The notes under the pieces were generated by a model. The model saw only the letters and a list, made by a program, of their open reading frames with translations, had not been told where the DNA came from and made no database searches. From assembly GCA_002348365.1 (NCBI GenBank), contig DEBC01000137.1, forward strand, positions 21,821 through 85,820: a stretch of DNA of 64,000 nt, written 5' to 3'. Below, piece after piece: positions 1 through 64,000 of this stretch. Source of the stretch: Alphaproteobacteria bacterium UBA2966 (GTDB taxonomy: Bacteria; Pseudomonadota; Alphaproteobacteria; UBA2966). Within the stretch, counting starts at the first letter, position 1, and the number at the start of each line of letters is the position of its first letter. Position numbers and translations under genes: made by a program.

Positions 1-89
1 CACCGACCGAGCCTCCCGCCCGGAGAATCGAACCCAGGGAAGATCCTGAATAATCTGGTCGCGCACGATGTCGGGGGTCGCACGGAAGC

Positions 90-683
90 GTGAACAAAAC
101 CGCAGAAAACACGCCTGTACCCGGTCCTGCCGCGGCATTGCTCATCGTCGATGTGCAGCGGGCGATTGACAATCCCAGCTGGGGCCCGCGCAACAACCCT
201 CAGGCCGAATCCAACATGTCCCGCTTACTGGCGGCGTGGCGGGCGCATGAAATGGCGGTGATTCATATCCGTCATGACTCGTTGGACCCACATTCAACTT
301 AACGGCCCGGGCAACCGGGCAATGCCTTCAAATCCGAGGTCCTGCCGATTGCGGGCGAAACCATAATCGCCAAGCGGACCAATTCCGCCTTTATCGGAAC
401 ACATCTCGAAGCTCACCTGAAGGAACACGGCCTAGGCCAGTTGGTGACAATAGGTGTAATTACAAATAACTCGGTGGAGGCGACTGTGCGAATGGCCGGA
501 AACCTCGGGTTTGAGACGTTCGTCGTCGCCGATGCGACCGCCACGGTCGACAAATCAGACCTGAGTGGGCACCTCTGGACAGCAGAAGAGGTTCATGCGC
601 TGTCGCTGGCCAACATGGCAGGCGAATATGCGACCGTGCTATCCACAGACGAGGCTCTGACAGCTGTATCCGCGACTGCATGA
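90..683 (+). pseudogene. Isochorismatase-family hydrolase interrupted by an in-frame TAA at 300-302. ORFs 90..302 and 441..683 are in the same frame and together give a full-length cysteine-hydrolase fold.
   Basis: Both ORFs share frame 0 (start positions 90 and 441 are both divisible by 3). Translation continues ...IHIRHDSLDPHST*RPGQPGNAFKSEV...VTIGVITNNSVEATV..., which is isochorismatase-like throughout. Confidence 0.55.
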
Positions 684-803
684 GCCTCACACCACGAATC
701 GAGTGAGAGCCTGCCATTCCGATTGCCTGTTTCAGACAGGACGCGATTCGCACATTTCGCAGCCTTTCAGCAGTTCGACGCCATCGAGTGACACATCGCT
801 TCG

Positions 804-1780
804 TCAGGAGTCGCCCATTACCTCTTTTACGGTCACAACCAGCTGATCGACGCTGGGGACTATCTTGTCCGCCAAGGGGGGCTGAAGGGCATGGGCACAT
901 CGAGAGCGGCCAACCGCCGGACCGGTGCAGACAGGTTCGAAAAGCAACGTTCCATCATCGCGCAAGCGATTTCCGCCGTGCACCCCGCCATCAAGGCATC
1001 CTCGGCGCATACCACCGCGCGCCCAGTCTTACGTGCTGATTCAGCTAAAATATCGACGTCGAGTGGCGAAAGGCTGCGTGGATCGACAACCTCGATATCG
1101 ATTCCCTCGTCCTCGAGCAAAATGCCCGCCTCTAAAGCCTTGTTGACCATCGGTCCGACGGCGACAACGATGACGTCCTCGCCCTCACGCTTGACTTCAC
1201 CCACACCGAGTGGGATGGGCTCGACGTCTTCAGGCACCGCGCCCTCCATACTGTACAGCCGCTTGTATTCCAGGAAGAGCACGGGGTCCGGTTCGCGGAC
1301 GGCCGTGCGGAACAACCCTTTCGCGTCGCGTGGCGTCGACGGCACGACAACATGCAAGCCCGGAACATGCATGAACCACGATTCGAGCGCCTAGCTGTGC
1401 TGCGCCGCCGTATACTGTGATAGACCGCAGGGAAGCCTGAGCACCATGGGAACGCTCGCCTGACCACCCGTCATGTAACGCATCTTCGCTGCCTGATTGA
1501 CCACCTCATCCATGGCACAGGTCACGAAATCGACGTACATGATCTCGGCAACCGGGCGCATGCCTGCCAGTGCAGCACCGACGGCAACACCCACAATGGC
1601 CGCTTCCGAATTGGGCGTCTCACGAATTCGATCAGGGAAGGCTTCGGCCATTCCTTTGGTCACCGCCAGGTTTCCGCCGTGGGTCGCGACGTCCTCGCCA
1701 ATTACAAATATGCTGCTATCGCGAGCCATCTCTTCGTGGAGTGCCTCGTTGAGTGCATCCCGGAAGGTCACGCTTCTCAT
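804..1780 (-). pseudogene. Pyruvate/acetoin/2-oxoacid dehydrogenase E1 component beta subunit (transketolase-like), disrupted.
   Basis: The N-terminal ORF 1391..1780 (MRSVTFRDALNEAL...) ends at an in-frame TAG (1391-1393) where homologues have Gln (…AAQHS*ALESWFMHVPGL…). A -1 frameshift at the G6 run 885-890 splits the C-terminus (…DVPMPFSPP | LADKIVPSVDQLVVTVKEV). Confidence 0.6.
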
Positions 1781-2608
1781 CGCGCCGCTCCGTCGGGTGC
1801 CGTGAACACGTCGGTCACGATCTCTGCGTCAGCCGGAAACGGGCTTGCCTCGGCGAACGCCACGGCAGCTCGAATCTCGGCCACGGCTGCGGACTGAATG
1901 GCCGCATCCTCATCCTCGCTGAGTTGCTTACGCTCCATAAGATAGGTCCCCAGAAGCTGGATCGGATCGAGTTCGTTGACCCAGTACGCCACCTCCTCTT
2001 TGTCGCGATACTCATGCAGATCGCCAAGGTTGTGACCATGGAAGCGGTATGTGACACATTCAATGAGCGTCGGCCCCTGGCCCGTGTGGGCGCGCTCGAT
2101 CGCGTCGCGGGCAACCTGGCTGACCGCCACTACATCCTGCCCATCAACCGACTCACCAGGAATGCCATAGGACGGGGCCATGTCCCTCACCGACGTAACC
2201 TTCGTCATGCGGGACTGGGGGATCCATTGCTGATACTGGTTGTTTTCACACACGTAAATGACCGGCAGCTTCCAGATGGCGCCCATGTTGATGGCTTCGT
2301 GGAACGTGCCGCGCTGCATGGCGCCGTCACCGAAAAAGCAGACGGTGACCCGATCCTCGCCCCTGAGCTGACTCGCTAGGGCCGCCCTTGGCAATGTAGT
2401 GACCGTGGCTGCGGTGGGTGCCCACCACATAGTCATCGGGCCGGAGGTGTGCACAGAAACCCACGGCCACCGCCTCTTCTCCGCAGTACATGTGGAATGC
2501 GCCCTGAACGTTGCCGAATGTGGCCTGCCGGTTCGCCTCTTCCTCGAACAGGCGGATACGCCACACCGTGCCGTACATCGCTTTGAGAGATTCCGGGCTC
2601 GGTTCCAA
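1777..2608 (-). pseudogene. ThDP-dependent 2-oxoacid dehydrogenase E1 alpha subunit (AcoA/PdhA-like), disrupted by an internal deletion and frameshift.
   Basis: The N-terminus has a TTG start at 2608 (…YGTVWRIRLFEE…THRSHGHYIAKGG). It then jumps frame directly to …ALASQLRGEDRVTVCFFGDGAMQRG…LPVIYVCENNQYQ… About 50 residues expected between IAKGG and the PLAxGAALA region are missing (junction ~2380-2400). The stop overlaps the E1β start as ATGA (1777-1780). Confidence 0.6.
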
Positions 2609-2704
2609 GGCTTGCCTCTGAGATTTTCGACCCCGCGCCAGGAGAACGTAAGGCGCGTGAGGTCGGTCCGTCCAGACCGGGCGCAGGCGTGGACGGGCGA
2701 GCCT

Positions 2705-3334
2705 CTACGCCTGGGCGCTGGGTCGGGCGCTGACGGACTCGTGCCAGCGCTGGACGTTGGGATGGCTGTCGAGGAGTCCCTCCACGACACGGGCGGCAAA
2801 GTCTACGGCTACCAATGCCGTGATATCGGCAACACTGAAATCCGCGCCCCCGACGTGCTCGCTTTCACCGAGACGCTCTTCGAGTAACTCCATGAAATAG
2901 GCGATACGTTTGCGTCCCCTTTCGGCCAAAGCGGGGATCTGCTCGTGGTCGACGGGTCCCGGCAAGGCACGCCCGGCAAAACGATGAATTGAGTTTCGAA
3001 GCACCTCGCCGACGGCGAGCATGGCGTCGACCTCAAGCTTGTGTTCCCACATCGAAATGGTTGCCTGTTCCACGGGTGTCGTTCCCAGGAGCGGCGGCTC
3101 CGGCTGAATGGCCTCGAGATACCGGATGATTGTCATGGCTTCACAGATGTGGGTCCCATCGTCGAGCTCGAGAACCGGCACCGTGCACCAGGGATTCACG
3201 GCACGGAACGCATCCTCGTGCTGCTCGCGCGCCATCAAATCGATCTCCTGTGTCGGCATGGAGATGCCCTTCTCCGCCATGTACATGCGCACACGCCGGG
3301 GATTGGGCGCGCCCTTGAAGTCATAGAGTTTCAT
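2705..3334 (-). CDS. Glutathione S-transferase.
   Basis: MKLYDFKGAPNPRRVRMYMAEKG…thioredoxin-like GST N-domain plus C-terminal helical domain. A strong RBS (AGGGAAGGAAAA) lies upstream of the ATG at 3332-3334. The longer ORF 2705..3445 only adds low-quality N-terminal read-through. Confidence 0.8.
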   Translation of the reverse strand: MKLYDFKGAPNPRRVRMYMAEKGISMPTQEIDLMAREQHEDAFRAVNPWCTVPVLELDDGTHICEAMTIIRYLEAIQPEPPLLGTTPVEQATISMWEHKLEVDAMLAVGEVLRNSIHRFAGRALPGPVDHEQIPALAERGRKRIAYFMELLEERLGESEHVGGADFSVADITALVAVDFAARVVEGLLDSHPNVQRWHESVSARPSAQA

Positions 3335-3364
3335 CTGGTTTTCCTTCCCTGTGTCACCGGCAAT

Positions 3365-3809
3365 TTCAGGCGGCATTCTGCCGGGCGCGTATCCAGTCGG
3401 CAAATGCGGACAGATGGGTCCCGATACGCTCCCGGGTAGGCTCATCCGTCAAATTGGTGTCGTCATCGAACAACCCCCCGGCACCTGAGATCATTACCTC
3501 CGGACGATTCATGATGAGGCCGTTGAGAAAAATGAACGGCTGCCGCAGCTGCTACTGACATCGCATTGTGCCGCTGCCGCCGGGACTGGCGCCCATGATG
3601 GCCATCGGTTTGGCATCGAACGGCTGATCCGGAGGGCGCGACGCCCAATCGATTGCGTTCTTGAGCACGCCGGGGATCGAGTAATTGTATTCCGGCGTCA
3701 CGATGAGCAGGCCGTCCGCCTCTCTGATTTGATCGCGGAGCCGGACCACCGCTTCGGGCATGCCATACTCAAGCCATTCGATGGCAGCGGTTTTACGCCG
3801 CAACTTCAA
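3365..3809 (-). pseudogene. NADPH-dependent FMN reductase (ChrR/YieF/ArsH-like) remnant. It is 5'-truncated, with an in-frame TAG and a +1 frameshift.
   Basis: …LIVTPEYNYSIPGVLKNAIDWASR…GSGTMRCQ* with TAG at 3552-3554 where homologues have Tyr. Translation then continues QLRQPFIFLNGLIMNRPEV…TRERIG and shifts at the C4/G4 run 3419-3422 into THLSAFADWIRARQNAA*. The N-terminal ~40 aa, including the GSxRxxSxN FMN loop, are absent, and only 89 nt separate this remnant from the next gene. Confidence 0.55.
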
Positions 3810-3898
3810 GGAGTTATCCCGACTTCTGCAAAATGATCTTCAGAAAATTACGCCTACAAACGCGAGAAGGCAAACGGCGTGCTGTTACGTTTCGCCGC

Positions 3899-4618
3899 CT
3901 AGCGCTTCTTCGAACGCTTTTTCGACTTTTCTCGTTGCTCGCGTGCCAGCGTATTGGCCAAGGCAGCCAGATTGGGCACGGTGTATGTCGGGGTGACACC
4001 AATGGGCAGCACCGGCTGGCGCGCACGATTTGTCCACGCCGTATCGAGGCCGGCGGTATCGGCACCAGTAATCTCCCAAAAATGCCCTGTCACCCAGAGG
4101 ATCTCACTCTTCTTGCAGCCTGCCTTCCGCGCCCCGAGGTTGAATACCTTTGGCGACGGCTTGAAGGCCTTGGCTTCCTCACCGCTTGAGATGATGTCAT
4201 CGAAATACTGCTGGATACCCGCATATTCCGTGTGATCCAGCAACATCTGCTTCGTCGGGTTTGCGACGATCTTGAGCTTAAGCCCGAGGCTCTTGAGTTT
4301 GCGCAGGGCACGCGGCACGTCCGGATAGGCGTGAAGCTTATGGTACTGGGACATCACGTCCTTGATGGCCTTCTCGGACAGCTTCACGTGATGGAGATCC
4401 AGGGCCCAGCGGAGCGCGGCTTCCGTCAATCCCGGATGCGGCACGAATCTGTCGCAAAGGGTCACGTAGAACATCGCCCACTTCTGCTGGAACCGCCAAT
4501 CGCGGGAGATCGCGTTCGACAGATTGCTTTCCCCGATGTAGGGCTCGAGCACTTCCGCGATGGAATAGTTGTCGACAAGCGTTCCCCAGCTGTCGAATAG
4601 CAGAACCTTATATTTCAT
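3899..4618 (-). CDS. HAD-superfamily hydrolase, type II 2-haloacid dehalogenase-like.
   Basis: MKYKVLLFDSWGTLVD… HAD motif I. It is intact and has a strong RBS (AAGGGAGGA) upstream. Confidence 0.8.
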   Translation of the reverse strand: MKYKVLLFDSWGTLVDNYSIAEVLEPYIGESNLSNAISRDWRFQQKWAMFYVTLCDRFVPHPGLTEAALRWALDLHHVKLSEKAIKDVMSQYHKLHAYPDVPRALRKLKSLGLKLKIVANPTKQMLLDHTEYAGIQQYFDDIISSGEEAKAFKPSPKVFNLGARKAGCKKSEILWVTGHFWEITGADTAGLDTAWTNRARQPVLPIGVTPTYTVPNLAALANTLAREQREKSKKRSKKR

Positions 4619-4984
4619 GCGGATCCTCCCTTAAGCCGCGATCCTGTCTCTGTGATTTGACCTGTTGCGCAAGGCCGGCTCCACCCGCGCGTGAATTCCC
4701 CGATGGCGGAGTCTGTACATTGGCAGGTCGCCTGTCTTCTCCGTTGCCTCGTGGCCGGGCTCAAAATCTTAGACCACGCCCAGTTAATCGAGGGACAGCG
4801 GCGCACAGACAGTTTGATTGCGCACGCCGCACTGCGCGCACATGTCGCCGAGTCCCACTTTGATTGATGGCTGTCCGGCCACAACCCACTCCCGTCGATT
4901 TTTCTGAACCTAACCTACGTTAAGGCTCACCGGCGAACAATCACCCAGATTTCCAGGCCAGGTAAAGCTTTCTACCAATCGAAA

Positions 4985-5365
4985 GTGATTGATGTGAGCC
5001 GTACAGCCCTCACCGTTCACGGATTTAGCCCAGACTCGCCGTTGTCGCCTTTCTTCGGGAAGGCACGTTATGTCCTGGTGGTCGATTCCGACGACAATCC
5101 GCTGTCCTTCACGCGAAACCGCACCTGGACCAGCAATTGGGTATGCAGCGCGATCGCGGAAGCTGATGTCGAGCGTTTGATCTGTGGCTTTATCGATGAC
5201 GAGTCACTGCATCAACTTCAGGAATCCAGTAACGATGTTCGCGTGGGACCCTGCTCGCGCCCTGCTATCAACCTGATCTGGGATTTTGTCGAGCTTCCAC
5301 GCGCATGCGGAACAAGATCTTCCGAAGTGCACCTCTATGTCGCGCAAGACAATACGGCCGAGTGA
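4985..5365 (+). CDS. Hypothetical small protein, possibly with a dinitrogenase FeMo-cofactor-binding-like (NifX/NafY-type) fold.
   Basis: The pattern …FFGKARYVLVVDSDDN…ICGFIDDESL… resembles the Nitro_FeMo-Co domain family. This is weak similarity judged by eye only. Confidence 0.35.
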   Translation: MIDVSRTALTVHGFSPDSPLSPFFGKARYVLVVDSDDNPLSFTRNRTWTSNWVCSAIAEADVERLICGFIDDESLHQLQESSNDVRVGPCSRPAINLIWDFVELPRACGTRSSEVHLYVAQDNTAE

Positions 5366-5450
5366 CCCCCACAAGAATCTGATCGCTGAACCCGAAAGCA
5401 TCGGGGCGCAACGCGAGTCTCCCACTGCAACAGCGGTCGTTCGACCTGGA

Positions 5451-5771
5451 TTAATGTCGCCAGGTCCAAGAACGTATCTTCTTGGTGCCATCGCCATCTA
5501 TCGCTTCGACGGCGAGAAGCGCTCCCATATCTTCTGAAACATAGATCTCCTTCGGGTGGCAAATGTTGTGCTCGTAGGACTCTGTGATCACTGCCAGCAC
5601 ATCATCCTGCGGGTCATAAGTCAGTCCGTTCAAGGGAATCCATTCAGCGGACACCTGTTGACCCAGATCGAGCGAACCAACTTCGATCTCAACTTCACGG
5701 GCTCCTAAACCCTTTGAAATGCTGTCGAAGTACCGTTGCCAGCTGCCCCGCTCAAGCTCTCTTGTCGACAT
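5451..5771 (-). CDS. Hypothetical protein, 106 aa.
   Basis: An internal ATG at 5769-5771 is preceded by a GAGGAG RBS. The longer ORF 5451..6287 runs antisense into the TauE gene and is rejected. Confidence 0.45.
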   Translation of the reverse strand: MSTRELERGSWQRYFDSISKGLGAREVEIEVGSLDLGQQVSAEWIPLNGLTYDPQDDVLAVITESYEHNICHPKEIYVSEDMGALLAVEAIDGDGTKKIRSWTWRH

Positions 5772-5979
5772 GAGATAACTCCTCAGAAAAATATATCTCT
5801 CTCGCCCGTCGTCCATGAGCGAGACTTTTAATTCCCTGCAAATTTCGACGACTCGTCGCCGGATTGCATTAATTGAGATTAGAGTCCGCCGGCTCTGGTT
5901 GAGGTGCAGCAAAGGACGCCACCATCCATTGACTTGACCTGGTAGAACGACGTCCTTAACGCTACCGGAACCATCAATC

Positions 5980-6738
5980 ATGCCAGATTCTCTCGCTCTT
6001 GTGATCATTGACGACCTACTGAATCTACGGCTTGTGACCGCTGCCATCATTGTCGCCGTGTCCGGAATCATGCGCGGGTTCACGGGCACTGGTTCCGCGC
6101 TGATCACGGCTCCACTCTTAACTCTGCTCTTCGGACCCCAGGCGGCCATCGGCACGGTTGCCCTCCTGGAGATCGGGATCGCCATCCAGCTCATGCCGGC
6201 TGCCGTCCGGCTGACACCGTGGCGGGTCGTCGCGCCGATGACGATTGCCGGCACGCTGCTCGTCCCTATCGGTGCTTGGGCACTCATCGTGGCCGACGCG
6301 GATGTGATGAAGCGAACAATCGCGCTGGTCGTCCTTGCGTCTTCCCTGGTCCTGCTGTCCGGCTGGCGCTATCCCGGACACCCGGCAGCAAAAGGTTCTG
6401 TGTCCATCGGCGCCCTCAGCGGTGTGCTGAACGGAGCAACGGCGATGGGGGGCCCACCGGTGACGCTTTATATCCTGGCCGCACCCTGGGCGATGGAAGT
6501 GGCACGCGCCGCACTGATCAGTCACGCCTGCCTGATCATGGTCCCCACCTTTGCGTCGCTGGCGATTGGAGGCGTTGTGACCTGGACGATCGTTGGACGG
6601 GCGCTTCTGCTGCTTCCCGTGTATGTCATCACGACCTGGATCGGCAGTCGGGCTTTTCGCAATGCCAATGAGGCCACATTTCGCCGAGCCGCCCTGTGGT
6701 TGCTGGTCGTGGTCGCAGTCGCTACGTTGGTGGCCTAA
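5980..6738 (+). CDS. TSUP-family anion exporter (TauE/SafE sulfite/sulfonate exporter, DUF81), copy 1.
   Basis: Polytopic membrane protein, …SGIMRGFTGTGSALITAPLL… with the internally duplicated 4-TM architecture typical of TauE/SafE. Confidence 0.8.
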   Translation: MPDSLALVIIDDLLNLRLVTAAIIVAVSGIMRGFTGTGSALITAPLLTLLFGPQAAIGTVALLEIGIAIQLMPAAVRLTPWRVVAPMTIAGTLLVPIGAWALIVADADVMKRTIALVVLASSLVLLSGWRYPGHPAAKGSVSIGALSGVLNGATAMGGPPVTLYILAAPWAMEVARAALISHACLIMVPTFASLAIGGVVTWTIVGRALLLLPVYVITTWIGSRAFRNANEATFRRAALWLLVVVAVATLVA

Positions 6739-6764
6739 CAGGATCACGAAAGAGTGTGGGTCGC

Positions 6765-7571
6765 GTGAAGGAAAATCCGCTAAGAGCTCTGTGGCGTGAA
6801 GATCGGACTGCCGTCAACGCGTGGTTGACCATCCCCAGTGGCCATTCGGCCGAGGTTATGGCCAACCAGGGATGGGACTCGGTTACCGTCGACACCCAGC
6901 ACGGGCTTATTCACTTCGATACTGCGCTCGAGTGCCTGCGGGCGATTTCAACCACAAATGCCGTCCCCATGGCGCGGGTACCCTGGAATGAACCGGGCAT
7001 CATCATGAAGCTGCTGGATTCCGGCGCCCTGGGGATCATCTGCCCCATGATCAACACCCCTGACGAGGCGGCCGAACTGGTTTCGTATTGCCGATTCGCG
7101 CACGATGGAGGGGCTCGCAGCTTCGGGCCAACACGCGCCCTGATGAGTGTCGGTCCGGACTACGTTAAGGACTCCAAGAATCTGGTTCTCGTGATCGGGA
7201 TGATCGAAACCCAGCAGGCCCTGGAAAATGTCGAGAGCATTGCGGCGACGCCTGGGCTCGACGGTCTCTATATCGGTCCTGGTGACCTCTCACTGTCTCT
7301 CGGCCTCACACCGCATCAGGATTCCCGGGAGCCGATCATGGTCGAGGCGCAGGAACGGATACTTGCGGCGGCGAAATCCAACGGTTTGATCGCCGGGATC
7401 CACAATGCCAGCGGACCATACGCACGTGAAATGGGCGAGAAGGGATTCGACCTTGTGACCGTCAGCAACGACACACGGCTGCTCGCTGCCGCCGCAAAAG
7501 CAGCAATTACGGCAGCACGCGGAGAAGATGGCTCCAACGCCGCCGATACCGGCTCCAGAGGTGGATACTGA
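6765..7571 (+). CDS. HpcH/HpaI-family class II 2-keto-3-deoxy-acid aldolase.
   Basis: …NAWLTIPSGHSAEVMANQGWDSVTVDTQHG… with the (βα)8 HpcH signature. A GTG start at 6765 is assumed; the ORF is open from 6696. Confidence 0.7.
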   Translation: MKENPLRALWREDRTAVNAWLTIPSGHSAEVMANQGWDSVTVDTQHGLIHFDTALECLRAISTTNAVPMARVPWNEPGIIMKLLDSGALGIICPMINTPDEAAELVSYCRFAHDGGARSFGPTRALMSVGPDYVKDSKNLVLVIGMIETQQALENVESIAATPGLDGLYIGPGDLSLSLGLTPHQDSREPIMVEAQERILAAAKSNGLIAGIHNASGPYAREMGEKGFDLVTVSNDTRLLAAAAKAAITAARGEDGSNAADTGSRGGY

Positions 7572-7585
7572 GGGAGATCACGGCG

Positions 7586-8569
7586 ATGAGCGGAAAGAAG
7601 GTGCTCGTCTGTGCCATGCAACTCCACAAGCGGCGTGGTCCCTGGCTGCAGAAATTGGAAGAGGCCGGATTTGAGGTCGAGTTCAATACATTGGGCCGAA
7701 AACTCACGCATGATGAGTTAATTGAACAATTGCCGGGTGCCTATGCCGCGATCGCCGGCAGCGAACCCTACGACGAGAGCTCCCTCTCGGTGGCCCCCGA
7801 ACTGCGAATTATCGCCCGCTGGGGCGTCGGCTATGATCAGGTCGACGTGGATGCGGCGACGCGTCACGGCGTCGCGGTTGCCATGGCGTTCGGCGCGAAC
7901 CACGAAGCTGTCGCCGATGCCGCCTTCGCGCTGACGTCAGCCCTGGCGAACGACGTCCTGCAATATCACAACCTGGTCGCCGGGGGCGGTTGGGGTGGTC
8001 GATATCACGTTGGACTTCATCGCAAGACCATCGGGATCGTGGGCCTGGGACGCATCGGGCGGGCCTTTGCCCGACGCTGCCGGGGGTTCGAGACGCGGAT
8101 CTTGGGCTACGACCCCCTCATTCCGCCTGACGCTGTGCAGGACCTCGGTGTCGAATTGGTAGCACTGGAAGAATTGCTCAAAGAATCCGACTTCATCTCC
8201 CTCCACGCGCCACGAGCACCGGAGACGGAAAATCTAATCAACCGGGAGACGCTCGCGCTGATGAAATCGAGCGCCTATCTCATCAATACATCCCGCGGCA
8301 ACGTCATCGACGAGGGTGCATTGGTCGAAGCGTTGACCAGCGGCGGGATCGCCGGCGCTGGGCTCGATGTGTTTGCGGCCGAACCTCCCGGCGACTCACC
8401 ACTGTTGAAGCTCGACAACGTTTTGTTGATGCCACACTCAGCCGGTGCGAGCGCCGATGCCGTAGAGGGCGTGTCGCAACGATGCGTCGATTCGATCATC
8501 GCCATCGATCGTGGTGAGAATCCGGGTGACGGCCTGGTTCTGAACCCCGAAGCACTGGCTGGTAGCTGA
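7586..8569 (+). CDS. D-isomer-specific 2-hydroxyacid dehydrogenase (NAD-binding).
   Basis: GxGxxG motif (IGIVGLGRIGRAF) and the catalytic R/E/H region (…LINTSRGNVIDEGAL…MPHSAGAS). The RBS is GAGGGAGA. Confidence 0.85.
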   Translation: MSGKKVLVCAMQLHKRRGPWLQKLEEAGFEVEFNTLGRKLTHDELIEQLPGAYAAIAGSEPYDESSLSVAPELRIIARWGVGYDQVDVDAATRHGVAVAMAFGANHEAVADAAFALTSALANDVLQYHNLVAGGGWGGRYHVGLHRKTIGIVGLGRIGRAFARRCRGFETRILGYDPLIPPDAVQDLGVELVALEELLKESDFISLHAPRAPETENLINRETLALMKSSAYLINTSRGNVIDEGALVEALTSGGIAGAGLDVFAAEPPGDSPLLKLDNVLLMPHSAGASADAVEGVSQRCVDSIIAIDRGENPGDGLVLNPEALAGS

Positions 8570-9601
8570 GTGGATCCCACATCAACCCGTGTGCTGGGCC
8601 GGTCGGGGTTGGAGCTGTCAACCCTGGGTCTCGGCAGCGCACCGCTCGGCGGATTTCGGGGCGCCATCCCTGAGGATGTTGCACTCGCCACCGTGCAATC
8701 AGCCTACGACGCGGGCATCACCTATTTCGATACCTCGCCATATTACGGCTACGGTCGTTCCGAACACCGGTTTGGCCAGATCCTTCGCCAGGTCGACCGA
8801 CAGAGCTTTGTCCTGTCGACCAAGATCGGTCGCGTGCTGAAGTCGATAGCGCCCAGCTCCGCTATTCCTGACGGTCATAGAGACGGCGGACTGCCATTCG
8901 CCGCGACGTATGATTACACCTACGACGGCACCATGCGCTCGATCGAGGATTCATACCAGCGCCTGGGTCTTCCCAGCATCGACATCGTCTTCATCCACGA
9001 CGTCGATCTCTATACGCACAAGGACCCGAGCCTGGTCGACCACTATTTCGGCCAAGCCATGGAGGGCGCCTATGTCGCCCTCGATGAACTTCGGCGTGCG
9101 GGAATAATTCGCGCCATTGGCGGGGGCCTGAACGATGCCGTGTCGTGTGCCCGGTTCCTACGCGCCGGAGATTTCGACTGCATGATGCTGGCAGGCCGCT
9201 ACACACTGCTCGACCAGCGTGCGCTCGATGACATGTTGCCACTCTGCGAAGAGCAAAGCGCTTCGGTCCTCATCGCCGGGCCCTTCAATTCGGGCATCCT
9301 GGCCACCGGCCCGGTCCCCGGTGCCAAGTACGACTATAGCGACGCTTCGGCCGATATCATGGCCAAGGCCGAGCGAATCAATGCGGTATGCCAGAAATTC
9401 GATGTGGCGCTGCAGGCAGCTGCCCTGCAATTTCCTCTGAGCCATCCGAGCGTCACTGCTGTAGTGCCCGGTGCCATGAAGCCTGAGGAGGTTCGCGCCA
9501 ACGTCGCCCACATGGAGGCATCCATCCCCTCGGAACTCTGGACTGAGCTCAAAGATGAGGGTTTGATCGCCGAAGCTTCGCCCCTTCCAGCGCCACAGTG
9601 A
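8570..9601 (+). CDS. Aldo/keto reductase (D-threo-aldose 1-dehydrogenase / pyridoxal reductase-like).
   Basis: …RVLGRSGLELSTLGLGSAPLGG…YFDTSPYYGYGRSEHRFG… AKR fold. The GTG start directly follows the upstream stop (tgaGTG). Confidence 0.8.
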   Translation: MDPTSTRVLGRSGLELSTLGLGSAPLGGFRGAIPEDVALATVQSAYDAGITYFDTSPYYGYGRSEHRFGQILRQVDRQSFVLSTKIGRVLKSIAPSSAIPDGHRDGGLPFAATYDYTYDGTMRSIEDSYQRLGLPSIDIVFIHDVDLYTHKDPSLVDHYFGQAMEGAYVALDELRRAGIIRAIGGGLNDAVSCARFLRAGDFDCMMLAGRYTLLDQRALDDMLPLCEEQSASVLIAGPFNSGILATGPVPGAKYDYSDASADIMAKAERINAVCQKFDVALQAAALQFPLSHPSVTAVVPGAMKPEEVRANVAHMEASIPSELWTELKDEGLIAEASPLPAPQ

Positions 9602-9613
9602 AGCCGGACCGTC

Positions 9614-10360
9614 GTGGGGTTCACTGTGCCGGCAGATGTTCTCGACGTGGATCTTGGTATCGCCGCATTGATTGCCACCACCTCGGGCTTGATCAGGGGG
9701 TTTGCGGGGTTTGGTTCCGCGCTGGTGAACGCCCCGCTGTTCGCCCTGCTGTTCGGCCCGCTGGCGGCCGTTCCCATGTCCGCGATATTCGAATTCGTTG
9801 CGACCGTACAGCTTCTGCCTTCGGTGATCCGCGATACAGACTGGCGATTGAATACCCTGATGGGCCTTGCGGGAATCTGTGGGATACCGGTTGGTGCCTA
9901 CATTCTCGTCAATGCCGACGAAGAAATCATGCGGCGCGTCATCGCCGTCATCGTACTGTTGTTGACCTTCATGGTCATGAAGGGTTGGCGGTTTCGAGGC
10001 CGGCCCAGCGACGTCACATCGCTAGGGGTGGGAGCCGTTACGGGATCCCTTCTGGGGTCCGTCGGCATTGGCGGCATGGTGCCCGGTCTTTATCTGCTGA
10101 CTGCAACGCCGACAGCCGTTATGGCACGCGCAACGGTTATCAGTCTCGGTGTGTTCCTGGCGCCGGTCGCGATCGCGGCCTTTGTCGCATTAGATGTCAT
10201 CGACGAGACCTTGATCTGGCGCATGGCGCTTCTGTTACCCGCGTTCATGATTGCGTCATGGATCGGTGCACGAAGCTTTCGCCTGGTCAGCGAACGCCGG
10301 TTCCGTCGCCTGGTTCTGACCTTCCTCACCGTTGTCGGTTTCGTCACGCTTATCGCGTGA
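9614..10360 (+). CDS. TSUP-family anion exporter (TauE/SafE), copy 2.
   Basis: Colinear paralogue of copy 1, with …SGLIRGFAGFGSALVNAPLF… and a matching C-terminus (…RRLVLTFLTVVGFVTLIA vs …RRAALWLLVVVAVATLVA). Confidence 0.8.
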   Translation: MGFTVPADVLDVDLGIAALIATTSGLIRGFAGFGSALVNAPLFALLFGPLAAVPMSAIFEFVATVQLLPSVIRDTDWRLNTLMGLAGICGIPVGAYILVNADEEIMRRVIAVIVLLLTFMVMKGWRFRGRPSDVTSLGVGAVTGSLLGSVGIGGMVPGLYLLTATPTAVMARATVISLGVFLAPVAIAAFVALDVIDETLIWRMALLLPAFMIASWIGARSFRLVSERRFRRLVLTFLTVVGFVTLIA

Positions 10361-10383
10361 GGATACCTGGCCTGTGCGGGCGG

Positions 10384-10572
10384 CTAGAAATCTTTGGCGA
10401 TCCCATTTCGCTCCCAATCGCCGTAACGAGTCGGCTCTGGCCCCACGGGGCCTCCCTCCTCATCGACCTGCTGCTTCGGTCTTTTCTTGGATGGCAGCGC
10501 TGCAGTTTCGTTCTTCTGATCGTCGTCGGCCTCGGGACTTTGCCCGGAAGGATTTTTCGGTGATGCCATCAT
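10384..10572 (-). CDS. DUF1674-family protein (SdhAF4-like).
   Basis: The C-terminal …GPVGPEPTRYGDWERNGIAKDF is the DUF1674 signature. The ATG-ATG start is at 10567-10572. Confidence 0.6.
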   Translation of the reverse strand: MMASPKNPSGQSPEADDDQKNETAALPSKKRPKQQVDEEGGPVGPEPTRYGDWERNGIAKDF

Positions 10573-10706
10573 TTGAATCTCTGTTGACCGATCGCGGCGT
10601 GGATCGTCGAAAACAAGTATCAGCAATATGCTCTGAAACAACAACAAACCAAGAATCACGAAGTGAGGAAATTGTGCTCAGCGTCGATCAACTCTAATGA
10701 AACACC

Positions 10707-12020
10707 ATGACGTCTGCCTCTGATCCGCGTGCCGCCGCGCTCAATGTCATTGCGGCCGTCTTAAACAAACATCGACAACTCGATGAGGCGCTCGAACACG
10801 CGCTGAACCGTCCCGACTCGCACACTGATCTCGACCGTCGTGATCGCGCGTTCGTTCGCCTGCTCGCCGCAACGGTGCTTCGCCGCCTGGGCCAGCTCGA
10901 TGATGTCCTCGATGCCCTCGTCGATCGCCCGCTACCTCCTCGTCTCACGAAAGTGAGAAACACGCTTCGCCTGGGCGCTGCTCAAATTTTGTTTCTCGAT
11001 ACGCCTCCGCACGCTGCCGTCAATCAGACGGTGGAATTGGCGGGCCGCAAGAGTCCATTCCGTGGTCTGGTGAATGCCGTGCTTCGCCGACTCACCAAGG
11101 AAGGTGAGGCATTGTTAAGGAGTCAGGACGCACCTCGCTTGAATACTCCGGGGTGGCTTTGGCAGTCCTGGTGTACTGCCTACGGAGACTCTCAGGCGCG
11201 GCTCATCGCCGAAGCCCACATGACCGAGCCCCCGCTGGACCTTTCGGTCAAATCGGATGGATCCCGTTGGGCGGCGCGATTGGATGCAGAGGTTCTACCA
11301 TCGGGAACCCTCAGACGAACCGGCGGAGGACTGGTCGAGCAGTTACCGGGTTACAGCGAAGGGGCGTGGTGGGTCCAAGACGTCGCATCGGCCCTGCCGG
11401 CCCCCCTGCTGCTCTCGTCAGTGGATGGAAATCCGAAGGATTTGAGAATTCTCGACGCCTGCGCCGCACCCGGGGGTAAAACCGCGCAGCTGGCCGTCTC
11501 CGGTGCTGCGGTCGATGCCCTGGATATCTCGTCAAAGCGGCTTGAGCGGCTTGAAAGCAATATGCGGCGCCTGAAACTGGATGTGAACCTCACCGAAGCC
11601 GACATGCGCTCGTGGCAGGCAGGGCGGCAATACGCTGCAATTCTCATCGATGCACCGTGCACCGCCACCGGGACAGTTCGACGGCATCCCGATATCCCCT
11701 ACCTGCGCGAACAGTCCGAAGTTGAGCGCCTGGCAACCCAGCAATCGCAAATGATCCATGCCGCGGCCGGAATGCTCCAGCCTGGTGGAGTCCTCGTCTA
11801 TTGCACGTGCTCACTACAGCCCGAAGAAGGGATCAATCAGATTCAGCGCACGCTTGCCACTGAAAAGCTGTTCGATCGATGGCCGATATCCAAGACCCTG
11901 GTGCCCGGATTTGAGGATGCCATCTTGCCCGACGGGGATGTCCAGGTCTTGCCCAGCCACATGCGCGACGCCGGCGGCACCGATGGATTCTTTATTGCGC
12001 GCCTGCGTCGCAGGACCTGA
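10707..12020 (+). CDS. rsmB: 16S rRNA (cytosine967-C5)-methyltransferase RsmB/Sun.
   Basis: NusB-like N-domain plus the SAM-MTase motifs …DACAAPGGKT… and …DAPCTATGTVRRHPDI… with catalytic Cys. Confidence 0.85.
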   Translation: MTSASDPRAAALNVIAAVLNKHRQLDEALEHALNRPDSHTDLDRRDRAFVRLLAATVLRRLGQLDDVLDALVDRPLPPRLTKVRNTLRLGAAQILFLDTPPHAAVNQTVELAGRKSPFRGLVNAVLRRLTKEGEALLRSQDAPRLNTPGWLWQSWCTAYGDSQARLIAEAHMTEPPLDLSVKSDGSRWAARLDAEVLPSGTLRRTGGGLVEQLPGYSEGAWWVQDVASALPAPLLLSSVDGNPKDLRILDACAAPGGKTAQLAVSGAAVDALDISSKRLERLESNMRRLKLDVNLTEADMRSWQAGRQYAAILIDAPCTATGTVRRHPDIPYLREQSEVERLATQQSQMIHAAAGMLQPGGVLVYCTCSLQPEEGINQIQRTLATEKLFDRWPISKTLVPGFEDAILPDGDVQVLPSHMRDAGGTDGFFIARLRRRT

Positions 12021-12069
12021 ACGATGGCTTGCTTGCAGGGGTCCGGGTAAGCTGGTAGGACACCATGAT

Positions 12070-12738
12070 ATGAAGAAAGATGTGCGCGTCGCCCCCTCGA
12101 TACTCGCCAGCGATTTCTCGCGCCTGGGGGAGGAAGTTCGAGCCATAACCAAGGCTGGCGCCGACTTCATTCATATCGATGTCATGGATGGCCATTTCGT
12201 CCCCAACATCACCGTTGGTCCGTCTATCGTGAGGGCCATCAGAGACCATAGTGATCTGCCTTTCGACGTTCATCTGATGATTTCTCCCGTCGATCTGTAC
12301 GTCGAGTCGTTTGCCGAGGCGGGTTCCGACATTCTCACGGCCCATCCCGAGGCCGGACCGCACCTCCACCGAACAATTCAGCTCATCAAGCGGTGCGACG
12401 CAAAGGCGGGTGTGTCGCTCAATCCATCCACACCAGCAGAAGCCATCGGTCCCGTAATCAATGACGTCGATCTGGTGTTGGTGATGAGCGTAAATCCGGG
12501 TTTTGGGGGCCAGATGTTCTTGCACAGTACCTTGGAGAAGATCGCTGCCATACGGCAGATGATCGACTCCTCTGAGCGCGACATCGACCTGGCGGTCGAT
12601 GGTGGAATCACGACCGAAACAGCGGCCCTCGCCGTGGAGGCGGGGGCGGACATGCTGGTGGCTGGCACGGCGATTTTCGAGGGTGGCCCCGAGCGCTATT
12701 CGGAGAACATTCGAGCGTTACGTGACAGCAGCCAATAG
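12070..12738 (+). CDS. rpe: Ribulose-phosphate 3-epimerase.
   Basis: MKKDVRVAPSILASDFSRLGEE…HIDVMDGHFVPN… The ATG at 12070 has a GGTAGGA RBS. The longer ORF from 11758 is read-through. Confidence 0.85.
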   Translation: MKKDVRVAPSILASDFSRLGEEVRAITKAGADFIHIDVMDGHFVPNITVGPSIVRAIRDHSDLPFDVHLMISPVDLYVESFAEAGSDILTAHPEAGPHLHRTIQLIKRCDAKAGVSLNPSTPAEAIGPVINDVDLVLVMSVNPGFGGQMFLHSTLEKIAAIRQMIDSSERDIDLAVDGGITTETAALAVEAGADMLVAGTAIFEGGPERYSENIRALRDSSQ

Positions 12739-12752
12739 ATGACGGGAGTGCC

Positions 12753-14447
12753 GTGTCGTGCGGTAACAGTGTTCGTACAAGCGTTGTTACTGAGGTATTG
12801 ATGGCTCTCAGCGGGTCATCGGCCGGCGTTGCACGCCGGCTCGCCAAACCGATCGCAGAACGGGCATTCACGACGCGGCTTTACGCCCGCAGTCTAAAGG
12901 GTGAGGCGCCGACATCCCTGAGGTGCGAACCCTTGGATCCGGCGCCCGGTGACCCCGACTTTGCCAATGCCCTGTTCCAAGGACGATATGTGTTTGGCGG
13001 CGAGCAGAAATCGGCTCTCAATGAACCTCCCTGGAATCTTCAGGACGCGAGCGAAGCTTGGCACGTTGAGGCCAACAGCTTTGAGTGGCTCGCCGACTTT
13101 CGTGCCACCGAGGCCGAGACGGCCCGGCTCCGCGCACGAGAACTGGTTCGGTCCTGGATTGACCTCAACGAGAAGTGGCAGCCGCTGTCGTGGCGTACCG
13201 ATGTCTTGGGACGCCGTCTGGTCTGGTGGGCTTGTCACGCTGGATTCCTTTGTGACGGGGCGGAACCTACGTTTCGGCGCAATTTCTTCGGCAGTTTCGC
13301 TGCACAGGCGCGACATCTGAACAGATCAGCGGGCTTCTTGATTGACGATGTTTGGAATCTGCCGGCGTTCGTCGGCAGGGTCGTTGCGGAGGGCGCGCTT
13401 TATGGCAAAACCAAGCGTTTTGTAACTGACATGCAGTCACTCCAGGAATTGATCTCACAGGAGGTCGCTCCTGACGGTACGCTGCCATCCCGGAACGCCG
13501 AGGTAGCTCTCAACTCGCTTCGCCTGCTCCTGGCGGCAAAATCGGTGATCGAGAGACTGAATATCGAACTGCCTTCTACGGTGGCGGACACCATCAAACG
13601 AATTGCGCTGGGCCTGAAGTGCTTTCGACATGGGGACGGTCGGTTCGGGGTCTTCAACGCCGGCAATGAAAGCGATCGCGGATATATCGACGCCATCCTT
13701 GCCGCCTCCAAAGCACGAGGTGCGACCCCTTCGGCGTTGCCGCAAGGAGGATTTCACCGCATGTCCGCGGGAAGGACCTTGCTTCTGCTGGATGTCGGCA
13801 AACCGGAGCAGATCCATCCAACAACGCACGCCGGATTGGCTAGCTTTGAGCTCAGCGTGAGTCGTGATCGTGTGATCGTCAATTGCGGTTCCAATGGCGG
13901 CGGTCAATGGCGTAAGGCAGGCCGGGCAACGGCAGCGCATTCGACGCTGGTCGTCTCTGACACCAATTCGATCGACCTCTCGGATCGGGGCACGAAGACC
14001 GAGACAAATCTCTCAATTCACTCAGAGCACCGTGAAGAGGCTGGAAATGCGCTCATCGAGTCCTGGCATGACGGGTATGTGACCCGATTTGGGCTGCGTC
14101 ACGGGCGCGCGATCTACTTGTCAGCCGACGGCAGCCAGATTCGCGGGGAGGACTCACTTACCGCCGTCGGCGAAAAGGGCCGGAACGCCCAGCCATTTGC
14201 CATTCGCTTCCACCTCCACCCTCAGGTAAACACGTCGATCGCCGCAGACGGTGTGTCGGCCCTCCTTCGGCTACCCCACGGCGGCGGCTTGCAATTGAGA
14301 TCGAGCACAAAGATTGCGCTGGAGGAAAGCATCTATCTGGGTTCGTCGGAGGGCGTTCGAGGGTCGCAGCAACTCGTCATTCACGGGCACACCGAGCCGG
14401 CTGGCCAGACCATCCTGAAGTGGGCATTTACGGTCTATTCCCGTTGA
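12753..14447 (+). CDS. Heparinase II/III-family protein, the conserved alphaproteobacterial neighbour of purH.
   Basis: The length and motifs (…GRYVFGGEQK…HAGLASFELSV…) fit heparinase II/III-like proteins. An alternative ATG start at 12801 has a TGAGGT RBS. Confidence 0.65.
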   Translation: MSCGNSVRTSVVTEVLMALSGSSAGVARRLAKPIAERAFTTRLYARSLKGEAPTSLRCEPLDPAPGDPDFANALFQGRYVFGGEQKSALNEPPWNLQDASEAWHVEANSFEWLADFRATEAETARLRARELVRSWIDLNEKWQPLSWRTDVLGRRLVWWACHAGFLCDGAEPTFRRNFFGSFAAQARHLNRSAGFLIDDVWNLPAFVGRVVAEGALYGKTKRFVTDMQSLQELISQEVAPDGTLPSRNAEVALNSLRLLLAAKSVIERLNIELPSTVADTIKRIALGLKCFRHGDGRFGVFNAGNESDRGYIDAILAASKARGATPSALPQGGFHRMSAGRTLLLLDVGKPEQIHPTTHAGLASFELSVSRDRVIVNCGSNGGGQWRKAGRATAAHSTLVVSDTNSIDLSDRGTKTETNLSIHSEHREEAGNALIESWHDGYVTRFGLRHGRAIYLSADGSQIRGEDSLTAVGEKGRNAQPFAIRFHLHPQVNTSIAADGVSALLRLPHGGGLQLRSSTKIALEESIYLGSSEGVRGSQQLVIHGHTEPAGQTILKWAFTVYSR

Positions 14448-14475
14448 ACCGTTCGGTCGAAATGCGGCGCGTTCG

Positions 14476-15741
14476 CTATAAGAGCCAATAGCGTAACGCC
14501 TCGGGCATCTCCACGTGCCGCCACATTCCCTTGATATCGGCGACGAGGCCTCCTCTTGCGACCAGTCGGCTGATCGCTACGGGGTCCAGTTGCGTGTATG
14601 CATCGTGCGCAACCGCACCCACCAGTGCGCCATACCCATCCCCAGAAAGATCCGGCAGTAGTTCCACCCCATAGCGCGCGACGGCTTCTTCTGGCGCGGC
14701 CATGATATCGTGGACGTCGACGGTGTGTCCGCGCGTCTCAAGTTGCCGAACAAGGTCGATAACCTTGGTGTTCCGAAGATCAGGTACGTTTTCCTTGAAC
14801 GTCAATCCCAAGACCAGGACCCGGCACGGCTCTGAAAGCAAATCGGCGATGCAATCGGCAATGAAGACGCCCATTCCGTCATTGATGCGACGCCCCGCAA
14901 GTATGACTTGAGGGTCGTACCCGATCTCCTGCGCGCGGTGGGCCAGGTAATAGGGATCGACGCCGATGCAATGCCCCCCCACCAATCCCGGCTTGAAAGG
15001 AAGGAAATTCCATTTGGTGCCCGCCGCCTCTAGTACGTCATGAGTGGAGATATCAAGCTTATGAAAGATCTCGGTAATCTCGTTGATGAACGCGATGTTT
15101 ATGTCGCGTTGAGCGTTTTCGATTACCTTGGCGGCTTCGGCAGTCCGTATGTCACGTGCGCGATGCAGATTACCGTTGGTGACGCGGCCGTATACCTCCA
15201 TCAGCCGGTCCGTGACCTCTTCGGTCTGCCCTGAAACCACTTTTGTGATCCGGTCGACGGTATGCTCACGGTCGCCGGGATTAATCCTTTCGGGGGAATA
15301 ACCAAGGAAGAAGTCCGCACCACACTTGAGACCAGCAGCCTCTTCCAGTGCGGGCCCACAGATCTCTTCCGTCGCACCTGGATAAACGGTGCTTTCCAGG
15401 ACAAATATGTCACCTGCTTTGAGCTGACTACCCACGAGATCACATGCCGCCCGCACGGCTGTGAGGTCGGGCACGTGGTCGGGCCCGACCGGAGTGGGCA
15501 CGGTTACGATGTGGATCGAACACGCAGCAATGTCCGACGGCTTCGATGTGAGCCGCAACTTCGCAGCGCGCAGAACTTCTGGAGTAATTTCACCCGTTCT
15601 GTCATAGCCATCGTCGAGCTCGGAAACACGGGTCTCATCGATGTCCAGTGCCACCACTGAAAAGTGTCTGGACAACCCGATCGCCAGTGGCAATCCGACA
15701 TATCCGAGGCCAATCACCGAAATCGCACTATCTGAGGTCAT
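14476..15741 (-). CDS. UDP-N-acetyl-D-glucosamine/galactosamine 6-dehydrogenase (TviB/WbpA/WbpO-like nucleotide-sugar dehydrogenase).
   Basis: N-terminal GxGxxG (ISVIGLGYVGLPLA), the catalytic Cys region (…GGHCIGVDPYYL…) and a UDPG-DH C-domain. Confidence 0.85.
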   Translation of the reverse strand: MTSDSAISVIGLGYVGLPLAIGLSRHFSVVALDIDETRVSELDDGYDRTGEITPEVLRAAKLRLTSKPSDIAACSIHIVTVPTPVGPDHVPDLTAVRAACDLVGSQLKAGDIFVLESTVYPGATEEICGPALEEAAGLKCGADFFLGYSPERINPGDREHTVDRITKVVSGQTEEVTDRLMEVYGRVTNGNLHRARDIRTAEAAKVIENAQRDINIAFINEITEIFHKLDISTHDVLEAAGTKWNFLPFKPGLVGGHCIGVDPYYLAHRAQEIGYDPQVILAGRRINDGMGVFIADCIADLLSEPCRVLVLGLTFKENVPDLRNTKVIDLVRQLETRGHTVDVHDIMAAPEEAVARYGVELLPDLSGDGYGALVGAVAHDAYTQLDPVAISRLVARGGLVADIKGMWRHVEMPEALRYWLL

Positions 15742-15873
15742 GACACCGCTTCGTCAGTGACAGGAAATGGCTCAACCCCAACTGATCGGAGCCGCCGCAT
15801 ACTGAGGCGCGCATTCCCAAGATGTCAACGACCAGAAAGGCCAGAAAAGTCGCAGATTCAAAGGAATAATGGC

Positions 15874-15919
15874 TTGACGTTCATCATATGAACAATATAG
15901 CGTTCGCGGCGTGAACGCT
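15874..15919 (+). promoter_or_regulatory. Promoter/operator-like motif TTGACG-N17-ATAGCGTTC-N5-GTGAACGCT, immediately upstream of the locus regulator gene.
   Basis: A -35-like TTGACG (15874-15879) is followed 17 nt later by ATAGCG. The AGCGTTC/GAACGCT inverted repeat (15899-15919) ends 8 nt before the ATG at 15927. A near-identical motif recurs at 37744-37791. Confidence 0.35.
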
Positions 15920-15926
15920 CGCCCAA

Positions 15927-16610
15927 ATGAATTGTGAGCAGAAGGATCAAGTCCTGAACGAAGAGACTTCAGCAGACGGACAACCGATCGACGCAGAGAG
16001 TCGTATCACTCTCGGCCTGCTAAATGCCGTCCATGAGAACAGTGGCGTCTCGCAGCGGTCCCTCTCGAACGAGCTGGGCATCGCGCTCGGACTCACAAAC
16101 GCCTACCTCAAAAGATGTGTTCGTAAAGGCTTGGTCAAAATGGCTCAAGCACCTGCGAACCGGTATGCCTATTACCTTACCCCACAAGGATTTGCGGAGA
16201 AGAGCCGGCTGACTGCCCGCTACCTGAGGCGATCATTCGATTTCTACAGAGAGGCTCGAAATGAATGTGAAGACCTTCTGCGTCATTGCGTGACCAGGGG
16301 CTGGCGGCGGATCGCGCTGGGCGGATTGGGAGAACTTGCAGAAATTGCAGTACTTTGCAGCCTGCAGCATGACGTTCAGCTGATCGCGGTAATTGATGCT
16401 CGCGTTGACCATGGTGAGTTCATGAAGGTGCCGATCAAGTCTTCGGTTGATGCTGCCAGTGAGTTGGATGCAATTGTCCTTACTGACGTGGCTAAACCAC
16501 AACAAACGTACGACACCTTGGCAAGCAAAGTCCCGCCAGGTCGCATTCTGACGCCTCCGCTTCTCAAGGTGTCGCGCACGCAGGGCGCCGAGGGTTCTTC
16601 AGAACAATGA
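15927..16610 (+). CDS. Winged helix-turn-helix (MarR-like) transcriptional regulator with a C-terminal Rossmann-like domain.
   Basis: …ITLGLLNAVHENSGVSQRSLSNELGIALGLTNAYLKRCVRKGLV… wHTH. It is the first gene of the plus-strand glycan operon. Confidence 0.6.
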   Translation: MNCEQKDQVLNEETSADGQPIDAESRITLGLLNAVHENSGVSQRSLSNELGIALGLTNAYLKRCVRKGLVKMAQAPANRYAYYLTPQGFAEKSRLTARYLRRSFDFYREARNECEDLLRHCVTRGWRRIALGGLGELAEIAVLCSLQHDVQLIAVIDARVDHGEFMKVPIKSSVDAASELDAIVLTDVAKPQQTYDTLASKVPPGRILTPPLLKVSRTQGAEGSSEQ

Positions 16611-17113
16611 ACTGCTGGTACGCCGTTTACACCAAAATGCAGCTCGAGGTCTGGGCGAAGAACAACCTCGAGGAGCGCGGATTTGAAGTGTACCTCCCGC
16701 GTTATCTCAAGCAACGCCGGCATGCACGGCGTACCGAAATTGTTCCACATCCCCTGTTTTCGAGATACCTCTTCGTGAACGTCGATATCGACGCAGGACA
16801 CCGGCCACGTGTGAATACGGCGCCCGGCGTCGCATATCTTGTGAGTTTTGGTGACCGTCCGGCGGCCGTCGCGGATGCGATCATTGAAGAAATCAAAAGC
16901 CGCGAGAATGAGGATGGATACGTTCGGTTAGGCCGTGGTCAAAAATTCGCCAAAGGCGACCGGGTGAAAATCAGTGATGGCGCGCTTTGTGATCACGTCG
17001 GTCTCTTTCAAACCGGCACCGATAATGAGCGCGTTGTCATATTGCTCGATCTCCTGGGCCGTTTGACGCGGGTTAAAGTGCCGCTCGATTCGCTCGTTCC
17101 GGGCGATTTTTGA
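16607..17113 (+). CDS. NusG-family transcription antiterminator paralogue (RfaH/UpxY/LoaP-like), locus-specific.
   Basis: NGN domain (WYAVYTKMQLEVWAKNNLEERGFEVYLP) plus a C-terminal KOW-like region (…KGDRVKISDGALCDHVGLF…). The ATGA overlap with the regulator gene is at 16607-16610. Confidence 0.7.
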   Translation: MNCWYAVYTKMQLEVWAKNNLEERGFEVYLPRYLKQRRHARRTEIVPHPLFSRYLFVNVDIDAGHRPRVNTAPGVAYLVSFGDRPAAVADAIIEEIKSRENEDGYVRLGRGQKFAKGDRVKISDGALCDHVGLFQTGTDNERVVILLDLLGRLTRVKVPLDSLVPGDF

Positions 17114-17180
17114 GTGGCATGTCGAATGAAGGCCAGGCCGGGATTCAACCGAATGCACCCGGCGTGCGGCAGCATGAGGA

Positions 17181-18146
17181 ATGATACTCTGCCGCCCAAT
17201 GAAACAGAATGATTTCGTGAATTCGCACTTCGACACCAAACTCGAAACTTTTGGCGCCTGTGAAATCTGCGGCTCAGATGACTGGACGATCGTGTACAAT
17301 GGGCCGGTCCGAGACGGTGAGTTTGGCTCACTAACCGAATCATCGACAATTGCTAGATGCGGAAACTGCACTGCCGACCGGCTTTCGGAAGACGATTGCA
17401 AAGATGAGGCTTTCTATGTCGGAGCGGACTATCGCAAGTCGCTCGGCCAGGAAGCTGACGCGGCGGCATTTCTGCAGAAGCACGAATCCATGCAATTAGA
17501 GAGATTGGAGGTACTGGATCCAAGTCTTCTGCGGAATAAGAAAATTGCCGACATCGGATGCGCGGCGGGAAGCTACCTCAATTATGCAAAGGGATTTGCC
17601 AGGGAAATCATAGCGATTGAGCCGGGAACCGCGTATCACGCATCCCTGCAAGATCGGGGATTCAAGACTTATGGCTTCACGTCAGATGCATTAGAAGAAC
17701 ATAAAGGGACCGTCGACTGGGCGATTAATTTTGAGACCATCGAACACATCGACAACCCTCGCACTTTCTTGACGGAAATTGTGGACCTGTTGAGGCCTGA
17801 AGGTCGCATAGCGATTAGTACCCCCAATAGAGATGATGCCATGCTCGAACTTGCGGGGGAATCGTATCGTCAGTTTTTCTATCGAGTTCACCACAGGTGG
17901 TATTTCGATAAGAATTCGCTGACGGAATGTGCTCGGCTCTGCGGCCTGGAATTGGAGTCTTATAGGTTCATCCAACGCTACAGCATTTCCAACGCGATGG
18001 TTTGGATCAGGGATGGCAGGCCCGGCGGCAACGTGAATATTCCTTGCGTCGATCATCCAATTCTCGATGCAGCGTGGCGACGCCACTTCGAGTCCAACGA
18101 AACTTCGGATTGGCTGTATGCAATATTCAAGCGCGCAGGATCTTGA
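17181..18146 (+). CDS. Class I SAM-dependent methyltransferase with an N-terminal Cys4 zinc ribbon.
   Basis: CEICGSDDW…CGNC ribbon, then …IADIGCAAGSYL… (motif I) and …LLRPEGRIAISTPN… An alternative ATG start is at 17199. Confidence 0.7.
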   Translation: MILCRPMKQNDFVNSHFDTKLETFGACEICGSDDWTIVYNGPVRDGEFGSLTESSTIARCGNCTADRLSEDDCKDEAFYVGADYRKSLGQEADAAAFLQKHESMQLERLEVLDPSLLRNKKIADIGCAAGSYLNYAKGFAREIIAIEPGTAYHASLQDRGFKTYGFTSDALEEHKGTVDWAINFETIEHIDNPRTFLTEIVDLLRPEGRIAISTPNRDDAMLELAGESYRQFFYRVHHRWYFDKNSLTECARLCGLELESYRFIQRYSISNAMVWIRDGRPGGNVNIPCVDHPILDAAWRRHFESNETSDWLYAIFKRAGS

Positions 18147-19090
18147 CCACCAACCTCATAATTTACGTTGGTGCCCCGGAAGGATATGAAGCCGTGCAAG
18201 ACGTGATGCATTGCTTTGGAAAGACGGAGCACGTGCCCGCACTTCAGAAGACAATTGAATCCCATCTGGAGCAAGCGACGGCGCTATTGGATGCTTCGAT
18301 GAAAGTTCGAATATCAGACGGGATGGTACGGAGCGCTCCTGAGCTTCGTGTGATCAGCTGCGCCACGACCGGCTCGGATCATATCGAACGGGCAGAGCTG
18401 AACAGGCGCAAGATTCCTGTGCACACCCTTCGCGAGGATCCCGAGCTGCTGCAGAACATCACACCGGCTGCCGAACTCTCTTGGGCGCTCGTGCTGGCCT
18501 CGGCTCGACGACTCGCGCCGGCGCTCATGCACACCGCAGGGGGCCAATGGAATCGGGAGGAGTTTCCCGGTCTCATGCTCAACGGCAGACAACTCGGTCT
18601 CATCGGATGCGGACGTATCGGGGGCTGGATGTCACGATACGGTCACGCATTCGGCATGAATGTAGTCGGTTATGATCCCCATATCGATCCGTGGCCAGCG
18701 GGTATTGAGCGGCTGACCATCGAGCAAGTGTTTGAGACCTCGGACGTGATCAGCATCCACGTTCATTTATCGGAGGAGACCCGGGGTCTGGTTTCGCCTG
18801 ATTTGATCCAACGCGTTAAGCGGGGCGCAATCCTTATCAACACTTCGCGCGGCGGCATTGCCGACGAAACATCCATTCTTCGGGCACTTGAATCCGGCCA
18901 GCTGGGAGCGGCCGGTCTCGATGTACTCGAAGGCGAGCCCGATATCGGTGATCATCCGCTCGTGGCCTACGCACGCAAGCATGACAATCTGCTCATCACG
19001 CCACATTGCGGTGGATTCAGCCCGGACGCCGTCCGCAGGGTCTGCCATCGCGCCGCCGAGAAAATTCTTCCCTATCTGGACAACGATTGA
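18143..19090 (+). CDS. D-isomer-specific 2-hydroxyacid dehydrogenase family protein.
   Basis: …LGLIGCGRIGGWMS… NAD motif, …LINTSRGGIADE…, …ITPHCGG… The start is uncertain (TTG 18143, overlapping the upstream stop). The first ~45 codons of ORF 18002 are read-through. Confidence 0.65.
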   Translation: MTTNLIIYVGAPEGYEAVQDVMHCFGKTEHVPALQKTIESHLEQATALLDASMKVRISDGMVRSAPELRVISCATTGSDHIERAELNRRKIPVHTLREDPELLQNITPAAELSWALVLASARRLAPALMHTAGGQWNREEFPGLMLNGRQLGLIGCGRIGGWMSRYGHAFGMNVVGYDPHIDPWPAGIERLTIEQVFETSDVISIHVHLSEETRGLVSPDLIQRVKRGAILINTSRGGIADETSILRALESGQLGAAGLDVLEGEPDIGDHPLVAYARKHDNLLITPHCGGFSPDAVRRVCHRAAEKILPYLDND

Positions 19091-20628
19091 CCCGGCCCGT
19101 CATTCCTTCGATTGAATCGCTCGCAGACGAGCTCACGGACAAGGCTGTGGGGCCCGTGTTCGGGATTCCCGGCGGGGGACCGAGCCTTGAGCTTCTTGAC
19201 GCTCTGGAGCGACGAGGGGTCGCATATGTCCGTACGCATTTCGAAGGGTGTGCGGCCCTCATGGCGGGGACGATGGGGAGGTTGAGTGGGGAACCGGGGA
19301 TGTGCCTCTCGATCAAGGGCCCCGGCTTGGCCAACATGGTTTCGGGTTTGGCCGCGAGCGCGCTGGAGGGGTTTCCATTGCTGGCCGTCTGCGAGGCCTT
19401 TCCGCGCGATACCGACTGGACAGTTCGACACAAAGGCATGGATCATCCGGGTCTGACGTCGGCTGTGAGCAAGGGTTGTTTCGGAATCGCAGGGAAAAGA
19501 GTCGTCGAAAACGCCGTCGCACTTGCGAAGGCAGAAGTTCCCGGGCCCGTCGTTCTCAATCTGAATGACGAACAGGCCCCACCAACGCCGGTCACTCCTG
19601 AAACGAGTGTCCTCGGCCCGGTGATCAAACAAATCGAAATAGCTAAGAGGCCCGTTGTCATTGTCGGTTCACTGGCTGCCCGTTCCGTGTGGGCTAGCCG
19701 ACTGGAGAGTTTGGCGGTGCCGGTCTTTGTCACCGCCGCGGCTAAAGGTGCACTCGATGAAGGCCTGCGATATTCCGCTGGTGTCTTCACGGGAGTCGGG
19801 CTGGAGCACACCCCGGAGGCCAAAATCGTTCCACAGTCTGACCTGGTAATTGGCCTAGGGTTGCGCGCAGGAGAAGTGTTGGCAGCCAAGCCATTCGAAT
19901 GCTCCGCTGTGAACGTCGATACCATTGGATCCGATCAAGGTTTCGAGTTCCTGGCATCGGCTCAGTGCCAAATTCTGGATTCCGTGTTCGACGCGCTGGA
20001 CGCGTTCGATTGGGGGTCGGATCTTGTCGCTGACGTCGTCACGAGCCTGGACAACAGACTTCGATCGAGCGGCTTTCTCCCCGCACACGCGCTTGCCGCG
20101 ATCCAGCGCCGCTTTGCGGGACAGGTCCGAGGCGTGTTCGATACGGGAAACTTCTGCACAATTGCCGAGCATATTTGGCGCCCCGCGCACCCGAACCACT
20201 GTTTGATGTCGGGAAAGGGCCGCTATATGGGTACCGCGCTACCGATGGCAATCGCGGCCGCCGAATATGACCCCTCGGTTCCAACGGTCGCGGTGCTTGG
20301 CGACGGGGGCATCGGCATGTTTCTGGCTGAAGCCAGACTAGCCGTGGAGCGAACCCTCCCGCTCCTGATCGTTCTCATGTCCGATGGTGGTTTTGGATCC
20401 GTCCGCGGCCGCGCGCTGAAGGATGGCCTCACCCAAGCCCCCTTGATCATCAACGATCCATCCTGGCTGATCGTGCTGGAGGGCATGGGCATACCGGGTG
20501 TCGCCGTCAACAAGGAAGAAGACCTGAGCACCGCGCTTGAGGCCTGGGTCCCGGATTCCGGTCCCAGTTACGTGGAGATTTCTTTCGATCCGGACGCCTA
20601 TCAGGAAATGATCATCGGCATTCGATAG
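19087..20628 (+). CDS. Thiamine-diphosphate-dependent enzyme (acetolactate-synthase/benzoylformate-decarboxylase-like fold).
   Basis: N-terminal …VGPVFGIPGG… Pyr domain and C-terminal ThDP-binding …LGDGGIGMFLAEARLAVE…LMSDGGFGSV… (GDG-X24-NN-like). The TTG start at 19087 overlaps the upstream stop. Confidence 0.7.
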   Translation: MTRPVIPSIESLADELTDKAVGPVFGIPGGGPSLELLDALERRGVAYVRTHFEGCAALMAGTMGRLSGEPGMCLSIKGPGLANMVSGLAASALEGFPLLAVCEAFPRDTDWTVRHKGMDHPGLTSAVSKGCFGIAGKRVVENAVALAKAEVPGPVVLNLNDEQAPPTPVTPETSVLGPVIKQIEIAKRPVVIVGSLAARSVWASRLESLAVPVFVTAAAKGALDEGLRYSAGVFTGVGLEHTPEAKIVPQSDLVIGLGLRAGEVLAAKPFECSAVNVDTIGSDQGFEFLASAQCQILDSVFDALDAFDWGSDLVADVVTSLDNRLRSSGFLPAHALAAIQRRFAGQVRGVFDTGNFCTIAEHIWRPAHPNHCLMSGKGRYMGTALPMAIAAAEYDPSVPTVAVLGDGGIGMFLAEARLAVERTLPLLIVLMSDGGFGSVRGRALKDGLTQAPLIINDPSWLIVLEGMGIPGVAVNKEEDLSTALEAWVPDSGPSYVEISFDPDAYQEMIIGIR

Positions 20629-20639
20629 ATTCGACCGTC

Positions 20640-22178
20640 GTGCTTTTCAACTCATTCCATTTCATTCTCGGCTTCTTGCCAGTCGTGATTCTGTTGACAT
20701 GGTTTGCTACCTCGCGAATTGGGCGAACCACGGCTATTGGAAGTTTGATCTTGGCTTCACTGTTCTTCTACGGATGGTGGAACCCGTCTTTCCTGGCCTT
20801 GTTGGTCGCCTCTGTATCCGGGAACTACGCTCTTGGCGTTGTGCTCAGAACCTTGGCACGGCAGAAGCGACATCTGGTGGCGCGCATCGTCCTGATCACG
20901 GGTATCAGCGCCAATCTGGGTACGATCGGATACTTCAAGTATGCCGGGTTCCTTACCGAAATTATTTCGTCGCTGATTGCCATCGACTGGACTCTGGGTG
21001 CCATCGTCCTGCCGCTCGGAATTTCATTTTTTACGTTTCAACAGATCGCCTACATCGTCGACTGCGCGCACGAAAACGTCGATTCACACGGCTTCTTTGA
21101 CTATGCCCTGTTCGTCACATTCTTCCCTCAGCTGATTGCGGGACCGATCGTCTATCACCGTGACATACTGCCCCAAATTCGCAGTGGTGAGGCCGCATTC
21201 ATGTTCCGCACCTCGGACTTGGGAATAGGCGCCAAGATCTTCGCCTTCGGCCTGATCAAGAAAGTCGTCCTTGCGGACGGCATGGCCGTCTACGCCACGC
21301 CCGTGTTCGAAGCGGCTGACGCCGGCGCTACGCTGACCTTCATTGAGGCATGGGGCGGCGCGCTGGCTTACACACTCCAGCTATACTTCGATTTCAGCGG
21401 TTATTCGGACATGGCAATCGGACTCGGCCGGATGTTCGGACTGCGCCTGCCGATTAACTTTCGGGCACCCTACAAGGCGACGAGCATCATCGACTTCTGG
21501 CGCCGGTGGCACATCACGCTTTCGATGTTCCTGCGCAACTACCTCTACATCCCTCTCGGCGGAAACCGGCACGGCAAGTCGCGACGTTGGATCAATCTCA
21601 TGATCACAATGCTGCTGGGGGGACTGTGGCACGGAGCCGGATGGACCTTCGTCGTCTGGGGTGGGCTGCACGGTGCTTATCTCTGCCTCAACCATTTGTG
21701 GCGTCACGTCGCAAGGCGCGCCGGAATCAATCTGAAGGCATCGGCTGCCGGGCGGGTCGTCAGTTGGGGGGTGACGTTTCTCGCCGTCGTCATTGCATGG
21801 GTCTTTTTTCGAGCTGAGACATTCCACGGAGCGATCGGCGTGCTCTACGGTATGGCTGGGCTCAACGGCATTATTCTACCGGAGGCCTGGGCGGGTCGCC
21901 TCGCCTCTCTCCCCGCAGCACTGACGGTTTTCGGTCTCGGACCGACACCATATTTCACTGGTGCCGTGCAGGTGCTGATGACCGGATTGATCCTGATGAT
22001 CGCACTCTTTGCCCCAACGACCCAGCAATGGGTGAGGTGGCAATTTGATGGCGGCAGCACAGTCGGGCGATGGCGGTTGGGGACTGTCGTCGCAACAGGT
22101 TTCGGACTAATCGGCGGTTACACCATGATCAGGCTCTTTGTGGGTGGATACAGTGAATTCCTCTACTTCCAGTTCTAA
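20640..22178 (+). CDS. MBOAT-family membrane-bound O-acyltransferase (AlgI/DltB/PatA-like).
   Basis: ~10 TM helices plus the conserved His region …WRRWHITLSMFLRNYLYIPLGGNR…. Confidence 0.85.
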   Translation: MLFNSFHFILGFLPVVILLTWFATSRIGRTTAIGSLILASLFFYGWWNPSFLALLVASVSGNYALGVVLRTLARQKRHLVARIVLITGISANLGTIGYFKYAGFLTEIISSLIAIDWTLGAIVLPLGISFFTFQQIAYIVDCAHENVDSHGFFDYALFVTFFPQLIAGPIVYHRDILPQIRSGEAAFMFRTSDLGIGAKIFAFGLIKKVVLADGMAVYATPVFEAADAGATLTFIEAWGGALAYTLQLYFDFSGYSDMAIGLGRMFGLRLPINFRAPYKATSIIDFWRRWHITLSMFLRNYLYIPLGGNRHGKSRRWINLMITMLLGGLWHGAGWTFVVWGGLHGAYLCLNHLWRHVARRAGINLKASAAGRVVSWGVTFLAVVIAWVFFRAETFHGAIGVLYGMAGLNGIILPEAWAGRLASLPAALTVFGLGPTPYFTGAVQVLMTGLILMIALFAPTTQQWVRWQFDGGSTVGRWRLGTVVATGFGLIGGYTMIRLFVGGYSEFLYFQF

Positions 22179-23124
22179 TACTGAACTCGAAACCGATACC
22201 GGAGCTGAGCCGACCGCTCACTCACCGCGCTACACGCTCTTATGGCTGGCAACCCTAGCGGCAACTTTCGCCATCTTCCTCGGCACCAGCGAAGCGTTGA
22301 TCCGCCTTCATGTGGAGCCAAACGATCTCCTGCTGAAACATGCATCCCTCATGTCATCGTCTACCTCCGCGAATGCCGTTTTTGGCGATTCACATGCCTC
22401 TCTCGGCTTCACAGGTCAGCCGGAATTCGTCAATCTAGCGTTTCCCGGGGAAAACCTTCGCACAATCGCCAGCAAGGTTGAACACTACTTTTCCGAAAGA
22501 TCGCCCGGCAAAGTGATATTCCAATTGGGCCCGCATCAATTCTCGGAACGGCGTAATAGCGAGTTCGGCCTCGACTACCGAAACGCCGACTGGAAACCGG
22601 GGGCATCTCGGGCGCTGTCGGCCTGGTACCGCCCAAAAGTGCTGAATTTCTGGAAGGTGTACCTCACAGGGGACGAGTTTCGCGTAAACCGCGCGTTGCA
22701 GACGGACGGGGCCCAGACTGTCGACACAAGTCTCGCCGAAATGCCGCCCAGTGACAGACGTACGCAGGCGGAACGTACCGTGACAGACCAGCTTCCAGCG
22801 GCAGAACCGGCGACCAGCACGGCCGCGCAAACCGCAAAGTCCATACTGTCTGCTTTGATCAGTCGCGGTGCGGAAGTATGCCTGGTGACATTTCCGGTCG
22901 CTCCGGATCAGGTCGCCTACGCAAAGCGTCATCCGGAAATCGCAGCGACTCGGCGTTACATCGACGAACTCGCACATAGCCTGACGCTCAAGCGGGTGGA
23001 CTACTGGAGCGCCATCCAAGATTACGCACTGTTCACGAACTCCGATCATTTGAACGCCCTTGGCGCGAGCCAGCTAGCCTCAATGGCTGTCGCTGATTGC
23101 GGCTTTGGCCAGACGGAGGGGTGA
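22138..23124 (+). CDS. SGNH/GDSL-type hydrolase-fold protein, the likely MBOAT partner (AlgJ/AlgX/PatB-like polysaccharide O-acetyltransferase).
   Basis: N-terminal TM anchor, then …NAVFGDSHASLGF… (GDS(H) block I). It overlaps the 3' end of the MBOAT gene. The start could be TTG 22138, GTG 22144 or GTG 22153. Confidence 0.5.
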   Translation: MWVDTVNSSTSSSNTELETDTGAEPTAHSPRYTLLWLATLAATFAIFLGTSEALIRLHVEPNDLLLKHASLMSSSTSANAVFGDSHASLGFTGQPEFVNLAFPGENLRTIASKVEHYFSERSPGKVIFQLGPHQFSERRNSEFGLDYRNADWKPGASRALSAWYRPKVLNFWKVYLTGDEFRVNRALQTDGAQTVDTSLAEMPPSDRRTQAERTVTDQLPAAEPATSTAAQTAKSILSALISRGAEVCLVTFPVAPDQVAYAKRHPEIAATRRYIDELAHSLTLKRVDYWSAIQDYALFTNSDHLNALGASQLASMAVADCGFGQTEG

Positions 23125-23164
23125 ACAAGTTCATGCCTCTCTCATGTAATCGCCGCGGGGCACT

Positions 23165-23899
23165 GTGACCTACCAAGGTCTCGCAGTGCTGGCGGTTGTC
23201 CCTGCGCGCGGCGGATCAAAATCGATTCCCCGGAAGAATCTGCGCGTGGTTCACGGCAACTCCCTGATCGGCCATGCGGCGAGTATTTGCCGACAACTGG
23301 ATTGGATCGATGTCGCGGTTATCTCAACCGATGATGAGGAGATCGCAGAGGAGGCCGCACGCCATGGCCTGGAAAAACCATTCCTGAGACCTCCAGAACT
23401 GGCGGATGACACTGCACTGTCCATTGACGCCTGGCGCCATGCTCTGCTGACGTCCGAAGATCACTACAACCAACAATTCGATCTGACCGTCCTGCTCGAA
23501 CCGACGAGCCCGCTTCGTGTTCCCGAAGATGTTGAGCGGGCCGTCGCAGAAATTGCCAGTGGCAAGTTTCAAGCAGCCGCAACCGTGAGCAAAACCTCGC
23601 CGTCCTACACGCCCCACAAGACCCTCGTGCGGTCGAATCACGGCCGCCTGAAGTTTTACCTTGAGGATGGAGGCCAGTATTCCATCCGCCAGCGCATCCC
23701 GGACTACTATCATCGCAATGGCATCTGCTATGCGCTGCGTCGTGAGGCGCTGCTCGATCCTGACAATCGCTATATTGTGGATTACGACTGCTGCGCGGTC
23801 GTCATCGACCGGCCGTTGGTGAATATTGACGAGCCCTTTGATTTGGAACTCGCGGAATGGCTGATGGCGCGCGAAGCCAGGGAAGGCAGTTTCGAATGA
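23165..23899 (+). CDS. Acylneuraminate (nonulosonic acid) cytidylyltransferase, CMP-sugar synthetase copy 1.
   Basis: …AVVPARGGSKSIPRKN… CTP_transf_3 signature. Confidence 0.8.
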   Translation: MTYQGLAVLAVVPARGGSKSIPRKNLRVVHGNSLIGHAASICRQLDWIDVAVISTDDEEIAEEAARHGLEKPFLRPPELADDTALSIDAWRHALLTSEDHYNQQFDLTVLLEPTSPLRVPEDVERAVAEIASGKFQAAATVSKTSPSYTPHKTLVRSNHGRLKFYLEDGGQYSIRQRIPDYYHRNGICYALRREALLDPDNRYIVDYDCCAVVIDRPLVNIDEPFDLELAEWLMAREAREGSFE

Positions 23900-24726
23900 C
23901 GACCACACCGATCTTCATCGGCGGCCTTTTCAAGTCTGGAACCAGCCTGCTCAGGGCGATGTTGGGCCAACATTCCCACATCGCGGCCGGCCTCGAGACA
24001 TATTGGTTTGAGGTCGATTGGGACGCCCGATTGGGTCGTGACGGGGAGCCACTCGCCGACTATGTCGAGCGCATGGCGGGGTTTTTCGACATCGAGATCG
24101 AGTGGGCGCATTCAGCGGCGGAAAAGGCGGAAAGCGCTTCTGCATTCGTAACATCTATTCTGAACGAGTTCGCAATCCGGCAAGGCAAACCTCGCTGGGC
24201 CGAAAAAACGCCCGGCAACATTCTTCATGTGTCACGCATCAAGGAGAACTGGCCGGGGGCGAAAATCATTCACATCATTCGCGATCCCCGGGACGTTTAT
24301 GCCTCGCTCCGACAGGCCAAAAAATGGGATTCAGTCGAAATGTTCGGAAACCTCTGGTGTGACTTCATGGGTGCGGGAACCAGAGCAGCCAGTGTCGTTC
24401 ATGAAATGCGCTACGAAGATTTGACCCTGACCCCCGAGGAGTGCATGCGGAAGGCCATACAGTTCGTCGGCGAGCCCTGGGAACCAGGCGTCGCGGAGTT
24501 CTCGGGAAGATCAGAGGACTACGACAAAGTTATGACTTTATCCGGGCATGCGAGTTCAACACTGGACCGCCTGCGCCATCCCCTCACCAACAACCGGATT
24601 GGTATCTGGCGTGATCTGATTGCTGCAGACGAACTCAAGTCGCTCCGCGACTTCGTCGCGGATTGTGGCCTGGGTGATGCCTATGACCATATCACAGAAG
24701 CCGCGGTCACTTCGACTTCACGATGA
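23896..24726 (+). CDS. PAPS-dependent sulfotransferase, copy 1.
   Basis: 5'-PSB loop …GGLFKSGTSLL… and 3'-PB motif …IIHIIRDPRDVYASL… The ATGA start/stop overlap is at 23896-23899. Confidence 0.75.
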   Translation: MTTTPIFIGGLFKSGTSLLRAMLGQHSHIAAGLETYWFEVDWDARLGRDGEPLADYVERMAGFFDIEIEWAHSAAEKAESASAFVTSILNEFAIRQGKPRWAEKTPGNILHVSRIKENWPGAKIIHIIRDPRDVYASLRQAKKWDSVEMFGNLWCDFMGAGTRAASVVHEMRYEDLTLTPEECMRKAIQFVGEPWEPGVAEFSGRSEDYDKVMTLSGHASSTLDRLRHPLTNNRIGIWRDLIAADELKSLRDFVADCGLGDAYDHITEAAVTSTSR

Positions 24727-24750
24727 TCGCGCTGGAAAAACAGGCCTGCC

Positions 24751-25752
24751 TTGGCAAATAATTTCTCTGATACAGCCAGTCCCGCCCTTCTGTTCGTCAA
24801 CTACCATTACATTCGGGACCCGGCGCAGTACATCTATCCGGGGATCCACCCTATAGCGCCGGATGACTTCACGGCACAGGTCGATTGGCTGTCCGATCGT
24901 TTTCATATGGCATCACCGGAAGAGGCGCAGGCTTACATCTCGGGGCAGGCGAGCTTGCCATCCGACAGCGTGGTTCTGACTTTCGATGACGGCCTGATGG
25001 ATCAGTACCGGATTGCGGTCGACGTCTTGGACCCACGTGGCATCAAGGGCATCTTTTTCGTGACATCGCAGCCCTTGACCGAAGGGCACGCCAACACCCT
25101 CCAGAAGACGCACTGGCTCCGCGCGATGACGGAGCCTGGAGAGTTTCAAGTTCAGCTCCTCGACATGCTTCAGGCGGAGTGGCGAATGGCGATGGATGAA
25201 CCGGCGTCGCAAGCTGCTGCGGAGGGAATCTATATCTACGACGACCCTGACGTCGGTCGCGTCAAGTACCTCATCAATTTCCTTCTACCCGAATCGCTGA
25301 TGGATGAACTGTCCAGCGGGATGCTCGCCGATCGGGGTGTCGCTGAAGCTGACTTCTGCACCGACATGTACATGTCCGAGAGAAACGTTCAGGAACTTCA
25401 CCGCAGCGGACACATAATCGGCGCTCACGGGCACAGACACATACCATTCACGCGCATTCCCGACGGTGATACGACGGAAATCGAGACGAACACAGCATTT
25501 CTCTCCTCTCTCGTCGGCAAACAGCCGGAATGGGTGTCCTATCCCTTCGGACGGGACTGGGCGATTCCTGACGATCCGGAGTCGTTCTGTAGACATCATG
25601 GATTCAGGTTTGGTCTCACCCTCACCCAAGGGTGGAATGTCGGAACGGAGTCGCCTTACCTGCTCAAGCGCGTCAACACCAATGAAGTCGAGATGACGGC
25701 CCAGGAACGCCTTCAAATTCATTCACAAGAAAACGCTGCTGGAGTCGGTTGA
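24751..25752 (+). CDS. Polysaccharide deacetylase (NodB-homology, CE4).
   Basis: …VVLTFDDGLMDQY… (TFDDG motif) and later His motifs (…IIGAHGHRH…). The TTG start is at 24751. Confidence 0.7.
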   Translation: MANNFSDTASPALLFVNYHYIRDPAQYIYPGIHPIAPDDFTAQVDWLSDRFHMASPEEAQAYISGQASLPSDSVVLTFDDGLMDQYRIAVDVLDPRGIKGIFFVTSQPLTEGHANTLQKTHWLRAMTEPGEFQVQLLDMLQAEWRMAMDEPASQAAAEGIYIYDDPDVGRVKYLINFLLPESLMDELSSGMLADRGVAEADFCTDMYMSERNVQELHRSGHIIGAHGHRHIPFTRIPDGDTTEIETNTAFLSSLVGKQPEWVSYPFGRDWAIPDDPESFCRHHGFRFGLTLTQGWNVGTESPYLLKRVNTNEVEMTAQERLQIHSQENAAGVG

Positions 25753-25770
25753 TCGTCGAAAAGGCTTGCC

Positions 25771-26700
25771 ATGACCACACAAGATTCGATTGATCTCCTC
25801 GACATTGCACTGGTTGGTTTTGCCAAGCGGATGGGAGCACCCAATAAGCTCGCCCATGGCCTGGTGAAAGCCCGGCGATCGGTGGTGCACGTGGGCGACG
25901 TAATGCGTCGCCGCCGCCAAGGTGCGGCCCTCTTGGAAAACTCCAACTGGGGAACCTTTATTGATCAGGCTTCGGGATATCGAACGTTCAACCCCAACAC
26001 GTTCCCCATGGCGAGTGCTGCGGTGGCCGCCAGTCTGCGCATATTCGAGTCTAAGGGCGGGATTGAAGGGCTGACCCGAGGCAAGAAACCGTTCTTTACG
26101 AACATTCTCGACGCCCACGACGTTGAAGAACATCCCGAATTACTGGACCTGATCCTGAGTCCTGAAATCGTCGAATCCGTGACCGGTTATTTCGGAACGC
26201 TACCCCGACTCAAATGTATGGGCGTTTTCGTTTCGGCCGCCAATGATTCGACGGAGTCGAGCCAACTATTTCATGTCGACAACGACGACTTCCGACAGAT
26301 CAAATGCTTCATCAATCTGGTGGAAACGGGGCCGGGCCAGGGGCCCTTCACGTTCCTCCCCGCGCAGTCAACGGCTACGGCGCTTAGTGCGCTTGGTCAT
26401 TCCTGGGGTTTTGGCAGGTTCTCCGACGAAGAAGTGGCCAGCGTCACCAACATGTCGGAGTCAATTGCGCTAACGGGCGGCATGGGAAGCGGAGCTTTTG
26501 TCGACACGTCACGGTGTCTGCACTACGGGAGCCGGGCGCGGCAGGGATACCGGCTGGTTCTGATGTTCAATTTTATGCCCTTCCCTGATCTCAAGATGAA
26601 CAAGGGCATGTTCGACATGCCCGGCATGCCGCTGTTTCGGATTCCGGCGTCCCGGTACGAATGCGATCCGCTGCGTCGAACCTTGCTCGGGGTATCGTAA
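25771..26700 (+). CDS. Hypothetical protein, possibly a PhyH-like Fe(II)/2-oxoglutarate-dependent oxygenase.
   Basis: H-x-D (…LFHVDND…) followed ~80 aa later by …RCLHYGSRARQGYR… (His + Arg), which is consistent with a 2OG-oxygenase facial triad. This is weak evidence. Confidence 0.45.
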   Translation: MTTQDSIDLLDIALVGFAKRMGAPNKLAHGLVKARRSVVHVGDVMRRRRQGAALLENSNWGTFIDQASGYRTFNPNTFPMASAAVAASLRIFESKGGIEGLTRGKKPFFTNILDAHDVEEHPELLDLILSPEIVESVTGYFGTLPRLKCMGVFVSAANDSTESSQLFHVDNDDFRQIKCFINLVETGPGQGPFTFLPAQSTATALSALGHSWGFGRFSDEEVASVTNMSESIALTGGMGSGAFVDTSRCLHYGSRARQGYRLVLMFNFMPFPDLKMNKGMFDMPGMPLFRIPASRYECDPLRRTLLGVS

Positions 26701-26710
26701 AGACCAGGAA

Positions 26711-27661
26711 TCAAACGGTCTCGGACGCCACGATGGCGACACCCATGGCAATCTTGGCTGGAATATCCTTGCGCACATAGGTCGGCTTCAACCCGAACCG
26801 TGGCAGGTCATCGACGGCAGCGTCAAAATAGGCATGCGCTCGAATACGATGCTGGCGCATACTTTCCGCATTGCAATCCGCAAATGGCTCCGTCATCACG
26901 ATCGCTCTTCGGGCCACCCGGCGAATCTCCCGCAAAGCTGAATGCTGTACTGCCTTCATCTGCTCAAGAGCGAGGCATGTGAAGACAAGATCGACCTGGC
27001 CGTCCTGGAAAGGCAACTCTGCGGCGCTCGCCTGTTGAACGTGCACACGCTTGAACGCAGACGTGTCTCGCGGTGGCAGGGGTGAGTACGAACTCAACAC
27101 TTCTGGAAGCGTGCTTTCCTCCTGAAATGTTTGCACCGCGGCAGCGCCTTGGGCCGTGAGTTCGATCCCCGAGAACTCGATGTCGGGAAATCTCGACGCC
27201 AACACGAAAAGGTTCACGCCGGTTCCGCAACCTGCCTCCAATACGGATACCGGCTTTAGGGCTTCGATCAGACGCATGAGAAAGAGGAGATAGATTCGCT
27301 TGAGGCCATTCGCGTCCATCAAGAATCCATGATTGCGCCAAATAACTGCGCTGGAGCCGTCCTTGGGCGATAAAATGTCTAGAGCAGTTCGGCCGCCCCA
27401 TTGGCGACCATACTCCTTCTTTACATGCCCCTGGCCGCGGGCTGGCAACCCGACAAAGGTTCGCAACCGGCTCTTGCGGTATGCACGTCGCCACTTCCTC
27501 TCTTGATCGTCAACAAGCTTGCGCCATTCGGGATCGTCAGCATAGAAACGTCGGCGAATATATGGTGCGATGAGTGCCTCGATCTCATCGTCTCCAACCT
27601 CGATCGCCAGTTCCAATGCGTTCGCCTCGTCGACTCGATCAGTGGCGGCCTTGACAGACAT
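26711..27661 (-). CDS. Class I SAM-dependent methyltransferase.
   Basis: …VLEAGCGTGVNL… motif I and …VDLVFTCLALEQM…. Confidence 0.75.
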   Translation of the reverse strand: MSVKAATDRVDEANALELAIEVGDDEIEALIAPYIRRRFYADDPEWRKLVDDQERKWRRAYRKSRLRTFVGLPARGQGHVKKEYGRQWGGRTALDILSPKDGSSAVIWRNHGFLMDANGLKRIYLLFLMRLIEALKPVSVLEAGCGTGVNLFVLASRFPDIEFSGIELTAQGAAAVQTFQEESTLPEVLSSYSPLPPRDTSAFKRVHVQQASAAELPFQDGQVDLVFTCLALEQMKAVQHSALREIRRVARRAIVMTEPFADCNAESMRQHRIRAHAYFDAAVDDLPRFGLKPTYVRKDIPAKIAMGVAIVASETV

Positions 27662-28220
27662 AATAAATTTTTTGGTACCCCCGGCCCTTTCTGAGAACGG
27701 GGAAAAGGTACATCAGGCCGGCAATGATCGGGGAAAAAACCGTGCTGGGTGCCGAGAGCGCGCCGTACCTCTCGATCTTGATCGTATCGAATGAACGCTT
27801 CAGCAGAGCGAATATGTCCTCTTCGAACGAAAAGGCTCGCTTGCTGATGTTGAAAATGAGAACTCCTCCCGGGCGAACCATACGTATCAGGGCCTCAGTT
27901 CCCGCAATGGTGTCGGCAACGTCGAAATAGCGATTGTTCATGACCTGTACACAGAGAACAAAGTCACCGGTTACATCCGACGTCTCTTCGAGCTTCGCGC
28001 ATATCGTCTCGGCGTCGGGATGCTTCGCTTGTGCAGCGGCAAGCCGTTCACGATCAACATCGATACCGATATATCGTTTCGTCCGAAACCAGCGCTTGTT
28101 TTCCATGTGGCCGCAGCCGGCATCAATCCCGATCTCCCGGTCCTCGCTGAGACCCATGTCCCGCATCAAGAAGTACCAGAGCAGTTGCTTTGCGGGTTTT
28201 TCAGAGTATCGAAAACTCAA
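27639..28220 (-). CDS. Class I SAM-dependent methyltransferase (Methyltransf_11/25-like).
   Basis: …IGIDAGCGHMEN… motif I and …VRPGGVLIF… The TTG start is at 28220. The 3' end overlaps the next methyltransferase gene start by 23 nt. Confidence 0.65.
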   Translation of the reverse strand: MSFRYSEKPAKQLLWYFLMRDMGLSEDREIGIDAGCGHMENKRWFRTKRYIGIDVDRERLAAAQAKHPDAETICAKLEETSDVTGDFVLCVQVMNNRYFDVADTIAGTEALIRMVRPGGVLIFNISKRAFSFEEDIFALLKRSFDTIKIERYGALSAPSTVFSPIIAGLMYLFPVLRKGRGYQKIYYVCQGRH

Positions 28221-28292
28221 TGAACGGCCCTCGAGTGAAAAGTTGCTGTTATCATAGGATCAACGGAACCACCACATGAAGCGGAATTCGAT

Positions 28293-29687
28293 TTGAGTAC
28301 CCCAACATATGCCCAACGCATCAAGCGTAAGGTCGGCACCACTATCCTGGGTCCTATCCTGACCCGGCTGGCGGCGGAGGGCAGGGCGCCGCTCGTAGGC
28401 AAGCTCATCCGCAGCCAGCTTGTTACGCTGAAGCAGCCACAAGTCCACGAGTCGCAGGCGATTAGCACGCTCATTCTTCCCAAGCCTGGATTCTCTGAAG
28501 ATATCCAAGCCAGCCTCGGTCGCGACGGTCGCTTTCGCATCGTCTCACTCGATCGTACCTATACCAAGTTCGTCTATAGAGCGTTCCTCCCGAAAACGGT
28601 CGATGACAACAACTATCGCTCCGCTCCACCGGAAACCGCCGACAAGAAGCTCCAATTGCGAGATTTCTGGCAAGCCGCTTGGCCCCACGTCAGCCGTGGA
28701 CAGATTGATGTCCTGTTGACCGGGAATTTCAGTTATCACGCCGAACAGGAACTCACGGCGGCGCTTGAGGTGCATGGCACACCGGTCGTCGCGTTGCACA
28801 AGGAATGCCTGAAAAGCCCAGCGCTCGAGACGTTCTACGAACACGTCTACCGTGAACGGAAGATCCCATTCCAGGGCAGTTTCATCTCGACCTACAATGA
28901 GATCGAGCGTGACATTCAGGTTCGTGCCGGGACCGTTTCCCCCGACAGGGTGGTCGTGTCCGGCATGGCGCGTCTCGATAAAATACATCACTGGCGGGAG
29001 AAGTTTGGAGGTACGATCCGTCGAACCGGTGAGCGGCCTACCGTATTGTTCATGTCGTTCAATGCGCGCACCGGCGCCCCTTTGATTTCGCGGAAGCTTC
29101 CGGGACGGAGGGAGATTCTCGACGAGGCTCAGGAAGCGGTCGGTTGGGACAGGCTGGTCGTTGAATGTCATGCGGCGATGGTCGACCTCGCCCGGCAAGA
29201 GCCGGATATCGACGTTGTCATCAAAGCCAAGGATCACGCCCGGGCTTTGGCGGTGATCGAGGAAAGCTTTGGACATGATTTCAAGACACCTGCGAATCTG
29301 AAGATCATCTGCGGCGGCGATCCGTTCTCGCTCATAACGCAGGCAGACGTTCTTTGCGGATTTAACAGCACCAGCCTGTTCGAGGCATTGGCGGCCAACG
29401 TCCCGATCGTCTCACCGCATTTTGTGGAAGCGGCGGCGGAGGATACGAAGGGCTATGTCATTGACCTCGGCGACGCGGCAGAACGGGCGCACAGCCGACA
29501 GGAGTTGATTGCTCGCCTCGCCGCGCGCGCCCGATCCACGCACGCATCGGGCCATGCAACGACCCTGGCTGACGCACAACTTCGGGCGCTCGATCACTGG
29601 CTCGGCAATGCCGATGGAAAAGCGGGTGAGCGCGTTGCATCGCTTGTCAGCGAAATCGTCCGGTCTGAGCAGCGAGCGGCTGCCTGA
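28293..29687 (+). CDS. Putative GT-B-like glycosyltransferase, tandem paralogue 1 of 3.
   Basis: Colinear with paralogues 2 and 3 (…VLLTGNFSYHAEQELTAALEVHGTPVVALHKECLK… and …QADVLCGFNSTSLFEALAANVPIVSPHF…). The TTG start is at 28293. Confidence 0.55.
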   Translation: MSTPTYAQRIKRKVGTTILGPILTRLAAEGRAPLVGKLIRSQLVTLKQPQVHESQAISTLILPKPGFSEDIQASLGRDGRFRIVSLDRTYTKFVYRAFLPKTVDDNNYRSAPPETADKKLQLRDFWQAAWPHVSRGQIDVLLTGNFSYHAEQELTAALEVHGTPVVALHKECLKSPALETFYEHVYRERKIPFQGSFISTYNEIERDIQVRAGTVSPDRVVVSGMARLDKIHHWREKFGGTIRRTGERPTVLFMSFNARTGAPLISRKLPGRREILDEAQEAVGWDRLVVECHAAMVDLARQEPDIDVVIKAKDHARALAVIEESFGHDFKTPANLKIICGGDPFSLITQADVLCGFNSTSLFEALAANVPIVSPHFVEAAAEDTKGYVIDLGDAAERAHSRQELIARLAARARSTHASGHATTLADAQLRALDHWLGNADGKAGERVASLVSEIVRSEQRAAA

Positions 29688-29703
29688 TTCCCAGCACTCA
29701 CCC

Positions 29704-31098
29704 ATGAACGACAAGATCCGCCGCCACGTTTGGTGGTTCGCGTTTCGCACTGTCGCGCGTCTCAACTTGGCGCGTGCTGCTGCCTGGCTCATGGTTCGCG
29801 CCTTGGGGGGTGCTCAAACTGGATCTTCAGGTCAGGATGCAAAGAAGCTTCTGCTGTTGTCCAAACGAGGCCTGTTCGAGGATGCCGCGTCGGCTTTTGA
29901 AGGCGATCAGAGATTCGAGCCCTGGTATCTCGACATGGTCGAGATCAAACCTTTCAAGGCAATGGTCTCAGCCTTCCTGCCCCCCGAAATAGATGATTTC
30001 AACTATCTCTCAGATGACTCAGAAGTGGAGGCGGGCAAACGCGCGTACCGTGATTTCGCGGTTCAGGTGCTGAAGCACTTCCTCGCCCAAATGCCCTTTG
30101 ATGCAGTTCTGACAGCGAGCTTTTCCTACTATGCGGAACGAGAAGTGGCGGCTGCTTTCGAGCAATTGGGTGTGCCGTTCATCGCGTTACATAAGGAAAA
30201 CCTGAAAACCCCCGGCATCTTCAAATTCTACGAAGAGGTCTATCGCACGCGTCGCGGTCCGTTCCATGGCAGACGAATTCTCGTCTACAACGGAATTGAG
30301 AAGAATCTGCAGGTTGCGGCCGGCGTCGCGCCGGAAGGGAACATCACCGTGACCGGAATGCCCCGGCTCGACCGAATACATGAATGGCGTCAAGCGCAGG
30401 CCGGGCTGCGACCTGACACGAGTGGTCAAGCGACTACCGCTCATCAGGCGCTCTTCTTCGCGTTCGGACCGAAGACAGGGCTGCCACGCATGGCTCGCAA
30501 GCTCGGGTTCGGGATGCCGGAAGGCCTCGAGCAATTCGGTGACGAGCGGGATCAATTTTCCTGGGATGAGCTTGCCCGTTCGTATCACCGGGCAGCCGTC
30601 GAAGTCGCTCGACAAATGCCCGACATTCGAGTGATCGTGAAGGCCAAGCCGGTTCCCTTCGAAGTCGCAGCGATTCGAGAACTTCTTGGTGATGGCGATG
30701 ACCTTCCCGAGAACCTCACTCTGATCTCAAGTGGCGACCCGATGGAATTGATCCTTAAGAGCAATGTCGTATGCGGATTTCGGACGACCGCGCTCCTTGA
30801 GGTCATCGCGGCGGGTAAACCCCTCATCGTTCCTCATTTTGCCGAAGCCGCGACACCACAGCTGTCTGAATTCATTTTCGATGTTGAGTCGGCCGCAGAG
30901 TATGCCGACTCCGAAGAGGACATTGTCCGCAGAGTCTGCCATCACCTGACAAACAGCGAAGGGACAAGGGTCGCGCTTGAGTCGAGTGAGATGACCGTTC
31001 TCGAGAAGTGGACGGGAAATGTAGACGGCAAGTCGGGTGCGCGGGTGGCCAATGCGGTTCACGCAGAGATTTTGGGCGCACCGGTGGAGCACGACTGA
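29704..31098 (+). CDS. Putative GT-B-like glycosyltransferase, tandem paralogue 2 of 3.
   Basis: …AVLTASFSYYAEREVAAAFEQLGVPFIALHKENLK… and …KSNVVCGFRTTALLEVIAAGKPLIVPHF… The ATG at 29704 follows the paralogue-1 stop by 16 nt. Confidence 0.55.
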   Translation: MNDKIRRHVWWFAFRTVARLNLARAAAWLMVRALGGAQTGSSGQDAKKLLLLSKRGLFEDAASAFEGDQRFEPWYLDMVEIKPFKAMVSAFLPPEIDDFNYLSDDSEVEAGKRAYRDFAVQVLKHFLAQMPFDAVLTASFSYYAEREVAAAFEQLGVPFIALHKENLKTPGIFKFYEEVYRTRRGPFHGRRILVYNGIEKNLQVAAGVAPEGNITVTGMPRLDRIHEWRQAQAGLRPDTSGQATTAHQALFFAFGPKTGLPRMARKLGFGMPEGLEQFGDERDQFSWDELARSYHRAAVEVARQMPDIRVIVKAKPVPFEVAAIRELLGDGDDLPENLTLISSGDPMELILKSNVVCGFRTTALLEVIAAGKPLIVPHFAEAATPQLSEFIFDVESAAEYADSEEDIVRRVCHHLTNSEGTRVALESSEMTVLEKWTGNVDGKSGARVANAVHAEILGAPVEHD

Positions 31099-31102
31099 AC
31101 CT

Positions 31103-32467
31103 ATGTCATCACGACCGTGGCTTCTTCTCCCCATCGAAACCAAGCACCGGGAATTTTATGGCAAGATATTGTTGTCACTCGCCGCAGCCGAACGGGGTTT
31201 CGAAGTACTGCTCGGCGAACAGAACGCCATGCTTTCCCAACTCGATAACCTCCCCCAAGGCATATATCTCGACAAGAGCGTCGGCCGCACGAAGACCAAG
31301 TATTTCAAGAGACTTGATGCGCGAGGTTGCCGGATCGTGGCGTGGTGCGAAGAGGGCCTCGTCTATCGCGACCGCGACGCCTATCTGCACGAGCGTGTTT
31401 CCAACGCATCTCTGGCGCTAGCCAACAGGTTCTTCGCCTGGGGCGATGTGCAGGCCAATGATATTCACAAGCAAGCCCCAGAGGCGGATGCCAAGGTGCG
31501 GATCACCGGCAACCCACGCTTCGACATGTTGCGACCCGAATTCCGCAGTGTCTTCACGCCCGCGGCCGACAAGATTCGACAGTGCTACGGTCCATACATC
31601 CTCATCAATTCGAACTTCAGCCGGTACAACCACTTCATGGGCTACGACTTCTGGATCGAGGCCCTAAAACAGCGCGGCACGATCACGAACGATGAACAGC
31701 TCGCCTTCTACCATCGCTGGCGCGACTTCCTGGGAAAGGTCTTTCACGGCTTCATCCGTGTCATGCCGGCTCTCTCATCTGCATTCCCCGATCGGACGTT
31801 ACTGGTACGGCCACATCCGTCTGAAGATCACGCTACCTGGCTCCGCGAAACGGCTGCACTCAACAATGTCACCGTTGTGCATGAGGACAGCGCAATCCCC
31901 TGGATCGCAGGTGCCGATGCCGTCATACACAACAGCTGCACCACCGGTCTTGAGGCGTACCTTCTGGGTATTCCTGTTGCTGCATTCCGGCCTGCTGTCG
32001 ATGAGACATTTGATTCCCACCTCCCGAATGCGGTCAGTCACGAAGCGGTGGACGGCGAGGGCCTTATTGAAACCCTGCGCGAGCTCCTGGCGGGCACCGC
32101 GACCCCGCCGCCTTCCGCACAATCGGAGGTGAATAGATATGTAGCCGCGCTCGATGGCTCACTCGCGGGAGACCGTGTCGCGGATGCGTTGATCGAAATC
32201 TCTTTACGCTGTGAACCCCAGAAAATGGGACCGATACGACGCGCGAGAATTGCCCGGGAAAACACTGTCTCGGCGCTTAAGCCTATGCTCAGACGGATAC
32301 GCCGCAGCCATAAAGCGACGTCCTACGCGAAGCAAAAGTTTCCCGGAATTGAGCTCTCAGAGGTCGAACACGCCATAAACCAATTGAGAGACGTCTCGGG
32401 TCGCTTCGCCGGCATCACTTCGACGCGTTCACCGTTCCGTCACTGTTTTCGGATTTGCAAGACCTAA
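31103..32467 (+). CDS. Putative sialyltransferase-like glycosyltransferase, tandem paralogue 3 of 3.
   Basis: Contains …IVAWCEEGLVYRD… (D/E-D/E-G-type motif) and …LLVRPHPSEDH… (HP motif) ~160 aa apart. This matches the spacing of the two bacterial sialyltransferase motifs. The C-terminus …GADAVIHNSCTTGLEAYLLGIPV… parallels paralogues 1 and 2. Confidence 0.5.
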   Translation: MSSRPWLLLPIETKHREFYGKILLSLAAAERGFEVLLGEQNAMLSQLDNLPQGIYLDKSVGRTKTKYFKRLDARGCRIVAWCEEGLVYRDRDAYLHERVSNASLALANRFFAWGDVQANDIHKQAPEADAKVRITGNPRFDMLRPEFRSVFTPAADKIRQCYGPYILINSNFSRYNHFMGYDFWIEALKQRGTITNDEQLAFYHRWRDFLGKVFHGFIRVMPALSSAFPDRTLLVRPHPSEDHATWLRETAALNNVTVVHEDSAIPWIAGADAVIHNSCTTGLEAYLLGIPVAAFRPAVDETFDSHLPNAVSHEAVDGEGLIETLRELLAGTATPPPSAQSEVNRYVAALDGSLAGDRVADALIEISLRCEPQKMGPIRRARIARENTVSALKPMLRRIRRSHKATSYAKQKFPGIELSEVEHAINQLRDVSGRFAGITSTRSPFRHCFRICKT

Positions 32468-32486
32468 CTGGGAACAGGTACCCCAA

Positions 32487-33656
32487 TCAGCCTGCCTCTA
32501 CACCACCGCCCACCCATTTGATACGCGGCTCCATCGTGTCGAGATTCACGTTGTCCCGGTACCGTTCGACACGATCCATCATCGATCCCACGACCTCGCT
32601 GGTCAGAAGATGGGGTTGCAGCCCCAGGTCTGTCAGCTTGGAATGTTTGGCATTGTAGTAGTGCGACTCCTGCTCCACCCGCGGGTTCGCCACGTTCTCG
32701 ATTACGACATCCAGGCCACGCGTCCTGCCGGTCTCTTGCACGAGGTTGGCGAGATTGAGGATTGAATACTCCTCGGTGAACTGGTTGAAGACACGGAACT
32801 CTCCGGGCTTAGCCGGATTCCGCGCCGCCAACTCGACGCATTGAAGGGTATCGCGAATATTCAGAATTCCCCGGGTTTGACCGCCCTTCCCATACACGGA
32901 CAGCGGTTGCCCCATCACGGCCTGAACGACGAAACGGTTCAGCACTGTCCCGAACACATGGTCGTAGTGAAAGGATGTCGCCAACTCATCGTCGAGAAGC
33001 GTTTCCGTCGTGTCGATGCCGTAGACCACGCCCTGGTTCAGATCGGTCGCACGGACACCCCAGATTCGACAGGTAAACGCGATGTTGTTCGAATCATGAA
33101 CCTTTGACAGGTGATAAAAGCTGTGCGGCTTCTTCGGGTAGAGCACGGTGTCGGTCCGCCCGTTGTGGGTGACCGTCAGATAACCTTCCTCTATGTCGAT
33201 GTTAGGGGTGCCGTACTCACCCATGCTCCCGAGCTTGACCAGGTGGGCGTCCGGGCAATGACGTCGAAGCGCGAACAGAACGTTCAACGTGCCGGTCACA
33301 TTGCCCATTTGGGTCAGGACAGCTGTAGTCCGGCCCTGCATGGAATAGGGGGCCGAAGGCTGTTCGGCGTAATGGATGATGACTTCGGGCTGCGCGGCCT
33401 GAAACAGGTTGTAAACGAACCGGTGATTGGTCAGATCGCCGACGCGCAACTCAATGGTTTTACCCGTTAGTTCTTTCCATCGACGGACTCGGCGATGCAA
33501 CGTGGGCACGGGCGCGATCGGCTCGACACCTTCTTCCAGCTCCCACTGGCGCTTGGCGAAATTGTCCGCCACCCAAACTTCGTCCCCCGCAGAAGAGAAA
33601 TGCATGGCGGTGGGCCAACCGAGATAGCCGTCACCACCCAAGACCAATACGCGCAT
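32487..33656 (-). CDS. sqdB: UDP-sulfoquinovose synthase (SqdB/SQD1/Agl3 family).
   Basis: MRVLVLGGDGYLGWPTAMHFS… and …HYAEQPSAPYSM…, …HLVKLGSMGEYGTPNIDIEEGY…, …FYHLSKVHDSNNIAFTCRIWGVRATDLNQGVVYG…, …LNRFVVQAVMGQPLSVYGKGGQTRG…IRDTLQCVELA… These blocks match SQD1/SqdB closely. Confidence 0.8.
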   Translation of the reverse strand: MRVLVLGGDGYLGWPTAMHFSSAGDEVWVADNFAKRQWELEEGVEPIAPVPTLHRRVRRWKELTGKTIELRVGDLTNHRFVYNLFQAAQPEVIIHYAEQPSAPYSMQGRTTAVLTQMGNVTGTLNVLFALRRHCPDAHLVKLGSMGEYGTPNIDIEEGYLTVTHNGRTDTVLYPKKPHSFYHLSKVHDSNNIAFTCRIWGVRATDLNQGVVYGIDTTETLLDDELATSFHYDHVFGTVLNRFVVQAVMGQPLSVYGKGGQTRGILNIRDTLQCVELAARNPAKPGEFRVFNQFTEEYSILNLANLVQETGRTRGLDVVIENVANPRVEQESHYYNAKHSKLTDLGLQPHLLTSEVVGSMMDRVERYRDNVNLDTMEPRIKWVGGGVEAG

Positions 33657-33748
33657 GAGAATTCCGAGCTAGTAGTTTGCTGTCGTAGGTGACAGGAATG
33701 CCGTCTGCAACGGCGGCGGCGTCCTTGTCTCATGAATGGAGCCTGGCA

Positions 33749-34489
33749 TCAAGCAGACTGCTCGATGTGTGGAAGCGAGACAAAACCGGCCCGAAGCAAC
33801 AAGTCACCCAGCCTGAAATCGTCAGGACCGTCGCAATCGAATCCATAAACGGCGGGCACTTCGACGGCTATGGAGGGGTCAGCGAAAACCGCCCCGGATT
33901 GAAGAATACTCTCCGATCGAAAAACAACCAGATTTCCGAACAGGTGATGCTTTGGCTTTGACTGTTTGTTGTAAGCCTGGAGTCGCTCTTCCGCGAAACG
34001 CCAACTCACGTAACCATCCGAGACCAAGCGTTGATTGTAGGCATGATGATTATGCGGACAGTCGATGACCGTCTGCGCCGATCCCGCCGAGGGATCGGCC
34101 AGAAGCTCTTTCACGCAGGTATCGATCTGCTCCGGCAAGATGAATGGCGAAGTTGGCTGCAACAACGCGATACATTCGGGCACGCCTCCCGAATCGGTCC
34201 CGCTGGTACGAAGAAAGTCCACTATGACATCAGCAACCGCAACCGAGTCGCCCGAAAGCGCAGCCGGCCGGGCACTCACTTCAACCTGCAATTCGCGGCA
34301 TCGCGCTTCAATTGGCTGAGAATCCGTGCTGCAGATGATTCGCGCCACCGAGGCACTCTGTTGCGCTGCGAGAGCGCAGTAATCGAGAAGCGGCCGCCCG
34401 CCCAGATCTGCGATGTTCTTGAGCGGTACGCTTCTTGAGCCGCCGCGCGCGGGGATCAGTCCCCAGCACACTCCAGGCAGAACGTTCAT
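33749..34489 (-). CDS. Acylneuraminate (nonulosonic acid) cytidylyltransferase, CMP-sugar synthetase copy 2.
   Basis: …GLIPARGGSRSVPLKN… CTP_transf_3. The ATGA overlap with the upstream 2-HADH gene is at 34486-34489. Confidence 0.8.
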   Translation of the reverse strand: MNVLPGVCWGLIPARGGSRSVPLKNIADLGGRPLLDYCALAAQQSASVARIICSTDSQPIEARCRELQVEVSARPAALSGDSVAVADVIVDFLRTSGTDSGGVPECIALLQPTSPFILPEQIDTCVKELLADPSAGSAQTVIDCPHNHHAYNQRLVSDGYVSWRFAEERLQAYNKQSKPKHHLFGNLVVFRSESILQSGAVFADPSIAVEVPAVYGFDCDGPDDFRLGDLLLRAGFVSLPHIEQSA

Positions 34490-35466
34490 GTTTCACCACC
34501 GCCCTTGCCTGAAAAGTACTCGACCGCCATGTCAACGACCCGCCTCTGGGTATCTCGCCAAGCATCAACCGTCGACCCACCGATGTGCGGTGTGATCAAC
34601 AGGTTGGAATGCGATCGGGCGTAATCCACAAGAGGATGCGCCGAAGCTTGAAATCCGGGATCGTATTCTCCGTCCAGCACATCGGTGGCGGCACCCGCAA
34701 TGGCGTTGCTCTTGAGCGCGTTCAAAAGGGCACTTTCATCAACAATTTCGCCGCGTGCTGTGTTTATCAAAACCGCTGATTTCTTCATGTGACCCAGTGA
34801 CTCGCGGTCAATCAGATGATGAGTCGAGTCATTGGCGGGCACATGAATCGATACGACGTCCGATTGCGCCAAGAGGTCTTTGAGGTTGTCGACCCGAAGG
34901 TACTCTGGGGACGGCGCCTCGACGTTGGGGTCAAAGTAACAAACCTGCATGCCGAACGCGCGGCCGTAACTTGCCAGTTTCTTCCCGAGCCGCCCCAGTC
35001 CGACAATGCCCAGTGAAAGCCGAGACAGCATGGCCGGTGCGCCGAAGTCGAATCGATTCCACGACCCATCCAGCACTGCGCCGTAGCTCCATGGAGTCCG
35101 CCGCAGCAGCGCCAACATCAGACCGAATGCGTGCTCCGCCGTAGGTGTGATCGTGTCGAGGAACGCCTGCTCGTCCTTCAGCGAAAACACCCGAATGCCA
35201 CGAGACGCCGCAGCTTCCATATCGATGTGGGGAACGCCGGTCGTGTTGCTTATGATGGCGCGCAGGTGAGAACACCGGACCATTTTTTTGGCGTCGAACA
35301 GATAGCCAAGGGGCGCGAAGCAGGCATCTACCTGCGAGAGGATCTCATCCGAATCCTCTGCAGGCGTGGGCAGCGCAATGACTTCGAACTCTTTCTCCAG
35401 CAAGGCCAAGTTCTCGGGCTGGTAGGAAAGCAGGTCGTAGTAGAGAACGCGAGGCTTGTCCGGCAA
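34486..35466 (-). CDS. D-isomer-specific 2-hydroxyacid dehydrogenase family protein (third copy in the window).
   Basis: …LGIVGLGRLGKKLA…, …LINTARGEIVDE…, …ITPHIGGST… It sits between the neuC-like and CMP-transferase genes. Confidence 0.8.
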   Translation of the reverse strand: MPDKPRVLYYDLLSYQPENLALLEKEFEVIALPTPAEDSDEILSQVDACFAPLGYLFDAKKMVRCSHLRAIISNTTGVPHIDMEAAASRGIRVFSLKDEQAFLDTITPTAEHAFGLMLALLRRTPWSYGAVLDGSWNRFDFGAPAMLSRLSLGIVGLGRLGKKLASYGRAFGMQVCYFDPNVEAPSPEYLRVDNLKDLLAQSDVVSIHVPANDSTHHLIDRESLGHMKKSAVLINTARGEIVDESALLNALKSNAIAGAATDVLDGEYDPGFQASAHPLVDYARSHSNLLITPHIGGSTVDAWRDTQRRVVDMAVEYFSGKGGGET

Positions 35467-35467
35467 T

Positions 35468-36613
35468 TCAGTAGGTCATTTGCTTGTTGAGAAGATTCTG
35501 GTCCACAACAACCGTTGCCAGCACATCCGTTATGCGGCGGTATGCAGTGCCGTCCCCGAACGGGGGCTGGACGTCGCGAAGGCGTTGGCGGAACTCCTCG
35601 TCGGAGACACAACGTTCGATGGCCGTTCGTATGGCATCTCGATCGTAATCGACGTCCATAACGTTTGCCGCGCGTTCTCGGCCTTTCTGTCGCTCCCCGA
35701 TATTCACGGAGGGGAGCCCAAAGTAAGGCGCTTCTATCAGGGCTGCCGATGAGTTCCCCACAATACACGCCGCCAACTTTTCCAGGCCGATGAAGTCAGC
35801 CGCCGGAATGTTGCGATGTACTGAAAGACCGGGTGAGTCGGCGACTCGTTCGATCTCTGAAATGATGCCTTCGAAACCTTGATCAGAGCAGGGGTAAACC
35901 AGCATGGCGCGATGACCCGTGGCAACCACGGCGGCGACGGTTTCGGCCATCTGGTCAGCCGCTCTGTGAGACACAGTCGAATCCGAATGCTGGAGGACAA
36001 GCATGAACGGCGCTTCCTCACTCAGATCATACTTCGCGCGGAGTTCGTCCGCGGGCGTTATGTCGCCGAGAAACACCTGATCAATATGGGTATCGCCTAC
36101 GACATGCACACGCCATGGCTCCTCCCCCATCGCGACAATTCGATCTGCGGAGGCCTGCGTTGAAGGAAAATGAATATGGGCAAGCTTGGTGATCGCATGC
36201 CGAACGGGTTCGTCCAGGCTTCCGGAAATATCGCCGCCCTGCACGTGCGCGATTGCCACCCGCATGTTGTGCGCGGCAATACAGGCGGCAAACACTTCGC
36301 CTCTGTCTCCAATGACCAGAAGAATATCGGGCTGCAGGTCCCCGAGAACCTGAGCGGCTTTTGTCAGGCAGCGCCCTATCGCTCCCGCCCGGTCCCGATT
36401 GGAATCGCCTTCCTGTTCCATGTCGATTGTCGCCGACACCGGGAATCGGGCTTGAACTTCGGTCACCGTCTTACCGAACCGGTCATACAGGTGTTGATCG
36501 GTGACCACGAGTTGAAGCGACAAGTCTGGGCTTTGTTGGATGGCATCCATGGTAGGCGCCAAGGCGCCAAATCCCCCGCGCTTGCCGTTCCACACACAGA
36601 CACGACGCATCAC
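35468..36613 (-). CDS. neuC: UDP-N-acetylglucosamine 2-epimerase (hydrolysing), NeuC/LegG-type, copy 1.
   Basis: Epimerase_2 fold: …DLLLVIGDRGEVFAACIAAHNMRVAIAHVQGGD…VRHAITKLAHIHFPST…. Confidence 0.85.
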   Translation of the reverse strand: MMRRVCVWNGKRGGFGALAPTMDAIQQSPDLSLQLVVTDQHLYDRFGKTVTEVQARFPVSATIDMEQEGDSNRDRAGAIGRCLTKAAQVLGDLQPDILLVIGDRGEVFAACIAAHNMRVAIAHVQGGDISGSLDEPVRHAITKLAHIHFPSTQASADRIVAMGEEPWRVHVVGDTHIDQVFLGDITPADELRAKYDLSEEAPFMLVLQHSDSTVSHRAADQMAETVAAVVATGHRAMLVYPCSDQGFEGIISEIERVADSPGLSVHRNIPAADFIGLEKLAACIVGNSSAALIEAPYFGLPSVNIGERQKGRERAANVMDVDYDRDAIRTAIERCVSDEEFRQRLRDVQPPFGDGTAYRRITDVLATVVVDQNLLNKQMTY

Positions 36614-37641
36614 ACGAGGTCCTCGAACGACAAAGCTTCATCGGCGACGACATCTCTGGCCAGCGTCCGACCGATGAATTCGGGCAGACGGTTGGACAGA
36701 ACTCCAGTGCCGGGCCGCTTCGTCGCCAGATCTTCTCTGGAAATGATGAGCCCTTCGGCAAGGTCCCGTGACGCGACCACCGACTTCAAAGCCCATGCCT
36801 GAGCGTCCACTTCCGAGGGCGCGGGTTCCTTTCTGCCGTGTCCGAGCAACGTCTCGATCCGCCGGATGTCTCGAACGAGACCCGGAAAGTCGTCCGGACC
36901 TGCGGATACCCTCCAGTCCTGGGCATCTGGAATGTCACGCAGGATCGTAATGTGTTTCTCAACGATCGATGCGCCGCGCGCCACGGCAGACAAAATGGCC
37001 AGATGATCTTCGGTATGGTCGGAATATCCGACAGGTCCCGGAAAAATTGATTGGAGCGCATCCATGGCCGAGAGATTCACATCAGATTCAGGTGTCGGAT
37101 AACTCGTCACGCAGTGCAGCAGCGCGACTTCGTCCATTCCGGCGTTGGAGAGGGCATCGAGCGCTTCCGTTACATCGGATTCCCGGTACATGCCCGTCGA
37201 GACGATCATTGGCTTTCCGAGCTGGGCCAACTGGGAGAGAAACTCGGGATTGTTCCGTTCACCCGAACCCACTTTAACCGCCGGAACATCAAGCTCCCGC
37301 AACCAATCAATTCGCGAGGCATCATGCGCCGTCGCCATGAACAGAAGGCCCGCTGCATCGCAGCGTTCCTTCAGTTCCTGAAACTGGGGCAACGACAAGT
37401 TTCTCGGCCGGAGGCGGTCGCGCCAGTCGGGCGCCGACTCCGCGATGAGCTCATCCACGTCGAACACCTGTGTTTTAAAGATATCGGCACCCGCTTCCGC
37501 GGCGAGATCCACGAGTTGGCGGGCGAGATCCATATCGCCAAAGTGTGCAACGCCGGCCTCCGCAATCACGAAGACAGGCGCGTCCGCCCCGACTTCTCGA
37601 TCGCCGATTCGAAAGCGCGATTTGAATTTCGAGGCGGGCAT
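36610..37641 (-). CDS. neuB: N-acylneuraminate (nonulosonic acid) synthase, NeuB/LegI/PseI family, copy 1.
   Basis: …PVFVIAEAGVAHFGDMDLARQLVD…DIFKTQ… NeuB TIM barrel plus a C-terminal SAF/antifreeze-like domain (…ATKRPGTGVL…). The ATGA overlap with neuC is at 36610-36613. Confidence 0.85.
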   Translation of the reverse strand: MPASKFKSRFRIGDREVGADAPVFVIAEAGVAHFGDMDLARQLVDLAAEAGADIFKTQVFDVDELIAESAPDWRDRLRPRNLSLPQFQELKERCDAAGLLFMATAHDASRIDWLRELDVPAVKVGSGERNNPEFLSQLAQLGKPMIVSTGMYRESDVTEALDALSNAGMDEVALLHCVTSYPTPESDVNLSAMDALQSIFPGPVGYSDHTEDHLAILSAVARGASIVEKHITILRDIPDAQDWRVSAGPDDFPGLVRDIRRIETLLGHGRKEPAPSEVDAQAWALKSVVASRDLAEGLIISREDLATKRPGTGVLSNRLPEFIGRTLARDVVADEALSFEDLV

Positions 37642-37743
37642 TCGGCTAGAAACCTTGCAATTTGGTGCGCATCTGCACGTTCGGATGCAGGCCCTTCACG
37701 CCTTCGAGGGGTTCGAATTCTGACATGATTCAAGCCTAAACCC

Positions 37744-37798
37744 TTGACGAACCTTCGATTAACAGCATAGCGTTCACACGATGAACACGCTGGCGGTA
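37744..37798 (+). promoter_or_regulatory. Second copy of the TTGACG-N17-ATAGCGTTC…TGAACACGCT motif, plus a sigma70-like TTCACA-N18-TATGAT promoter facing the ABC exporter gene.
   Basis: TTGACG is at 37744-37749, ATAGCGTTC at 37767-37775 and TGAACACGCT at 37782-37791. TATGAT (37794-37799) lies 18 nt downstream of TTCACA (37770-37775). The motif sits in the divergent neuB1 / ABC-exporter intergenic region. Confidence 0.35.
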
Positions 37799-37945
37799 TG
37801 ATGCGTCACTTGGCCCAGGCTGTAAAGCGTCGATGAGTGGTGCGGCGGGTGGTCGAGAGCACCATCGAGTTTGCTCCCAGCGCCCGCGGTATCGCCTCCA
37901 TAGGACCTATGTACCGCACCCGGAACACCAAGAGAGAGAGAATTC

Positions 37946-39691
37946 TTGAACCGACGGTTCGAAACACTTGGAAAAATCCGCCACCTCATCGCTAGGCGCG
38001 AATGGATCATTCTCGGACTCTGTTGCCTGATGCTCCTTGCCTCAGTCGCTGAGAGCATGGGACTGGCTCTTGTTCTCCCGCTGATCTCCAGTCTCACCGG
38101 TGTATCCGAGGGTTCCGGCACGGTTGCTGAGATTAGTGTAAGACTGCGGGAACTGATCCCTGATGGGGTTGAGCTTGAAGGCCTGGTGTTATTGGTGGCC
38201 CTGGCGTTTCTGCTCAAAGGCGTTCTTCTGGTGATGTCTCGTGGCGCCGCCGACTATTTCTCCTTCCGTCTGCGTGAAGACTGGGCCGCAAAGATTTTTG
38301 ATCACTACCTGCGCGCCCGCTATGCCTACGCGACGTCGCAGCGGCAGGGCGAGATGGTGAACAACATCACGATCGAGCCTTATCGGGCCGCCCGGGCGAT
38401 CACCGTCCTTCTCGATTTCTTGAATCGGATAATTCTGGCGACCGTGCTGCTTACAGTCCTGCTCTTCACCAACTGGCAGGCGACACTGACTATTTCGCTG
38501 GTTGGCGCGCTTCTGTTCTTTGCCGTTCGCAAGTCCACATTCAACTACTCCCTTCACTTCGGCAAGCTGCGCCAGAAGCTCTACCAGCAAATTTCATCCA
38601 TAGGAGCCGAAGCCACCGGGGCGGCCCTTCAGGTGAAGCTGTTCGGAATCTACGACCAGGTGACGGGAGAATTGACCGCCAGGCTCAAACGACACACGCG
38701 TGCTGAGACACTCTTTCGAATTCTCAATGAGATCCCTCTCCAGTCGACCGAATTCCTCATCGTCCTTTTCCTGAGCGTTGCGCTGATCACCCTCAAACAG
38801 GTGGGCGACGTCGCACCGGAAAGCATTGCGGCAATGTTGGGCTTTTATGTTGTGCTCGGTCAGCGGCTTCTCACCAACGTCAATTTCATCATTTCGCGAC
38901 GGATGAAGATTGCCTCACAGATCCCGTCACTGATGCTGATGCATGAGCTGATTGAGAACATTCCCGACCGCGAAGACATCGAAACAGGTCAGGAACTCGC
39001 AACCCTTGACGACGACATTGTCTTCGAGAATGTGACCTTCAGCCATGAGAACGGCAAGCGCGTTTTCCGCGATCTCAACCTGCGTATACCCAAAGGGAAA
39101 ATCACCGGAATCGTTGGCCCATCCGGCACCGGCAAGTCAACGTTCGCCGACCTCATCCTGGGTCTATATGCTCCCGATCACGGGAGTGTCAGCGTCGGGG
39201 GTCATGTGCTCTCGACATATAATCTCCGATCGGTCCGCCAGCGAATTGGGTACGTGAGCCAAGCCCCCGAAATCTTCAATACTTCGATCCGAGAGAACAT
39301 ACGGATTGGCAATCCCAGCGCATCTGAGGATGAAGTGGTTGCAGCTGCCCGCGATGCCCATGCCTTCGATTTTGTTGCCGAACTGCCCGACGGTTTCGAT
39401 ACCGTTGTCGGAGATCGTGGCGTGAAGTTGTCGGGCGGACAGAGGCAGCGGATCGCGATCGCGCGGGTCATTCTGCGCGCACCCGATCTTTACATTTTCG
39501 ACGAGGCGACAAGCGCCCTCGACACTGAATCGGAACGCCTCATTCAAGACTCGATCCAACGTCTTGCGCACAACGCGACAATTGTCATCATCGCGCACCG
39601 CCTCTCCACGGTGCAATCAGCCGACGTGATTTACGAACTCGATGACACCGGAAAAGCGACAGCGCGCGAATTTTCCGAGATTGCTGTATAG
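37946..39691 (+). CDS. ABC transporter, fused permease/ATPase (MsbA/PglK/NdvA-like type I exporter).
   Basis: Six N-terminal TM helices, Walker A GPSGTGKST, the signature LSGGQRQRIAIAR and Walker B IFDEATSALD. The TTG start at 37946 has an AGAGAGAGA RBS. Confidence 0.85.
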   Translation: MNRRFETLGKIRHLIARREWIILGLCCLMLLASVAESMGLALVLPLISSLTGVSEGSGTVAEISVRLRELIPDGVELEGLVLLVALAFLLKGVLLVMSRGAADYFSFRLREDWAAKIFDHYLRARYAYATSQRQGEMVNNITIEPYRAARAITVLLDFLNRIILATVLLTVLLFTNWQATLTISLVGALLFFAVRKSTFNYSLHFGKLRQKLYQQISSIGAEATGAALQVKLFGIYDQVTGELTARLKRHTRAETLFRILNEIPLQSTEFLIVLFLSVALITLKQVGDVAPESIAAMLGFYVVLGQRLLTNVNFIISRRMKIASQIPSLMLMHELIENIPDREDIETGQELATLDDDIVFENVTFSHENGKRVFRDLNLRIPKGKITGIVGPSGTGKSTFADLILGLYAPDHGSVSVGGHVLSTYNLRSVRQRIGYVSQAPEIFNTSIRENIRIGNPSASEDEVVAAARDAHAFDFVAELPDGFDTVVGDRGVKLSGGQRQRIAIARVILRAPDLYIFDEATSALDTESERLIQDSIQRLAHNATIVIIAHRLSTVQSADVIYELDDTGKATAREFSEIAV

Positions 39692-39721
39692 CTGGATAAC
39701 AGCCCCCCTACGAACACCCGC

Positions 39722-40777
39722 ATGACACACCCCACCATTGAAATCGCAGGCAAGACCATCGGCATTGGCCAGCCGGCGTTCCTGATCGCCGAAGTCGCCC
39801 AAACTCATGACGGATCGCTTGGCCTCGCTCATGCGTTCATCGATGCAGCGGCTGATACCGGGGCAGATGCCATCAAGTTTCAGACCCACATCGCCGATGC
39901 CGAATCCACGCTCGATGAAGAGTTCCGGGTTGCATTCAGCAAACAGGACAAGACGCGGTACGACTACTGGAAGCGCATGGAATTTACGCCTGAGCAGTGG
40001 TCGGGTCTGGCCGAACATGCCAGCGCGCGAGGCGTGGTGTTTCTCAGTTCGGCCTTTTCGGTGGCAGCCATCAATCTTCTGGAAGCGATTGGCATCCCGG
40101 CGTGGAAGGTAGGTTCCGGAGAATTCAGGTCGGACGACCTTCTGGCACGCCTGTGCGAGACCGGATTTCCGGTCATTTTCTCTACGGGGATGAGCACGTG
40201 GCAGGAAATTGAAACCGCTGTCGCAGCGTTTCAGGAGCAGAAGTCGCCGCTTGCGCTCCTTCAGTGCACGAGCCGTTACCCAACGCCTCTTGAGGAAGTC
40301 GGGCTGAATGTCATCGACGACCTTCGAAACCGCTTTGACGTCCCAGCCGGACTGTCGGATCACTCAGGGAGTATTTATCCATCGCTTGCCGCACTCGCGC
40401 GCGGTGCCAATCTCATCGAGGTCCACCTGACACTCGACAGGCGATTGTTTGGTCCCGATGTCCCGGTATCGCTGACACCTGACGAGATGCGAACGGTGTG
40501 CGAGGCGCGTGACGCCTTTGCGGTCATGGACGCCAATCCTGTCGACAAGGAGACCATGGCCAAGAACCTCAGCACCATGCGTGATCTCTTCACCAAGAGC
40601 CTGGCGGTGACGCGTCCTCTCGCAGCGGGTACCAGGCTGACACCAGATATGTTGACCTCGAAAAAGCCCGGCACCGGCATACCCGCTGGGGATCTGGGGG
40701 GCTTTGTGGGTCGAACCCTCGCGCGTGACGTATCACCTGACCGTTTGCTTTCTCTCGAGGATATTGATGGCGGATAA
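39722..40777 (+). CDS. neuB: N-acylneuraminate (nonulosonic acid) synthase, NeuB/LegI/PseI family, copy 2.
   Basis: …PAFLIAEVAQTHDGSLGLAHAFIDAAADTGADAIKFQTH… and a C-terminal SAF domain (…SKKPGTGIP…). Confidence 0.85.
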   Translation: MTHPTIEIAGKTIGIGQPAFLIAEVAQTHDGSLGLAHAFIDAAADTGADAIKFQTHIADAESTLDEEFRVAFSKQDKTRYDYWKRMEFTPEQWSGLAEHASARGVVFLSSAFSVAAINLLEAIGIPAWKVGSGEFRSDDLLARLCETGFPVIFSTGMSTWQEIETAVAAFQEQKSPLALLQCTSRYPTPLEEVGLNVIDDLRNRFDVPAGLSDHSGSIYPSLAALARGANLIEVHLTLDRRLFGPDVPVSLTPDEMRTVCEARDAFAVMDANPVDKETMAKNLSTMRDLFTKSLAVTRPLAAGTRLTPDMLTSKKPGTGIPAGDLGGFVGRTLARDVSPDRLLSLEDIDGG

Positions 40778-42002
40778 ACGCAAGATTTGCATCGTGGTGA
40801 ACAGCCGGGCCAATTACGCCCGAATCAAATCCGTCATGCGCGCCATCGAAGAGCACGAGGCTTTGGACCTCAAGCTTATCGTCGGTGCTTCGGCGCTGCT
40901 CCACCGGTTTGGCGCGGTTCGCGACATCATCGAAGCTGATGGCTTTACTCCGGTATCGACCGTTTACTCCATCGTCGAAGGTGAAACACCAACGACAATG
41001 GCAAAGTCGACAGGTATGGGCATCATCGAGCTCGCGACTCAATTCGAAAACATTCAGCCCGATATCGTCCTGACTGTCGCCGACAGGTTCGAGACGATCG
41101 CGACCGCCATCGCCGCCAGCTATATGAATATTCCCGTTGCGCACACACAAGGCGGGGAAGTCACAGGTTCCATCGACGAAAGCGTGCGCCATGCCGTAAC
41201 CAAGCTCGCGCATATTCATTTTCCTGCGACGGGTCGGGCTCGGGACAACGTCGTGCGTATGGGTGAGGACCCGGAAATGGTGTTTCTCACCGGATGTCCA
41301 TCAATCGACCTTATTGCGGATCTCGATCTACGAATGCCGCCCGATATGTTTGAGCGGTATCGCGGTGTCGGCGCACAAATTGACCCGTCGCAGCCTTACC
41401 TGGTCGTCCTCCAGCATCCCGTGACAACAGAGTACGGCTCAGGGTTAGATCAGATCTGGGAGACGCTGACCGCGGTCGAAAAAGTTGGTTTGCAGGCCGC
41501 ATGGCTATGGCCAAACGTGGATGCAGGGTCCGACGACATTTCAAAGGGACTGCGTGTTTACCGGGAGCGCAACAATCCCGACTGGCTCCACTTTTATCGT
41601 CACTTTGGCGCGGAGGATTACGCGCGCCTGATAAACAACGCGGCCTGCCTGGTCGGCAACTCAAGCTCTGGGCTGAGGGAGGGCGCATACCTCGGTGTTC
41701 CCGCAGTCAATATCGGGACCCGCCAACAAGGTCGGGAACATGGGGAGAACGTCATCCACGTCGACTATGACGCGGCGCAGATTGAAGCGACGGTCAACCA
41801 GCAAATATCTCACGGCCGGCACCAGAGCGCGCATTTATTCGGTGATGGAAATGCGGGCAGGAAAATTGCAGACGTTCTCGCCTCTGTCGAACCCAACGTT
41901 CAAAAGCGACTCACGTATGACCAGTCGCATGACCAGGGAATCCAACAGCTGGCAGAACGCGCGCGCCTGAGACGACATCTCACCGGGAACGGCACTCGAT
42001 GA
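40767..42002 (+). CDS. neuC: UDP-N-acetylglucosamine 2-epimerase (hydrolysing), NeuC-type, copy 2, with a C-terminal extension.
   Basis: …DIVLTVADRFETIATAIAASYMNIPVAHTQGGE…VRHAVTKLAHIHFPAT… The ATG at 40767 overlaps the neuB2 3' end by 11 nt. Confidence 0.8.
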   Translation: MADKRKICIVVNSRANYARIKSVMRAIEEHEALDLKLIVGASALLHRFGAVRDIIEADGFTPVSTVYSIVEGETPTTMAKSTGMGIIELATQFENIQPDIVLTVADRFETIATAIAASYMNIPVAHTQGGEVTGSIDESVRHAVTKLAHIHFPATGRARDNVVRMGEDPEMVFLTGCPSIDLIADLDLRMPPDMFERYRGVGAQIDPSQPYLVVLQHPVTTEYGSGLDQIWETLTAVEKVGLQAAWLWPNVDAGSDDISKGLRVYRERNNPDWLHFYRHFGAEDYARLINNAACLVGNSSSGLREGAYLGVPAVNIGTRQQGREHGENVIHVDYDAAQIEATVNQQISHGRHQSAHLFGDGNAGRKIADVLASVEPNVQKRLTYDQSHDQGIQQLAERARLRRHLTGNGTR

Positions 42003-43003
42003 CTTCGGTTAACAAGCACATCCTCGTCGTTGGAAGCGGCAGCGCTGGCAAGCGGCATGCTCGCAACCTCGCGTCCCGGGGCTGCACCATCTCGAGCATG
42101 GATCCGCGTCAGGACCGCCTCGCGGAGCTGGCCGAAGAGACTCCGGTGGAGCGGGGGTTCGACTCCATCGAAGCGGCTCTCGAAAACTCGGAGCGTCTAG
42201 ACGGCGTGGTCATCACATCGCCCCCCTTCTTTCACGTGGATCAAGCAATTGCGGCGATCGAGGCGAGGTTGCCGGTCCTGCTGGAGAAACCGGTCTCGCC
42301 CGATGCGACAAGCGCCCGCAAGCTAGCCCGGACTTGCGAGTCCCATGAGGTGGCACTCCTGCTGGGATACACTTGGCGCTGGTGGCCGCCCCTTCGAGAC
42401 GTCAAAACCAAGCTCGAATCGGGCGCTGTCGGGCGCCTGCGGCATGTTCGCTTCACCATGTCCGCACATCTAGCCGACTGGCATCCCTGGGAGCGCTATC
42501 AAGACTTCTTCATGTCCAGTCGAGAATTGGGTGGTGGCGCAATCCTCGACGAAAGCCATTGGATCGATCTGGCACTGTGGTTCTTCGGCATGCCGCGTTC
42601 CGTCTCGGCCCGAATCGAGAAGATCAGTGATCTCGAGATCGATGCGGACGACAATGTCGACATGATCCTGGAGTTCGATGACGGCCTGCGTGCCACCTTG
42701 CACCTCGATCTCTTCGGCAGACCTCACGAAAAGAGCATCCGATTCGTTGGCGAAGAGGGCAGTTGCTTGTGGACGGAATCACCCAATCGCGTCGCGTTTT
42801 CCGGCAGTGCCTCCGAGGACTGGGACGAGACCACATACACCTGCGAACGGAATGACATGTTTATGGGTGTGACCGAGGAATTCCTCGATGTGCTCGATGG
42901 GCAGAGCGTCACCACCTGCTCCATCGAGGATGGCGTCCGCGTACTCGACGTGATCGAGGCCGCCCGGCGCAGTCACGAAGAAGAGCGCCGCATCCCGCTA
43001 TAG
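41999..43003 (+). CDS. Gfo/Idh/MocA-family NAD(P)-dependent oxidoreductase.
   Basis: N-terminal Rossmann (…ILVVGSGSAGKRHARNL…) and a GFO_IDH_MocA C-domain. The ATGA overlap with neuC2 is at 41999-42002. Confidence 0.8.
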   Translation: MTSVNKHILVVGSGSAGKRHARNLASRGCTISSMDPRQDRLAELAEETPVERGFDSIEAALENSERLDGVVITSPPFFHVDQAIAAIEARLPVLLEKPVSPDATSARKLARTCESHEVALLLGYTWRWWPPLRDVKTKLESGAVGRLRHVRFTMSAHLADWHPWERYQDFFMSSRELGGGAILDESHWIDLALWFFGMPRSVSARIEKISDLEIDADDNVDMILEFDDGLRATLHLDLFGRPHEKSIRFVGEEGSCLWTESPNRVAFSGSASEDWDETTYTCERNDMFMGVTEEFLDVLDGQSVTTCSIEDGVRVLDVIEAARRSHEEERRIPL

Positions 43004-43819
43004 CTCAACGGCCGACTGGTCGGCATCCGCCCCGGCTTTACGCGAGTGGATGCTTGTCCGAGGGCGCCGCATGTTTGCCCAGCCTTGCCCCAGCAGCGCC
43101 GCCCCCACGATGACGGCACCGATCACCTGGACTGGTAACAGAACCCAAAGAAAATAAGACAGGCCGTCATGCAACAGCAGCAGCAACGGGGACAAAAAGG
43201 TAACGTTGTAGACCAACGCGGTCGTGCGCTGCTCGACGCGCAGCCAGCCCGACTGCCGTTCGGTTTCATCACCGGTCAATGGACCGGTTTCGCGAATCAT
43301 CCATTCGCGATGGTGGCTCACCCGTGATTTCGTCAGCTCTGCGTACACGGCGAGAAGGGTCACGGCGAAACCGGCAATCACAATCCGCACGTCGCCAGCG
43401 AGATGCCAGTATGCGAATCCCGCGGCGGCCGGGGTGAGTAGAGACAAGAACCTGTCCGCGAAGCCATCAAAGAATTTGCCCCAGTAGGTCACAGATTCCG
43501 ACATGCGGGCGATGTTGCCATCCAGGCAGTCGAGCACGAGATTGAGATATACGTGCACCATGAAGGCGAGAATCAGGTGCCGACTTCCACTGGCCAATGC
43601 CGCCAGGGCAAGCACGTTCAACAGGCACCGGACGACAGTCACCGTATTGGCCGATACACCCGCGTTGTAGACTGCCGGGGTGAGGTAGATGGCGAGTGGC
43701 CGGGCAAACAGCCTTACGAAAATTTGCGGTCGAACGTGGCTATTGAAGGAAGCTTTGACATCGTCGACAGTGATACGATCCGCCGGACGAGTTTCATGAT
43801 TGGGTGCTTCAGAGGTCAT
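42998..43819 (-). CDS. CDP-alcohol phosphatidyltransferase-family membrane protein.
   Basis: Signature …LDCLDGNIARMSESVTYWGKFFDGFADR… (D-G-x2-A-R…G-x3-D-x3-D) and multiple TM helices. Confidence 0.75.
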   Translation of the reverse strand: MTSEAPNHETRPADRITVDDVKASFNSHVRPQIFVRLFARPLAIYLTPAVYNAGVSANTVTVVRCLLNVLALAALASGSRHLILAFMVHVYLNLVLDCLDGNIARMSESVTYWGKFFDGFADRFLSLLTPAAAGFAYWHLAGDVRIVIAGFAVTLLAVYAELTKSRVSHHREWMIRETGPLTGDETERQSGWLRVEQRTTALVYNVTFLSPLLLLLHDGLSYFLWVLLPVQVIGAVIVGAALLGQGWANMRRPRTSIHSRKAGADADQSAVEL

Positions 43820-43952
43820 CAGGTGCCCGGCACTCTTATGAGGTAACGATCTTGTCGTCTAGGAACGGATCGCAAGCATACTCCCCCAGCGACGGGTGTC
43901 ACGGTTCCAACTCACGTCGTCGCGCGGTATAGCGGTACGGACACGGCGGCGT

Positions 43953-44786
43953 ATGGCAAGCTTCACACAACGGCTCGATCGCGGACTGAAGACCACGGCA
44001 TTGCGTTCGTTGCGATTCAATTTGCGCGCCAAACGCTTGTTCACCAAGCGGCGGAACTGCCTGTTCGTCACCTGTTTTCCAAAATCTGGTTCGACGTTTC
44101 TCGTTTCGGTGCTTGCCGAGTCATCGGGATACATTCGGCAGTTTCTCGGATACGACCATCTCAACGAGCAGGATCTGTACCTGCCCAACCTCATCGACGC
44201 CTACAACATGAACATCGTCTGCCATCAGCATACCAGGGCAACCTCGCCCAACCTCGAACTCATCAAGGAGTTCGGCATACGCCCGGTGGTGCTGGTGCGC
44301 GATGTTTTCGATTGCCTCGTTTCTCTACGCGATCATCTGGACAGGGAATCGCGACGCACACCGGTGTTCACCGCGACCGACGACTTTTTCTCCAAGTCCC
44401 AGACGGAGCAATTCGATGAACTGATCGATTTCGCGCTTCCTTGGTATGTAAATTTCGTGGTGTCGTGGAAGTCTGCTCAAAGTGAAGGCGTGCAAACACT
44501 GTGGCTCTCCTACGAAGACATGATGGCGGACAAGGCCGAAGCAGTGAGACAGGTTCTCAGGTTCTATGGTCTCGATCAATTTGGCAGTCGTGTCGACGCC
44601 GCCATAGCAAAGGTCGATGCGGGTGACGGCACGCGCTTCAATCGCGGCGTCAGGGGCCGGGGCCGGTCACTGCTTTCTGCCGAGCAGCAGCAGCGCGTCA
44701 TGGATCGTTTCGGACATTTCCCTGACGTGGACTTCTCTATGATCGGAATCGCGCCGAGCGCCGACCCCGTGGCATCACAGGCGTGA
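43953..44786 (+). CDS. PAPS-dependent sulfotransferase, copy 2.
   Basis: 5'-PSB …LFVTCFPKSGSTFLVSVL… and 3'-PB-like …VVLVRDVFDCLVSLRDH… An alternative GTG start is at 43896. Confidence 0.6.
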   Translation: MASFTQRLDRGLKTTALRSLRFNLRAKRLFTKRRNCLFVTCFPKSGSTFLVSVLAESSGYIRQFLGYDHLNEQDLYLPNLIDAYNMNIVCHQHTRATSPNLELIKEFGIRPVVLVRDVFDCLVSLRDHLDRESRRTPVFTATDDFFSKSQTEQFDELIDFALPWYVNFVVSWKSAQSEGVQTLWLSYEDMMADKAEAVRQVLRFYGLDQFGSRVDAAIAKVDAGDGTRFNRGVRGRGRSLLSAEQQQRVMDRFGHFPDVDFSMIGIAPSADPVASQA

Positions 44787-45652
44787 TGTCCGGGGCACCG
44801 CCTTACCCTGCGCAGCCTACACCTGGCTTGGGCTCTTCCTTTCTGACCGCCACGGACATAGCGGAATTTCTGGACCTTTGGCTCAGCAATGAGTTGCTCG
44901 ACGGTGAGGCCGCGCGAACTTTCGCCGCATACTACGGCAGCTACGCAAAATCCTTCTCACCCCGGATGCGTCGACTCTATGCCGGACAGATCCGCGAAGC
45001 TGAAAAAGTCCTCGAGAACAACCCGTCTGCATCAGTTCTTGAGGTGGGTTGCGGCCTCGGAACGGAGTCACTCTGGCTCGCCTTGAAAGGTGGAGATGTT
45101 CGCGCCGTCGATGTGCGGCAGGATCGTGTTAACACCGCAGTCGCGCGTCAAAGAGTCCTCGAAACCGAGATTGGGCGACCCGTCGATTGTGCGTTCTTCT
45201 GCGGCTCGTTCCTCGAATTGAACGACGATGAGGCGTTCGATCTGATCTGGATGGAACAGGCCTTTCATCACCTGGAACCGCGCCGAGACGTCGTGCAAAA
45301 AACGGCCACGTTGCTGAAACCGGGGGGACACCTGGTCATTTCCGAGGCGAATGCCCTTAACCCTCTACTTCAGTTGGAGCTGTTCATCCGCCGCGGCGTT
45401 CCCCGTGTGGCGATGCAACAAGGGCCGGATGGAACGGATCATCCGTATGGCGTCGAACGCGTCACGTCGGCAATGAATCTTGTTAAGATGTTTGAGAGGG
45501 TCGGCATACGCCGCGTCGGTGTCCGGCATTACCGAATGTTTCCCAACAGTCCCCTGTTCGACCGGCTGGCAGGCGTCGAAGATGTTTTGGCTCGGAATGC
45601 TCTGGCCCCATTGCTCACACACTTCAACTACGTGGGCGAAAAAGCGGTATGA
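44783..45652 (+). CDS. Class I SAM-dependent methyltransferase.
   Basis: …VLEVGCGLGTESLWLA… motif I and …LLKPGGHLVISE… The GTGATG start overlaps the upstream stop. Confidence 0.75.
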   Translation: MMSGAPPYPAQPTPGLGSSFLTATDIAEFLDLWLSNELLDGEAARTFAAYYGSYAKSFSPRMRRLYAGQIREAEKVLENNPSASVLEVGCGLGTESLWLALKGGDVRAVDVRQDRVNTAVARQRVLETEIGRPVDCAFFCGSFLELNDDEAFDLIWMEQAFHHLEPRRDVVQKTATLLKPGGHLVISEANALNPLLQLELFIRRGVPRVAMQQGPDGTDHPYGVERVTSAMNLVKMFERVGIRRVGVRHYRMFPNSPLFDRLAGVEDVLARNALAPLLTHFNYVGEKAV

Positions 45653-46833
45653 GCGAAGAGTTCTCAGCCAAGCGTCGACTGCTGTTCATCCTGAATGACG
45701 CACCGTTCTTCGTCTCCCATCGCCTCTCTCTCGCCGCAGCAGCGAGACGTGCGGGATTCGACGTCCATGTCGCTGTCGCGCATGACGCCGATGCCGTCGC
45801 AATCATTGAGTCTGCGGGCATTCATCATCACGACATTCCATTGAAGCGGGGCGCACGCGGCCCATTGGGTGAATTGCGGCTGATCTTCAGGCTCGCAAAC
45901 ATCATCCGCTCGCTGCGCCCCGATCTGATTCACACCGTGACGATGAAGCCAGTGCTCTACGGAGGAAGTCTGGCGCGACTGATGAAGGTGCCCGCAGTCG
46001 TGAACGCGGTTACGGGACTGGGCTACCTGTTTCTGATCGAGGGCACCCTCGCGAGACTGCAACGAGGAATCATCAAGCGGATTTACCGGTTCGCTCTCGG
46101 TCAACCGAACGGCCGTGCCATTTTTCAGAACCCTGACGATTTGCGGCTGTTCCTCGACGAAGGGCTGGTGGCACCGGATGACAGCATCATCATCAAAGGT
46201 ACCGGCGTAGACATGAACCTGTTCCAGTTCCTTCCCGAGCCCGCCGATGAGCCCATCGTCATGTTTCCGGCTCGGGTGATCGGCGACAAGGGTATTCACC
46301 AGTTTGTCTCTGCCGCCAGGACCCTCAAGGGTGAGGGTCTTTCGGCTCGCTTTGTCATTGTTGGTCGGACCGACCCGGATAACCCAACTGATGTTGGTGA
46401 GTCGAAAATCCGGGAGTGGGAACGGGATGGCCTGGTGGAGTGGTGGGGTTTCTCGAATGATATGGCGAGCACCTTGCCCAAGGCACACATCGTCTGCATG
46501 CCCTCTTACCGGGAAGGTCTGCCGCGGGTCTTGATTGAAGCCGCGGCCTCCGGTCGCCCTATCGTTACGGCCGATGTTCCCGGGTGCCGAGAGATCGTCA
46601 AGCACGGCGAGAATGGCTTCCTCGTGCCGGTCAGAGATGGCGCCGCCACGGCGGAAGCGATCGCCAGGCTGCTTGCGGATGATGAACTCAGGCACCAGAT
46701 GGCGCAGCGTTCACGGGAGATGGCGGAACGGGATTACGCGATGGATAAGTTCATCGCAAAGACCTTCGCAGTCTACGAAAAACTGATCCCAAATTCCCTG
46801 CAAGCGGCGGCAGCGAACAGCGTCACGGCATGA
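45649..46833 (+). CDS. Glycosyltransferase family 4 (GT-B, retaining).
   Basis: C-terminal …CMPSYREGLPRVLIEAAASGRPIVTADVPGCREIV…GENGFLV… EX7E-type region. The ATGA overlap is at 45649-45652. Confidence 0.85.
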   Translation: MSEEFSAKRRLLFILNDAPFFVSHRLSLAAAARRAGFDVHVAVAHDADAVAIIESAGIHHHDIPLKRGARGPLGELRLIFRLANIIRSLRPDLIHTVTMKPVLYGGSLARLMKVPAVVNAVTGLGYLFLIEGTLARLQRGIIKRIYRFALGQPNGRAIFQNPDDLRLFLDEGLVAPDDSIIIKGTGVDMNLFQFLPEPADEPIVMFPARVIGDKGIHQFVSAARTLKGEGLSARFVIVGRTDPDNPTDVGESKIREWERDGLVEWWGFSNDMASTLPKAHIVCMPSYREGLPRVLIEAAASGRPIVTADVPGCREIVKHGENGFLVPVRDGAATAEAIARLLADDELRHQMAQRSREMAERDYAMDKFIAKTFAVYEKLIPNSLQAAAANSVTA

Positions 46834-48023
46834 GACATCTTCACGCAGGCCACTGGCTGGGATTTGCCGTATTTCTTACCGTGCCCCTTGCAGTCATCGC
46901 ACCCAAGGGCGGGGTGATTCTTGTCGCCCTGATGGCGCTGCCTTTGCTGGCGCGCACCGTCTCTCGAGGGTTTCATCGTCAGGTGCTGAAATCACCGACT
47001 GCAGCCACTCTGGCGTTGATGTTGATATGGGGCTGTACCAGCGCCCTATGGGCGTTGGAACCGGAAACAGCGCTGCGGCGCTCGGGCTCTCTCGCGTTGC
47101 TCGCGGCGGCTGCGGTGTCCCTGTTTCTGGCGTGCGACGCTCTGGTCGCGGAGGAACGCTGGGTGGCACGGCGGGCAACCGTCGTTGGATTGACCACCGG
47201 CTGCCTCCTGTTGATCGTAGAGTTGTCAGCCGGCCTTCCCGTCAACACACTCGTTCGTGGTGCGGAGAATGTAACCAAACCAACGATTCTCAACGGCGCG
47301 TTGAGCATTGTGGCAATCATGGCGTGGCCCGCGGCGCTGATCCTGAGGCAGCAAAAGAGGCTTTGGCTCGCCATCGGTGTTTTGTTTCTCGCGGTCATTG
47401 TTCTGCTTCTGGGAGATGGGAACTCCGCGCGCGTTGCCTTCGGCCTCGCGGCTCTGGTCGCCGCCGCGGCGCTGCACTGGCCAGACATGTCGAGACGGGC
47501 AATGGTCATCGTCTCGACATTGGGAATTTTGACGGCGCCCCTCGTGCCCGGGACGTTTCTGTCGCCTGACCGCTGGACGGATGCGCTGTCGGGAACCACC
47601 GACTCAGCAATTCATCGGCTGCATATCTGGAACTTCTCGGCCGAGCGCATCGCAGAAAAACCTCTGGCCGGCTGGGGATTGGACGCCTCCAGGACCATTC
47701 CGGGCGGTGACGTTGAGGTCATTCAGGATGGCGCCAGCATGCAACTCCATCCTCACAATGCCCCTTTGCAAATCTGGCTGGAGCTTGGAGTCCCCGGCGC
47801 CGCAGGACTGGCCGCAATCGTGATAATCGCCCTGATGAGCGCCCGACATCTGCCGCGCGAAGCACAGGCTGCCTCACTGGCGACGACCACGGCTGCCCTT
47901 GCCGTCGCTTCCCTGTCGTTTGGAATCTGGCAGCATTGGTGGCTTGCCACCCTCGCGCTCGCAACCGTCGCGGTGAAAATCGCGGTGGCAGACTCCGAAC
48001 CGTCAAACGCCCAGTCGGTGTAG
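46830..48023 (+). CDS. O-antigen ligase/Wzy_C-family protein (WaaL-like ligase, O-antigen polymerase, or PglL/PilO-type O-oligosaccharyltransferase).
   Basis: ~10-12 TM helices plus the Wzy_C signature …MQLHPHNAPLQIWLELGVPG… The ATGA overlap is at 46830-46833. Confidence 0.7.
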   Translation: MRHLHAGHWLGFAVFLTVPLAVIAPKGGVILVALMALPLLARTVSRGFHRQVLKSPTAATLALMLIWGCTSALWALEPETALRRSGSLALLAAAAVSLFLACDALVAEERWVARRATVVGLTTGCLLLIVELSAGLPVNTLVRGAENVTKPTILNGALSIVAIMAWPAALILRQQKRLWLAIGVLFLAVIVLLLGDGNSARVAFGLAALVAAAALHWPDMSRRAMVIVSTLGILTAPLVPGTFLSPDRWTDALSGTTDSAIHRLHIWNFSAERIAEKPLAGWGLDASRTIPGGDVEVIQDGASMQLHPHNAPLQIWLELGVPGAAGLAAIVIIALMSARHLPREAQAASLATTTAALAVASLSFGIWQHWWLATLALATVAVKIAVADSEPSNAQSV

Positions 48024-48061
48024 CGGCGCGGCCCAAGGGCGCCGCGCCGCCTGCAACCTTT

Positions 48062-48604
48062 CTACGGATTGATGAGCGGATAGGACCGCTTCACCACCAT
48101 GGCAACGGCGGCAGCCACGATAGCCTTGATCACGTCGCCCGGAATGAAAATCGTGGAGCCCGCGAGCGCCTTCCCGAATTCCATGTTGGCGACCACGGCA
48201 AGCCAGGGAATGCCGATTACGTAAACGACGATGACGCCGCCGATGACGTTAAACAGCAAGAGATTCCAGAAGTTCAAGCGGTTCCAGTACCTCTCAACGA
48301 ACCAGCCGACGACGAAGGCCGCGGGTATCCATGAGAGGATGAATCCGCCGGTCGGGCCCAGAATTACGCCAAAGCCACCCTTCCAACCTGTCAACAGCGG
48401 CAATCCGACGGCGACCAGTATGACGAACAACAGGAGCGACAGACCGCCGCGTCTGGCGCCAAGGATTGAACCGGCCAACATCACGCCGATGTTTTGCACG
48501 ATGATGGGGGCCGGAACGAACGGCGCTTGAAATGGCGGGAAAACAGCGCACGCTGCGGTCAGTGCTGCAAACAGCGCGACAAATACCATGTCTCGTGTAG
48601 TCAT
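48062..48604 (-). CDS. bioY: Biotin ECF transporter S component BioY.
   Basis: Six-TM BioY pattern (…APIIVQNIGVMLAGSILGARRGG…). The ATG at 48604 follows a G-rich RBS. Confidence 0.8.
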   Translation of the reverse strand: MTTRDMVFVALFAALTAACAVFPPFQAPFVPAPIIVQNIGVMLAGSILGARRGGLSLLLFVILVAVGLPLLTGWKGGFGVILGPTGGFILSWIPAAFVVGWFVERYWNRLNFWNLLLFNVIGGVIVVYVIGIPWLAVVANMEFGKALAGSTIFIPGDVIKAIVAAAVAMVVKRSYPLINP

Positions 48605-48729
48605 GATGCCCCCCAAAGGCGTATTGCGAACCGATTTCGGGAATTGCCGGACGCGAGGCCAGCTGAAATGGAACTCTCTTATAGTCCGTCGGGACCCGTC
48701 GCATCAACGCCGCGACGTCGCTGCAATTC

Positions 48730-49359
48730 CTACCCTCTGCGTTTCCAAACTGGGACCACCGGCTCGGGATCATAGCCCCGGGCCTCAATGGACTCAGACA
48801 AATCATCCGCCATTTTCAACGTCTTGATCAGAAGCGGCATCAACAAGGCGATCGCGTTGCGATCAAGCCCTCGTGCCCGCTGGGCTTCGAGTATCTCCTG
48901 AGCCTCACGCATCATCATGGGAATGAATCGTATGACCATGGACAGCATCATGCTCACCTTGGACGGATTGACCCCCAGATGTTTAAGCGGGCGCACGACG
49001 CGCTCCAGGACATCCATCATGTCCGAGACTTTTGTTGTGAGCGTGACCAGAACGGCGAGCAGCAGCAGAACCAGGATGCGAAGGACAGTTTCGAGACCCA
49101 GCATCCAGTCCGTCAGAAACACATGGAACAGAAAGATCGGAACCATGAAGATCAGCGCCGTCCGTAGTTGTCGCAAGGTGTCTTTCCAGGGAAGACGCGC
49201 AACTTGGAACAGGGCCGCGATGATCAGGAGCTCGGCAACGTGTACCGGAATGTTGGAAATGACGAACAGCGCCATGCTTCCGATCACCAAGATCAGAAGT
49301 TTGATCCCCGCCGGTATGCGGTGAACAATCGTGTCACCCGGTACATACAGCGACAGCAT
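48730..49359 (-). CDS. bioN: ECF transporter transmembrane T component (BioN/EcfT/CbiQ family).
   Basis: CbiQ-like TM protein with a conserved C-terminal …ARGYD… motif. It has a 1-nt TAATG overlap with bioM. Confidence 0.8.
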   Translation of the reverse strand: MLSLYVPGDTIVHRIPAGIKLLILVIGSMALFVISNIPVHVAELLIIAALFQVARLPWKDTLRQLRTALIFMVPIFLFHVFLTDWMLGLETVLRILVLLLLAVLVTLTTKVSDMMDVLERVVRPLKHLGVNPSKVSMMLSMVIRFIPMMMREAQEILEAQRARGLDRNAIALLMPLLIKTLKMADDLSESIEARGYDPEPVVPVWKRRG

Positions 49360-50033
49360 TAGGCCATCGCCTGAGTGTAGTAGCGGATCGCGTCGTCGGG
49401 AGCACCGTCTGCCACGACCTGCCCGTCTTCGAACACGATCACACGCTCGAACTCCTCAAGGTGTTCCAGATCATGGGTGACCAGAATGATCGGCTGCTCG
49501 ATGGCGTGTATCGTGTCGAGAACGAGCTTCTTGTTACGCAGGTCCAAGAGTGTCATCGGCTCATCGAACACGACATAACTCGGCTCCATCACCAGCACTG
49601 CCGAGATCGCCAGCATCTGTTTTTCGCCCCCGGACAAAAGATGAGCCGCGCACTGTCTGAGATGTTCCAGCTTGTACTTCCCGAGAATCGAATCAATCCG
49701 GGAAGCGATCTCTTGCTTGGACAACTTGAGATTCTTGAGGCCGAACTCGAGGTCCTCTTCGACCACAGGAAAGACGATCTGGTTGTCCGGATTCTGAAAG
49801 ACGAATCCGACCTTGCGTCTCACCGCCTTGACATCGGTTCTCGTGTCAATCCCATCGACGGTGACAGTCCCCTCGTCCGGAATCAGGAGGCCGTTCAACA
49901 GGCGCACAAATGTGCTCTTCCCCGACCCGTTGGCGCCGATGACACCGACTCGGCGCTCGCCGATTCGCAAGCTGATGTCTTTGAGGACGTGGCGTTCACC
50001 GAAACGCTGGCTGACGTTGGAAATTTCGAACAT
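49359..50033 (-). CDS. bioM: ECF transporter ATPase component (BioM/EcfA/CbiO family).
   Basis: Walker A GANGSGKST, signature LSGGEKQMLAI and Walker B VVFDEP. The internal ATG at 50031-50033 is taken as the start. Confidence 0.8.
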   Translation of the reverse strand: MFEISNVSQRFGERHVLKDISLRIGERRVGVIGANGSGKSTFVRLLNGLLIPDEGTVTVDGIDTRTDVKAVRRKVGFVFQNPDNQIVFPVVEEDLEFGLKNLKLSKQEIASRIDSILGKYKLEHLRQCAAHLLSGGEKQMLAISAVLVMEPSYVVFDEPMTLLDLRNKKLVLDTIHAIEQPIILVTHDLEHLEEFERVIVFEDGQVVADGAPDDAIRYYTQAMA

Positions 50034-50102
50034 GATTCGCTGGATTCTCGCCGCCGGACGCGACCACGCGTATGCTAGCGGCAGGGACATGCAGATGCGA
50101 CC

Positions 50103-51176
50103 TTGGGATCGCGATTACCAGTTAACCCATTGATAGACGGATATCTAATCAACTACCTGTTGCTGGCCTTCCTGGTCACCTATCCGCTGTCGCGGTTCGC
50201 CACCGGCAAACTGGTCAAAGTCCTAAACCGGCACGCGGTGCTCGACCAGCCCAACCACCGGTCCAGCCATGCTCGTCCGGTGCCCCGAGGCGGGGGCATT
50301 GTCGTGATCGGCTTGTTGGTTCTGGCCTGGGGCCACTTCGGAGTCCTGGTGCCTCACGTCGCGCCCGCACTGTTCACTATTCTTGGGCTTGCGCTGGCTC
50401 TCGCCGCGGTCTCCTGGATCGACGACCTCCGAGGGCTCAATCCATTCGCCCGTCTGTTCTGCCATGCCATCGCTGTTGCCATTGGGCTGTGGACGCTTCC
50501 GGACGCCCCCGTGTTTCAGGGACTCGTCGCTCCGTGGATCGACGACCTGATGGCCGCGCTGCTCTGGCTCTGGTTTGTCAACTTGTTCAACTTCATGGAT
50601 GGCATCGACGGCATTACCGGTGCCGAGACCGTCGCCATCGGTCTCGGCGTCACGGTGATCGCGGCACTGGCAAATCTCGGTCCCGATATCGCCCTCTATG
50701 GCCTGACTCTGGTGACGATAACGTTCGGGTTCCTGCGCTGGAACTGGCAGCCCGCCAAGATATTCCTCGGAGATGTGGGAAGTGTCCCCCTCGGCTACCT
50801 TGTCGGTTGGCTCTTGCTGACGTTGGCCGCCGAGGGTCATTGGGCCCCGGCCATCATCCTGCCGCTGTATTATCTGGCCGATGCGACGATTACTTTGTTG
50901 CAGCGCCTGGTGCGCGGCGAAAAGATTTGGTTGGCACACCGCAGTCACTTCTATCAGAGGGCAACCCAAAGCCCGGGAACCCATGCCGGCGCCGTCCGTC
51001 GAGTCAATGCGGCCAATATCGCTCTCGTTATTCTGGCAGTCGTCGCAGCCATGTATCCCGAAATTGCACCACTCCTACTATTATTCGCCGGGCTGATCGT
51101 CGCCGTGTTGCTGTGGACGTTCGCCAATCGCCCGATCAAGGTACCCACGTCCCTCAGCACGCCAGACAAGGATTGA
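50103..51176 (+). CDS. Polyprenyl-phosphate HexNAc-1-phosphate transferase (WecA/WbpL/MraY-family, GT4 of the PNPT superfamily).
   Basis: …NLFNFMDGIDGI… (DDxxD-like Mg site), …IFLGDVGSVPLGY… and ~10 TM helices. The start is uncertain (TTG 50103 or TTG 50130). Confidence 0.75.
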   Translation: MGSRLPVNPLIDGYLINYLLLAFLVTYPLSRFATGKLVKVLNRHAVLDQPNHRSSHARPVPRGGGIVVIGLLVLAWGHFGVLVPHVAPALFTILGLALALAAVSWIDDLRGLNPFARLFCHAIAVAIGLWTLPDAPVFQGLVAPWIDDLMAALLWLWFVNLFNFMDGIDGITGAETVAIGLGVTVIAALANLGPDIALYGLTLVTITFGFLRWNWQPAKIFLGDVGSVPLGYLVGWLLLTLAAEGHWAPAIILPLYYLADATITLLQRLVRGEKIWLAHRSHFYQRATQSPGTHAGAVRRVNAANIALVILAVVAAMYPEIAPLLLLFAGLIVAVLLWTFANRPIKVPTSLSTPDKD

Positions 51177-51180
51177 TCGT

Positions 51181-53148
51181 TTGAGTTTTAACTCACGCAT
51201 TCTCATCGTCGCTGTCCACGACGTCATCATGGCGGCGTTGAGTTTCGAGGCCGCAGTAGCCCTGCGCTATTTCACGTACGGCGCGCCGCAGGAGTTCCTG
51301 TTCCTCTGGGAAGGCACTCTGATCTTTTCCGTGGTTTGCGCCATTACGTTCTGGCGCATCGGTCTCTATCGCGGCATCTGGTACTACGCGTCGCTCAACG
51401 ATCTGATCGCGATATTCAAAGCTGCAACCCTGGCGATCCTTATTTTTCTTCCTGTGCTGTTCGTTCTGACCCGCCTCGAGGACTTCCCACGCACATCGCT
51501 GATCATCAATTGGCCGCTTCTGATCGTCATGCTGGCGGGTCCGAGATTTCTGTACAGGGCCCTCAAGGATGGGAACCTCCAGGCCGCTTTCCAGCGTTTT
51601 GAGATGGACCAGAGCCGAGTCCCGGTACTGCTGGCCGGCGCCGGTGATCAGGCCGATTCTTTCATCCGCGAAATGGCTCGCTCAGGCCTTGGAACCTACC
51701 GCGTGGTGGGAATCGTCGATGACAAGATGGGACGTATTGGCCGTGACATCCGCGGTGTGCGAATTCTCGGCTCCCTCAGCGCCATCAACGATGTCGTCGC
51801 CCGCCTCGAACGCGAGGGCATGCGCCCCCAAAGGCTGATCATCGCTGGCGGCAGCTTTGGCGGAGAGAAGATCCAGGATCTTCTTCAACGTTGTGAGAAC
51901 CTCGGGATGAGTCTTGCCCGGCTTCCCCGCCTCACCGACTTCGATAGCGGACGAGACGTCAATGCGGATGCCACGACCAGCACGGTCCGAAGTTTCGAAC
52001 CACGACCCGTCGATGTTGAAGATCTTCTGGGACGACCTCAGAAGGTCCTCGACCGCGACGCCATGCGGGAATTGGTCTCAGACCGGCGCGTTCTCGTTAC
52101 CGGCGCCGGCGGTACCATCGGGGCAGAACTAACCCGTCAAATCGCCGACTTTCAACCAGCCTGTCTGACGCTCGTCGACAATGCTGAATACAACCTCTAT
52201 CGCATCGATCTTGAGATCAGTGAGCGCCATCCGGACCTGCCACGACGGGCTGCACTTGCCGATGTCAGGGACCCGGAACGACTTGAGGACATATTCAGTT
52301 CCGAGACTCCCGATCTGGTATTTCACGCAGCTGCCTTCAAGCACGTCCCGCTCGTTGAAGCCAATGCCGAAGAAGGCGTACTGACCAATGTGATCGGGAC
52401 TCGCAACGTCGCGGAAGCATGCCGTCGCAATGGCGTTGGTGCGATGGTCCTGATCTCGACTGACAAGGCCGTGTCGCCATCAAATATCATGGGCGCCACG
52501 AAGCGCATTGCCGAACGCTACTGCCAGGCGCTGAGTGCTCAGCCCGGGGGACCGCCCAGCGAAACCCGTTTTGTTACCGTCCGCTTCGGAAACGTTCTGG
52601 GTTCAACCGGGTCCGTCGTACCGTTGTTCAGCCGACAGATTGCCTCAGGGGGCCCGGTGACCGTGACAGATGAGGCGGTCACCCGATTTTTCATGACAAC
52701 CCGCGAGGCCGTCGAACTCGTGCTTCAGGCTTGTGCGTTGAATGGCTCAGACTCGGATGCACGCGGCAAGATTTACGTCCTCGACATGGGAGAGCCTGTA
52801 TGCATCGCTGATCTTGCACATCAAATGATCCGATTGGCCGGGTTGCGGCCGGGCAAGGACATCGACATTCAATTCACTGGCCTTCGGACGGGTGAAAAAC
52901 TGCACGAAGAGCTTTTCGATTCCGACGAAGTCATTTCAGCGACGGCACACCCGTCCATCCGACTCGCGTCGTCGCCAGCGATGGACATTGAACTCCTCCG
53001 GGCTCAAATTGAGAAACTCGGTGAGGTCGCAAAGCATCATAAAACTGCGGACATTCTCGATCTCATCGCGACTCTTGTTCCAGAATTTCGAGCGCCCGAC
53101 GCGACAACTCGAAGCGCTGACTCGATCGCGGTCGCCGGTTCCGAGTAG
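51181..53148 (+). CDS. Membrane-anchored UDP-N-acetylglucosamine 4,6-dehydratase (WbpM/CapD/PglF family).
   Basis: Four N-terminal TM helices, a Rossmann …VLVTGAGGTIGAEL… and the catalytic region …LISTDKAVSPSNIMGATKRIAE…. Confidence 0.85.
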   Translation: MSFNSRILIVAVHDVIMAALSFEAAVALRYFTYGAPQEFLFLWEGTLIFSVVCAITFWRIGLYRGIWYYASLNDLIAIFKAATLAILIFLPVLFVLTRLEDFPRTSLIINWPLLIVMLAGPRFLYRALKDGNLQAAFQRFEMDQSRVPVLLAGAGDQADSFIREMARSGLGTYRVVGIVDDKMGRIGRDIRGVRILGSLSAINDVVARLEREGMRPQRLIIAGGSFGGEKIQDLLQRCENLGMSLARLPRLTDFDSGRDVNADATTSTVRSFEPRPVDVEDLLGRPQKVLDRDAMRELVSDRRVLVTGAGGTIGAELTRQIADFQPACLTLVDNAEYNLYRIDLEISERHPDLPRRAALADVRDPERLEDIFSSETPDLVFHAAAFKHVPLVEANAEEGVLTNVIGTRNVAEACRRNGVGAMVLISTDKAVSPSNIMGATKRIAERYCQALSAQPGGPPSETRFVTVRFGNVLGSTGSVVPLFSRQIASGGPVTVTDEAVTRFFMTTREAVELVLQACALNGSDSDARGKIYVLDMGEPVCIADLAHQMIRLAGLRPGKDIDIQFTGLRTGEKLHEELFDSDEVISATAHPSIRLASSPAMDIELLRAQIEKLGEVAKHHKTADILDLIATLVPEFRAPDATTRSADSIAVAGSE

Positions 53149-53249
53149 GAATCTGCGACAGTCCTGACGAAACGCCGCAGATCATGGTATAGCCGCAGGG
53201 CAACAACTTCCTCTCACGTCGAACCCATCTGAACCAGTCGAGCAACACC

Positions 53250-54824
53250 ATGATCCGCCGCGCCATTCTGTCCGTTTCCAATAAATCGGGTCTGGAGGAA
53301 TTGGGAGCCTTCCTCGCCGGCCGAGGGATCGAAATGCTATCGACTGGCGGGTCGGCCCGGACCCTCCAAGCGGCGGGATTGGATGTGAAGGAGGTCGCCG
53401 ACTACACCGGTTTCCCGGAAATGATGGACGGCCGGGTCAAGACCCTTCATCCCAAGGTGCACGGCGGTATCCTCGCTCTCCGCGACGTCGCTGCCCACCG
53501 CGACGCCATGGAGACACACGGCATCGCGGACATCGATCTCGTGGTGGTGAATTTGTACCCCTTTGAGGAAACCGTTGCGAAGGGCGCACCGTTCACCGAT
53601 TGCATCGAGAACATCGACATCGGCGGCCCGGCCATGATCCGTTCGGCCGCCAAGAACCATGCCCATGTCACGGTTGTGGTGGACCCCGAGGATTATCAAG
53701 CCGTGATGAAGGATATCGAGGCGAATGACGGCGCCGTCGGTGACGATCTCCGGCGACAATTAGCCGCCAAGGCCTATGCCCACACGGGCGCGTATGATGC
53801 CGCGATATCAAACTGGTTTGCCCGAGAGCTGGGGGCATCGTTTCCCGAGCGTCTCGTGCTGTCGGGTCAGCGCCGGGAGGTCTTGCGATATGGAGAGAAT
53901 CCGCACCAGGAAGCCGCCTTTTACGTCGGCGGAGAGCCGCGGCCGGGCATCGCCACGGCACAGCAGGTTCAGGGAAAGGCGCTCTCATTCAACAATCTGA
54001 ACGACACGGATGCAGCGTACGAACTTGTGGCCGAATTCGACCCGCAAAAGCACGGGCCTGCCGTCGCAATCATAAAGCACGCCAATCCATGCGGTGTTGC
54101 GGTCGGTGAAACTCTCGCCGAAGCCTACCGAAAAGCCTTCGCCTGCGATCCGGTGAGCGCATTTGGCGGCATCATTGCGCTGAACAGCTCGCTGGACAGT
54201 GAAACCGCCGAAGAAATCTCCGGAATCTTCACGGAGGTCATTGTCGCGCCGGACGCGGATGAAACGGCCAAAGAGGTGCTCGCCCGGAAGGAGAATTTGA
54301 GACTCCTGTTGACCGGATCGCTCCCGGATCCGTCTTCACGTGGGTCAACGGTACGTTCGCTGGCCGGGGGCTATCTTGTCCAGACCCGGGATGATCAGCT
54401 TACCCGCGGAGACGTCAGGGTCGTTACGAAGAAGTCGCCGAGCGAATCGGAGATGGCCGATCTCACGTTCGCTTTCACCGTCGCAAAACACGTCAAGTCA
54501 AACACGATCGTCTATGCGAAGGACGGCGCGACGGTTGGCGTTGGCGCCGGACAGATGAGCCGTGTGGATTCCGCTCGACTCGCGGTCCGCAAGGCAGTGG
54601 ACGTGGCTGACGCCGCCGGACACTCGGAGCCCGCCACGATTGGCTCCGTCGCCGCCTCGGATGCATTCTTCCCCTTCGCCGACGGTCTGCTCGCCGCCGT
54701 TGAAGCAGGGGTCACCGCCGTCATTCAACCGGGCGGATCGATGCGTGATGACGAAGTGATCGCTGCTGCGGACGACGCCGGTGTCGCCATGGTCTTCACA
54801 GGCATGCGCCATTTCCGTCACTAA
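53250..54824 (+). CDS. purH: Bifunctional AICAR transformylase / IMP cyclohydrolase.
   Basis: [17 protein letters not shown]… MGS-like N-domain and AICARFT C-domain, full length. Confidence 0.9.
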
Positions 54825-54848
54825 CCACCTGACACAGGAAGTAGCACC

Positions 54849-55169
54849 ATGATCGTTTCCACAACCCCAACTCTCCAAGACAAACGCATCCTGGCCTACA
54901 AGGGCCTGGTGTCAGGAGAGGCCATCATGGGTGCCAACATCTTCCGCGACCTGTTTGCGGCGGTTCGCGATATCGTGGGTGGTCAGGCCGGTGCTTACGA
55001 GAAAGTTCTCAAGGACGCCCGTGATGTCGCCATTCAGGAGATGACCGACGAAGCCGCGGCTCGGGGTGCCAATGCCGTCGTGGGAGTGGATCTCGACTAT
55101 GAAGCCATCGGCGACAAGTCCAGTATGCTCATGGTAACCGCGAGTGGGACGGCTGTTGTCGTAGAGTAA
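54849..55169 (+). CDS. ybjQ: YbjQ/UPF0145-family protein.
   Basis: 106-aa heavy-metal-binding-like domain protein. The RBS is CAGGAAG. Confidence 0.8.
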
Positions 55170-55192
55170 ACACCGAATACGCCCTGTTCGCT

Positions 55193-55222
55193 CGGCCGGG
55201 CATCGCCCGGCCGTTTTTTATT
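55193..55222 (+). terminator. Rho-independent terminator downstream of ybjQ.
   Basis: Perfect 8-bp GC stem CGGCCGGG / CCCGGCCG with loop CATCG, followed by TTTTTTATT. Confidence 0.55.
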
Positions 55223-55225
55223 GGA

Positions 55226-56506
55226 TCATGGATTTGTTCGAACGGTGAACAATACGCAGAGACCGATCACGAAGAACGCCACGGCCGTACCCAGTCCCAT
55301 GCTTTGACTACCGCTCCACGCCGTGACCGTCGCCGCTACGATCGGACCCAGAAACGCGGTCGCCTTCCCCGACAAGGCGAACAGTCCGAAAAACTCCGTG
55401 CGGAGTTCAGGCGGTGCAAGGCGCGCCATGAATGAGCGGCTGGCCGCCTGGGTCGGTCCGACAAAGATCCCAAGCGCAGCACCCCAGACCCAGAACCAGG
55501 TGACGTCGTCGACGATGACGGCTCCGAGACTGGCACCTGAAAGTCCGATTAAGGCGGCGATAATGGCGAATTTCGAGCCCTGCCAATCGTCTATCCAGGC
55601 GAACACGATGGCGCCCAGTCCAGCCGTCACGTTCAGTACGATCCCGAACTGAATCAGTTCCGCCTGCTCCATATTGAACTTGCCCGCCGCATACACGCCA
55701 CCAAGAGCAAATACGATTACAAGGCCGTCGTTGTAGAACATGCGCGCGATGAGGAATCGCAATGCGTTGGCGTGCTCGCCGGTCAATCCCTTTATCGTTG
55801 TCTCTAATGCCGAGAGACCCCGCTGAACCCGAACACCGATCGGGAGACTGGCAGCCGGCCGGTCCGGCGTGAACAGGAAGAGCGGAATCACGAATATCGC
55901 AAACCAGACGGCAACCAGCGGCCCCACAATCCGAATATTGGCGGCATTTTCGGTACTTACGCCGAACAGCGGCGTTTCCGTCTGAATGAATCCGAACAGC
56001 ATGACGAACAGCGCGGCCAGGCCGCCCGCATATCCGACACCCCAGGCCCATCCAGACCACCGGCCCAGACGTTTCGGTGAAACAATGTCTCCCAGCATCG
56101 CATTGTTGAAAACGATCCCGAACTCGAACCCGATGTTTCCTAGAATGACCAGCACCATTGCCAGGATGACGGCGCTTGGAGTCGGCTCGGCGAACCAGAG
56201 AAGGGCAGAACAGACGATACACAACCCACTGAACGCCAGTATCCAAGGCTTACGCCGGCCGCCCGCGTCGGCGATCGCGCCCAACACAGGGCTCAATACG
56301 GCAATCACCACGGCGCTGATGCCAGCCACATAGCCCCACAGCGCCTGGCCCTGGACTTCATCGCCGACAATGCCGCGGCTGAAGTAAGCTGCAAACACAA
56401 AGGTGATAATCAAAGTGGTGAACGGAGAGTTCGCCCAGTCATAGAGCGCCCAACCGACCATACCGCGTCGCGTCGTGGGGACTTTTGGGTCGGAGACGTC
56501 GCTCAT
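55226..56506 (-). CDS. MFS transporter (UMF1/Atg22-like family).
   Basis: Twelve TM helices and an N-terminal …GWALYDWANSPF… motif. The ATG at 56504-56506 is taken as the start. Confidence 0.8.
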   Translation of the reverse strand: MSDVSDPKVPTTRRGMVGWALYDWANSPFTTLIITFVFAAYFSRGIVGDEVQGQALWGYVAGISAVVIAVLSPVLGAIADAGGRRKPWILAFSGLCIVCSALLWFAEPTPSAVILAMVLVILGNIGFEFGIVFNNAMLGDIVSPKRLGRWSGWAWGVGYAGGLAALFVMLFGFIQTETPLFGVSTENAANIRIVGPLVAVWFAIFVIPLFLFTPDRPAASLPIGVRVQRGLSALETTIKGLTGEHANALRFLIARMFYNDGLVIVFALGGVYAAGKFNMEQAELIQFGIVLNVTAGLGAIVFAWIDDWQGSKFAIIAALIGLSGASLGAVIVDDVTWFWVWGAALGIFVGPTQAASRSFMARLAPPELRTEFFGLFALSGKATAFLGPIVAATVTAWSGSQSMGLGTAVAFFVIGLCVLFTVRTNP

Positions 56507-56555
56507 CACTTCAGAACCTGGCAATTCTTTGCCTAACAGCGACCGTCTCAGGCCT

Positions 56556-59500
56556 TCAGGTGATCAACATACTGCGCATGTGGCGGTTAACGATCGCGAG
56601 TTGCGCGATGTCGACAGCACCACTGAGACGAAATTCACTGATCAGGCCTGATGTCCGGGAGACCGTCGAATGATTCGCTTCCGCCCATTCCGTGATCGCC
56701 TGCTCATCGAGAGAGCCGTTCGCCCTGTCCATGACTCGCGTCACCAACGTCCGCTGCTGACCGTAGAGATCTTCGATGATCGCGCCCACGGCCAGTCGCT
56801 CCCAATGGTTTTGAATCTCGATCCCTTCGGCTGCTGAGCGCAGCCAATCGAGACCAAGACGCGCGCCGATGGCGAAGTACGTCGGACCAATTTCGTCGAT
56901 GGGACGGCCTGAACTATTTGCGACGTGGACGATGTGACAGACCGACCGCATGGCCTCGAGACCTGCCACACGTTTGGCCAGACCGGCCGGAACGCCCTGC
57001 TCGACATAGTTCGCCTGCTTGGCCTTTAACTCCGCGGCCTCGAGATCCGCGAGCTGTCCATCCAAATTCTTGGCCATGGTCGCGATTCCTGGCGCATACG
57101 ACGCAACAACTTTGGAGATGTCCATTGGCTGCGGCACGTTCTTGAGAAACCACATCGCCGCATGGCGGATTAGATCCTCGACCGCAATCATCATGTCTGT
57201 CTGCAAACCAGCATCGACTTTGTTGTCGAGATCAGCAATGTCTTGCCAGAGAGCACGCAAATCGAAGGCATCACGCGTCGCGACATAAGCCCGCGCGATA
57301 TCCGCCACGGAAATCTCCGTGTCCTCGATGACGTCGTTGACAAATGTCAGGCCGGCCCGGTTGACGATGGAGTTTGCGATCTGCGTGGCAACAATTTCCC
57401 GACGGAGACTGTGGCGCTCGATAGATTTGACGAACTTCTTGCGCAACGCCGTCGGGAAATACGAGACCAGATCGGCCGCAAAGTAAGAGTCTTCCGGCAA
57501 ATCGGTTCCGAGAAGCTCCTCGTAAAGGGTCATCTTGCTGTAGGCCAGGAGAACCGAAATCTCAGGCCTCGAGAATCCCAGGCCCTTCGCCTCGCGTTCC
57601 GCGATCATCTCCTCGTCAGGCAGAAACTCGACGGCACGATCAAGATCACCAGCGCGCTCCAGCGCCCGCATGAAGCGGACTTCCGGTTCCATGAAGGCTG
57701 TGCCGCGGCTCTGCACTGTCGTGATCGCCTGAGTTTGCAGGTAGTTGTTTCGCAGGACGAGATCCGCGACTTCGTCCGTCATGTCGACAAGCAATTTTGA
57801 TCGTTGCTTCGTCGTCATGTCCCCCGCACCAACCACGGAGTCAACCAGCACCTTGATGTTGACCTCATGATCCGAACAGTCGACACCAGCGGAGTTGTCG
57901 ATGGCATCCGTATTGATGCGACCACTCGCGAAGGCGTACTCCACGCGACCCCGTTGCGTCACCCCGAGGTTTGCACCTTCTCCAACAACGCGCGCGCGCA
58001 ACTCTTTGCCGTTGATACGCAGTGAATCGTTGGCCCGATCACCAACATCAAGGTTTGTTTCGTCTTCCGACTTCACGTAGGTCCCGATTCCACCGAACCA
58101 TAACAAGTCGATTTCCGACGTGAGCATGGCGCGAATCAGTTCGGTGGGAGTCAGCGAATCGGCCTTGATGCCGAACGCCTGCTTGATCTGGGGTGTCAGG
58201 GATATTGATTTTGCCGCGCGATCGAAGATGCCCCCGCCCTTGGATATGAGCTTCTTGTCGAAATCCGTCCACATCGAACGCGGCATATCGAACATGCGCT
58301 TGCGCTCGTCCCACGTCTTGGCGGGGTCCGGGTCCGGATCGATAAAGATGTGCATATGATTGAACGCACCGATCAGCTTGATGTGTTTGGACAGCAGCAT
58401 GCCGTTCCCGAATACATCGCCGGACATGTCGCCAACACCAACGACCGTAAAGTCGCTCGTTTGCGCATCATGACCAATCTCGCGGAAATGGCGCTTGACG
58501 GACTCCCATCCTCCGCGCGCCGTGATTCCCATGCCTTTATGGTCGTAACCCTCTGAACCACCTGAGGCGAAAGCATCACCGAGCCAGAACCCGTAATCGA
58601 TGGCGACACCGTTGGCGATGTCCGAGAAGGTCGCCGTGCCCTTATCGGCGGCAACCACCAGGTAGGGATCATCATCGTCGAAGCGGACGACATCCTTCGG
58701 CGGGACCACTTTGCCTTCGACATTGTTGTCGACCAAATCGAGAAGGCCGCGGATCAGGGTTTTGTAGCACTCGACGACCTCGGCCTGCACGGCCTTGCGC
58801 CCACCCGTTGAAGGTAACCGCTTGGCCACGAAACCACCTTTCGCTCCAACCGGCACGATCACGGCGTTCTTCACCATCTGGGCTTTCATCAATCCCAGAA
58901 TCTCCGTCCGGAAATCCTCGGGCCGGTCGGACCATCGCAGCCCGCCCCGCGCGACCTTACCGCCCCTGAGATGAATGGCTTCGGCCCGAGGCGAATAGAC
59001 GAAAGTCTCTACGAACGGACGCGGCAGGGGGAGTTCGGAGATATTCTGGCTGTCAATCTTGAACGACACATAGGATTTGACGCTGCCGTCCTCGGCTGGC
59101 TGATAGAAGTTCGTGCGCAGAATGCTCTGAACCAGATTCAGGAAGCGTCGAAGAATCCGGTCCTCGTCGAGGTTCGCCACGGCATCGAGTGCCGTCTCGA
59201 TACCCTGAACCAGCGTGACTTCGTTGCGGGCTGCGCGCTTGCGGTCGTGAGGATCGAACCTGGTGTGAAATAGGTTGACGATATCGCGCGCGATACCGGG
59301 ATTTGCCGCAAGCGTGTTCTCCATGTACGCCTGACTGAACGTGATTCCCGTTTGGCGAAGGTATTTGCAAAACGCCCGGAGAATCACGACCTGGCGCCAC
59401 TCGAGTCCGGCTTGTATCACGAGCCGATTGAAACCGTCGTTCTCCAGTTCGCCGTACCAGACGCGACCGAAAGCCTCTTGCAGATTCTCTTTGACTTCGT

Positions 59501-61406
59501 GCAGATCGAAAGCGACGCCGGCGGAGACTTCGAGACCGTAATCGTGGATCCAAATCGATGATTCCTCTCCATAGAGCCGGATATCAAAGGGGTGCTCTTC
59601 AATGACCCGGAACCCCATGTTCTCCAGCATCGGCAGGGTATCCGAGAGCGGCAACGGCGCGCCGTGATGAAATAGTTTGAAGCGCAGGGCATTTTCCGGC
59701 GCTTCGATCGCTTGATAGAGATTCATGCCGACCCGTCCGGTCGCCATGACCTCTTCCATCTTCTCGACATCGAACGTGGCTTCCTGGGCCGAGAACGCCT
59801 CGGCGTAGCCGGCAGGAAACGCGTTTCCATACCTGTGCCATAGCTGATTACCGCGCCCCTCACCACATTGCTCGAGGAGTTCGTCGTGAAGGTTCTCTCC
59901 CCACGTACGCGCGACGACATGGAGCAATTCCTCCAGCTCTTCGCGCGGCGGCTCCGGTTTTTCTTTTTCCTTGGTCGCGATGATGTACTGAATTCGTGCC
60001 AGCGGAGAGTCACCGACATGAATGAAGGATACTGACACGTACCCGTTGAATGCCTGGGAGACGGCTTTCCCGATCAGTTCAGTAAGTTCCGTGCTGTGCC
60101 GGTAGGTCGGAACGTAAACCAGGCACGATACATAGCGACTGAACGGGTCGCGTCGATAGAAGACACTGATCCTGGGGCGCTCAAGCACTTCGAGGATGCC
60201 GATCGCCGTATCGTGAAGCTGTTGCTCCGAAATCTGGAACAACTCATCGCGGGGGAAGGTGTCGAGAATATTGGCAAGTGCCTTGCCATCGTGGCTCGCC
60301 TCTCCGAGTCCCGACATTTCAATGGTGCGTCGAACCTTGCGCCGGAGAAACGGGATTTGTTCGGGAGTCTGGTTGTAGGCCACGGACGTGAAGAGACCGA
60401 CAAATCTTCGCTCACCGTTGACCTTGCCTTTGGAATCAAATGTCTTGATGCCGATGTAGTCCATGTGCACCGCGCGGTGCACGGTCGAGCGAACATTAGC
60501 TTTGGTGACGATGACGGGCTCGGACATACCCAGGAAGTATTTTACTTCGTCCGACAGTTCCGTCAGGCCGCCTTTGGTGTTCGCGAGAACGTGAAAGTCC
60601 GGATTGCGCAATACCCCCAGCCCGGAACCTTCGACGGCTTTGTGGGTTGCGCGTTTGGCCGTCGCTTTGTGTGTGTGCTCGCGATAACCCAAGAACGTGA
60701 AATGATTGTCCGCCAGCCATTCGAGAAATGAGATGGTTTCCTGGGCCTCCTCCTCTGCCACGGGTGGCGGGTTGTCCCGCAATTCTGCGACCGCCTCGTC
60801 CACCTTGGTCAGCATGGTGCGCCAGTCCTGGACGGCATATTGCACGTCGATGAGAACGGCCTGGATCGTCTCCTGGATCTCTTGCAGCACGTCAGGCGAT
60901 GACTGCGCACCGACCTCCACATGCATATGGGATTCAGTGACGATGTCGCTCTTCTTGGCACGCGACTTGCCGCTGATCACTTCCAGAAGATGACCCTTGT
61001 CGTCACGTTTCACGCGGACGATGGGATGGATGACGAGATGGACCGTGTAGCCCTTGCGGTTGAGGTTGGAAGTCACGGAGTCCACGAGGAACGGCATATC
61101 GTCGTGGACTATCTCGATGACGGTGTGGGAGGACCTCCACCCCTGCTCGTCCACCCGGGGATTGATGACCCTGACTTTCGGGGTTCCCGGCTCGCGTTGT
61201 TCGGCAAATTTCCACAGACTCAGAGCGGAGCCATAGAGATTTTCCGCCGTGCTCTCCGCCAGGTCTTCCGCTGTTGCACGCTGGTAAAAGAGGCGCACAA
61301 ACTGTTCAACTGATGCGGCCCGCTTCTTGTCCATTCGCGCGCGGAGGTGGTCAACAATTTGCTCGATGCGCTCCGACTTCAGATCACCCACTTTCTCCAA
61401 CATCAA
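56556..61406 (-). CDS. gdhB: NAD-specific glutamate dehydrogenase, large (~180 kDa) bacterial type.
   Basis: 1616 aa with a central ELFV-dehydrogenase catalytic core (…GGKVARGGLRWSDR…) flanked by the long N- and C-terminal regions characteristic of Bac_GDH. Confidence 0.9.
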   Translation of the reverse strand: MMLEKVGDLKSERIEQIVDHLRARMDKKRAASVEQFVRLFYQRATAEDLAESTAENLYGSALSLWKFAEQREPGTPKVRVINPRVDEQGWRSSHTVIEIVHDDMPFLVDSVTSNLNRKGYTVHLVIHPIVRVKRDDKGHLLEVISGKSRAKKSDIVTESHMHVEVGAQSSPDVLQEIQETIQAVLIDVQYAVQDWRTMLTKVDEAVAELRDNPPPVAEEEAQETISFLEWLADNHFTFLGYREHTHKATAKRATHKAVEGSGLGVLRNPDFHVLANTKGGLTELSDEVKYFLGMSEPVIVTKANVRSTVHRAVHMDYIGIKTFDSKGKVNGERRFVGLFTSVAYNQTPEQIPFLRRKVRRTIEMSGLGEASHDGKALANILDTFPRDELFQISEQQLHDTAIGILEVLERPRISVFYRRDPFSRYVSCLVYVPTYRHSTELTELIGKAVSQAFNGYVSVSFIHVGDSPLARIQYIIATKEKEKPEPPREELEELLHVVARTWGENLHDELLEQCGEGRGNQLWHRYGNAFPAGYAEAFSAQEATFDVEKMEEVMATGRVGMNLYQAIEAPENALRFKLFHHGAPLPLSDTLPMLENMGFRVIEEHPFDIRLYGEESSIWIHDYGLEVSAGVAFDLHEVKENLQEAFGRVWYGELENDGFNRLVIQAGLEWRQVVILRAFCKYLRQTGITFSQAYMENTLAANPGIARDIVNLFHTRFDPHDRKRAARNEVTLVQGIETALDAVANLDEDRILRRFLNLVQSILRTNFYQPAEDGSVKSYVSFKIDSQNISELPLPRPFVETFVYSPRAEAIHLRGGKVARGGLRWSDRPEDFRTEILGLMKAQMVKNAVIVPVGAKGGFVAKRLPSTGGRKAVQAEVVECYKTLIRGLLDLVDNNVEGKVVPPKDVVRFDDDDPYLVVAADKGTATFSDIANGVAIDYGFWLGDAFASGGSEGYDHKGMGITARGGWESVKRHFREIGHDAQTSDFTVVGVGDMSGDVFGNGMLLSKHIKLIGAFNHMHIFIDPDPDPAKTWDERKRMFDMPRSMWTDFDKKLISKGGGIFDRAAKSISLTPQIKQAFGIKADSLTPTELIRAMLTSEIDLLWFGGIGTYVKSEDETNLDVGDRANDSLRINGKELRARVVGEGANLGVTQRGRVEYAFASGRINTDAIDNSAGVDCSDHEVNIKVLVDSVVGAGDMTTKQRSKLLVDMTDEVADLVLRNNYLQTQAITTVQSRGTAFMEPEVRFMRALERAGDLDRAVEFLPDEEMIAEREAKGLGFSRPEISVLLAYSKMTLYEELLGTDLPEDSYFAADLVSYFPTALRKKFVKSIERHSLRREIVATQIANSIVNRAGLTFVNDVIEDTEISVADIARAYVATRDAFDLRALWQDIADLDNKVDAGLQTDMMIAVEDLIRHAAMWFLKNVPQPMDISKVVASYAPGIATMAKNLDGQLADLEAAELKAKQANYVEQGVPAGLAKRVAGLEAMRSVCHIVHVANSSGRPIDEIGPTYFAIGARLGLDWLRSAAEGIEIQNHWERLAVGAIIEDLYGQQRTLVTRVMDRANGSLDEQAITEWAEANHSTVSRTSGLISEFRLSGAVDIAQLAIVNRHMRSMLIT

Positions 61407-61764
61407 AACCTCTGCCCCTTGGGTGCAAAAAACCCCGCAATTACAAGGAGTAGCTTGCCCCTATTGAGGAATCATGACAAGAGATTGCGAACCCCGGGAT
61501 ACGCGTGATTTGGCTTACCTCCCACATGAAATCCTGGTTTGTTCGCCGGCAGCCTCCGAAAGTCGGCGTGTCGACACGGTCTTGAGACCCATGCAAACGA
61601 CATCCAGACGGCTGGTGCGGGCCGTCCAGCCGTTGACGCGGAGCGCATTAAGGACCAAGCTCCGGCAACCACCACCGCGATTGACGACGGCCTGAACACG
61701 CATTGGCACTGCTCCGTCGGGGCCGTTACGGCCTCGCCAATTCCGCAGAGAGAGAATGGTAATC

Positions 61765-63138
61765 ATGTCGAAGAAGCACGCCAACGACGCAAAATCCAAG
61801 GAGTATCTCGACCGCTACATGGCGGGCGTGGAAAAGCGGAATCCGGGCGAACCGGAGTTCCAGCAGGCGGTCTTCGAAGTAGCGTCCACGATATTTCCCT
61901 ACATTGCCGATAAGCCCGAGTATCACGAGAATCAGATTCTTGAGCGGATGGCCGAGCCCGATCGGGTCGTGTACTTCCGTGTTCCCTGGACGGACGATGC
62001 CGGCAATGTGCGCACCAATCGGGGTTTCCGCGTTCAATTCAACAACGCGATCGGACCTTACAAGGGTGGTCTGCGATTCCACCCGAGCGTCAATCTGAGC
62101 ATTCTGAAATTCCTCGGCTATGAGCAGACCTTCAAGAACAGCCTGACCGGATTGCCCATTGGCGGTGGCAAGGGAGGCGCCAATTTCAATCCAAAAGGCA
62201 AGTCCGACAACGAGGTCATGCGATTCTGCCAGTCCTTCGTGACCGAGCTTTATCGTCACATCGGTGAAGACACGGACGTGCCGGCCGGAGACATCGGCGT
62301 CGGCGCCCGAGAGATCGGTTACATGTTCGGTCAATACAAACGCATCACCAATCGCTTCGTCGGGGTCCTGACCGGCAAAGGCCTCGAATTTGGCGGGTCG
62401 AAGATGCGTACGGAAGCGACCGGCTACGGCGCCATGTTCTTCCTGCGCAACATGCTCGAGCACGCCGGAGGAGGAATGGAGGGCATGCGAATTTCCATAT
62501 CTGGTTCGGGGAACGTCGCGACCCATGCGGCGGAGAAGGCCCTTCAGCTTGGTGCAAAACCCCTGACGCTGTCTGATTCGGGTGGCTTCGTGTATTGCGC
62601 CGACGGCTTCAATCAGGAGCAGATCGACTGGGTCAAGGAACTCAAGAACGTGCGTCGGGGCCGCATTTCGGAGACCGCCGACGAATTCAGCAACGTGGAG
62701 TATCACGACGGCAAACGGCCCTGGGGCGTTGAGGTTGACTGTGCGGTGCCATCGGCGACACAGAACGAGGTGAACGGTGAAGAGGCCGCAATGATGGTCA
62801 AGAATGGCGTCAAGGCCGTCGCAGAGGCCGCCAACATGCCATGCGAGCAGGCCGCTGTAGATGCATTCATCGAGGCCGGCGTGATGTTTGGCCCCGCGAA
62901 GGCCGTCAACGCCGGGGGCGTCGGCGTATCCGGCTTAGAAATGAGCCAGAACAGCGCCCGAATTGCCTGGGATGAGGATCATCTTCGCGGTTTGCTTGAG
63001 AACATGATGGGCGATATCCACGAAAGCTGCGTCCGGTACGGGACCGAGAAAATCGGACCGGTAAATTATCTGCGCGGTGCCAACATCGCGGGCTTCGTGA
63101 AGGTCGCCGACGCCATGATATCCTACGGCCATGTGTAG
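61765..63138 (+). CDS. gdhA: NADP-specific glutamate dehydrogenase.
   Basis: …LPIGGGKGGANFNPKGKSDNEV… GDH signature and an NAD(P) Rossmann. The alternative ATG at 61756 adds three codons. Confidence 0.85.
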   Translation: MSKKHANDAKSKEYLDRYMAGVEKRNPGEPEFQQAVFEVASTIFPYIADKPEYHENQILERMAEPDRVVYFRVPWTDDAGNVRTNRGFRVQFNNAIGPYKGGLRFHPSVNLSILKFLGYEQTFKNSLTGLPIGGGKGGANFNPKGKSDNEVMRFCQSFVTELYRHIGEDTDVPAGDIGVGAREIGYMFGQYKRITNRFVGVLTGKGLEFGGSKMRTEATGYGAMFFLRNMLEHAGGGMEGMRISISGSGNVATHAAEKALQLGAKPLTLSDSGGFVYCADGFNQEQIDWVKELKNVRRGRISETADEFSNVEYHDGKRPWGVEVDCAVPSATQNEVNGEEAAMMVKNGVKAVAEAANMPCEQAAVDAFIEAGVMFGPAKAVNAGGVGVSGLEMSQNSARIAWDEDHLRGLLENMMGDIHESCVRYGTEKIGPVNYLRGANIAGFVKVADAMISYGHV

Positions 63139-63175
63139 AGATCTTTGATTGCGCCGAGTACTGCGCACTCCGAAC

Positions 63176-64000
63176 ATGTCCGGCTTTCTCTCCCGAAGAT
63201 TGCGAACAGTCGCCCTCATGGCCACGTGCCTGGCGGTCTGCCTTGGACCCGCCGTTGCGAGAGAGGGGCGACCCCTGTTCGAGCTGGGTGTCATGGCGGG
63301 TGGCGGATACATTCCCGATTATCCAGCTGCAGACGAGAGCCGCTTTCGCGGATTGGCGCTGCCCCATATCGCCTACCGGGGCGAGATACTGCGGTCGGAT
63401 GAAAAGGGCTTGCTGCGGAGTCGGCTGATTCACACCGAAGATCTCGAGTTCGATATCAGTCTCAACGGGTCATTTCCCGTGGATTCAGATGACAACGACG
63501 ACAGAAACGGTCTGCCCGATCTGGACTGGCTTGGCGAAATCGGCCCACGCGTGCAGCTCACCGTAGCGCGCGCACCCGCCGGCGGAGCGAAAGTCGATCT
63601 GGAATTGCCGGTGCGGGCCGTGTTCTCGACTGATCTTTCGGATTGGAATTATCAGGGAATCGTCGTGGCACCCGAGATCGCCTATCAGCACGAGAATTTC
63701 CTGGGCGAGAAAATCCAAGTCAAGTTTGGGCTGGGAGCCAGTTTCGCCACCGTTCAACTGACCGAATACTTCTACGAAGTCGCGCCGCAATTCGCGACCG
63801 CAACACGTCCGGCATTCTCCGCGGAGTCTGGTTATCTTGGGACGAAGGTCCAGCTCGCGGCCTTCAAGTCGTTCAGTTCCCGCTGGCGAGGCTTTGCCGG
63901 ACTCAAGGTGGATTTGCACCACGGCGCCGCCAACGAAGACAGCCCTCTGTTCAAGGATAAGACGACGTTCTCCGCAGGCCTCGGGATTATCTGGTCCTTC
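63176..64000 (+). CDS. MipA/OmpV-family outer-membrane protein (3'-partial, runs off the window).
   Basis: Not in the ORF track because there is no stop within the window. The ATG at 63176 has a signal peptide MSGFLSRRLRTVALMATCLAVCLGPAVA, then a β-barrel-like alternating pattern ending …TTFSAGLGIIWSF. Confidence 0.55.
   Translation, partial: MSGFLSRRLRTVALMATCLAVCLGPAVAREGRPLFELGVMAGGGYIPDYPAADESRFRGLALPHIAYRGEILRSDEKGLLRSRLIHTEDLEFDISLNGSFPVDSDDNDDRNGLPDLDWLGEIGPRVQLTVARAPAGGAKVDLELPVRAVFSTDLSDWNYQGIVVAPEIAYQHENFLGEKIQVKFGLGASFATVQLTEYFYEVAPQFATATRPAFSAESGYLGTKVQLAAFKSFSSRWRGFAGLKVDLHHGAANEDSPLFKDKTTFSAGLGIIWSF

Follow-up and report, generated by a model that had tools for sequence, protein, structure and literature searches.

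A modular surface-glycan gene island with two nonulosonic acid pathways and an SQD1-like gene in an uncultured marine alphaproteobacterium

Gene content and layout of the island

A dense block of surface-glycan genes, about 39 kb long, spans positions 14476-53148 of the stretch of DNA analyzed here (the window, 64,000 nucleotides) and lies, as the first-pass annotation had placed it, between a heparinase II/III-like gene and purH (Table 1), beyond which are housekeeping genes, e.g., rsmB, rpe, and glutamate dehydrogenases. The host is an uncultured marine alphaproteobacterium, the nearest named relative is a Rhodospirillaceae MAG, and the island itself is present in at least six marine metagenome contigs. 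It comprises 36 genes instead of the "about 40" first estimated. These had been described as co-oriented and tightly overlapping; the overlap is real (13 junctions, 1–11 nt each), whereas the shared orientation is not, since 24 + strand genes and 12 - strand genes alternate in 10 blocks. The G+C content dips slightly, to 0.575 vs. 0.590 in the remainder of the window. Two open reading frames, 28217-28540(-) and 28545-29276(-), are antisense shadows of a + strand glycosyltransferase (GT) gene.

Table 1. Features of the island and its two flanking genes (positions within the window).
Feature	Position	Strand	Support
Hepar_II_III_C protein (flank)	12753-14447		Pfam, 181 bits
NDP-sugar 6-dehydrogenase, TviB/WbpA-like (UDP-HexNAc to uronic acid)	14476-15741	-	Pfam UDPG_MGDP_dh N, central, C
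HTH_24 regulator	15927-16610	+	Pfam HTH_24, 40 bits
NusG-like factor	16607-17113	+	Pfam NusG, 58.7 bits
MT1, methyltransferase	17181-18146	+	Pfam, NCBIfam
2HADH_a, PGDH-like D-2-hydroxyacid dehydrogenase	18143-19090	+	Pfam, NCBIfam
ThDP enzyme, acetolactate-synthase-like	19087-20628	+	Pfam, NCBIfam
MBOAT, DltB-like	20640-22178	+	Pfam MBOAT, 117.7 bits; DltB, 173 bits
SGNH-like protein, membrane-anchored	22297-23124	+	Weak Lipase_GDSL_2/SGNH matches, E 0.05-0.08
CMP-NulO synthetase a	23165-23899	+	Pfam CTP_transf_3; PseF-like, 109 bits, under cut-off
Sulfotransferase a	23896-24726	+	Pfam Sulfotransfer_3, 110 bits
CE4 deacetylase	24751-25752	+	Pfam Polysacc_deac_1
PhyH-like Fe(II)/2OG dioxygenase	25771-26700	+	Fold; invariant HxD...H...R
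MT2, SAM methyltransferase	26711-27616/27661	-	Pfam Methyltransf_25/_11
MT3, SAM methyltransferase, 193 aa	27639-28220	-	Pfam Methyltransf_25/_11
GTp1, GT-B paralogue	28293-29687	+	GT-B fold
GTp2, GT-B paralogue	29704-31098	+	GT-B fold
TIGR04396 protein, GT-B	31103-32467	+	TIGR04396, 389 bits (cut-off 125)
SQD1-like UDP-sulfoquinovose-synthase homologue	32487-33656	-	Pfam, NCBIfam
CMP-NulO synthetase b	33749-34489	-	Pfam, NCBIfam
PGDH-like 2-hydroxyacid dehydrogenase b	34486-35466	-	Pfam, NCBIfam
NeuC_b	35468-36613	-	Pfam, NCBIfam
NeuB_b	36610-37641	-	Pfam, NCBIfam
Module 2 operon as a whole	32487-37641	-	
ABC exporter, fused TMD-NBD, HepA/MsbA/PglK-like	37946-39691	+	Pfam ABC_membrane + ABC_tran
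NeuB_c	39722-40777	+	Pfam, NCBIfam
NeuC_c	40767-42002	+	Pfam, NCBIfam
GFO/IDH/MocA oxidoreductase	41999-43003	+	Pfam, NCBIfam
CDP-alcohol phosphatidyltransferase-family membrane protein (CDP-OH)	42998-43819	-	Pfam CDP-OH_P_transf, 53.9 bits
Sulfotransferase b	43896-44786	+	Pfam
MT4, methyltransferase	44783-45652	+	Pfam
GT4 glycosyltransferase	45649-46833	+	Pfam
Wzy_C-family ligase/oligosaccharyltransferase	46830-48023	+	Pfam
bioY-bioN-bioM biotin ECF transporter	48062-50090	-	Pfam BioY, CbiQ, ABC_tran
WecA/WbpL-like polyprenyl-phosphate HexNAc-1-P transferase	50103-51176	+	Pfam Glycos_transf_4, 103.9 bits; NCBIfam WecA, 50 bits, under cut-off
WbpM/PglF-like UDP-HexNAc 4,6-dehydratase, membrane-anchored	51181-53148	+	Polysacc_synt_2, 358.8 bits; PseB, 175 bits, under cut-off
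purH (flank)	53250-54824		

Most of the domain calls made at first reading stand up when tested by HMM, structure or motif. Pfam cut-offs are passed by NeuB+SAF, Epimerase_2, CTP_transf_3 and Sulfotransfer_3/_1 (twice each) and by Polysacc_deac_1, MBOAT, TPP_enzyme N/M/C, ABC_membrane+ABC_tran, Wzy_C, Glycos_transf_1 (GT4), Glycos_transf_4 (the polyprenyl-phosphate sugar-phosphate transferase, PNPT), Polysacc_synt_2, UDPG_MGDP_dh and GFO_IDH_MocA, which supports the earlier calls of Und-P priming, 4,6-dehydratase, sugar-oxidation and GT4 genes, an MsbA/PglK-like exporter and a Wzy_C family protein. The two PAPS sulfotransferases, the CE4 and ThDP enzymes and the PhyH-like oxygenase have HMM, PDB or fold support, and the sulfotransferase, SqdB and NeuB/NeuC calls stood when HMM searches were run. 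NCBIfam equivalog cut-offs were not reached by NeuB, both CMP-transferases, the ABC exporter, PNPT or the SQD1-like protein; their assignments are therefore at family level, with predicted substrates. Among the island proteins, transmembrane (TM) segments are confined to the PNPT, WbpM-like, ABC, Wzy_C, MBOAT, SGNH-like and CDP-OH proteins; CMP-NulO synthetase a, the sulfotransferases, the CE4 deacetylase, the dioxygenase, GT4, the three GT-B enzymes and the methyltransferases have none.

The NDP-sugar dehydrogenase missed the NCBIfam TviB cut-off (400 bits; cut-off 592) and passed the NDP-sugDHase subfamily model (363 bits), and its orthologues (51–52% identity) occur in related loci L032, L034, and L040. 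The HTH_24 and NusG-like genes, overlapping each other by 4 nt, head a 12-gene + strand block and lack conservation in related loci except for a weak HTH match in L013. The CDP-OH protein (~5 TM segments, a weak match to the archaetidylinositol-phosphate synthase model), with an orthologue only in L027 (38% identity) among the related loci compared, may add a phospho-alcohol substituent to the glycan. Not all genes are glycan-related: bioY-bioN-bioM is a passenger with no glycan role, found at the same site in the identical contigs L001-L005 and not found in related glycan loci.

The first-pass annotation also listed five SAM methyltransferases, four of which (starting at 17181, 26711, 27639, and 44783) have Pfam support, and an MBOAT+SGNH pair, of which the MBOAT is well supported and the SGNH assignment is weak, resting on marginal matches, FGDSHA and NSDHLN motifs (SDH at the C-terminal side) and one N-terminal TM segment; no conservation of the latter protein was found in related loci. 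The two form a putative extracytoplasmic O-acylation pair. Its sialyltransferase-like call is borne out by the TIGR04396 protein, and the tandem GTp1 and GTp2 show a weak relationship to the NulO-transferase family of BFO_1060 (NulO, nonulosonic acid). All three GT-B proteins are putative NulO (and/or sulfoquinovose) transferases, a reading backed by a link to experimentally proven Pse/Leg transferases (PMC5420450). MT3 orthologues (45–65% identity) adjoin GT paralogues in L007, L010-L012, L014-L018, L027, and L049.

Two nonulosonic acid modules and their recurrence

Both NeuB/NeuC/CMP-transferase sets reported earlier are present. Mutually 26–36% identical, they are old paralogues and members of two different conserved pathways, and their nearest solved relatives differ, namely the GNE epimerase domain for NeuC_c (242 bits) and a hydrolysing diNAcBac 2-epimerase for NeuC_b (190 bits vs. 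163 for GNE). Neither pathway is that of Leg or Pse as characterized, because the island has no aminotransferase or N-acetyltransferase, and characterized NulO pathways offer no precedent for the ThDP enzyme, two 2-hydroxyacid dehydrogenases, GFO oxidoreductase and CDP-alcohol transferase found here.

Module 1 has the order NeuB-NeuC-(MT)-2-hydroxyacid dehydrogenase-ThDP enzyme-GFO oxidoreductase-CMP-transferase-sulfotransferase-CE4-(Fe/2OG dioxygenase). In this island it is split into two pieces, the core lying about 13 kb apart from the tailoring genes; in other loci, orthologues of NeuB_c, NeuC_c and GFO (57–74% identity) adjoin those of 2HADH_a, the ThDP enzyme (TPP) and CMP-NulO synthetase a (CMPtr_a). 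The run NeuB-NeuC-(MT1)-2HADH-TPP-GFO-CMPtr stands unbroken in L007, L013, L027, L028, L030, L032, and L039/L040/L042, reversed in orientation in L031, and partial in L025, L034, and L045, where it is cut by the locus end or one gene is missing. Overall, module 1 is whole or partly contiguous in about 12 loci, and the order CMPtr-Sulfo-CE4 is kept in about 11. In the PDB, the ThDP enzyme matches catabolic acetolactate synthases (114 bits).

Module 2 comprises NeuB, NeuC, a 2-hydroxyacid dehydrogenase, a CMP-transferase and the SQD1-like synthase, and occurs in at least seven loci, with the five genes in identical order (L010/L049, L011, L014, L029, L054, L055, and the P0158 locus) across Alpha- and Gammaproteobacteria. 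Since L049 holds a minimal eight-gene version, i.e., module 2, MT3 and two GT paralogues, amid unrelated genes, the modules are functional units. In the loci found, the module 2 NulO pathway always has the sulfonate-sugar enzyme as a neighbor, a pairing for which we found no published description; our literature search returned no paper naming both "nonulosonic" and "sulfoquinovose."

The reading as a surface-glycan island holds, but the island is neither one co-oriented operon nor unique: at least 40 loci have its genes as conserved modules, with 35–74% amino acid identity. The 40 genome loci all come from MAGs of uncultured Proteobacteria, with no cultured carrier among them, which agrees, within the searches made, with the earlier statement that no characterized locus matches. 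A sister island, L054, shares 66–91% amino acid identity and complete synteny over 15 genes. The order sulfotransferase-MT-GT4-Wzy_C, here with 4-nt overlaps at all three junctions, is repeated in four loci (L007, L015, L018, and L027), and the remaining recurring parts are the NulO-transferase-like GT-B paralogues, the PglK/MsbA-like exporter and the WbpL/WbpM-like priming genes. The island is a shuffled assembly of recurring modules, whose orders and contexts vary between uncultured Proteobacteria.

Predicted assembly route

Taken together, we hypothesize that the island probably produces an Und-PP-linked glycan via a Wzk/PglK-plus-WaaL/PglL-type route, with chemistry and acceptor deduced from the gene families. 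The WbpM/PglF-like dehydratase would form a UDP-4-keto-6-deoxy-HexNAc derivative, and the WbpL/WecA-like transferase, assigned to its family with a predicted substrate, would load the first sugar-phosphate onto undecaprenyl phosphate; in L027, L030, L038, L039, L044, and L045, the cluster has orthologues of this priming pair in its vicinity. The two conserved pathways would supply two different CMP-activated NulOs. Module 1 would start from UDP-GlcNAc, using the GNE-like hydrolysing epimerase and NeuB-type synthase, with tailoring by the GFO oxidoreductase, ThDP enzyme, 2-hydroxyacid dehydrogenase, methyltransferase, CE4, sulfotransferase and Fe/2OG dioxygenase, and in module 2 a hydrolysing epimerase of LegG type and a NeuB-type synthase would act with the other 2-hydroxyacid dehydrogenase and a separate CMP-transferase, coupled to the SQD1-like sulfonate-forming SDR. 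At the cytoplasmic face, GT4 and the three NulO-transferase-like GT-B enzymes would lengthen the lipid-linked chain, which the soluble PAPS sulfotransferases and SAM methyltransferases would decorate. The fused ABC exporter, a putative flippase for lipid-linked glycan, would flip the finished Und-PP-glycan like PglK and Wzk, the Wzy_C-family protein would move it to lipid A-core (WaaL-like) or proteins (PglL-like), and the MBOAT and anchored SGNH-like proteins may O-acylate it outside the cytoplasm. The end product would be a short, strongly anionic, sulfur-rich glycan with NulO residues; its being sulfated, sulfonated, methylated and acetylated, as first proposed, is a prediction from gene content only.

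The exporter (~6 TM segments) matches HepA (328 bits), MsbA (291 bits) and PglK (259 bits) in NCBIfam, all under equivalog cut-offs, and has orthologues in 15 loci, at 34–46% identity in 14 and 84% in L054. The Wzy_C protein, a membrane protein of ~10 TM segments, carries a conserved HPHN-x7-G (H-x10-G) motif; its sole NCBIfam match is TfpM (21 bits), a PDB search gave no match, and it could equally be a ligase, an O-oligosaccharyltransferase or a polymerase. Alternatively, the Wzy_C protein might polymerize, and the ABC exporter move, a long capsular polysaccharide or exopolysaccharide, since Pfam Wzy_C also includes some polymerases, HepA, the top match of the exporter, is a heterocyst polysaccharide exporter, and the several paralogous GTs could work repeatedly. 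However, we consider this unlikely. No Wzx, Wzz/Wzc, Wza, KpsD/E, or KpsC/S was found in the island or the window, and Wzm/Wzt is not encoded among the 36 island genes; the conserved H-x10-G motif, known from WaaL, and the large late periplasmic loop are typical of ligase/OTase-type Wzy_C proteins; and a fused MsbA-type exporter with WecA and WaaL is the Wzk/PglK pattern.

Among the observations that count against this main reading, no 4-keto reductase or aminotransferase was found to complete the WbpM-like product, and co-regulation is not evident from 10 strand blocks with bioMNY among them. Those blocks, the unrelated insertion and the divided module 1 might even suggest sugar genes juxtaposed by recombination with no shared product, but this is highly improbable given that the same families stand together in dozens of loci in varied order and context, a signature of functional coupling, that the sister island is syntenic, and that primer, exporter and ligase are each present exactly once, amounting to one full lipid-linked pathway.

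The product of the SQD1-like enzyme

The earlier call of a UDP-sulfoquinovose synthase is well founded, with a full-length, gap-free match to Arabidopsis SQD1 (520 bits, 62% identity), a T145S change, and YHxxK and the catalytic Y182/H183/K186 kept. Residue 101, however, is Pro where the canonical residue is Arg, which is conserved in plant SQD1 and S. meliloti SqdB and essential in Agl3, in which R101A is inactive (PMC4388408). NulO genes are neighbors in 13 of the 30 SQD1 loci of the Pro101 type and in none of the 44 of the Arg101 type (Fisher p = 1e-6). In an NJ tree, all 17 NulO-linked sequences fall into two adjacent groups; three sequences without a NulO link (L060, L069, and L058, the last from a short contig) are in these groups as well. 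The NulO-linked enzymes share substitutions of their own (R36K, D40E, R229S, and D231H).

It is quite conceivable, though somewhat short of an even chance, that the enzyme makes ordinary UDP-sulfoquinovose (UDP-SQ), which a GT-B paralogue transfers, giving a glycan with separate sulfoquinovose and NulO residues that resembles the sulfoquinovose-containing N-glycan of Sulfolobus. The very high similarity to SQD1 argues for this, as do the minimal cluster, whose two GTs match the number of possible donors, and Agl3, which shows that UDP-SQ serves glycans as well as lipids (PMC4388408); no SqdD, SqdX or GT21 lipid glycosyltransferase adjoins the gene in the window. It leaves unexplained, however, why the gene stays within the NulO precursor operon, and not beside a GT, despite many rearrangements, why in L050 its one partner gene is Epimerase_2, and why Arg101 was lost.

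Alternatively, the SQD1-like enzyme might act on UDP-GlcNAc or another UDP-HexNAc instead of UDP-glucose, forming a UDP-6-deoxy-6-sulfo-HexNAc that NeuC_b would hydrolyse and epimerise, NeuB_b condense with PEP and CMPtr_b then activate, a reading that we regard as possible but doubtful. In its favor, genes for NeuC, NeuB and the CMP-transferase intermingle with SQD1-like genes in many different arrangements (in L078 the SQD1-like gene stands between NeuC and NeuB, in L064 between NeuC and CMPtr, and in L050 beside Epimerase_2 alone), and the association of Pro101 with NulO genes, the clustering in the tree and the shared substitutions point the same way, as does the replacement of Arg101 by Pro. 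Known Epimerase_2 enzymes act on 2-acetamido sugars only, the solved structure nearest NeuC_b works on a 6-deoxy sugar, and module 2 has no other dehydratase or aminotransferase to account for a LegG-like epimerase. On the other hand, the gap-free similarity to plant SQD1 with the other active-site residues intact favors UDP-glucose chemistry, Pro101 is common to a sister clade with no NulO link, one member of which (L109) adjoins a GT21 lipid-type glycosyltransferase like Arg101 enzymes, the two GTs of the minimal cluster fit CMP-NulO and UDP-SQ as separate donors equally well, and our literature search found no report of such a sugar.

That the gene serves membrane SQDG, as in phosphate-starved marine bacteria, and lies in the island by chance is very improbable: SqdB is classically a sulfolipid enzyme and Arg101-type homologues in soil metagenomes adjoin GT21 lipid-type glycosyltransferases, but no SQDG synthase-type gene adjoins this one (in S. 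meliloti, sqdB is followed by its glycosyltransferase), identity to the proven alphaproteobacterial SqdB is only 38%, and the conserved five-gene order and the strong statistical association tie it to NulO genes.

The SQD1-like enzyme of the NulO operon would thus contribute to one of two products, a NulO glycan that contains sulfoquinovose or a sulfonated NulO of a new kind. In the second case, a 9-deoxy-9-sulfo nonulosonic acid would be formed, i.e., a C-sulfonated sialic acid.

Gene content and layout of the island

Sugar-metabolism genes are packed densely across the island, bearing out the compact glycan locus that the first-pass annotation had proposed, although the gene count and orientation given there (about 40 genes, all co-oriented) were wrong. 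With overlapping ORFs resolved, the island comprises 36 genes on both strands (24 plus, 12 minus) in ten strand blocks, with overlaps of 1–11 nt at 13 gene junctions and a G+C content of 0.575, compared with 0.590 in the remainder of the window. Two minus-strand ORFs were rejected as genes, since they shadow the plus-strand glycosyltransferase gene GTp1, which has 70 homologues. Rfam and tRNA scans found nothing, and therefore there is no tRNA-linked integration signature. A scan of genome contigs found no relatives of the heparinase-like protein in the upstream flank, and related clusters occupy other contexts, e.g., between sox and purM genes in locus L049.

Features of the island and its surroundings, with positions in the window
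Feature	Position	Strand	Context
rsmB, rpe, Hepar_II_III_C protein			upstream flank
HpcH/HpaI aldolase, third D-2-hydroxyacid dehydrogenase, aldo/keto reductase	6696-9601	+	outside the island
321-aa ORF without Pfam match	9598-10563		after the aldolase block
Island	14476-53148	both	
HTH_24 regulator and NusG-like paralogue	15927-17113	+	first genes of a 12-gene block
Module 1, tailoring genes	17181-26700		
PGDH-like dehydrogenase (2HADH_a)	18143-19090		module 1
Sulfotransferase (Sulfotransfer_3)	23896-24726		
PhyH-like dioxygenase, 309 aa	25771-26700		module 1
Two shadow ORFs (rejected)	28217-29276	-	opposite GTp1
GTp1	28293-29687	+	GT-B paralogue
GTp2	29704-31098		GT-B paralogue
TIGR04396 protein	31103-32467		
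Module 2	32487-37641	-	
SQD1-like gene	32487-33656		module 2
PGDH-like dehydrogenase (2HADH_b)	34486-35466		module 2
ops-like sequence	37792-37803	+	leader of the exporter operon
ABC exporter	37946-39691		
Module 1, core genes	39722-43003		
CDP-alcohol phosphatidyltransferase	42998-43819	-	
Sulfotransferase (Sulfotransfer_1)	43896-44786		
Wzy_C gene	46830-48023		
bioY, bioN, bioM	48062-50090	-	biotin ECF transporter
WbpL-like PNPT	50103-51176		
purH, MFS transporter, two glutamate dehydrogenases			downstream flank
Glutamate dehydrogenase, large NAD-specific, 1616 aa	56556-61406	-	downstream flank
Glutamate dehydrogenase, ELFV-type, 460 aa	61756-63138	+	downstream flank

Most of the domain calls made at first pass hold against Pfam, namely two NeuB synthases (NeuB and SAF domains), two NeuC-type epimerases (Epimerase_2), two cytidylyltransferases (CTP_transf_3), two sulfotransferases, an MBOAT protein, a CE4 deacetylase, a ThDP enzyme, a GT4 glycosyltransferase, a Wzy_C protein, an ABC exporter and a 4,6-dehydratase, while the SqdB call is upheld by a full-length, gap-free match to Arabidopsis SQD1 (520 bits). 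Pfam supports four of the five SAM methyltransferases claimed, and the SGNH partner assigned to the MBOAT protein is a weak match (E of 0.05–0.08). The proteins called sialyltransferase-like are three GT-B proteins, one a clear member of TIGR04396 (389 bits, cut-off 125) and two paralogues that match weakly. Overall, the island is real and its earlier reading largely sound, though imprecise.

The first of the two sulfotransferases matches Sulfotransfer_3 (110 bits, above the Pfam cut-off) and the second Sulfotransfer_1 (32 bits, cut-off 22). The MBOAT protein scores 117.7 bits on its Pfam model and 173 bits on the DltB model, and its SGNH-like neighbour has one N-terminal transmembrane segment together with FGDSHA and NSDHLN motifs. 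Pfam also identifies two PGDH-like 2-hydroxyacid dehydrogenases, a GFO/IDH/MocA oxidoreductase, a WecA/WbpL-like PNPT, a WbpM/PglF-like dehydratase, a TviB/WbpA-like dehydrogenase and a CDP-alcohol phosphatidyltransferase, and assigns three domains to the ThDP enzyme. The latter matches only generic acetolactate synthases; a YerE-like role in sugar branching would be speculation. The PhyH-like protein had no match in a sequence search of the PDB and was resolved only by a fold search; it has a double-stranded beta-helix fold with an HxD...H facial triad and a 2OG-binding Arg.

Several genes in and around the island stand apart from this gene set. Those for the biotin transporter, which Pfam places outside glycan synthesis, have the Wzy_C gene on one side and, on the other, the divergent WbpL-like gene at a distance of 12 nt; the identical contigs (L001-L005) carry them too, and related glycan loci lack them. 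The CDP-alcohol phosphatidyltransferase-family membrane protein is encoded convergently to the GFO oxidoreductase gene, overlapping its 3' end by 6 nt; it weakly resembles archaetidylinositol-phosphate synthases, is conserved in the closest relative (L027) only, and might serve to attach a phospho-alcohol group to the glycan. The HTH_24 and NusG-like genes, which overlap by 4 nt, may form a dedicated antitermination system for the long operon, and do not accompany the cluster elsewhere. The ABC exporter operon has a leader of 304 nt, in which the sequence GGCGGTATGATG agrees with the ops element GGCGGTAGnnTG at 11 of 12 positions. An RfaH-type ops element was nonetheless rejected, because the number of such matches across the window is within chance expectation (3.3 expected) and neither the sister island L054 nor any of 17 other loci has the element; the sequence is probably a chance match. 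In the downstream flank, the two glutamate dehydrogenase genes lie about 350 nt apart.

Nonulosonic acid modules, their transferases and their distribution

Two sets of genes for nonulosonic acid (NulO) supply were identified. NeuC_b and NeuC_c (356 and 385 bits) exceed the cut-off (236) of TIGR03568, i.e., the hydrolysing UDP-GlcNAc 2-epimerase type, and score only 120 and 78 bits on the WecB model. Both NeuB proteins pass the Pfam NeuB and SAF models (215 and 228 bits), and on TIGR03569 they reach 308 and 296 bits, below the cut-off of 400 yet still above the PseI model. The CMP-transferases pass CTP_transf_3 (52.6 and 75.7 bits), with PseF as the best NCBIfam model at 109 and 83 bits (cut-off 206). 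Sets b and c/a share 34% (NeuB), 36% (NeuC) and 26% (CMP-transferase) identity and are old paralogues. The nearest solved structure is the GNE epimerase domain for NeuC_c (242 bits) and, for NeuC_b, a hydrolysing diNAcBac 2-epimerase (190 bits, versus 163 for GNE), whose substrate is a 6-deoxy sugar. N. meningitidis NeuB is nearest to both NeuB proteins (about 175 bits).

Both sets share with the NeuABC pathway to Neu5Ac (Neisseria meningitidis SiaA/SiaC/SiaB, E. coli K1) the hydrolysing UDP-GlcNAc 2-epimerase and, by Pfam domain, a NeuB and SAF synthase and a CMP-transferase. However, both NeuB proteins miss the TIGR03569 cut-off, each set carries a PGDH-like dehydrogenase, and module 1 (set c/a) also includes genes for ThDP, GFO, methyltransferase, CE4, sulfotransferase and dioxygenase proteins that are not known from Neu5Ac pathways. 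Assignment of either set to legionaminic or pseudaminic acid was rejected. Those pathways use a C4 aminotransferase and an N-acetyltransferase between the 4,6-dehydratase and the NeuC/NeuB steps, and neither the 36 genes of the island nor the flanking parts of the window include a DegT/Aminotran or hexapeptide/GNAT acetyltransferase gene, so that both sets differ from Leg and Pse pathways as characterised.

Enzymes that modify NulOs have been described as poorly known (PMC5378307). A PGDH-like D-2-hydroxyacid dehydrogenase gene comes after NeuC in either module and in almost every related locus (L007-L055), the ThDP enzyme and GFO oxidoreductase are constant parts of module 1, and the CE4 and sulfotransferase genes are always adjacent. 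To our knowledge, a D-2-hydroxyacid dehydrogenase belongs to no characterised NulO pathway, nor has a ThDP enzyme, a GFO oxidoreductase or a CE4/sulfotransferase pair any known role in NulO biosynthesis. That the adjacent CE4 and sulfotransferase would permit N-deacetylation followed by N-sulfation is speculative.

GTp1 and GTp2 are tandem paralogues (39% identity) that score 31 and 26 bits on TIGR04396 and 31 and 32 bits on BFO_1060, short of the family cut-off; they have the GT-B fold of the TIGR04396/BFO_1060-like family. Very few NulO transferases are known to us, and the paralogues are candidates for a new family of them. In Tannerella forsythia, genetic work has proved that members of the BFO_1060 family transfer Pse or Leg (PMC5420450); there, the transferases BFO_1060 and Tanf_01245 belong to a general O-glycosylation system whose glycan ends in Pse or Leg. 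The island shares with this system relatives in the GT-B NulO-transferase family, a dedicated NulO-making locus, and, as predicted for the island, a heavily modified NulO and glycan (PMC5420450, PMC5378307). In contrast to the island, T. forsythia has full Pse/Leg pathways with aminotransferases, and its phylum, export machinery and transfer machinery all differ.

The anatomy of the family was traced by BLAST of 38 window proteins against the ORFs of related loci, together with precomputed annotations. Module 1, in the order NeuB_c-NeuC_c-(MT1)-2HADH_a-ThDP-GFO-CMPtr_a-Sulfo_a-CE4-(dioxygenase), is contiguous, wholly or in part, and in the same order in about 12 loci of Alpha- and Deltaproteobacteria (43–74% identity), but is split in the window into core and tailoring genes, with the MBOAT and SGNH-like genes, which are not conserved elsewhere, inserted among the latter. 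Module 2 (set b) keeps the order NeuB_b-NeuC_b-2HADH_b-CMPtr_b-SQD1-like in three Rhodospirillaceae MAGs, a Gammaproteobacterium, L054, L055 and one more JGI contig. Other parts recur separately: the sulfotransferase-MT4-GT4-Wzy_C block in 4 loci, the ABC exporter in 15, the WbpL/WbpM-like genes in 6, and the 193-aa methyltransferase gene beside the GT paralogues in 11. The 8-gene minimal cluster, L049, consists of module 2, the 193-aa methyltransferase and two GT paralogues between sarcosine oxidase and purM genes; lying among unrelated genes, it indicates that the modules are functional, mobile units. In a Gammaproteobacteria MAG, L008 and L029 are adjacent parts of one contig (JAKEHO010000043), whose large island carries module 2 with its SQD1-like gene. 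This island also encodes a second NeuB, accompanied by a HAD phosphatase of the Kdn/Neu5Ac-9-P type, and further includes the ABC exporter, CE4 and dioxygenase families, an SDR, an aldehyde dehydrogenase and a transketolase-like protein.

The exact NeuB_c protein occurs on at least 10 assembled contigs; of the 6 examined, 5 share the surrounding gene order, Tara Oceans samples included, and the sixth is a 4-kb fragment. Contigs of 148-635 kb exist for the MAG. Every homologue of the GT paralogues carries the annotation hypothetical protein, and those few with an organism name come from MAGs. When each GTDB species was represented by one genome, a scan yielded 40 loci, all in MAGs and none in a cultured organism, from marine Rhodospirillaceae and other Alphaproteobacteria, Hyphomicrobiales, Deltaproteobacteria, one Gammaproteobacterium and Scalindua, the closest being Rhodospirillaceae bacterium ARS1032 (70% identity). 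Taken together, the island, probably a lipid-linked, NulO-containing surface glycan locus, belongs to a widespread, wholly uncharacterised modular family in uncultured Proteobacteria.

An SQD1-like gene coupled to nonulosonic acid genes

The SQD1-like protein aligns over residues 2-387 with residues 3-388 of Arabidopsis SQD1 at about 62% identity. Tyr182, His183 and Lys186 are intact, SFYHLSKVHDS is identical to SQD1 and T145 is replaced by Ser; S/T145, Y182, H183, K186, Q209 and the MGEYG motif are conserved between this protein and SQD1/SqdB/Agl3. Its score on the UDP-sulfoquinovose synthase equivalog NF041015 is 440 bits against a cut-off of 575. Unlike these enzymes, it has Pro101: EQRSAP (Arg101) of SQD1 reads EQPSAP in all 125 closest homologues examined (at least 68% identical; 120 best database matches, four from related loci and the window protein). 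SQD1-like homologues number roughly 8000 in all. SQD1, S. meliloti SqdB and a Pseudonocardia homologue have Arg101, a residue essential in Agl3, in which R101A is inactive (PMC4388408). NulO-linked enzymes have substitutions of their own (R36K, D40E, R229S and D231H), of which R229S and D231H are specific to them, and they cluster in a neighbour-joining tree, with 17 of 17 in two adjacent groups that also contain three unlinked enzymes (L058, on a short contig, L060 and L069). Pro101 extends, however, to a sister clade without NulO linkage, one member of which is GT21-linked, and the change from Arg101 was therefore rejected as proof of a substrate switch.

Three arbitrarily chosen Pro101 homologues all adjoin Epimerase_2/NeuB/CMP-transferase genes. 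In a control scan of metagenomes that yielded 80 SQD1-like loci, with NulO genes scored within 6 kb, 13 of 30 Pro101-type genes had NulO neighbours compared with none of 44 Arg101-type genes (Fisher p = 1e-6); restricting the comparison to genes flanked by 5 kb or more gave 9/17 and 0/27. Several gene orders occur in which the SQD1-like gene is interspersed with NeuC and NeuB. Our literature search found no paper linking SqdB or sulfoquinovose with NulO or sialic acid clusters, and none containing both "nonulosonic" and "sulfoquinovose"; the sole paper naming both sulfoquinovose/SqdB and NulO/sialic acid, on Haloquadratum, treats the two as unrelated. The coupling is statistically robust and unreported.

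Other arrangements were also seen. All three Arg101-type loci examined adjoin GT21 lipid-type glycosyltransferases. In L106, L125 and L098, from soil metagenomes, an Arg101-type SQD1 homologue is followed by Glyco_transf_21, with a PMT_2 protein before it in L125, which looks like a sulfolipid or glycolipid type unlike sqdBDC and sqdB-sqdX. In L050, at 2.93 Mb on a 7.3-Mb alphaproteobacterial MAG chromosome and a second locus in the genome that also carries the module 1 island L007, the order is MBOAT-Epimerase_2-SQD1-like-SIS_2, followed by cysN/C and cysD (sulfate activation), a KpsF-like isomerase and a PNPT; here, the SQD1-like gene is paired with the NeuC-like Epimerase_2 alone, with no NeuB nearby.

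What the SQD1-like enzyme makes can be read in two main ways, and both are kept on account of Pro101 in the unlinked sister clade and the high overall identity to SQD1. It may supply ordinary UDP-sulfoquinovose as a second donor, giving a residue separate from the NulO, to which we assign somewhat less than an even chance. Alternatively, NeuC and NeuB might process a 6-sulfo-HexNAc to a 9-deoxy-9-sulfo NulO, which the dedicated GT-B transferases would display on the cell surface; we regard this sulfonated NulO as conceivable but rather doubtful. On this second reading, a distinct group of SQD1-like enzymes marked by Pro101, Ser229 and His231 would have been recruited into NulO operons of uncultured Alpha- and Gammaproteobacteria to supply 6-deoxy-6-sulfo-HexNAc for such a sugar. 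A sulfolipid role, for which SqdB is the precedent, is very improbable: in S. meliloti a glycosyltransferase directly follows sqdB, whereas the island gene is embedded in a NulO operon between CMP-transferase and TIGR04396 genes with no SQDG synthase (SqdD GT8, SqdX GT4 or a GT21-type lipid glycosyltransferase) beside it, and BLAST found no homologue of S. meliloti SqdD in 83 SQD1-like loci (L049-L051, L054-L133).

Proposed assembly and export of the glycan and its significance

The PNPT matches Glycos_transf_4 (103.9 bits) with about 7 transmembrane segments detected and the 4,6-dehydratase is membrane-anchored, while the glycosyltransferases, sulfotransferases and methyltransferases are soluble and lack such segments. 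The exporter combines ABC_membrane and ABC_tran domains and resembles MsbA (291 bits), PglK (259 bits, cut-off 1000) and HepA, missing all equivalog cut-offs. The Wzy_C protein (54.5 bits, cut-off 31.7) has about 10 transmembrane segments and an HPHN...ELG motif kept in 5 orthologues, scores 21 bits on the O-OTase model TfpM and had no match in a PDB sequence search. No Wzx/Wzy/Wzz or Wzm/Wzt domains were found in island ORFs of at least 100 aa, and no Kps genes in the island.

This gene set follows the scheme of pathways that depend on Wzk or PglK and a WaaL or PglB/PglL transferase, as for the O-antigen of Helicobacter pylori and in the pgl system of Campylobacter jejuni. It shares with them a PNPT initiator, the architecture of a fused MsbA-like half-transporter, a Wzy_C-family transferase and, as proposed here, cytoplasmic Und-PP-glycan assembly, without Wzx/Wzy/Wzz. 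The glycan would be completed on undecaprenyl pyrophosphate on the cytoplasmic side, flipped by the fused MsbA/PglK-like exporter, and transferred by the WaaL- or PglL-like Wzy_C enzyme to a presumed acceptor, lipid A-core or protein, for which the 21-bit TfpM match is the one pointer. PAPS and SAM are cytoplasmic, and therefore sulfation and methylation must precede flipping, whereas the MBOAT and anchored SGNH-like proteins would acylate afterwards. We consider this lipid-linked model fairly probable; protein families and their co-occurrence are observed, and from these we infer substrates, step order and acceptor. The two NulO modules, the sulfotransferases and the SQD1-like enzyme are without counterpart in Wzk/PglK systems. 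Sulfated capsule loci of marine bacteria such as Vibrio sp. KMM 8419 and Cobetia marina also have PAPS-type sulfotransferases inside a surface polysaccharide cluster; these are, however, polymer capsules, and neither a NulO module nor an SQD1-like enzyme or a PglK-like flippase is mentioned in the descriptions consulted.

Phage attachment, grazing, aggregation and recognition at the cell surface depend on sialic-acid-family sugars and sulfated glycans, which also add to marine dissolved organic sulfur and carbon. The GT-B paralogues are today annotated only as hypothetical proteins, and the ThDP enzyme, 2-hydroxyacid dehydrogenases, Fe/2OG dioxygenase and CE4-sulfotransferase pair form combinations without a described role in NulO synthesis. 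The coupling of SQD1-like and NulO genes would point either to sulfoquinovose having a second use in bacteria, in a glycan rather than a lipid, or to a new class of sugar; a 9-deoxy-9-sulfo NulO, if true, would be the first C-sulfonated sugar of the sialic acid family. The island represents a modular, uncharacterised system for strongly anionic NulO glycans that is common to abundant uncultured marine and soil Proteobacteria.

Follow-up and report, generated by a model that had tools for sequence, protein, structure and literature searches.

Gene Content of the Locus

The window, by which we mean the whole stretch of DNA analysed (64 kb), carries a glycan locus with two control regions, and the genes that border them are as follows.

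14476-15741, minus strand: UDP-glucose/GDP-mannose dehydrogenase gene (domain match)
15927-16610, plus strand: wHTH regulator gene, 227 aa; HTH_24 match, E 2.8e-10; presumed binder of the palindromes described below
16607-17113, plus strand: RfaH-like NusG-paralogue gene, 168 aa; PF02357 NGN domain, E 8.5e-16
36610-37641, minus strand: NeuB gene (domain match)
37946-39691, plus strand: ABC exporter gene; ABC_tran and ABC_membrane domains; first gene of the operon that follows site 2

The NusG-paralogue gene overlaps the stop codon of the wHTH gene by 4 nt, and a second NeuB gene comes after the ABC exporter. The gene calls made in the earlier note from the letters of the sequence were right, as HTH_24, NusG NGN, NeuB and ABC exporter matches were all recovered by domain search.

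The regulator scored 40 bits with HTH_24 (cut-off 21.9) and 20.6 bits with MarR_2, which is below the cut-off of 27, and its N-terminal 100 aa resembled TIGR04176 MarR_EPS with 70.5 bits, also below the cut-off (88). The AF2 model of the protein had an overall pLDDT of 77; the wHTH part was poorly modelled (50-70), and the C-terminal ∼100-110 residues were confidently modelled as a Rossmann-like alpha/beta domain, for which no Pfam family was matched. Foldseek comparison of the model with the PDB returned nothing significant. The weak matches were CoA-binding or Rossmann domains and a Rex-family repressor, namely RSP, 3wg9 (E 0.05, TM about 0.3, not significant), and neither a Rex nor a CoA_binding domain of Pfam was matched in the regulator. 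We take the Rex-like architecture as a hint and not as an established result, and a ligand-binding role of the C-terminal domain is speculation. For the NusG paralogue, the best NCBIfam match was RfaH (TIGR01955, 124.7 bits, below the 144.5 cut-off), and the closest PDB relative was E. coli RfaH (E 6.8e-13), with NusG at 1.6e-5. Among the ops-contacting residues of RfaH (K10, H20, R23, Q24, and R73), only K10 was kept in the alignment with the NusG paralogue.

Two Copies of a Promoter-Like Motif

Near-identical sequences had been placed by the earlier note at 15874-15919 and 37744-37791, and both positions were confirmed. Site 1 reads cTTGACGTTCATCATATGAACAATATAGCGTTCGCGGCGTGAACGCT; its TTGACG occupies 15874-15879 and its last base is 15919, which leaves a gap of 7 nt to the ATG of the wHTH gene at 15927. 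Site 2 reads cTTGACGAACCTTCGATTAACAGCATAGCGTTCACACGATGAACACGCT and spans 37744-37791. The composite pattern TTGACG-N15-19-ATAGCGTTC gave two matches in the window and none in 100 dinucleotide-preserving shuffles; with the spacing fixed as TTGACG-N17-ATAGCGTTC it occurred exactly twice in the 64 kb with an expectation of 0, and the exact 9-mer ATAGCGTTC was found in the window only at these two sites. An Rfam scan of the whole window at gathering thresholds gave no match, and blastn of 15700-17200 against a plasmid collection gave none either. The parts of the two sites are listed below.

15874-15879, plus strand: site 1, -35 hexamer TTGACG of the predicted wHTH/NusG-paralogue operon promoter
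15879-15893, no strand assigned: palindrome O1, GTTCATCATATGAAC, which fills the -35/-10 spacer and matches GTTCAnnnnnTGAAC exactly
15898-15903, plus strand: site 1, -10-like hexamer TAGCGT, 18 nt after TTGACG
15902-15916, no strand assigned: palindrome O2, GTTCGCGGCGTGAAC, over the -10 and the expected start, with one mismatch to the consensus
15945-15959, no strand assigned: possible weak third site, GATCAAGTCCTGAAC, within the N-terminal codons of the wHTH gene, one mismatch
37744-37749, plus strand: site 2, -35 hexamer TTGACG on the side of the ABC exporter operon, kept in the related loci L081 and L082
37749-37763, no strand assigned: site 2, remnant of the spacer palindrome, GAACCTTCGATTAAC, at the O1 position, three mismatches
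37768-37773, plus strand: site 2, -10-like hexamer TAGCGT, 18 nt after TTGACG
37772-37786, no strand assigned: site 2 palindrome, GTTCACACGATGAAC, exact match, covering the -10 and the expected start

From -35 to -10, the geometry of site 2 equals that of site 1, and O2 begins 23 bp after O1. The inverted repeat described in the earlier note is present, yet it had been counted as one per site and site 1 has two; its 7-bp arms AGCGTTC/GAACGCT can be seen as well, but they are a local extension of the core GTTCAYnnnRTGAAC that is imperfect at site 2. Likewise, TTGACG-N17 had been read as a plain promoter. The sequence is promoter-like, but its "N17" is filled by the O1 palindrome GTTCATCATATGAAC. 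The region of the possible third site, CTGAACGA, was unchanged in four close relatives, in which the N-terminus is otherwise variable. As for the spacer-palindrome remnant GAACCTTCGATTAAC, it was conserved in L081 and L082 despite its three mismatches.

Searching the window for GTTCAnnnnnTGAAC with at most one mismatch returned nine sites, with 2.0 expected; two of them were exact, one per site. Five palindromes with one mismatch (22172, 27936, 30061, 33087, and 55236) were all intragenic and without a -35, and were for this reason counted as chance and dismissed as operators. The number of near matches outside both sites lay within the range of the shuffles.

Conservation Across Alphaproteobacterial Loci

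Relatives of the NusG paralogue (409 proteins) were collected, and the comparison set comprised 80 genomic loci of Alphaproteobacteria, drawn from genomes and MAGs and including the complete genomes OX638326.1, OZ241868.1, and OZ252220.1. A wHTH homologue lay directly upstream of the NusG paralogue at 75 of the 80. Searching the 300 bp 5′ of the wHTH gene in 76 sequences (these 75 loci plus the window), we found GTTC-N7-GAAC in 73. The palindromes mostly formed one tandem pair per locus, with three or four copies at some loci, and successive palindromes (n = 67) were spaced by 23 bp in 36 cases and by 22 and 27 bp in 9 cases each.

The palindrome follows the wHTH gene closely. Across 823 kb of related loci, exact GTTCAnnnnnTGAAC occurred 110 times, and 104 of these copies were upstream of wHTH genes; a scatter over many unrelated sites, which the earlier note had named as the finding that would speak against a specific operator, was thus not seen. 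A generic dispersed repeat of the REP/MITE type was rejected as well, with only 6 of the 110 copies away from wHTH promoters. These six compare with ∼0.8 expected. Two of them make up the promoter of the operon in L050, a locus with reversed gene order. Another, L065:10954, belongs to an additional TTGAC-palindrome-TA unit located 5.6 kb downstream, a counterpart of site 2 in the window. Where a NusG paralogue was present without a wHTH gene, the palindrome pair was missing in all five loci, so the motif follows the wHTH gene and not the NusG paralogue. One of these loci, L040, has TTGACGTTCA left plus a decayed right half.

The half-sites and the centre of the palindrome differ in their constancy. 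Over 140 sites, GTTC and GAAC were invariant, the adjoining A was found in 124 and the adjoining T in 121, and the centre was variable, with the half-sites about one helical turn apart. Positions 5 and 11 combined as A-T (111), A-C (19), G-T (14), and G-C (0), positions 6 and 10 (Y and R) combined independently, and no compensatory double changes were found in the palindromes. Fixed half-sites, a free centre and the lack of compensation point to a dimer site on duplex DNA and not to a hairpin. In relatives with 82-90% protein identity, the half-sites were unchanged at both sites and the centres differed. At site 2 the centre CACGA of the window became TTTCA in L081 and L082 with the half-sites kept, and O2 was conserved with an altered centre in L085-L087.

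The leader was less constant. Nearness of the operator to the start codon of the regulator, reported in the earlier note, is seen in the window but is specific to it: relatives with 82-86% identity of the NusG paralogue carry ∼25-30 nt of extra leader, and the operator nearly touches the ATG in the window owing to a deletion of that length. In L087, transposase genes lie upstream of site 1 and the similarity begins ∼10 nt before the -35, which marks the edge of a self-contained module.

Metagenomes were scanned with the pattern TTGACGTTCAnnnnnTGAAC, which gave at least 80 loci, with 75 assessable matches among those listed. A wHTH homologue was directly downstream of 30 of these 75; many of the other 45, without such a gene, were chance matches inside genes. 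Fourteen downstream ORFs of metagenome matches were inspected, and seven, picked by eye as glycan-like, were confirmed by Pfam as glycan-type: an FkbM methyltransferase, a GFO/IDH/MocA oxidoreductase, a carbamoyltransferase, a CMP-sugar-type cytidylyltransferase, a PhyH dioxygenase, an initiating sugar transferase, and a GT1 glycosyltransferase. Since they were chosen by eye, these cases illustrate a regulon and are no measured enrichment.

Proposed Promoter and Operator Anatomy

The motif reads as a sigma70-type promoter (TTGACG, 18 nt, TAGCGT) with 15-bp palindromes GTTCAYnnnRTGAAC inside, and the unit shared by the family appears to be cTTGAC-GTTCAYnnnRTGAAC-nnnn-TAnnnT, in which the putative -35 and -10 are 18 nt apart and the spacer is the palindrome. 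In 43-48 of 58 related loci, TTGAC borders the distal palindrome at its 5′ edge; as nothing mirrors it at the 3′ side, it is not part of the palindrome. At the fifth and sixth nucleotides after TGAAC, 18-19 nt past the conserved TTGAC, T and A were found in 39/58 and 37/58 loci, and the TA of the -10 was retained even in loci without a following second palindrome. The spacer-position palindrome was present in every locus type and is the invariant element of the family. In the Afipia/Nitrobacter/Bradyrhizobium type, no palindrome follows the spacer site and an extra one lies 27 bp upstream of it.

A simple promoter scan did not call site 1, the -10 of which is weak, and at site 2 it called another pair, TTCACA-N18-TATGAT, with a better score; hence it is from conservation that we infer the promoter. 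The palindrome at 37772-37786 also overlaps the -35 of this alternative promoter and is located just downstream of a promoter-like site on the minus strand that faces neuB. Two further conserved boxes of the site 2 intergenic region, TATGATGCGTCAC and CTGTAAAG, are compatible with overlapping divergent promoters. In the window, the wHTH start codon is only ∼15-18 nt from the predicted start site, and no clear Shine-Dalgarno sequence precedes it.

The Second Copy and a Probable Operon Split

The gene order in relatives would account for the second copy. In L083 and L084, the wHTH protein, the NusG paralogue, the ABC exporter, NeuB, an epimerase and a methyltransferase are encoded in one operon with one promoter/operator, and the ABC exporter orthologue directly follows the NusG paralogue. 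In the window, L081/L082 and L085/L086, the exporter-NeuB-epimerase block is separate, ∼21 kb away, with a promoter copy of its own. Site 2 would thus go back to the break-up, in the lineage of the window, of one ancestral operon (wHTH-NusG paralogue-ABC exporter-NeuB-epimerase), in which the exporter operon would have kept or received a copy of the promoter/operator. In this copy, the spacer palindrome is decayed (GAACCTTCGATTAAC) and the -10/+1 palindrome is perfect.

An Ops-Like Element After the NusG-Paralogue Gene

A second conserved element was found downstream of the NusG-paralogue gene, and a sequence resembling ops was noticed in the leader of site 2.

17137-17176, plus strand: hairpin (17137-17163) and, at 17165-17176, the ops-like core TGCGGCAGCATG; putative loading site for the NusG paralogue
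37792-37803, plus strand: GGCGGTATGATG in the leader of site 2, which agrees with ops at 9 of 10 specified positions

The element at 17137-17176 ends 5 nt before the start of the methyltransferase gene. Allowing at most six mismatches, the family 22-mer TCACCCGGACTGCGGTAGCGTG was detected in 43 of 84 loci, 40-145 nt past the stop codon of the NusG paralogue, and it was perfect in ten loci. As a control, random 300-nt segments from the same loci reached this level in 6 of 1835 cases. The copy in the window, GCACCCGGCGTGCGGCAGCATG at 17155-17176, is the sole such site in 64 kb, and the element is conserved in L085-L087. The last 11-12 nt of the 22-mer equal ops12 of E. coli, GGCGGTAGCGTG (PMC5995543). 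The family element ends in the consensus GCGGTAGCGTG, with GCGGCAGCATG as the version in the window, and GGCGGTAGCGTG itself occurs in L041 and L077. TCACCCGG is the 3′ arm of the hairpin, and the 5′ arm shifts in position and co-varies. Because of this shift, RNAalifold on the ungapped ops alignment missed the hairpin, and per-sequence folding was used instead, by which the hairpin was paired in 40 of 42 sequences with a mean z of -1.7. These results suggest that the NusG paralogue most likely loads on RNA polymerase at 17137-17176, in a step separate from the operator; conservation of an ops-like element after its gene argues that the 46-bp motif is not the loading site.

The ops-resembling GGCGGTATGATG was also considered as an ops element and rejected as probably not functional, as it is not conserved (L081 reads TGCAGTATGATG and L082 reads CGCGATATGATG at this place) and itself deviates from the family at the invariant G8C9. 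In the window, exact GGCGGTAnnnTG occurs only once, at 37792-37803, and the number of near matches was not above chance.

Proposed Regulation

The comparison of loci strongly supports the suggestion of the earlier note that the motif is an autoregulated operator for the wHTH protein of the locus (73/76 loci, 104/110 copies, 0/5 loci without wHTH), and we regard it as very likely that the palindromes are the operator of this protein. The fuller proposal, a promoter with a built-in wHTH operator, including repression and the promoter geometry described above, is in our judgment probable. A wHTH dimer would read two half-sites of 5-6 bp one helical turn apart, and tandem sites ∼two turns apart would place two dimers side by side. 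Occupancy of the spacer and of the -10/+1 region would block RNA polymerase, and with the polymerase excluded the wHTH protein would repress its own operon. Site 1 would bring the wHTH gene, the NusG-paralogue gene and the glycan genes behind them under this control, and site 2 would do so for the ABC exporter/NeuB2 operon. Repression may extend to the divergent neuB operon, as overlapping divergent promoters at site 2 would allow one symmetric operator to act on both the exporter and the neuB operons. Relief of repression would presumably come from a ligand in the Rossmann-like C-terminal domain, which is a speculative step. Repression rather than activation is deduced here from position alone.

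Spacer and -10/+1 are typical repressor positions in bacterial promoters. The wHTH protein might nevertheless bind the palindromes and activate, by MerR-like remodelling of the 18-nt spacer or by a ligand-dependent switch between repression and activation. The 18-nt spacer is slightly long, TAGCGT is poor and site 1 was not called by the scan, and a weak promoter would suit an activator; moreover, loci of the Afipia/Nitrobacter/Bradyrhizobium type have their second palindrome near -51 (27 bp upstream of the spacer site), a typical activator position. Yet the invariant site fills the spacer, the second site in the lineage of the window covers -10/+1, and the MerR mode is at odds with a protein that is wHTH and not MerR-type, so that activation seems unlikely to us. 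It is very unlikely, in turn, that the link to the wHTH gene is merely positional and that the palindromes serve a different regulator, with its gene elsewhere, or are a generic repeat. Only 64 kb of the source genome was scanned, which leaves some room for this reading, but the site was present in 73/76 loci with a wHTH gene and in 0/5 without, 104 of 110 exact copies in 823 kb were at wHTH promoters, the remaining near matches in the window were intragenic and without a -35, and neither an Rfam family nor a plasmid match was found.

The earlier note had also offered the motif as a recruitment site for the NusG paralogue. Known NusG paralogues do use hairpins, a non-template DNA hairpin in the case of RfaH (PMC5995543) and DNA plus nascent RNA hairpins in that of UpxY (PMC11685472), and site 1 folded as RNA gives two hairpins (-16.2 kcal/mol, z -2.5). 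On the other hand, site 2 showed no excess folding (z -0.05), compensatory changes were lacking and A-C combinations were frequent. The invariant palindrome lies between the inferred -35 and -10, and loci of the Afipia type have their two palindromes upstream of the -10; given this promoter, such a palindrome would not be transcribed. Furthermore, the motif is gone where the wHTH gene is gone and the NusG paralogue is still there, downstream of the NusG-paralogue gene a separate element that contains the ops core of E. coli is conserved, and nothing like the 12-nt ops consensus of the non-template strand, GGCGGTAGnnTG, was found within 15874-15919 or 37744-37791. Position, the lack of covariation, the tie to the wHTH gene and the distinct ops-like element thus all speak against recruitment at the motif, which we consider very improbable. 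A structured RNA, whether a LoaP-type leader hairpin or an Rfam family, was also rejected, with zero double changes and no Rfam match.

The operator reading can be extended one step further. The wHTH protein and the RfaH-like factor are translationally coupled and may be physically linked, so that the operator-bound wHTH protein would control initiation as well as how available the factor is or how it loads, perhaps with a nucleotide-sugar-like ligand in the Rossmann-like domain as the trigger. We give this extension little chance. If true, expression of a glycan operon of ∼10 kb would depend on two cis-encoded keys: derepression at GTTCAYnnnRTGAAC, and loading through ops at 17137-17176. There would then be a class of regulators with a DNA-bound transcription factor as the gate for a specialised NusG paralogue.

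Significance

Wang et al. (2020; PMC7593976) noted in their CL4 group an RfaH-like NusG paralogue beside an HTH regulator gene in polysaccharide loci, and the wHTH/NusG-paralogue pair of the window is very probably the CL4 pair. For that pair their report covers gene neighbourhood only, and by their account E. coli RfaH is the sole case with a known mode of recruitment (PMC7593976). Our literature search, directed at the motif and at alphaproteobacterial MarR/RfaH pairs, returned only this CL4 remark (PMC7593976), and it yielded no description of the operator or of an alphaproteobacterial ops-like element. The ops-like element makes the recruitment of RfaH-like factors outside Enterobacteria testable, a question raised in the same work (PMC7593976).

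Polysaccharide loci of many Alphaproteobacteria begin with the wHTH/RfaH-like pair, among them those of marine Rhodospirillales-like MAGs, Afipia, Nitrobacter, Bradyrhizobium, and Kiloniella, and metagenomes contain members of the wHTH family by the thousands. An autoregulatory wHTH operator is of a familiar type; judged by its sequence, the module appears to pair control of initiation with an elongation factor encoded in cis. GTTCAYnnnRTGAAC inside TTGAC-N18-TAnnnT can serve as a search pattern for the regulon and as a substrate for binding and reporter work. The nearly canonical ops with its hairpin after the RfaH-like gene may matter more than the operator, and the interest of the locus rests mainly on the wide conservation of the module and on this accompanying ops-like site.

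Comparison With Known Systems

MarR-type operators such as marO are palindromic, have half-sites about one helical turn apart, overlap the -35/-10 of their own promoter and often come in two copies. The site in the window is likewise palindromic and lies at the predicted promoter of its own operon, and the regulator has a wHTH domain. It differs from MarR in ∼110 extra C-terminal residues, Rossmann-like and without a Pfam family, and in scores below the cut-offs of the MarR models, and its operon also encodes an RfaH-like elongation factor. Rex proteins combine a wHTH with a Rossmann-like domain in ∼210-230 aa and bind a palindromic operator, ROP, with TTCA/TGAA. The regulator of the window is similar in layout and size, and its putative operator likewise contains TTCA/TGAA. 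The half-sites of ROP are TGTGAA..TTCACA, however, and those of the window motif are opposite in orientation (GTTCA..TGAAC).

The RfaH system of E. coli acts through the ops element GGCGGTAGCGTG (Zuber et al., 2018; PMC5995543). The likeness to ops lies in the element after the NusG-paralogue gene, and the 46-bp motif has no ops. Unlike the E. coli element, the core in the window reads TGCGGCAGCATG, and the site lies in cis, downstream of the gene for its factor. The capsule operons of Bacteroides with UpxY and UpxZ (Saba et al., 2024; PMC11685472) share with the window a locus-specific NusG paralogue and a second regulator as the first two genes of a glycan operon, and the recruitment of UpxY by transcribed DNA with a hairpin just upstream resembles the layout of 17137-17176. 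UpxZ is an anti-NusG protein, whereas the partner in the window is a DNA-binding wHTH protein, encoded first, with a putative operator in the promoter; and where UpxY/UpxZ rely on cross-inhibition between loci, control in the window is proposed to act at initiation plus elongation.

Organization of the operon and its promoters

The wHTH regulator, the NusG paralogue, an ABC exporter, NeuB and an epimerase form a single operon in two more distant relatives (L083, 1717-4815; L084, 1665-4797). In the window lineage they are two units about 21 kb apart (15927-17113 and 37946-39691), and each carries a promoter/operator copy, site 1 and site 2, respectively. Judging from gene order, the two units are the product of splitting an operon of the L083/L084 type. 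The features considered here are as follows.

15945-15959: one-mismatch palindrome GATCAAGTCCTGAAC, 43 bp beyond O2 (the second palindrome of site 1) and within the N-terminal codons of the wHTH gene
16290-16610: wHTH C-terminal domain, residues about 122-227, Rossmann-like fold, modelled pLDDT >90
17137-17176, + strand: hairpin and ops-like element, window copy GCACCCGGCGTGCGGCAGCATG, 5 nt upstream of the methyltransferase start
Site 2, + strand: candidate promoter TTCACA-N18-TATGAT
Site 2, - strand: candidate divergent promoter TTTACA-N17-CATCAT

The site 2 spacer CTTGACGAACCTTCGATT (window region 37743-37763), which is not palindromic, is identical in the close relatives L081 and L082; it is degenerate as a palindrome, yet conserved. 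The boxes TATGATGCGTCAC and CTGTAAAG (window region 37797-37830) are likewise identical in both, which fits overlapping divergent promoters.

At site 1, the 5' leader of the window (15920-15926) is about 25-30 nt shorter than those of the close relatives L085-L087, leaving 7 nt between operator and ATG, and no Shine-Dalgarno sequence is visible. The palindrome at 15945-15959 may be a weak third operator; CTGAACGA is invariant across four close relatives, while the rest of the wHTH N-terminus is variable. Upstream of site 1, L087 carries two transposase genes (DDE_Tnp_1 and Transposase_mut, 1-1627) in place of the UDP-sugar dehydrogenase, and similarity restarts about 10 nt upstream of the -35.

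The wHTH C-terminal domain, with its conserved segment IALGGLGELAEIA, matched no Pfam family, and it may serve to sense nucleotides or nucleotide-sugars.

TTGAC-palindrome-TA units were also found away from wHTH genes: Afipia massiliensis has one at L065, 10954, a second promoter lying 5.6 kb downstream, and a marine contig (L164, 2503-2574) has two divergent copies. These extra units suggest small regulons with multiple promoters.

The ops-like element and the NusG paralogue

The hairpin and ops-like 22-mer TCACCCGGACTGCGGTAGCGTG are conserved in 43 of 84 loci (10 perfect), and the 22-mer lies about 40-145 nt 3' of the NusG-paralogue stop (L001-L087). The window copy is likely the loading site of the RfaH-like factor. 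A locus labelled as a Rhodoplanes piscinae MAG (L040) has lost the wHTH gene; it retains TTGACGTTCA at about 5870-5900 with a decayed right half-site, and the ops-like element is still present 3' of the NusG paralogue. This locus is in effect a natural dissection of operator from ops-like element.

The core of the family 22-mer equals ops12, the 12-nt form of the E. coli RfaH loading element, and is nearly identical to E. coli ops. Of the RfaH residues that contact ops (K10, H20, R23, Q24 and R73), K10 alone is retained when the window NusG paralogue (16607-17113) is aligned with E. coli RfaH; the paralogue has N in place of H20, E in place of R23, R in place of Q24 and P in place of R73. The paralogue may recognise the ops-like core through contacts other than those of RfaH.

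Follow-up and report, generated by a model that had tools for sequence, protein, structure and literature searches.

Gene content of the locus

The window, the whole stretch of 64,000 nt that was analysed, carries a gene cluster for the biosynthesis and tailoring of a nonulosonic acid (NulO). At its head are an HTH_24 regulator and a NusG-like protein (15927..17113, +), a pair also found at the head of the related loci L008, L011, L017, L020 and L024. Next is a methyltransferase with an N-terminal Cys4 zinc ribbon (17181..18146, +; Methyltransf_23, E 4e-18). Its CEIC...CGNC cysteines (C27, C30, C60, C63) are at least 90% conserved among 21 orthologues, in agreement with a first-pass annotation of this DNA that had described such a ribbon. 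A D-2-hydroxyacid dehydrogenase (18143-19090, +) and an acetolactate synthase-like ThDP enzyme (19087-20628, +) form a conserved sub-module. They are followed by an MBOAT protein (20640-22178, +; E 9e-34), as previously annotated, and a membrane-anchored partner of 326 aa (22144-23124, +) with GDSH/DH motifs. The partner had been labelled SGNH, a label that was not confirmed: what speaks for it is limited to an N-terminal transmembrane helix and the motifs GDSHAS and SDHLN, and the protein matched no family model or solved structure. The MBOAT and its partner are likely to carry out periplasmic O-acylation.

The CMP-nonulosonate cytidylyltransferase of set a (23186..23899, +; CTP_transf_3; PseF-like, 109 bits) has a stop codon that overlaps the start of the sulfotransferase gene ST1 (23896..24726, +) as ATGA, and the same overlap occurs in L008 and L010. 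ST1 is followed by the deacetylase gene CE4 (24751..25752, +) and by a 309-aa 2-oxoglutarate/Fe(II) oxygenase of the PhyH fold (25771..26700, +). The oxygenase reading frame had no Pfam, NCBIfam or PDB sequence match, and its class is recognisable from predicted structure alone. The AlphaFold2 (AF2) model (pLDDT 94) was matched by Foldseek to ColD, SnoK, SnoN, PtlH, AviO1 and EctD (E 3e-10 to 1e-7), and H168-x-D170, H251 and R261 (HxD...H plus R) are invariant, so that its earlier description as PhyH-like was right. Two class I SAM methyltransferases lie on the minus strand, one of 316 aa (26711..27661; Methyltransf_11/25) and a small one of 193 aa (27639..28220; Methyltransf_11, 31.5 bits), the latter found again in L008, L011, L030, L034, L038 and L056. 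The cluster thus has four methyltransferases (at 17181, 26711, 27639 and 44783) and not the five first counted; apart from these four, the window has just one, the housekeeping rsmB.

Three paralogous proteins of ~460 aa (28293-29687, 29704-31098 and 31103-32467, all +) are candidate nonulosonic acid transferases. The third scores 390 bits against TIGR04396 (cut-off 125), and the first two give weak BFO_1060/TIGR04396 matches; BFO_1060 has been aligned with Tannerella proteins proposed as Pse/Leg-derivative transferases (PMC5420450). A second nonulosonic acid set on the minus strand (32487..37641) comprises NeuB_b, NeuC_b, a 2-hydroxyacid dehydrogenase and a cytidylyltransferase, then a homologue of SQD1 (32487-33656; E 2.5e-155 to the Arabidopsis protein), which makes the sulfonate sugar earlier proposed for the same glycan cluster plausible. 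A HepA/MsbA/PglK-like ABC exporter (37946-39691, +), NeuB_a (39722-40777, +), NeuC_a (40704-42002, +) and a Gfo/Idh/MocA oxidoreductase (41999-43003, +) make up a block (37946..43003) that lies immediately upstream of the ST1 block in other genomes. NeuC passes TIGR03568 (385 vs 236 bits).

A second sulfotransferase, ST2 (43953-44786; Sulfotransfer_1, 32 bits vs a cut-off of 22), has PKSGST and RDVFD motifs conserved in eight orthologues. It belongs to a sub-module (42998..48023) with a CDP-alcohol phosphatidyltransferase (42998-43819, -), a methyltransferase (44783-45652), a GT4 glycosyltransferase (45649-46833) and a Wzy_C ligase-like protein (46830-48023), conserved in L008, L011, L012, L017, L027, L034 and L038. 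The window also has genes for a TviB-like UDP-GlcNAc 6-dehydrogenase and a WbpL-like initiator, and no genes for PAPS synthesis were found within its 64,000 nt.

The sulfotransferase ST1 and the deacetylase CE4

ST1 is a PAPS-type sulfotransferase of 276 aa and a core enzyme of a conserved module. It matches Pfam Sulfotransfer_3 with 110 bits (cut-off 27; E 2e-31) and contains KSGTS, GLET and RDPRD, of which KSGTS and RDPRD are invariant or almost so across 22 homologues. At least 120 homologue clusters, with 47-98% identity, were listed. The claim that the locus encodes two sulfotransferases with PAPS motifs therefore stands, both ST1 and ST2 being bona fide members with motifs conserved in homologue alignments.

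TPST1/2 and the bacterial RaxST come closest to ST1 in both sequence and fold and share its 5'-PSB and 3'-PB motifs. By sequence, the nearest solved structures are TPST1 and TPST2 (E 1e-8), and the AF2 model (pLDDT 93), whose nearest folds are TPST and CurM-type sulfotransferases, matches the TPST fold with an E-value of 1e-10. E34 of ST1, invariant among its homologues, lines up with the Glu in the TPST 'GEET' segment, which we take to be the TPST catalytic base. These matches would suit a RaxST/TPST-like enzyme that sulfates tyrosine in a protein or peptide and sits by chance in a glycan locus. However, identity to these proteins is only ~20%, the annotated neighbours yielded no candidate gene for a sulfated peptide, and the context is that of a carbohydrate, with NulO biosynthesis genes at almost every locus. 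We regard a tyrosine sulfotransferase as highly improbable.

The top TM-scores for the ST1 model were obtained with the sulfotransferase domains of OLS and CurM (0.65-0.66, rmsd ~5 Å), and retinol dehydratase and LGS1 are likewise among its structural matches. This raises the question of whether ST1 might be an activating enzyme of that type, installing sulfate as a leaving group for elimination, deoxygenation or cyclisation. The amine exposed by CE4 might take part in this, and the final sugar would be unsulfated. TPSTs match as well by E-value, the PKS, ACP and thioesterase context is absent, and such chemistry has no known precedent in sugar pathways, which makes an activating role unlikely.

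CE4 is a metal-dependent deacetylase of 333 aa (PF01522, 57.7 bits) and the partner of ST1; PgaB aligns to its N-terminal segment. TFDDG, HxxxH (H226/H230), YPxG (YPFG here), H19 and R307 are conserved in 46 sequences. The NodB-type deacetylase of the first-pass annotation is thus present with metal and catalytic residues intact and, because they are intact, the free amine deduced from it is a reasonable product. Re-acylation of that amine, offered there as the other outcome, finds no candidate enzyme in the minimal clusters: no N-acyltransferase was found in the minimal Vicinamibacterales locus, which holds NeuB, NeuC, ST1, CE4, two methyltransferases, a cytidylyltransferase and a transferase. 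Reading of the sequences revealed no signal peptide or transmembrane segment in ST1, CE4 or the oxygenase.

Conservation of the module across phyla

For comparison, 48 related loci (L011-L058) with ST1 at 34-60% identity were used, all from metagenome-assembled genomes (MAGs), and gene presence was counted in the 31 of them whose flanks reach 8 kb or more on both sides. The loci belong to Alpha-, Gamma- and Deltaproteobacteria, Acidobacteriota and Myxococcota, their sources including Rhodospirillaceae, Hyphomicrobiales, Desulfobacterales, Gammaproteobacteria, Vicinamibacterales and Kofleriaceae. Of the 31 full-flank loci, 30 have a CMP-sugar cytidylyltransferase, 24 have NeuB and NeuC, 23 a TIGR04396-like transferase, 23 a 2-hydroxyacid dehydrogenase, 20 the ThDP enzyme and 12 the zinc-ribbon methyltransferase. 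In 38 of all 48 loci, CE4 is no more than 1.5 kb away from ST1; ST1 precedes CE4 in 36 pairs and follows it in six, and 41 of the 42 pairs are on one strand. Below 36% identity, most sulfotransferase matches are without this context. ST1, CE4 and the cytidylyltransferase are a conserved core of a NeuC/NeuB-type nonulosonic acid pathway found in many phyla, and since the linkage recurs across the 48 loci we place ST1 and CE4 among the core cytoplasmic steps of that pathway.

Variable accessories are only the oxygenase (5/31), the two minus-strand methyltransferases (4-8/31; the 26711..27661 gene in 8/31) and the MBOAT (2/31) with its partner. The locus had first been framed as a dense decoration module, that is, a lineage-specific pile-up of independent enzymes acting on a finished surface glycan. 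This description suits the accessory genes and ST2 (5/31), but synteny contradicts it for ST1 and CE4, which are linked with the cytidylyltransferase across phyla, and horizontal transfer of one recent island is an improbable source of that synteny at 40-60% protein identity. For the locus as a whole, independent decoration is quite unlikely. A bacterial glycan with both sulfate esters and a sulfonate sugar had earlier been called unusual outside marine, archaeal or eukaryotic systems, and the source DNA is indeed marine (Tara Oceans contigs). However, the module was also met in MAGs of other habitats, as judged from labels for soil-survey, lake and groundwater samples in their record titles, and is therefore not a marine peculiarity.

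Another possibility is that the acceptor of ST1 is some other sugar of the assembled repeat unit, such as a hexose, HexNAc or uronic acid, its linkage to NulO genes reflecting a shared locus and CE4 acting independently. Characterised rhizobial sulfotransferases use non-NulO sugars, the window holds the TviB-like dehydrogenase, GT4 and initiator, and a few loci have ST1 without CE4. Against this, GT4, initiator and ligase genes around ST1 vary or are missing (4-21/31, vs 30/31 for the cytidylyltransferase), the cytidylyltransferase stop overlaps the ST1 start in three loci, and minimal clusters hold little besides NulO genes. A different sugar substrate is therefore doubtful.

A proposed pathway and its relation to known systems

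We consider it probable (roughly 60%) that ST1 and CE4 are a conserved two-enzyme unit built into the NulO pathway, rather than free-standing decorations, in which CE4 de-N-acetylates the NulO and ST1 sulfates the same residue. NeuC_a would hydrolyse and epimerise UDP-GlcNAc to ManNAc, NeuB_a would condense ManNAc with PEP, and the cytidylyltransferase would convert the product to a CMP-sugar. The BFO_1060/TIGR04396-type transferases would then load the NulO onto an undecaprenyl-linked glycan. Cytoplasmic CE4 would take off the 5-N-acetyl group and ST1 would move sulfate from PAPS to the same residue, after which the MsbA/PglK-like exporter would flip the glycan and the Wzy_C protein would ligate it. 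Lineage-variable tailoring would come from the oxygenase and the two minus-strand methyltransferases and, after export, from the MBOAT pair. The scheme builds on the observed families, motif conservation and gene linkage, from which we infer substrate, step order, sulfated position and subcellular location. The exact sugar backbone is uncertain because NeuB_a falls below the NCBIfam NeuB cut-off (295 vs 400 bits). Three conserved enzymes, the ThDP enzyme, the 2-hydroxyacid dehydrogenase and the Gfo-type oxidoreductase, fall outside the scheme, and further points against it are that every close relative comes from a MAG and that the window holds no PAPS genes.

As to the sulfated position, we lean slightly towards the amine left by CE4, which would make the pair a split counterpart of the NDST of heparan sulfate; the alternative is a NulO hydroxyl, and thus O-sulfation. 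In NulO-rich microbial extracellular polymers, nitrous acid-labile (N-linked) sulfate exceeds O-linked sulfate, and the sulfotransferases that add it have yet to be identified (PMC10483923). The nearest structural kin of ST1 (TPST and the CurM/OLS domains) are O-sulfotransferases, a point against N-sulfation. CE4 was not found in five ST1 loci (L032, L037, L038, L043 and L052; flanks of ~10 kb per side, 3-6 kb for L032), so ST1 is not strictly CE4-dependent and the N-sulfation reading is weakened. Methyltransferases, likewise constant neighbours, could be the enzymes that use the freed amine. If the main reading is true, the module, conserved in uncultured bacteria of several phyla, would make a sulfated bacterial sialic acid; our literature search found no paper describing such a sugar or an ST1-CE4 pathway.

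A close parallel is NDST, which acts as deacetylase and PAPS sulfotransferase in sequence on one N-acetylated sugar, NDST1 combining a (beta/alpha)7 His-His-Asp metal deacetylase with the sulfotransferase (PMC10864358). Here, the genes are adjacent and the proteins separate (a search for an ST1-CE4 fusion found none), ST1 is TPST-like and not HS-ST-like, the context is CMP-NulO biosynthesis and not heparosan, the enzymes are bacterial and apparently cytoplasmic whereas NDST resides in the Golgi, and N-sulfation by ST1 is putative. With the Neu5Ac/legionaminic-type clusters of bacteria (NeuC-NeuB-NeuA) the locus shares NeuC, NeuB-family synthases and CTP_transf_3 cytidylyltransferases, and with Tannerella forsythia the TIGR04396/BFO_1060-type proposed transferases of Pse/Leg derivatives. 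It differs from those clusters in a NeuB_a below the equivalog cut-off and in having as conserved members a dedicated sulfotransferase, CE4, ThDP enzyme, 2-hydroxyacid dehydrogenase and Gfo-type oxidoreductase, none of which, to our knowledge, belongs to the canonical Neu5Ac, Leg or Pse pathways. In Alphaproteobacteria, NodH, NoeE, LpsS and the KpsS of Mesorhizobium use PAPS to sulfate glycans that are secreted or displayed at the surface; these rhizobial enzymes, however, are not known to be linked to NulO genes, and ST1 scores 22 bits on the NoeE model (cut-off 500). Vertebrate WSCD1/2 are eukaryotic sialate O-sulfotransferases; their kind of product, a sulfated sialic acid, would be shared by ST1 should it act on a hydroxyl of the NulO.

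Organization of the surface-glycan locus

When every sizeable ORF of the window was scanned against Pfam and NCBIfam, a single large surface-glycan locus emerged at ~12.7 to 53.1 kb, lying between rsmB and rpe at one end and purH at the other, all of them housekeeping genes. Marine metagenome contigs, including ones from Tara Oceans, carry identical copies, and NCBI labels the proteins as hypothetical proteins of an Alphaproteobacteria bacterium MAG. Segment 23896-28220 consists of five genes: a sulfotransferase (ST1, 23896-24726), a deacetylase (CE4, 24751-25752), a 309-aa ORF without a family match (25771-26700) and two minus-strand class I methyltransferases (26711-27661 and 27639-28220). 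Upstream of it are an HTH regulator, a NusG-like protein, a Zn-ribbon methyltransferase (17181), a D-2-hydroxyacid dehydrogenase, an acetolactate-synthase-like ThDP enzyme, an MBOAT protein, a membrane-anchored 326-aa protein and a cytidylyltransferase. Downstream, three ~460-aa proteins related to TIGR04396/BFO_1060 precede a second NeuB/NeuC/cytidylyltransferase set for nonulosonic acid (NulO) with an SQD1 homologue. These are followed by an MsbA/PglK-like ABC exporter, NeuB_a and NeuC_a of the first NulO set, a Gfo/Idh/MocA oxidoreductase and a CDP-alcohol phosphatidyltransferase, and then by a second sulfotransferase (ST2, 43953-44786), a fourth methyltransferase, GT4 and a Wzy_C ligase-like protein. 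Past an inserted ECF-biotin transporter come a WbpL-like initiating transferase and a PglF-like dehydratase. Two minus-strand ORFs (28217-28540 and 28545-29276) were treated as shadow ORFs; neither had a family match, and the second lies wholly within 28293-29687, a plus-strand gene in public gene calls. Across 15500-33000, predicted promoters and terminators were no more frequent than in shuffles.

The HTH_24 regulator and NusG-like paralogue head the cluster at 15927-17113 (+), and the same pair heads five related loci that carry ST1 homologues in other genomes (L008, L011, L017, L020 and L024), which suggests a dedicated processive antiterminator (RfaH/LoaP-like) for a long operon. The ECF-type biotin transporter (BioY, a CbiQ-like T component and an ATPase; 48062-50090, minus strand) splits the Wzy_C ligase-like gene from the WbpL-like and PglF-like genes, which are contiguous in L017, L020, L027 and L028. 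At the cluster edge (12753-15741), a heparinase II/III C-terminal-domain protein adjoins a TviB-like UDP-GlcNAc 6-dehydrogenase, placing a lyase fold within an anionic-glycan biosynthetic locus.

Searches of Pfam with the 25771-26700 ORF and with 37 of its homologues gave no match even at E ≤1, and NCBIfam and PDB phmmer searches were also blank. The family comprises at least 453 "hypothetical" proteins, none with a Pfam domain, in which H168-x-D170, H251 and R261 are invariant. The AF2 model (pLDDT 94) matched ColD, SnoK, PtlH and EctD with a Foldseek probability of 1.00; SnoN and AviO1 were further PhyH-type fold matches, and the matched enzymes tailor sugars and natural products. The ORF is thus assigned, on its predicted structure, as a PhyH-type 2OG/Fe(II) oxygenase, an identity resolved by structure prediction only. 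The first-pass annotation had already called it PhyH-like, in agreement with the HxD...H triad, the 2OG-binding Arg and the double-stranded beta-helix fold of the model. It had also counted five methyltransferases, of which only four are cluster members; the Cys4 zinc ribbon that it placed on one of them is genuine, since CxxC...CxxC at 17181 is kept in 21 orthologues. Its proposed MBOAT/SGNH acetylation pair stood for MBOAT; the SGNH partner (22144-23124) has motif support and no family match, with zero matches in Pfam, NCBIfam and PDB searches and, as its only features, GDSHAS and SDHLN motifs and a TM helix.

Identity of the sulfotransferases and the deacetylase

ST1 is a member of the PAPS-dependent sulfotransferase superfamily as judged by motifs, family model and predicted fold. 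Its 5'-phosphosulfate-binding loop, FKSGTS (residues 12-17), has S14, G15 and T16 invariant and K13 at least 90% conserved among 22 homologues (47-68% identity). In the same set, R129, P131, D133 and S137 of the 3'-phosphate-binding motif IIRDPRDVYAS are invariant, and GLET and RWxEKTPGN are invariant or nearly so. The Sulfotransfer_3 model scores 110 bits against a Pfam cut-off of 27. The AF2 model (pLDDT 93) was closest to TPST1/2 and the ST domains of CurM and OLS (Foldseek E 1e-10 to 3e-9 for TPST and CurM), and the Glu of the TPST "GEET" segment aligns with ST1 E34. A CurM-like "activating" sulfation by ST1 is a minor alternative. At least 120 clusters of ST1 homologues were found at ≥47% identity.

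ST2, which carries PKSGST and VRDVFD, is assigned by sequence to the same PAPS-dependent superfamily (Sulfotransfer_1, 32 bits against a Pfam cut-off of 22), and its eight orthologues keep PKS[GA]ST, R[DN]xxD and GTRxNxGxxGRG. Alignment of the 22 ST1 homologues and the eight ST2 orthologues therefore upholds the earlier reading that both sulfotransferases have PAPS-binding motifs. A CDP-alcohol phosphatidyltransferase with weak likeness to inositol-phosphate lipid synthases (47 bits) is divergently paired with ST2 (window 42998-44786) in 8/8 ST2-bearing loci. This arrangement hints that a separate second target is sulfated, possibly a phospho-alcohol substituent or a lipid anchor. Family scans of ORFs found neither cysC, cysN or cysD nor any other PAPS-pathway gene within the 64-kb window.

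CE4, likewise predicted in the first-pass annotation as a NodB deacetylase, exceeds the Pfam cut-off for PF01522 (57.7 bits against 23.1) and has an intact metal site. Across 46 sequences, D79, D80, H226, H230, H19 and R307 are at least 96% conserved, and the TFDDG motif, H226/H230, YPFG and an N-terminal His aligned with the PgaB N-terminal segment are retained.

Conserved linkage to nonulosonic acid genes

The genomic contexts of ST1 homologues were read for three proteins first and then, by tblastn and locally built HMMs, for 80 loci drawn from a set in which one genome represents each species. Linkage was assessed in 48 loci (L011-L058) with ST1 at 34-60% identity, and frequencies of individual genes in the 31 loci with at least 8 kb of flank on each side. 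The common order in the 48 loci is NeuB - NeuC - (Zn-ribbon methyltransferase) - 2-hydroxyacid dehydrogenase - ThDP enzyme - Gfo oxidoreductase - cytidylyltransferase - ST1 - CE4 - TIGR04396/BFO_1060-like proteins, often with an MsbA-like exporter ahead of this string and GT4, Wzy_C and WbpL-like genes behind it. CE4 lies within 1.5 kb of ST1 in 38/48 loci, and the two genes share a strand in 41/42 pairs, with both gene orders occurring. Among the 31 full-flank loci, the cytidylyltransferase is present in 30, NeuB and NeuC in 24, a TIGR04396-like protein in 23 and the ThDP enzyme in 20. In the window, as in L008 and L010, the stop codon of the cytidylyltransferase overlaps the start of ST1 (ATGA). 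A minimal cluster on a complete Vicinamibacterales chromosome holds only NeuB, NeuC, ST1, CE4, two methyltransferases, the cytidylyltransferase and a transferase-like protein, and an N-acyltransferase is absent from it.

Other genes are variable in the full-flank loci: the oxygenase occurs in 5/31, MBOAT in 2/31, the two minus-strand methyltransferases in 4-8/31, and ST2 with the CDP-alcohol transferase in 5/31. The earlier view of a dense decoration module is therefore partly right, in that it fits these variable genes; it does not fit ST1 and CE4, which belong to the conserved core.

Hosts include Rhodospirillaceae, Hyphomicrobiales, Xanthobacteraceae, Devosiaceae, Gammaproteobacteria and Desulfobacterales, as well as Vicinamibacterales (Acidobacteriota), Kofleriaceae and Nitriliruptoraceae. 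All 48 loci come from MAGs, and the sample labels that their record titles carry point to soil, lakes, groundwater and the sea. In a scan of L011-L090, every locus with an ST1 orthologue of ≥40% identity came from a metagenome-assembled genome, and the sole cultured match, from Peiella sedimenti, was 31% identical and had no NulO context; this context is lost in most sulfotransferase matches below ~36% identity. The ST1/CE4 module thus seems to be limited to uncultured lineages. A Rosetta-stone fusion joining ST1 to CE4 or to the cytidylyltransferase was also considered and rejected. The only ORF matching two models, L046:6402-7853 (minus strand, 484 codons; Vicinamibacterales chromosome OZ250139.1), joins C-terminal pieces of ST1, the cytidylyltransferase and a TIGR04396-like protein and has no part of CE4. 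This ORF resembles a degenerate duplicate of the module, which is intact ~26 kb away in L045.

Within the NulO core of the window, NeuC_a exceeds its NCBIfam cut-off (385 bits against 236) and NeuB_a falls below its own (295 against 400). The conserved core has no aminotransferase; a PseB/PglF-like dehydratase is found at 51181-53148. The ThDP enzyme is best matched by catabolic acetolactate synthases of a generic kind (NCBIfam 167 bits, cut-off 509; PDB E 8e-32). Its likeness to Xsc (sulfoacetaldehyde acetyltransferase) is weak, leaving a sulfonate role unsupported, and we can only speculate that it serves YerE-like sugar branching or acyl-group supply. The Gfo-type oxidoreductase had distant matches only, including YjhC (E 9e-7). 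Of the three tandem ~460-aa proteins (28293-32467, plus strand), the third passes TIGR04396, "surface carbohydrate biosynthesis protein", at 390 bits, and the first two are divergent paralogues with weak matches to BFO_1060 glycosyltransferase. A role as NulO transferases is probable for these proteins, and the presence of three may mean that each repeat unit carries several NulO residues; copy number ranges from 1 to 3 across related loci.

The SQD1 (UDP-sulfoquinovose synthase) homologue at 32487-33656 (minus strand) is full-length relative to plant SQD1 (E 2.5e-155 over 386 residues), with an intact SFYHLSKVHD active-site segment. It closes the second NeuB/NeuC/2-hydroxyacid dehydrogenase/cytidylyltransferase operon, and no sulfolipid glycosyltransferase is annotated next to it. 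NulO genes also adjoin SQD1-like genes in L007, L013, L026 and L043. The enzyme could supply sulfoquinovose to a glycan; a more speculative product is a sulfonated NulO built from a 6-sulfo sugar. A TauE/SafE sulfite-exporter-family protein heads the genes at 5980-9601 (+), ahead of an HpcH/HpaI aldolase, a D-2-hydroxyacid dehydrogenase and an aldo-keto reductase; this group may handle organosulfonate or sulfite near a locus needing sulfite (SQD1) and sulfate (PAPS).

Proposed sulfation pathway and comparison with known systems

We propose, with a probability of about 0.6, that ST1 and CE4 catalyze core steps of a sialic-acid-type NulO pathway, itself uncharacterised, and are not ad hoc decorations. 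Gene content and linkage predict a cross-phylum pathway whose built-in sulfotransferase/deacetylase pair yields a sulfated, de-N-acetylated sialic-acid-like sugar. ST1 and CE4 read as soluble proteins without an export signal and so would be cytoplasmic, matching the location of PAPS. Sulfation and de-N-acetylation would then take place either on the CMP-sugar or on the lipid-linked glycan, before the ABC exporter flips it, with MBOAT and its membrane-anchored partner acting after export.

The pairing of ST1 with CE4, in either order and across phyla, together with the lack of an acyltransferase in minimal clusters, suggests de-N-acetylation followed by N-sulfation of the NulO. O-sulfation of the NulO is about as likely, given that CE4 was undetected beside ST1 in five loci, that the nearest structural relatives of ST1 are O-sulfotransferases (Foldseek, AF2 model), and that the freed amine could instead go to the methyltransferases. 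A more specific reading, less likely than not, is a split bacterial NDST analogue in which CE4 would strip the 5-N-acetyl group and ST1 would N-sulfate the amine, producing a sulfamate NulO, "N-sulfo-neuraminic acid", in many uncultured bacteria.

A literature search on bacterial sulfated NulOs, NeuB-linked sulfotransferases and bacterial NDST-like pairs returned nothing relevant: no paper found tied a sulfotransferase to bacterial NulO biosynthesis, and none reported sulfated bacterial sialic-acid-like sugars or a sulfamate NulO. Work on granular-sludge EPS reports abundant NulOs along with more N-linked than O-linked sulfate, and its authors call the responsible sulfotransferases unknown (PMC10483923). 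The ST1 family, spanning at least five phyla, all uncultured, is a concrete and widespread candidate. If N-sulfo NulO exists, many uncultured bacteria of marine, soil and freshwater origin would display it, and it might explain the N-linked sulfate of NulO-rich environmental EPS. The minimal set of NeuC, NeuB, cytidylyltransferase, ST1 and CE4 makes reconstitution in E. coli feasible. Confirmation would give bacterial glycobiology a new, strongly anionic NulO and yield a soluble bacterial sulfotransferase/deacetylase pair possibly useful for chemoenzymatic synthesis. It would also help account for surface charge, for evasion of phages and grazers, or for the binding of metals by uncultured bacteria that are abundant in the sea and in soil.

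Several components are of known kinds, namely the NeuC/NeuB/cytidylyltransferase core with BFO_1060-type transferases (PMC5420450) and the PAPS sulfotransferases of rhizobial glycans. ST1 is not a rhizobial NoeE-type sulfotransferase (NoeE NCBIfam model, 22 bits against a cut-off of 500). It resembles TPST at only ~20% identity (E 1e-8), and its neighbors are NulO genes in 30/31 full-flank loci, a setting that does not indicate a tyrosylprotein sulfotransferase (TPST/RaxST). A close parallel is NDST1, in which a (beta/alpha)7 His-His-Asp deacetylase and a PAPS sulfotransferase are joined (PMC10864358). Like NDST1, the ST1/CE4 pair couples a metal-dependent deacetylase with a PAPS sulfotransferase, an intact CE4 adjoining ST1 in 38/48 loci; NDST1, however, is one polypeptide, whereas ST1 and CE4 are encoded by separate genes in all loci.
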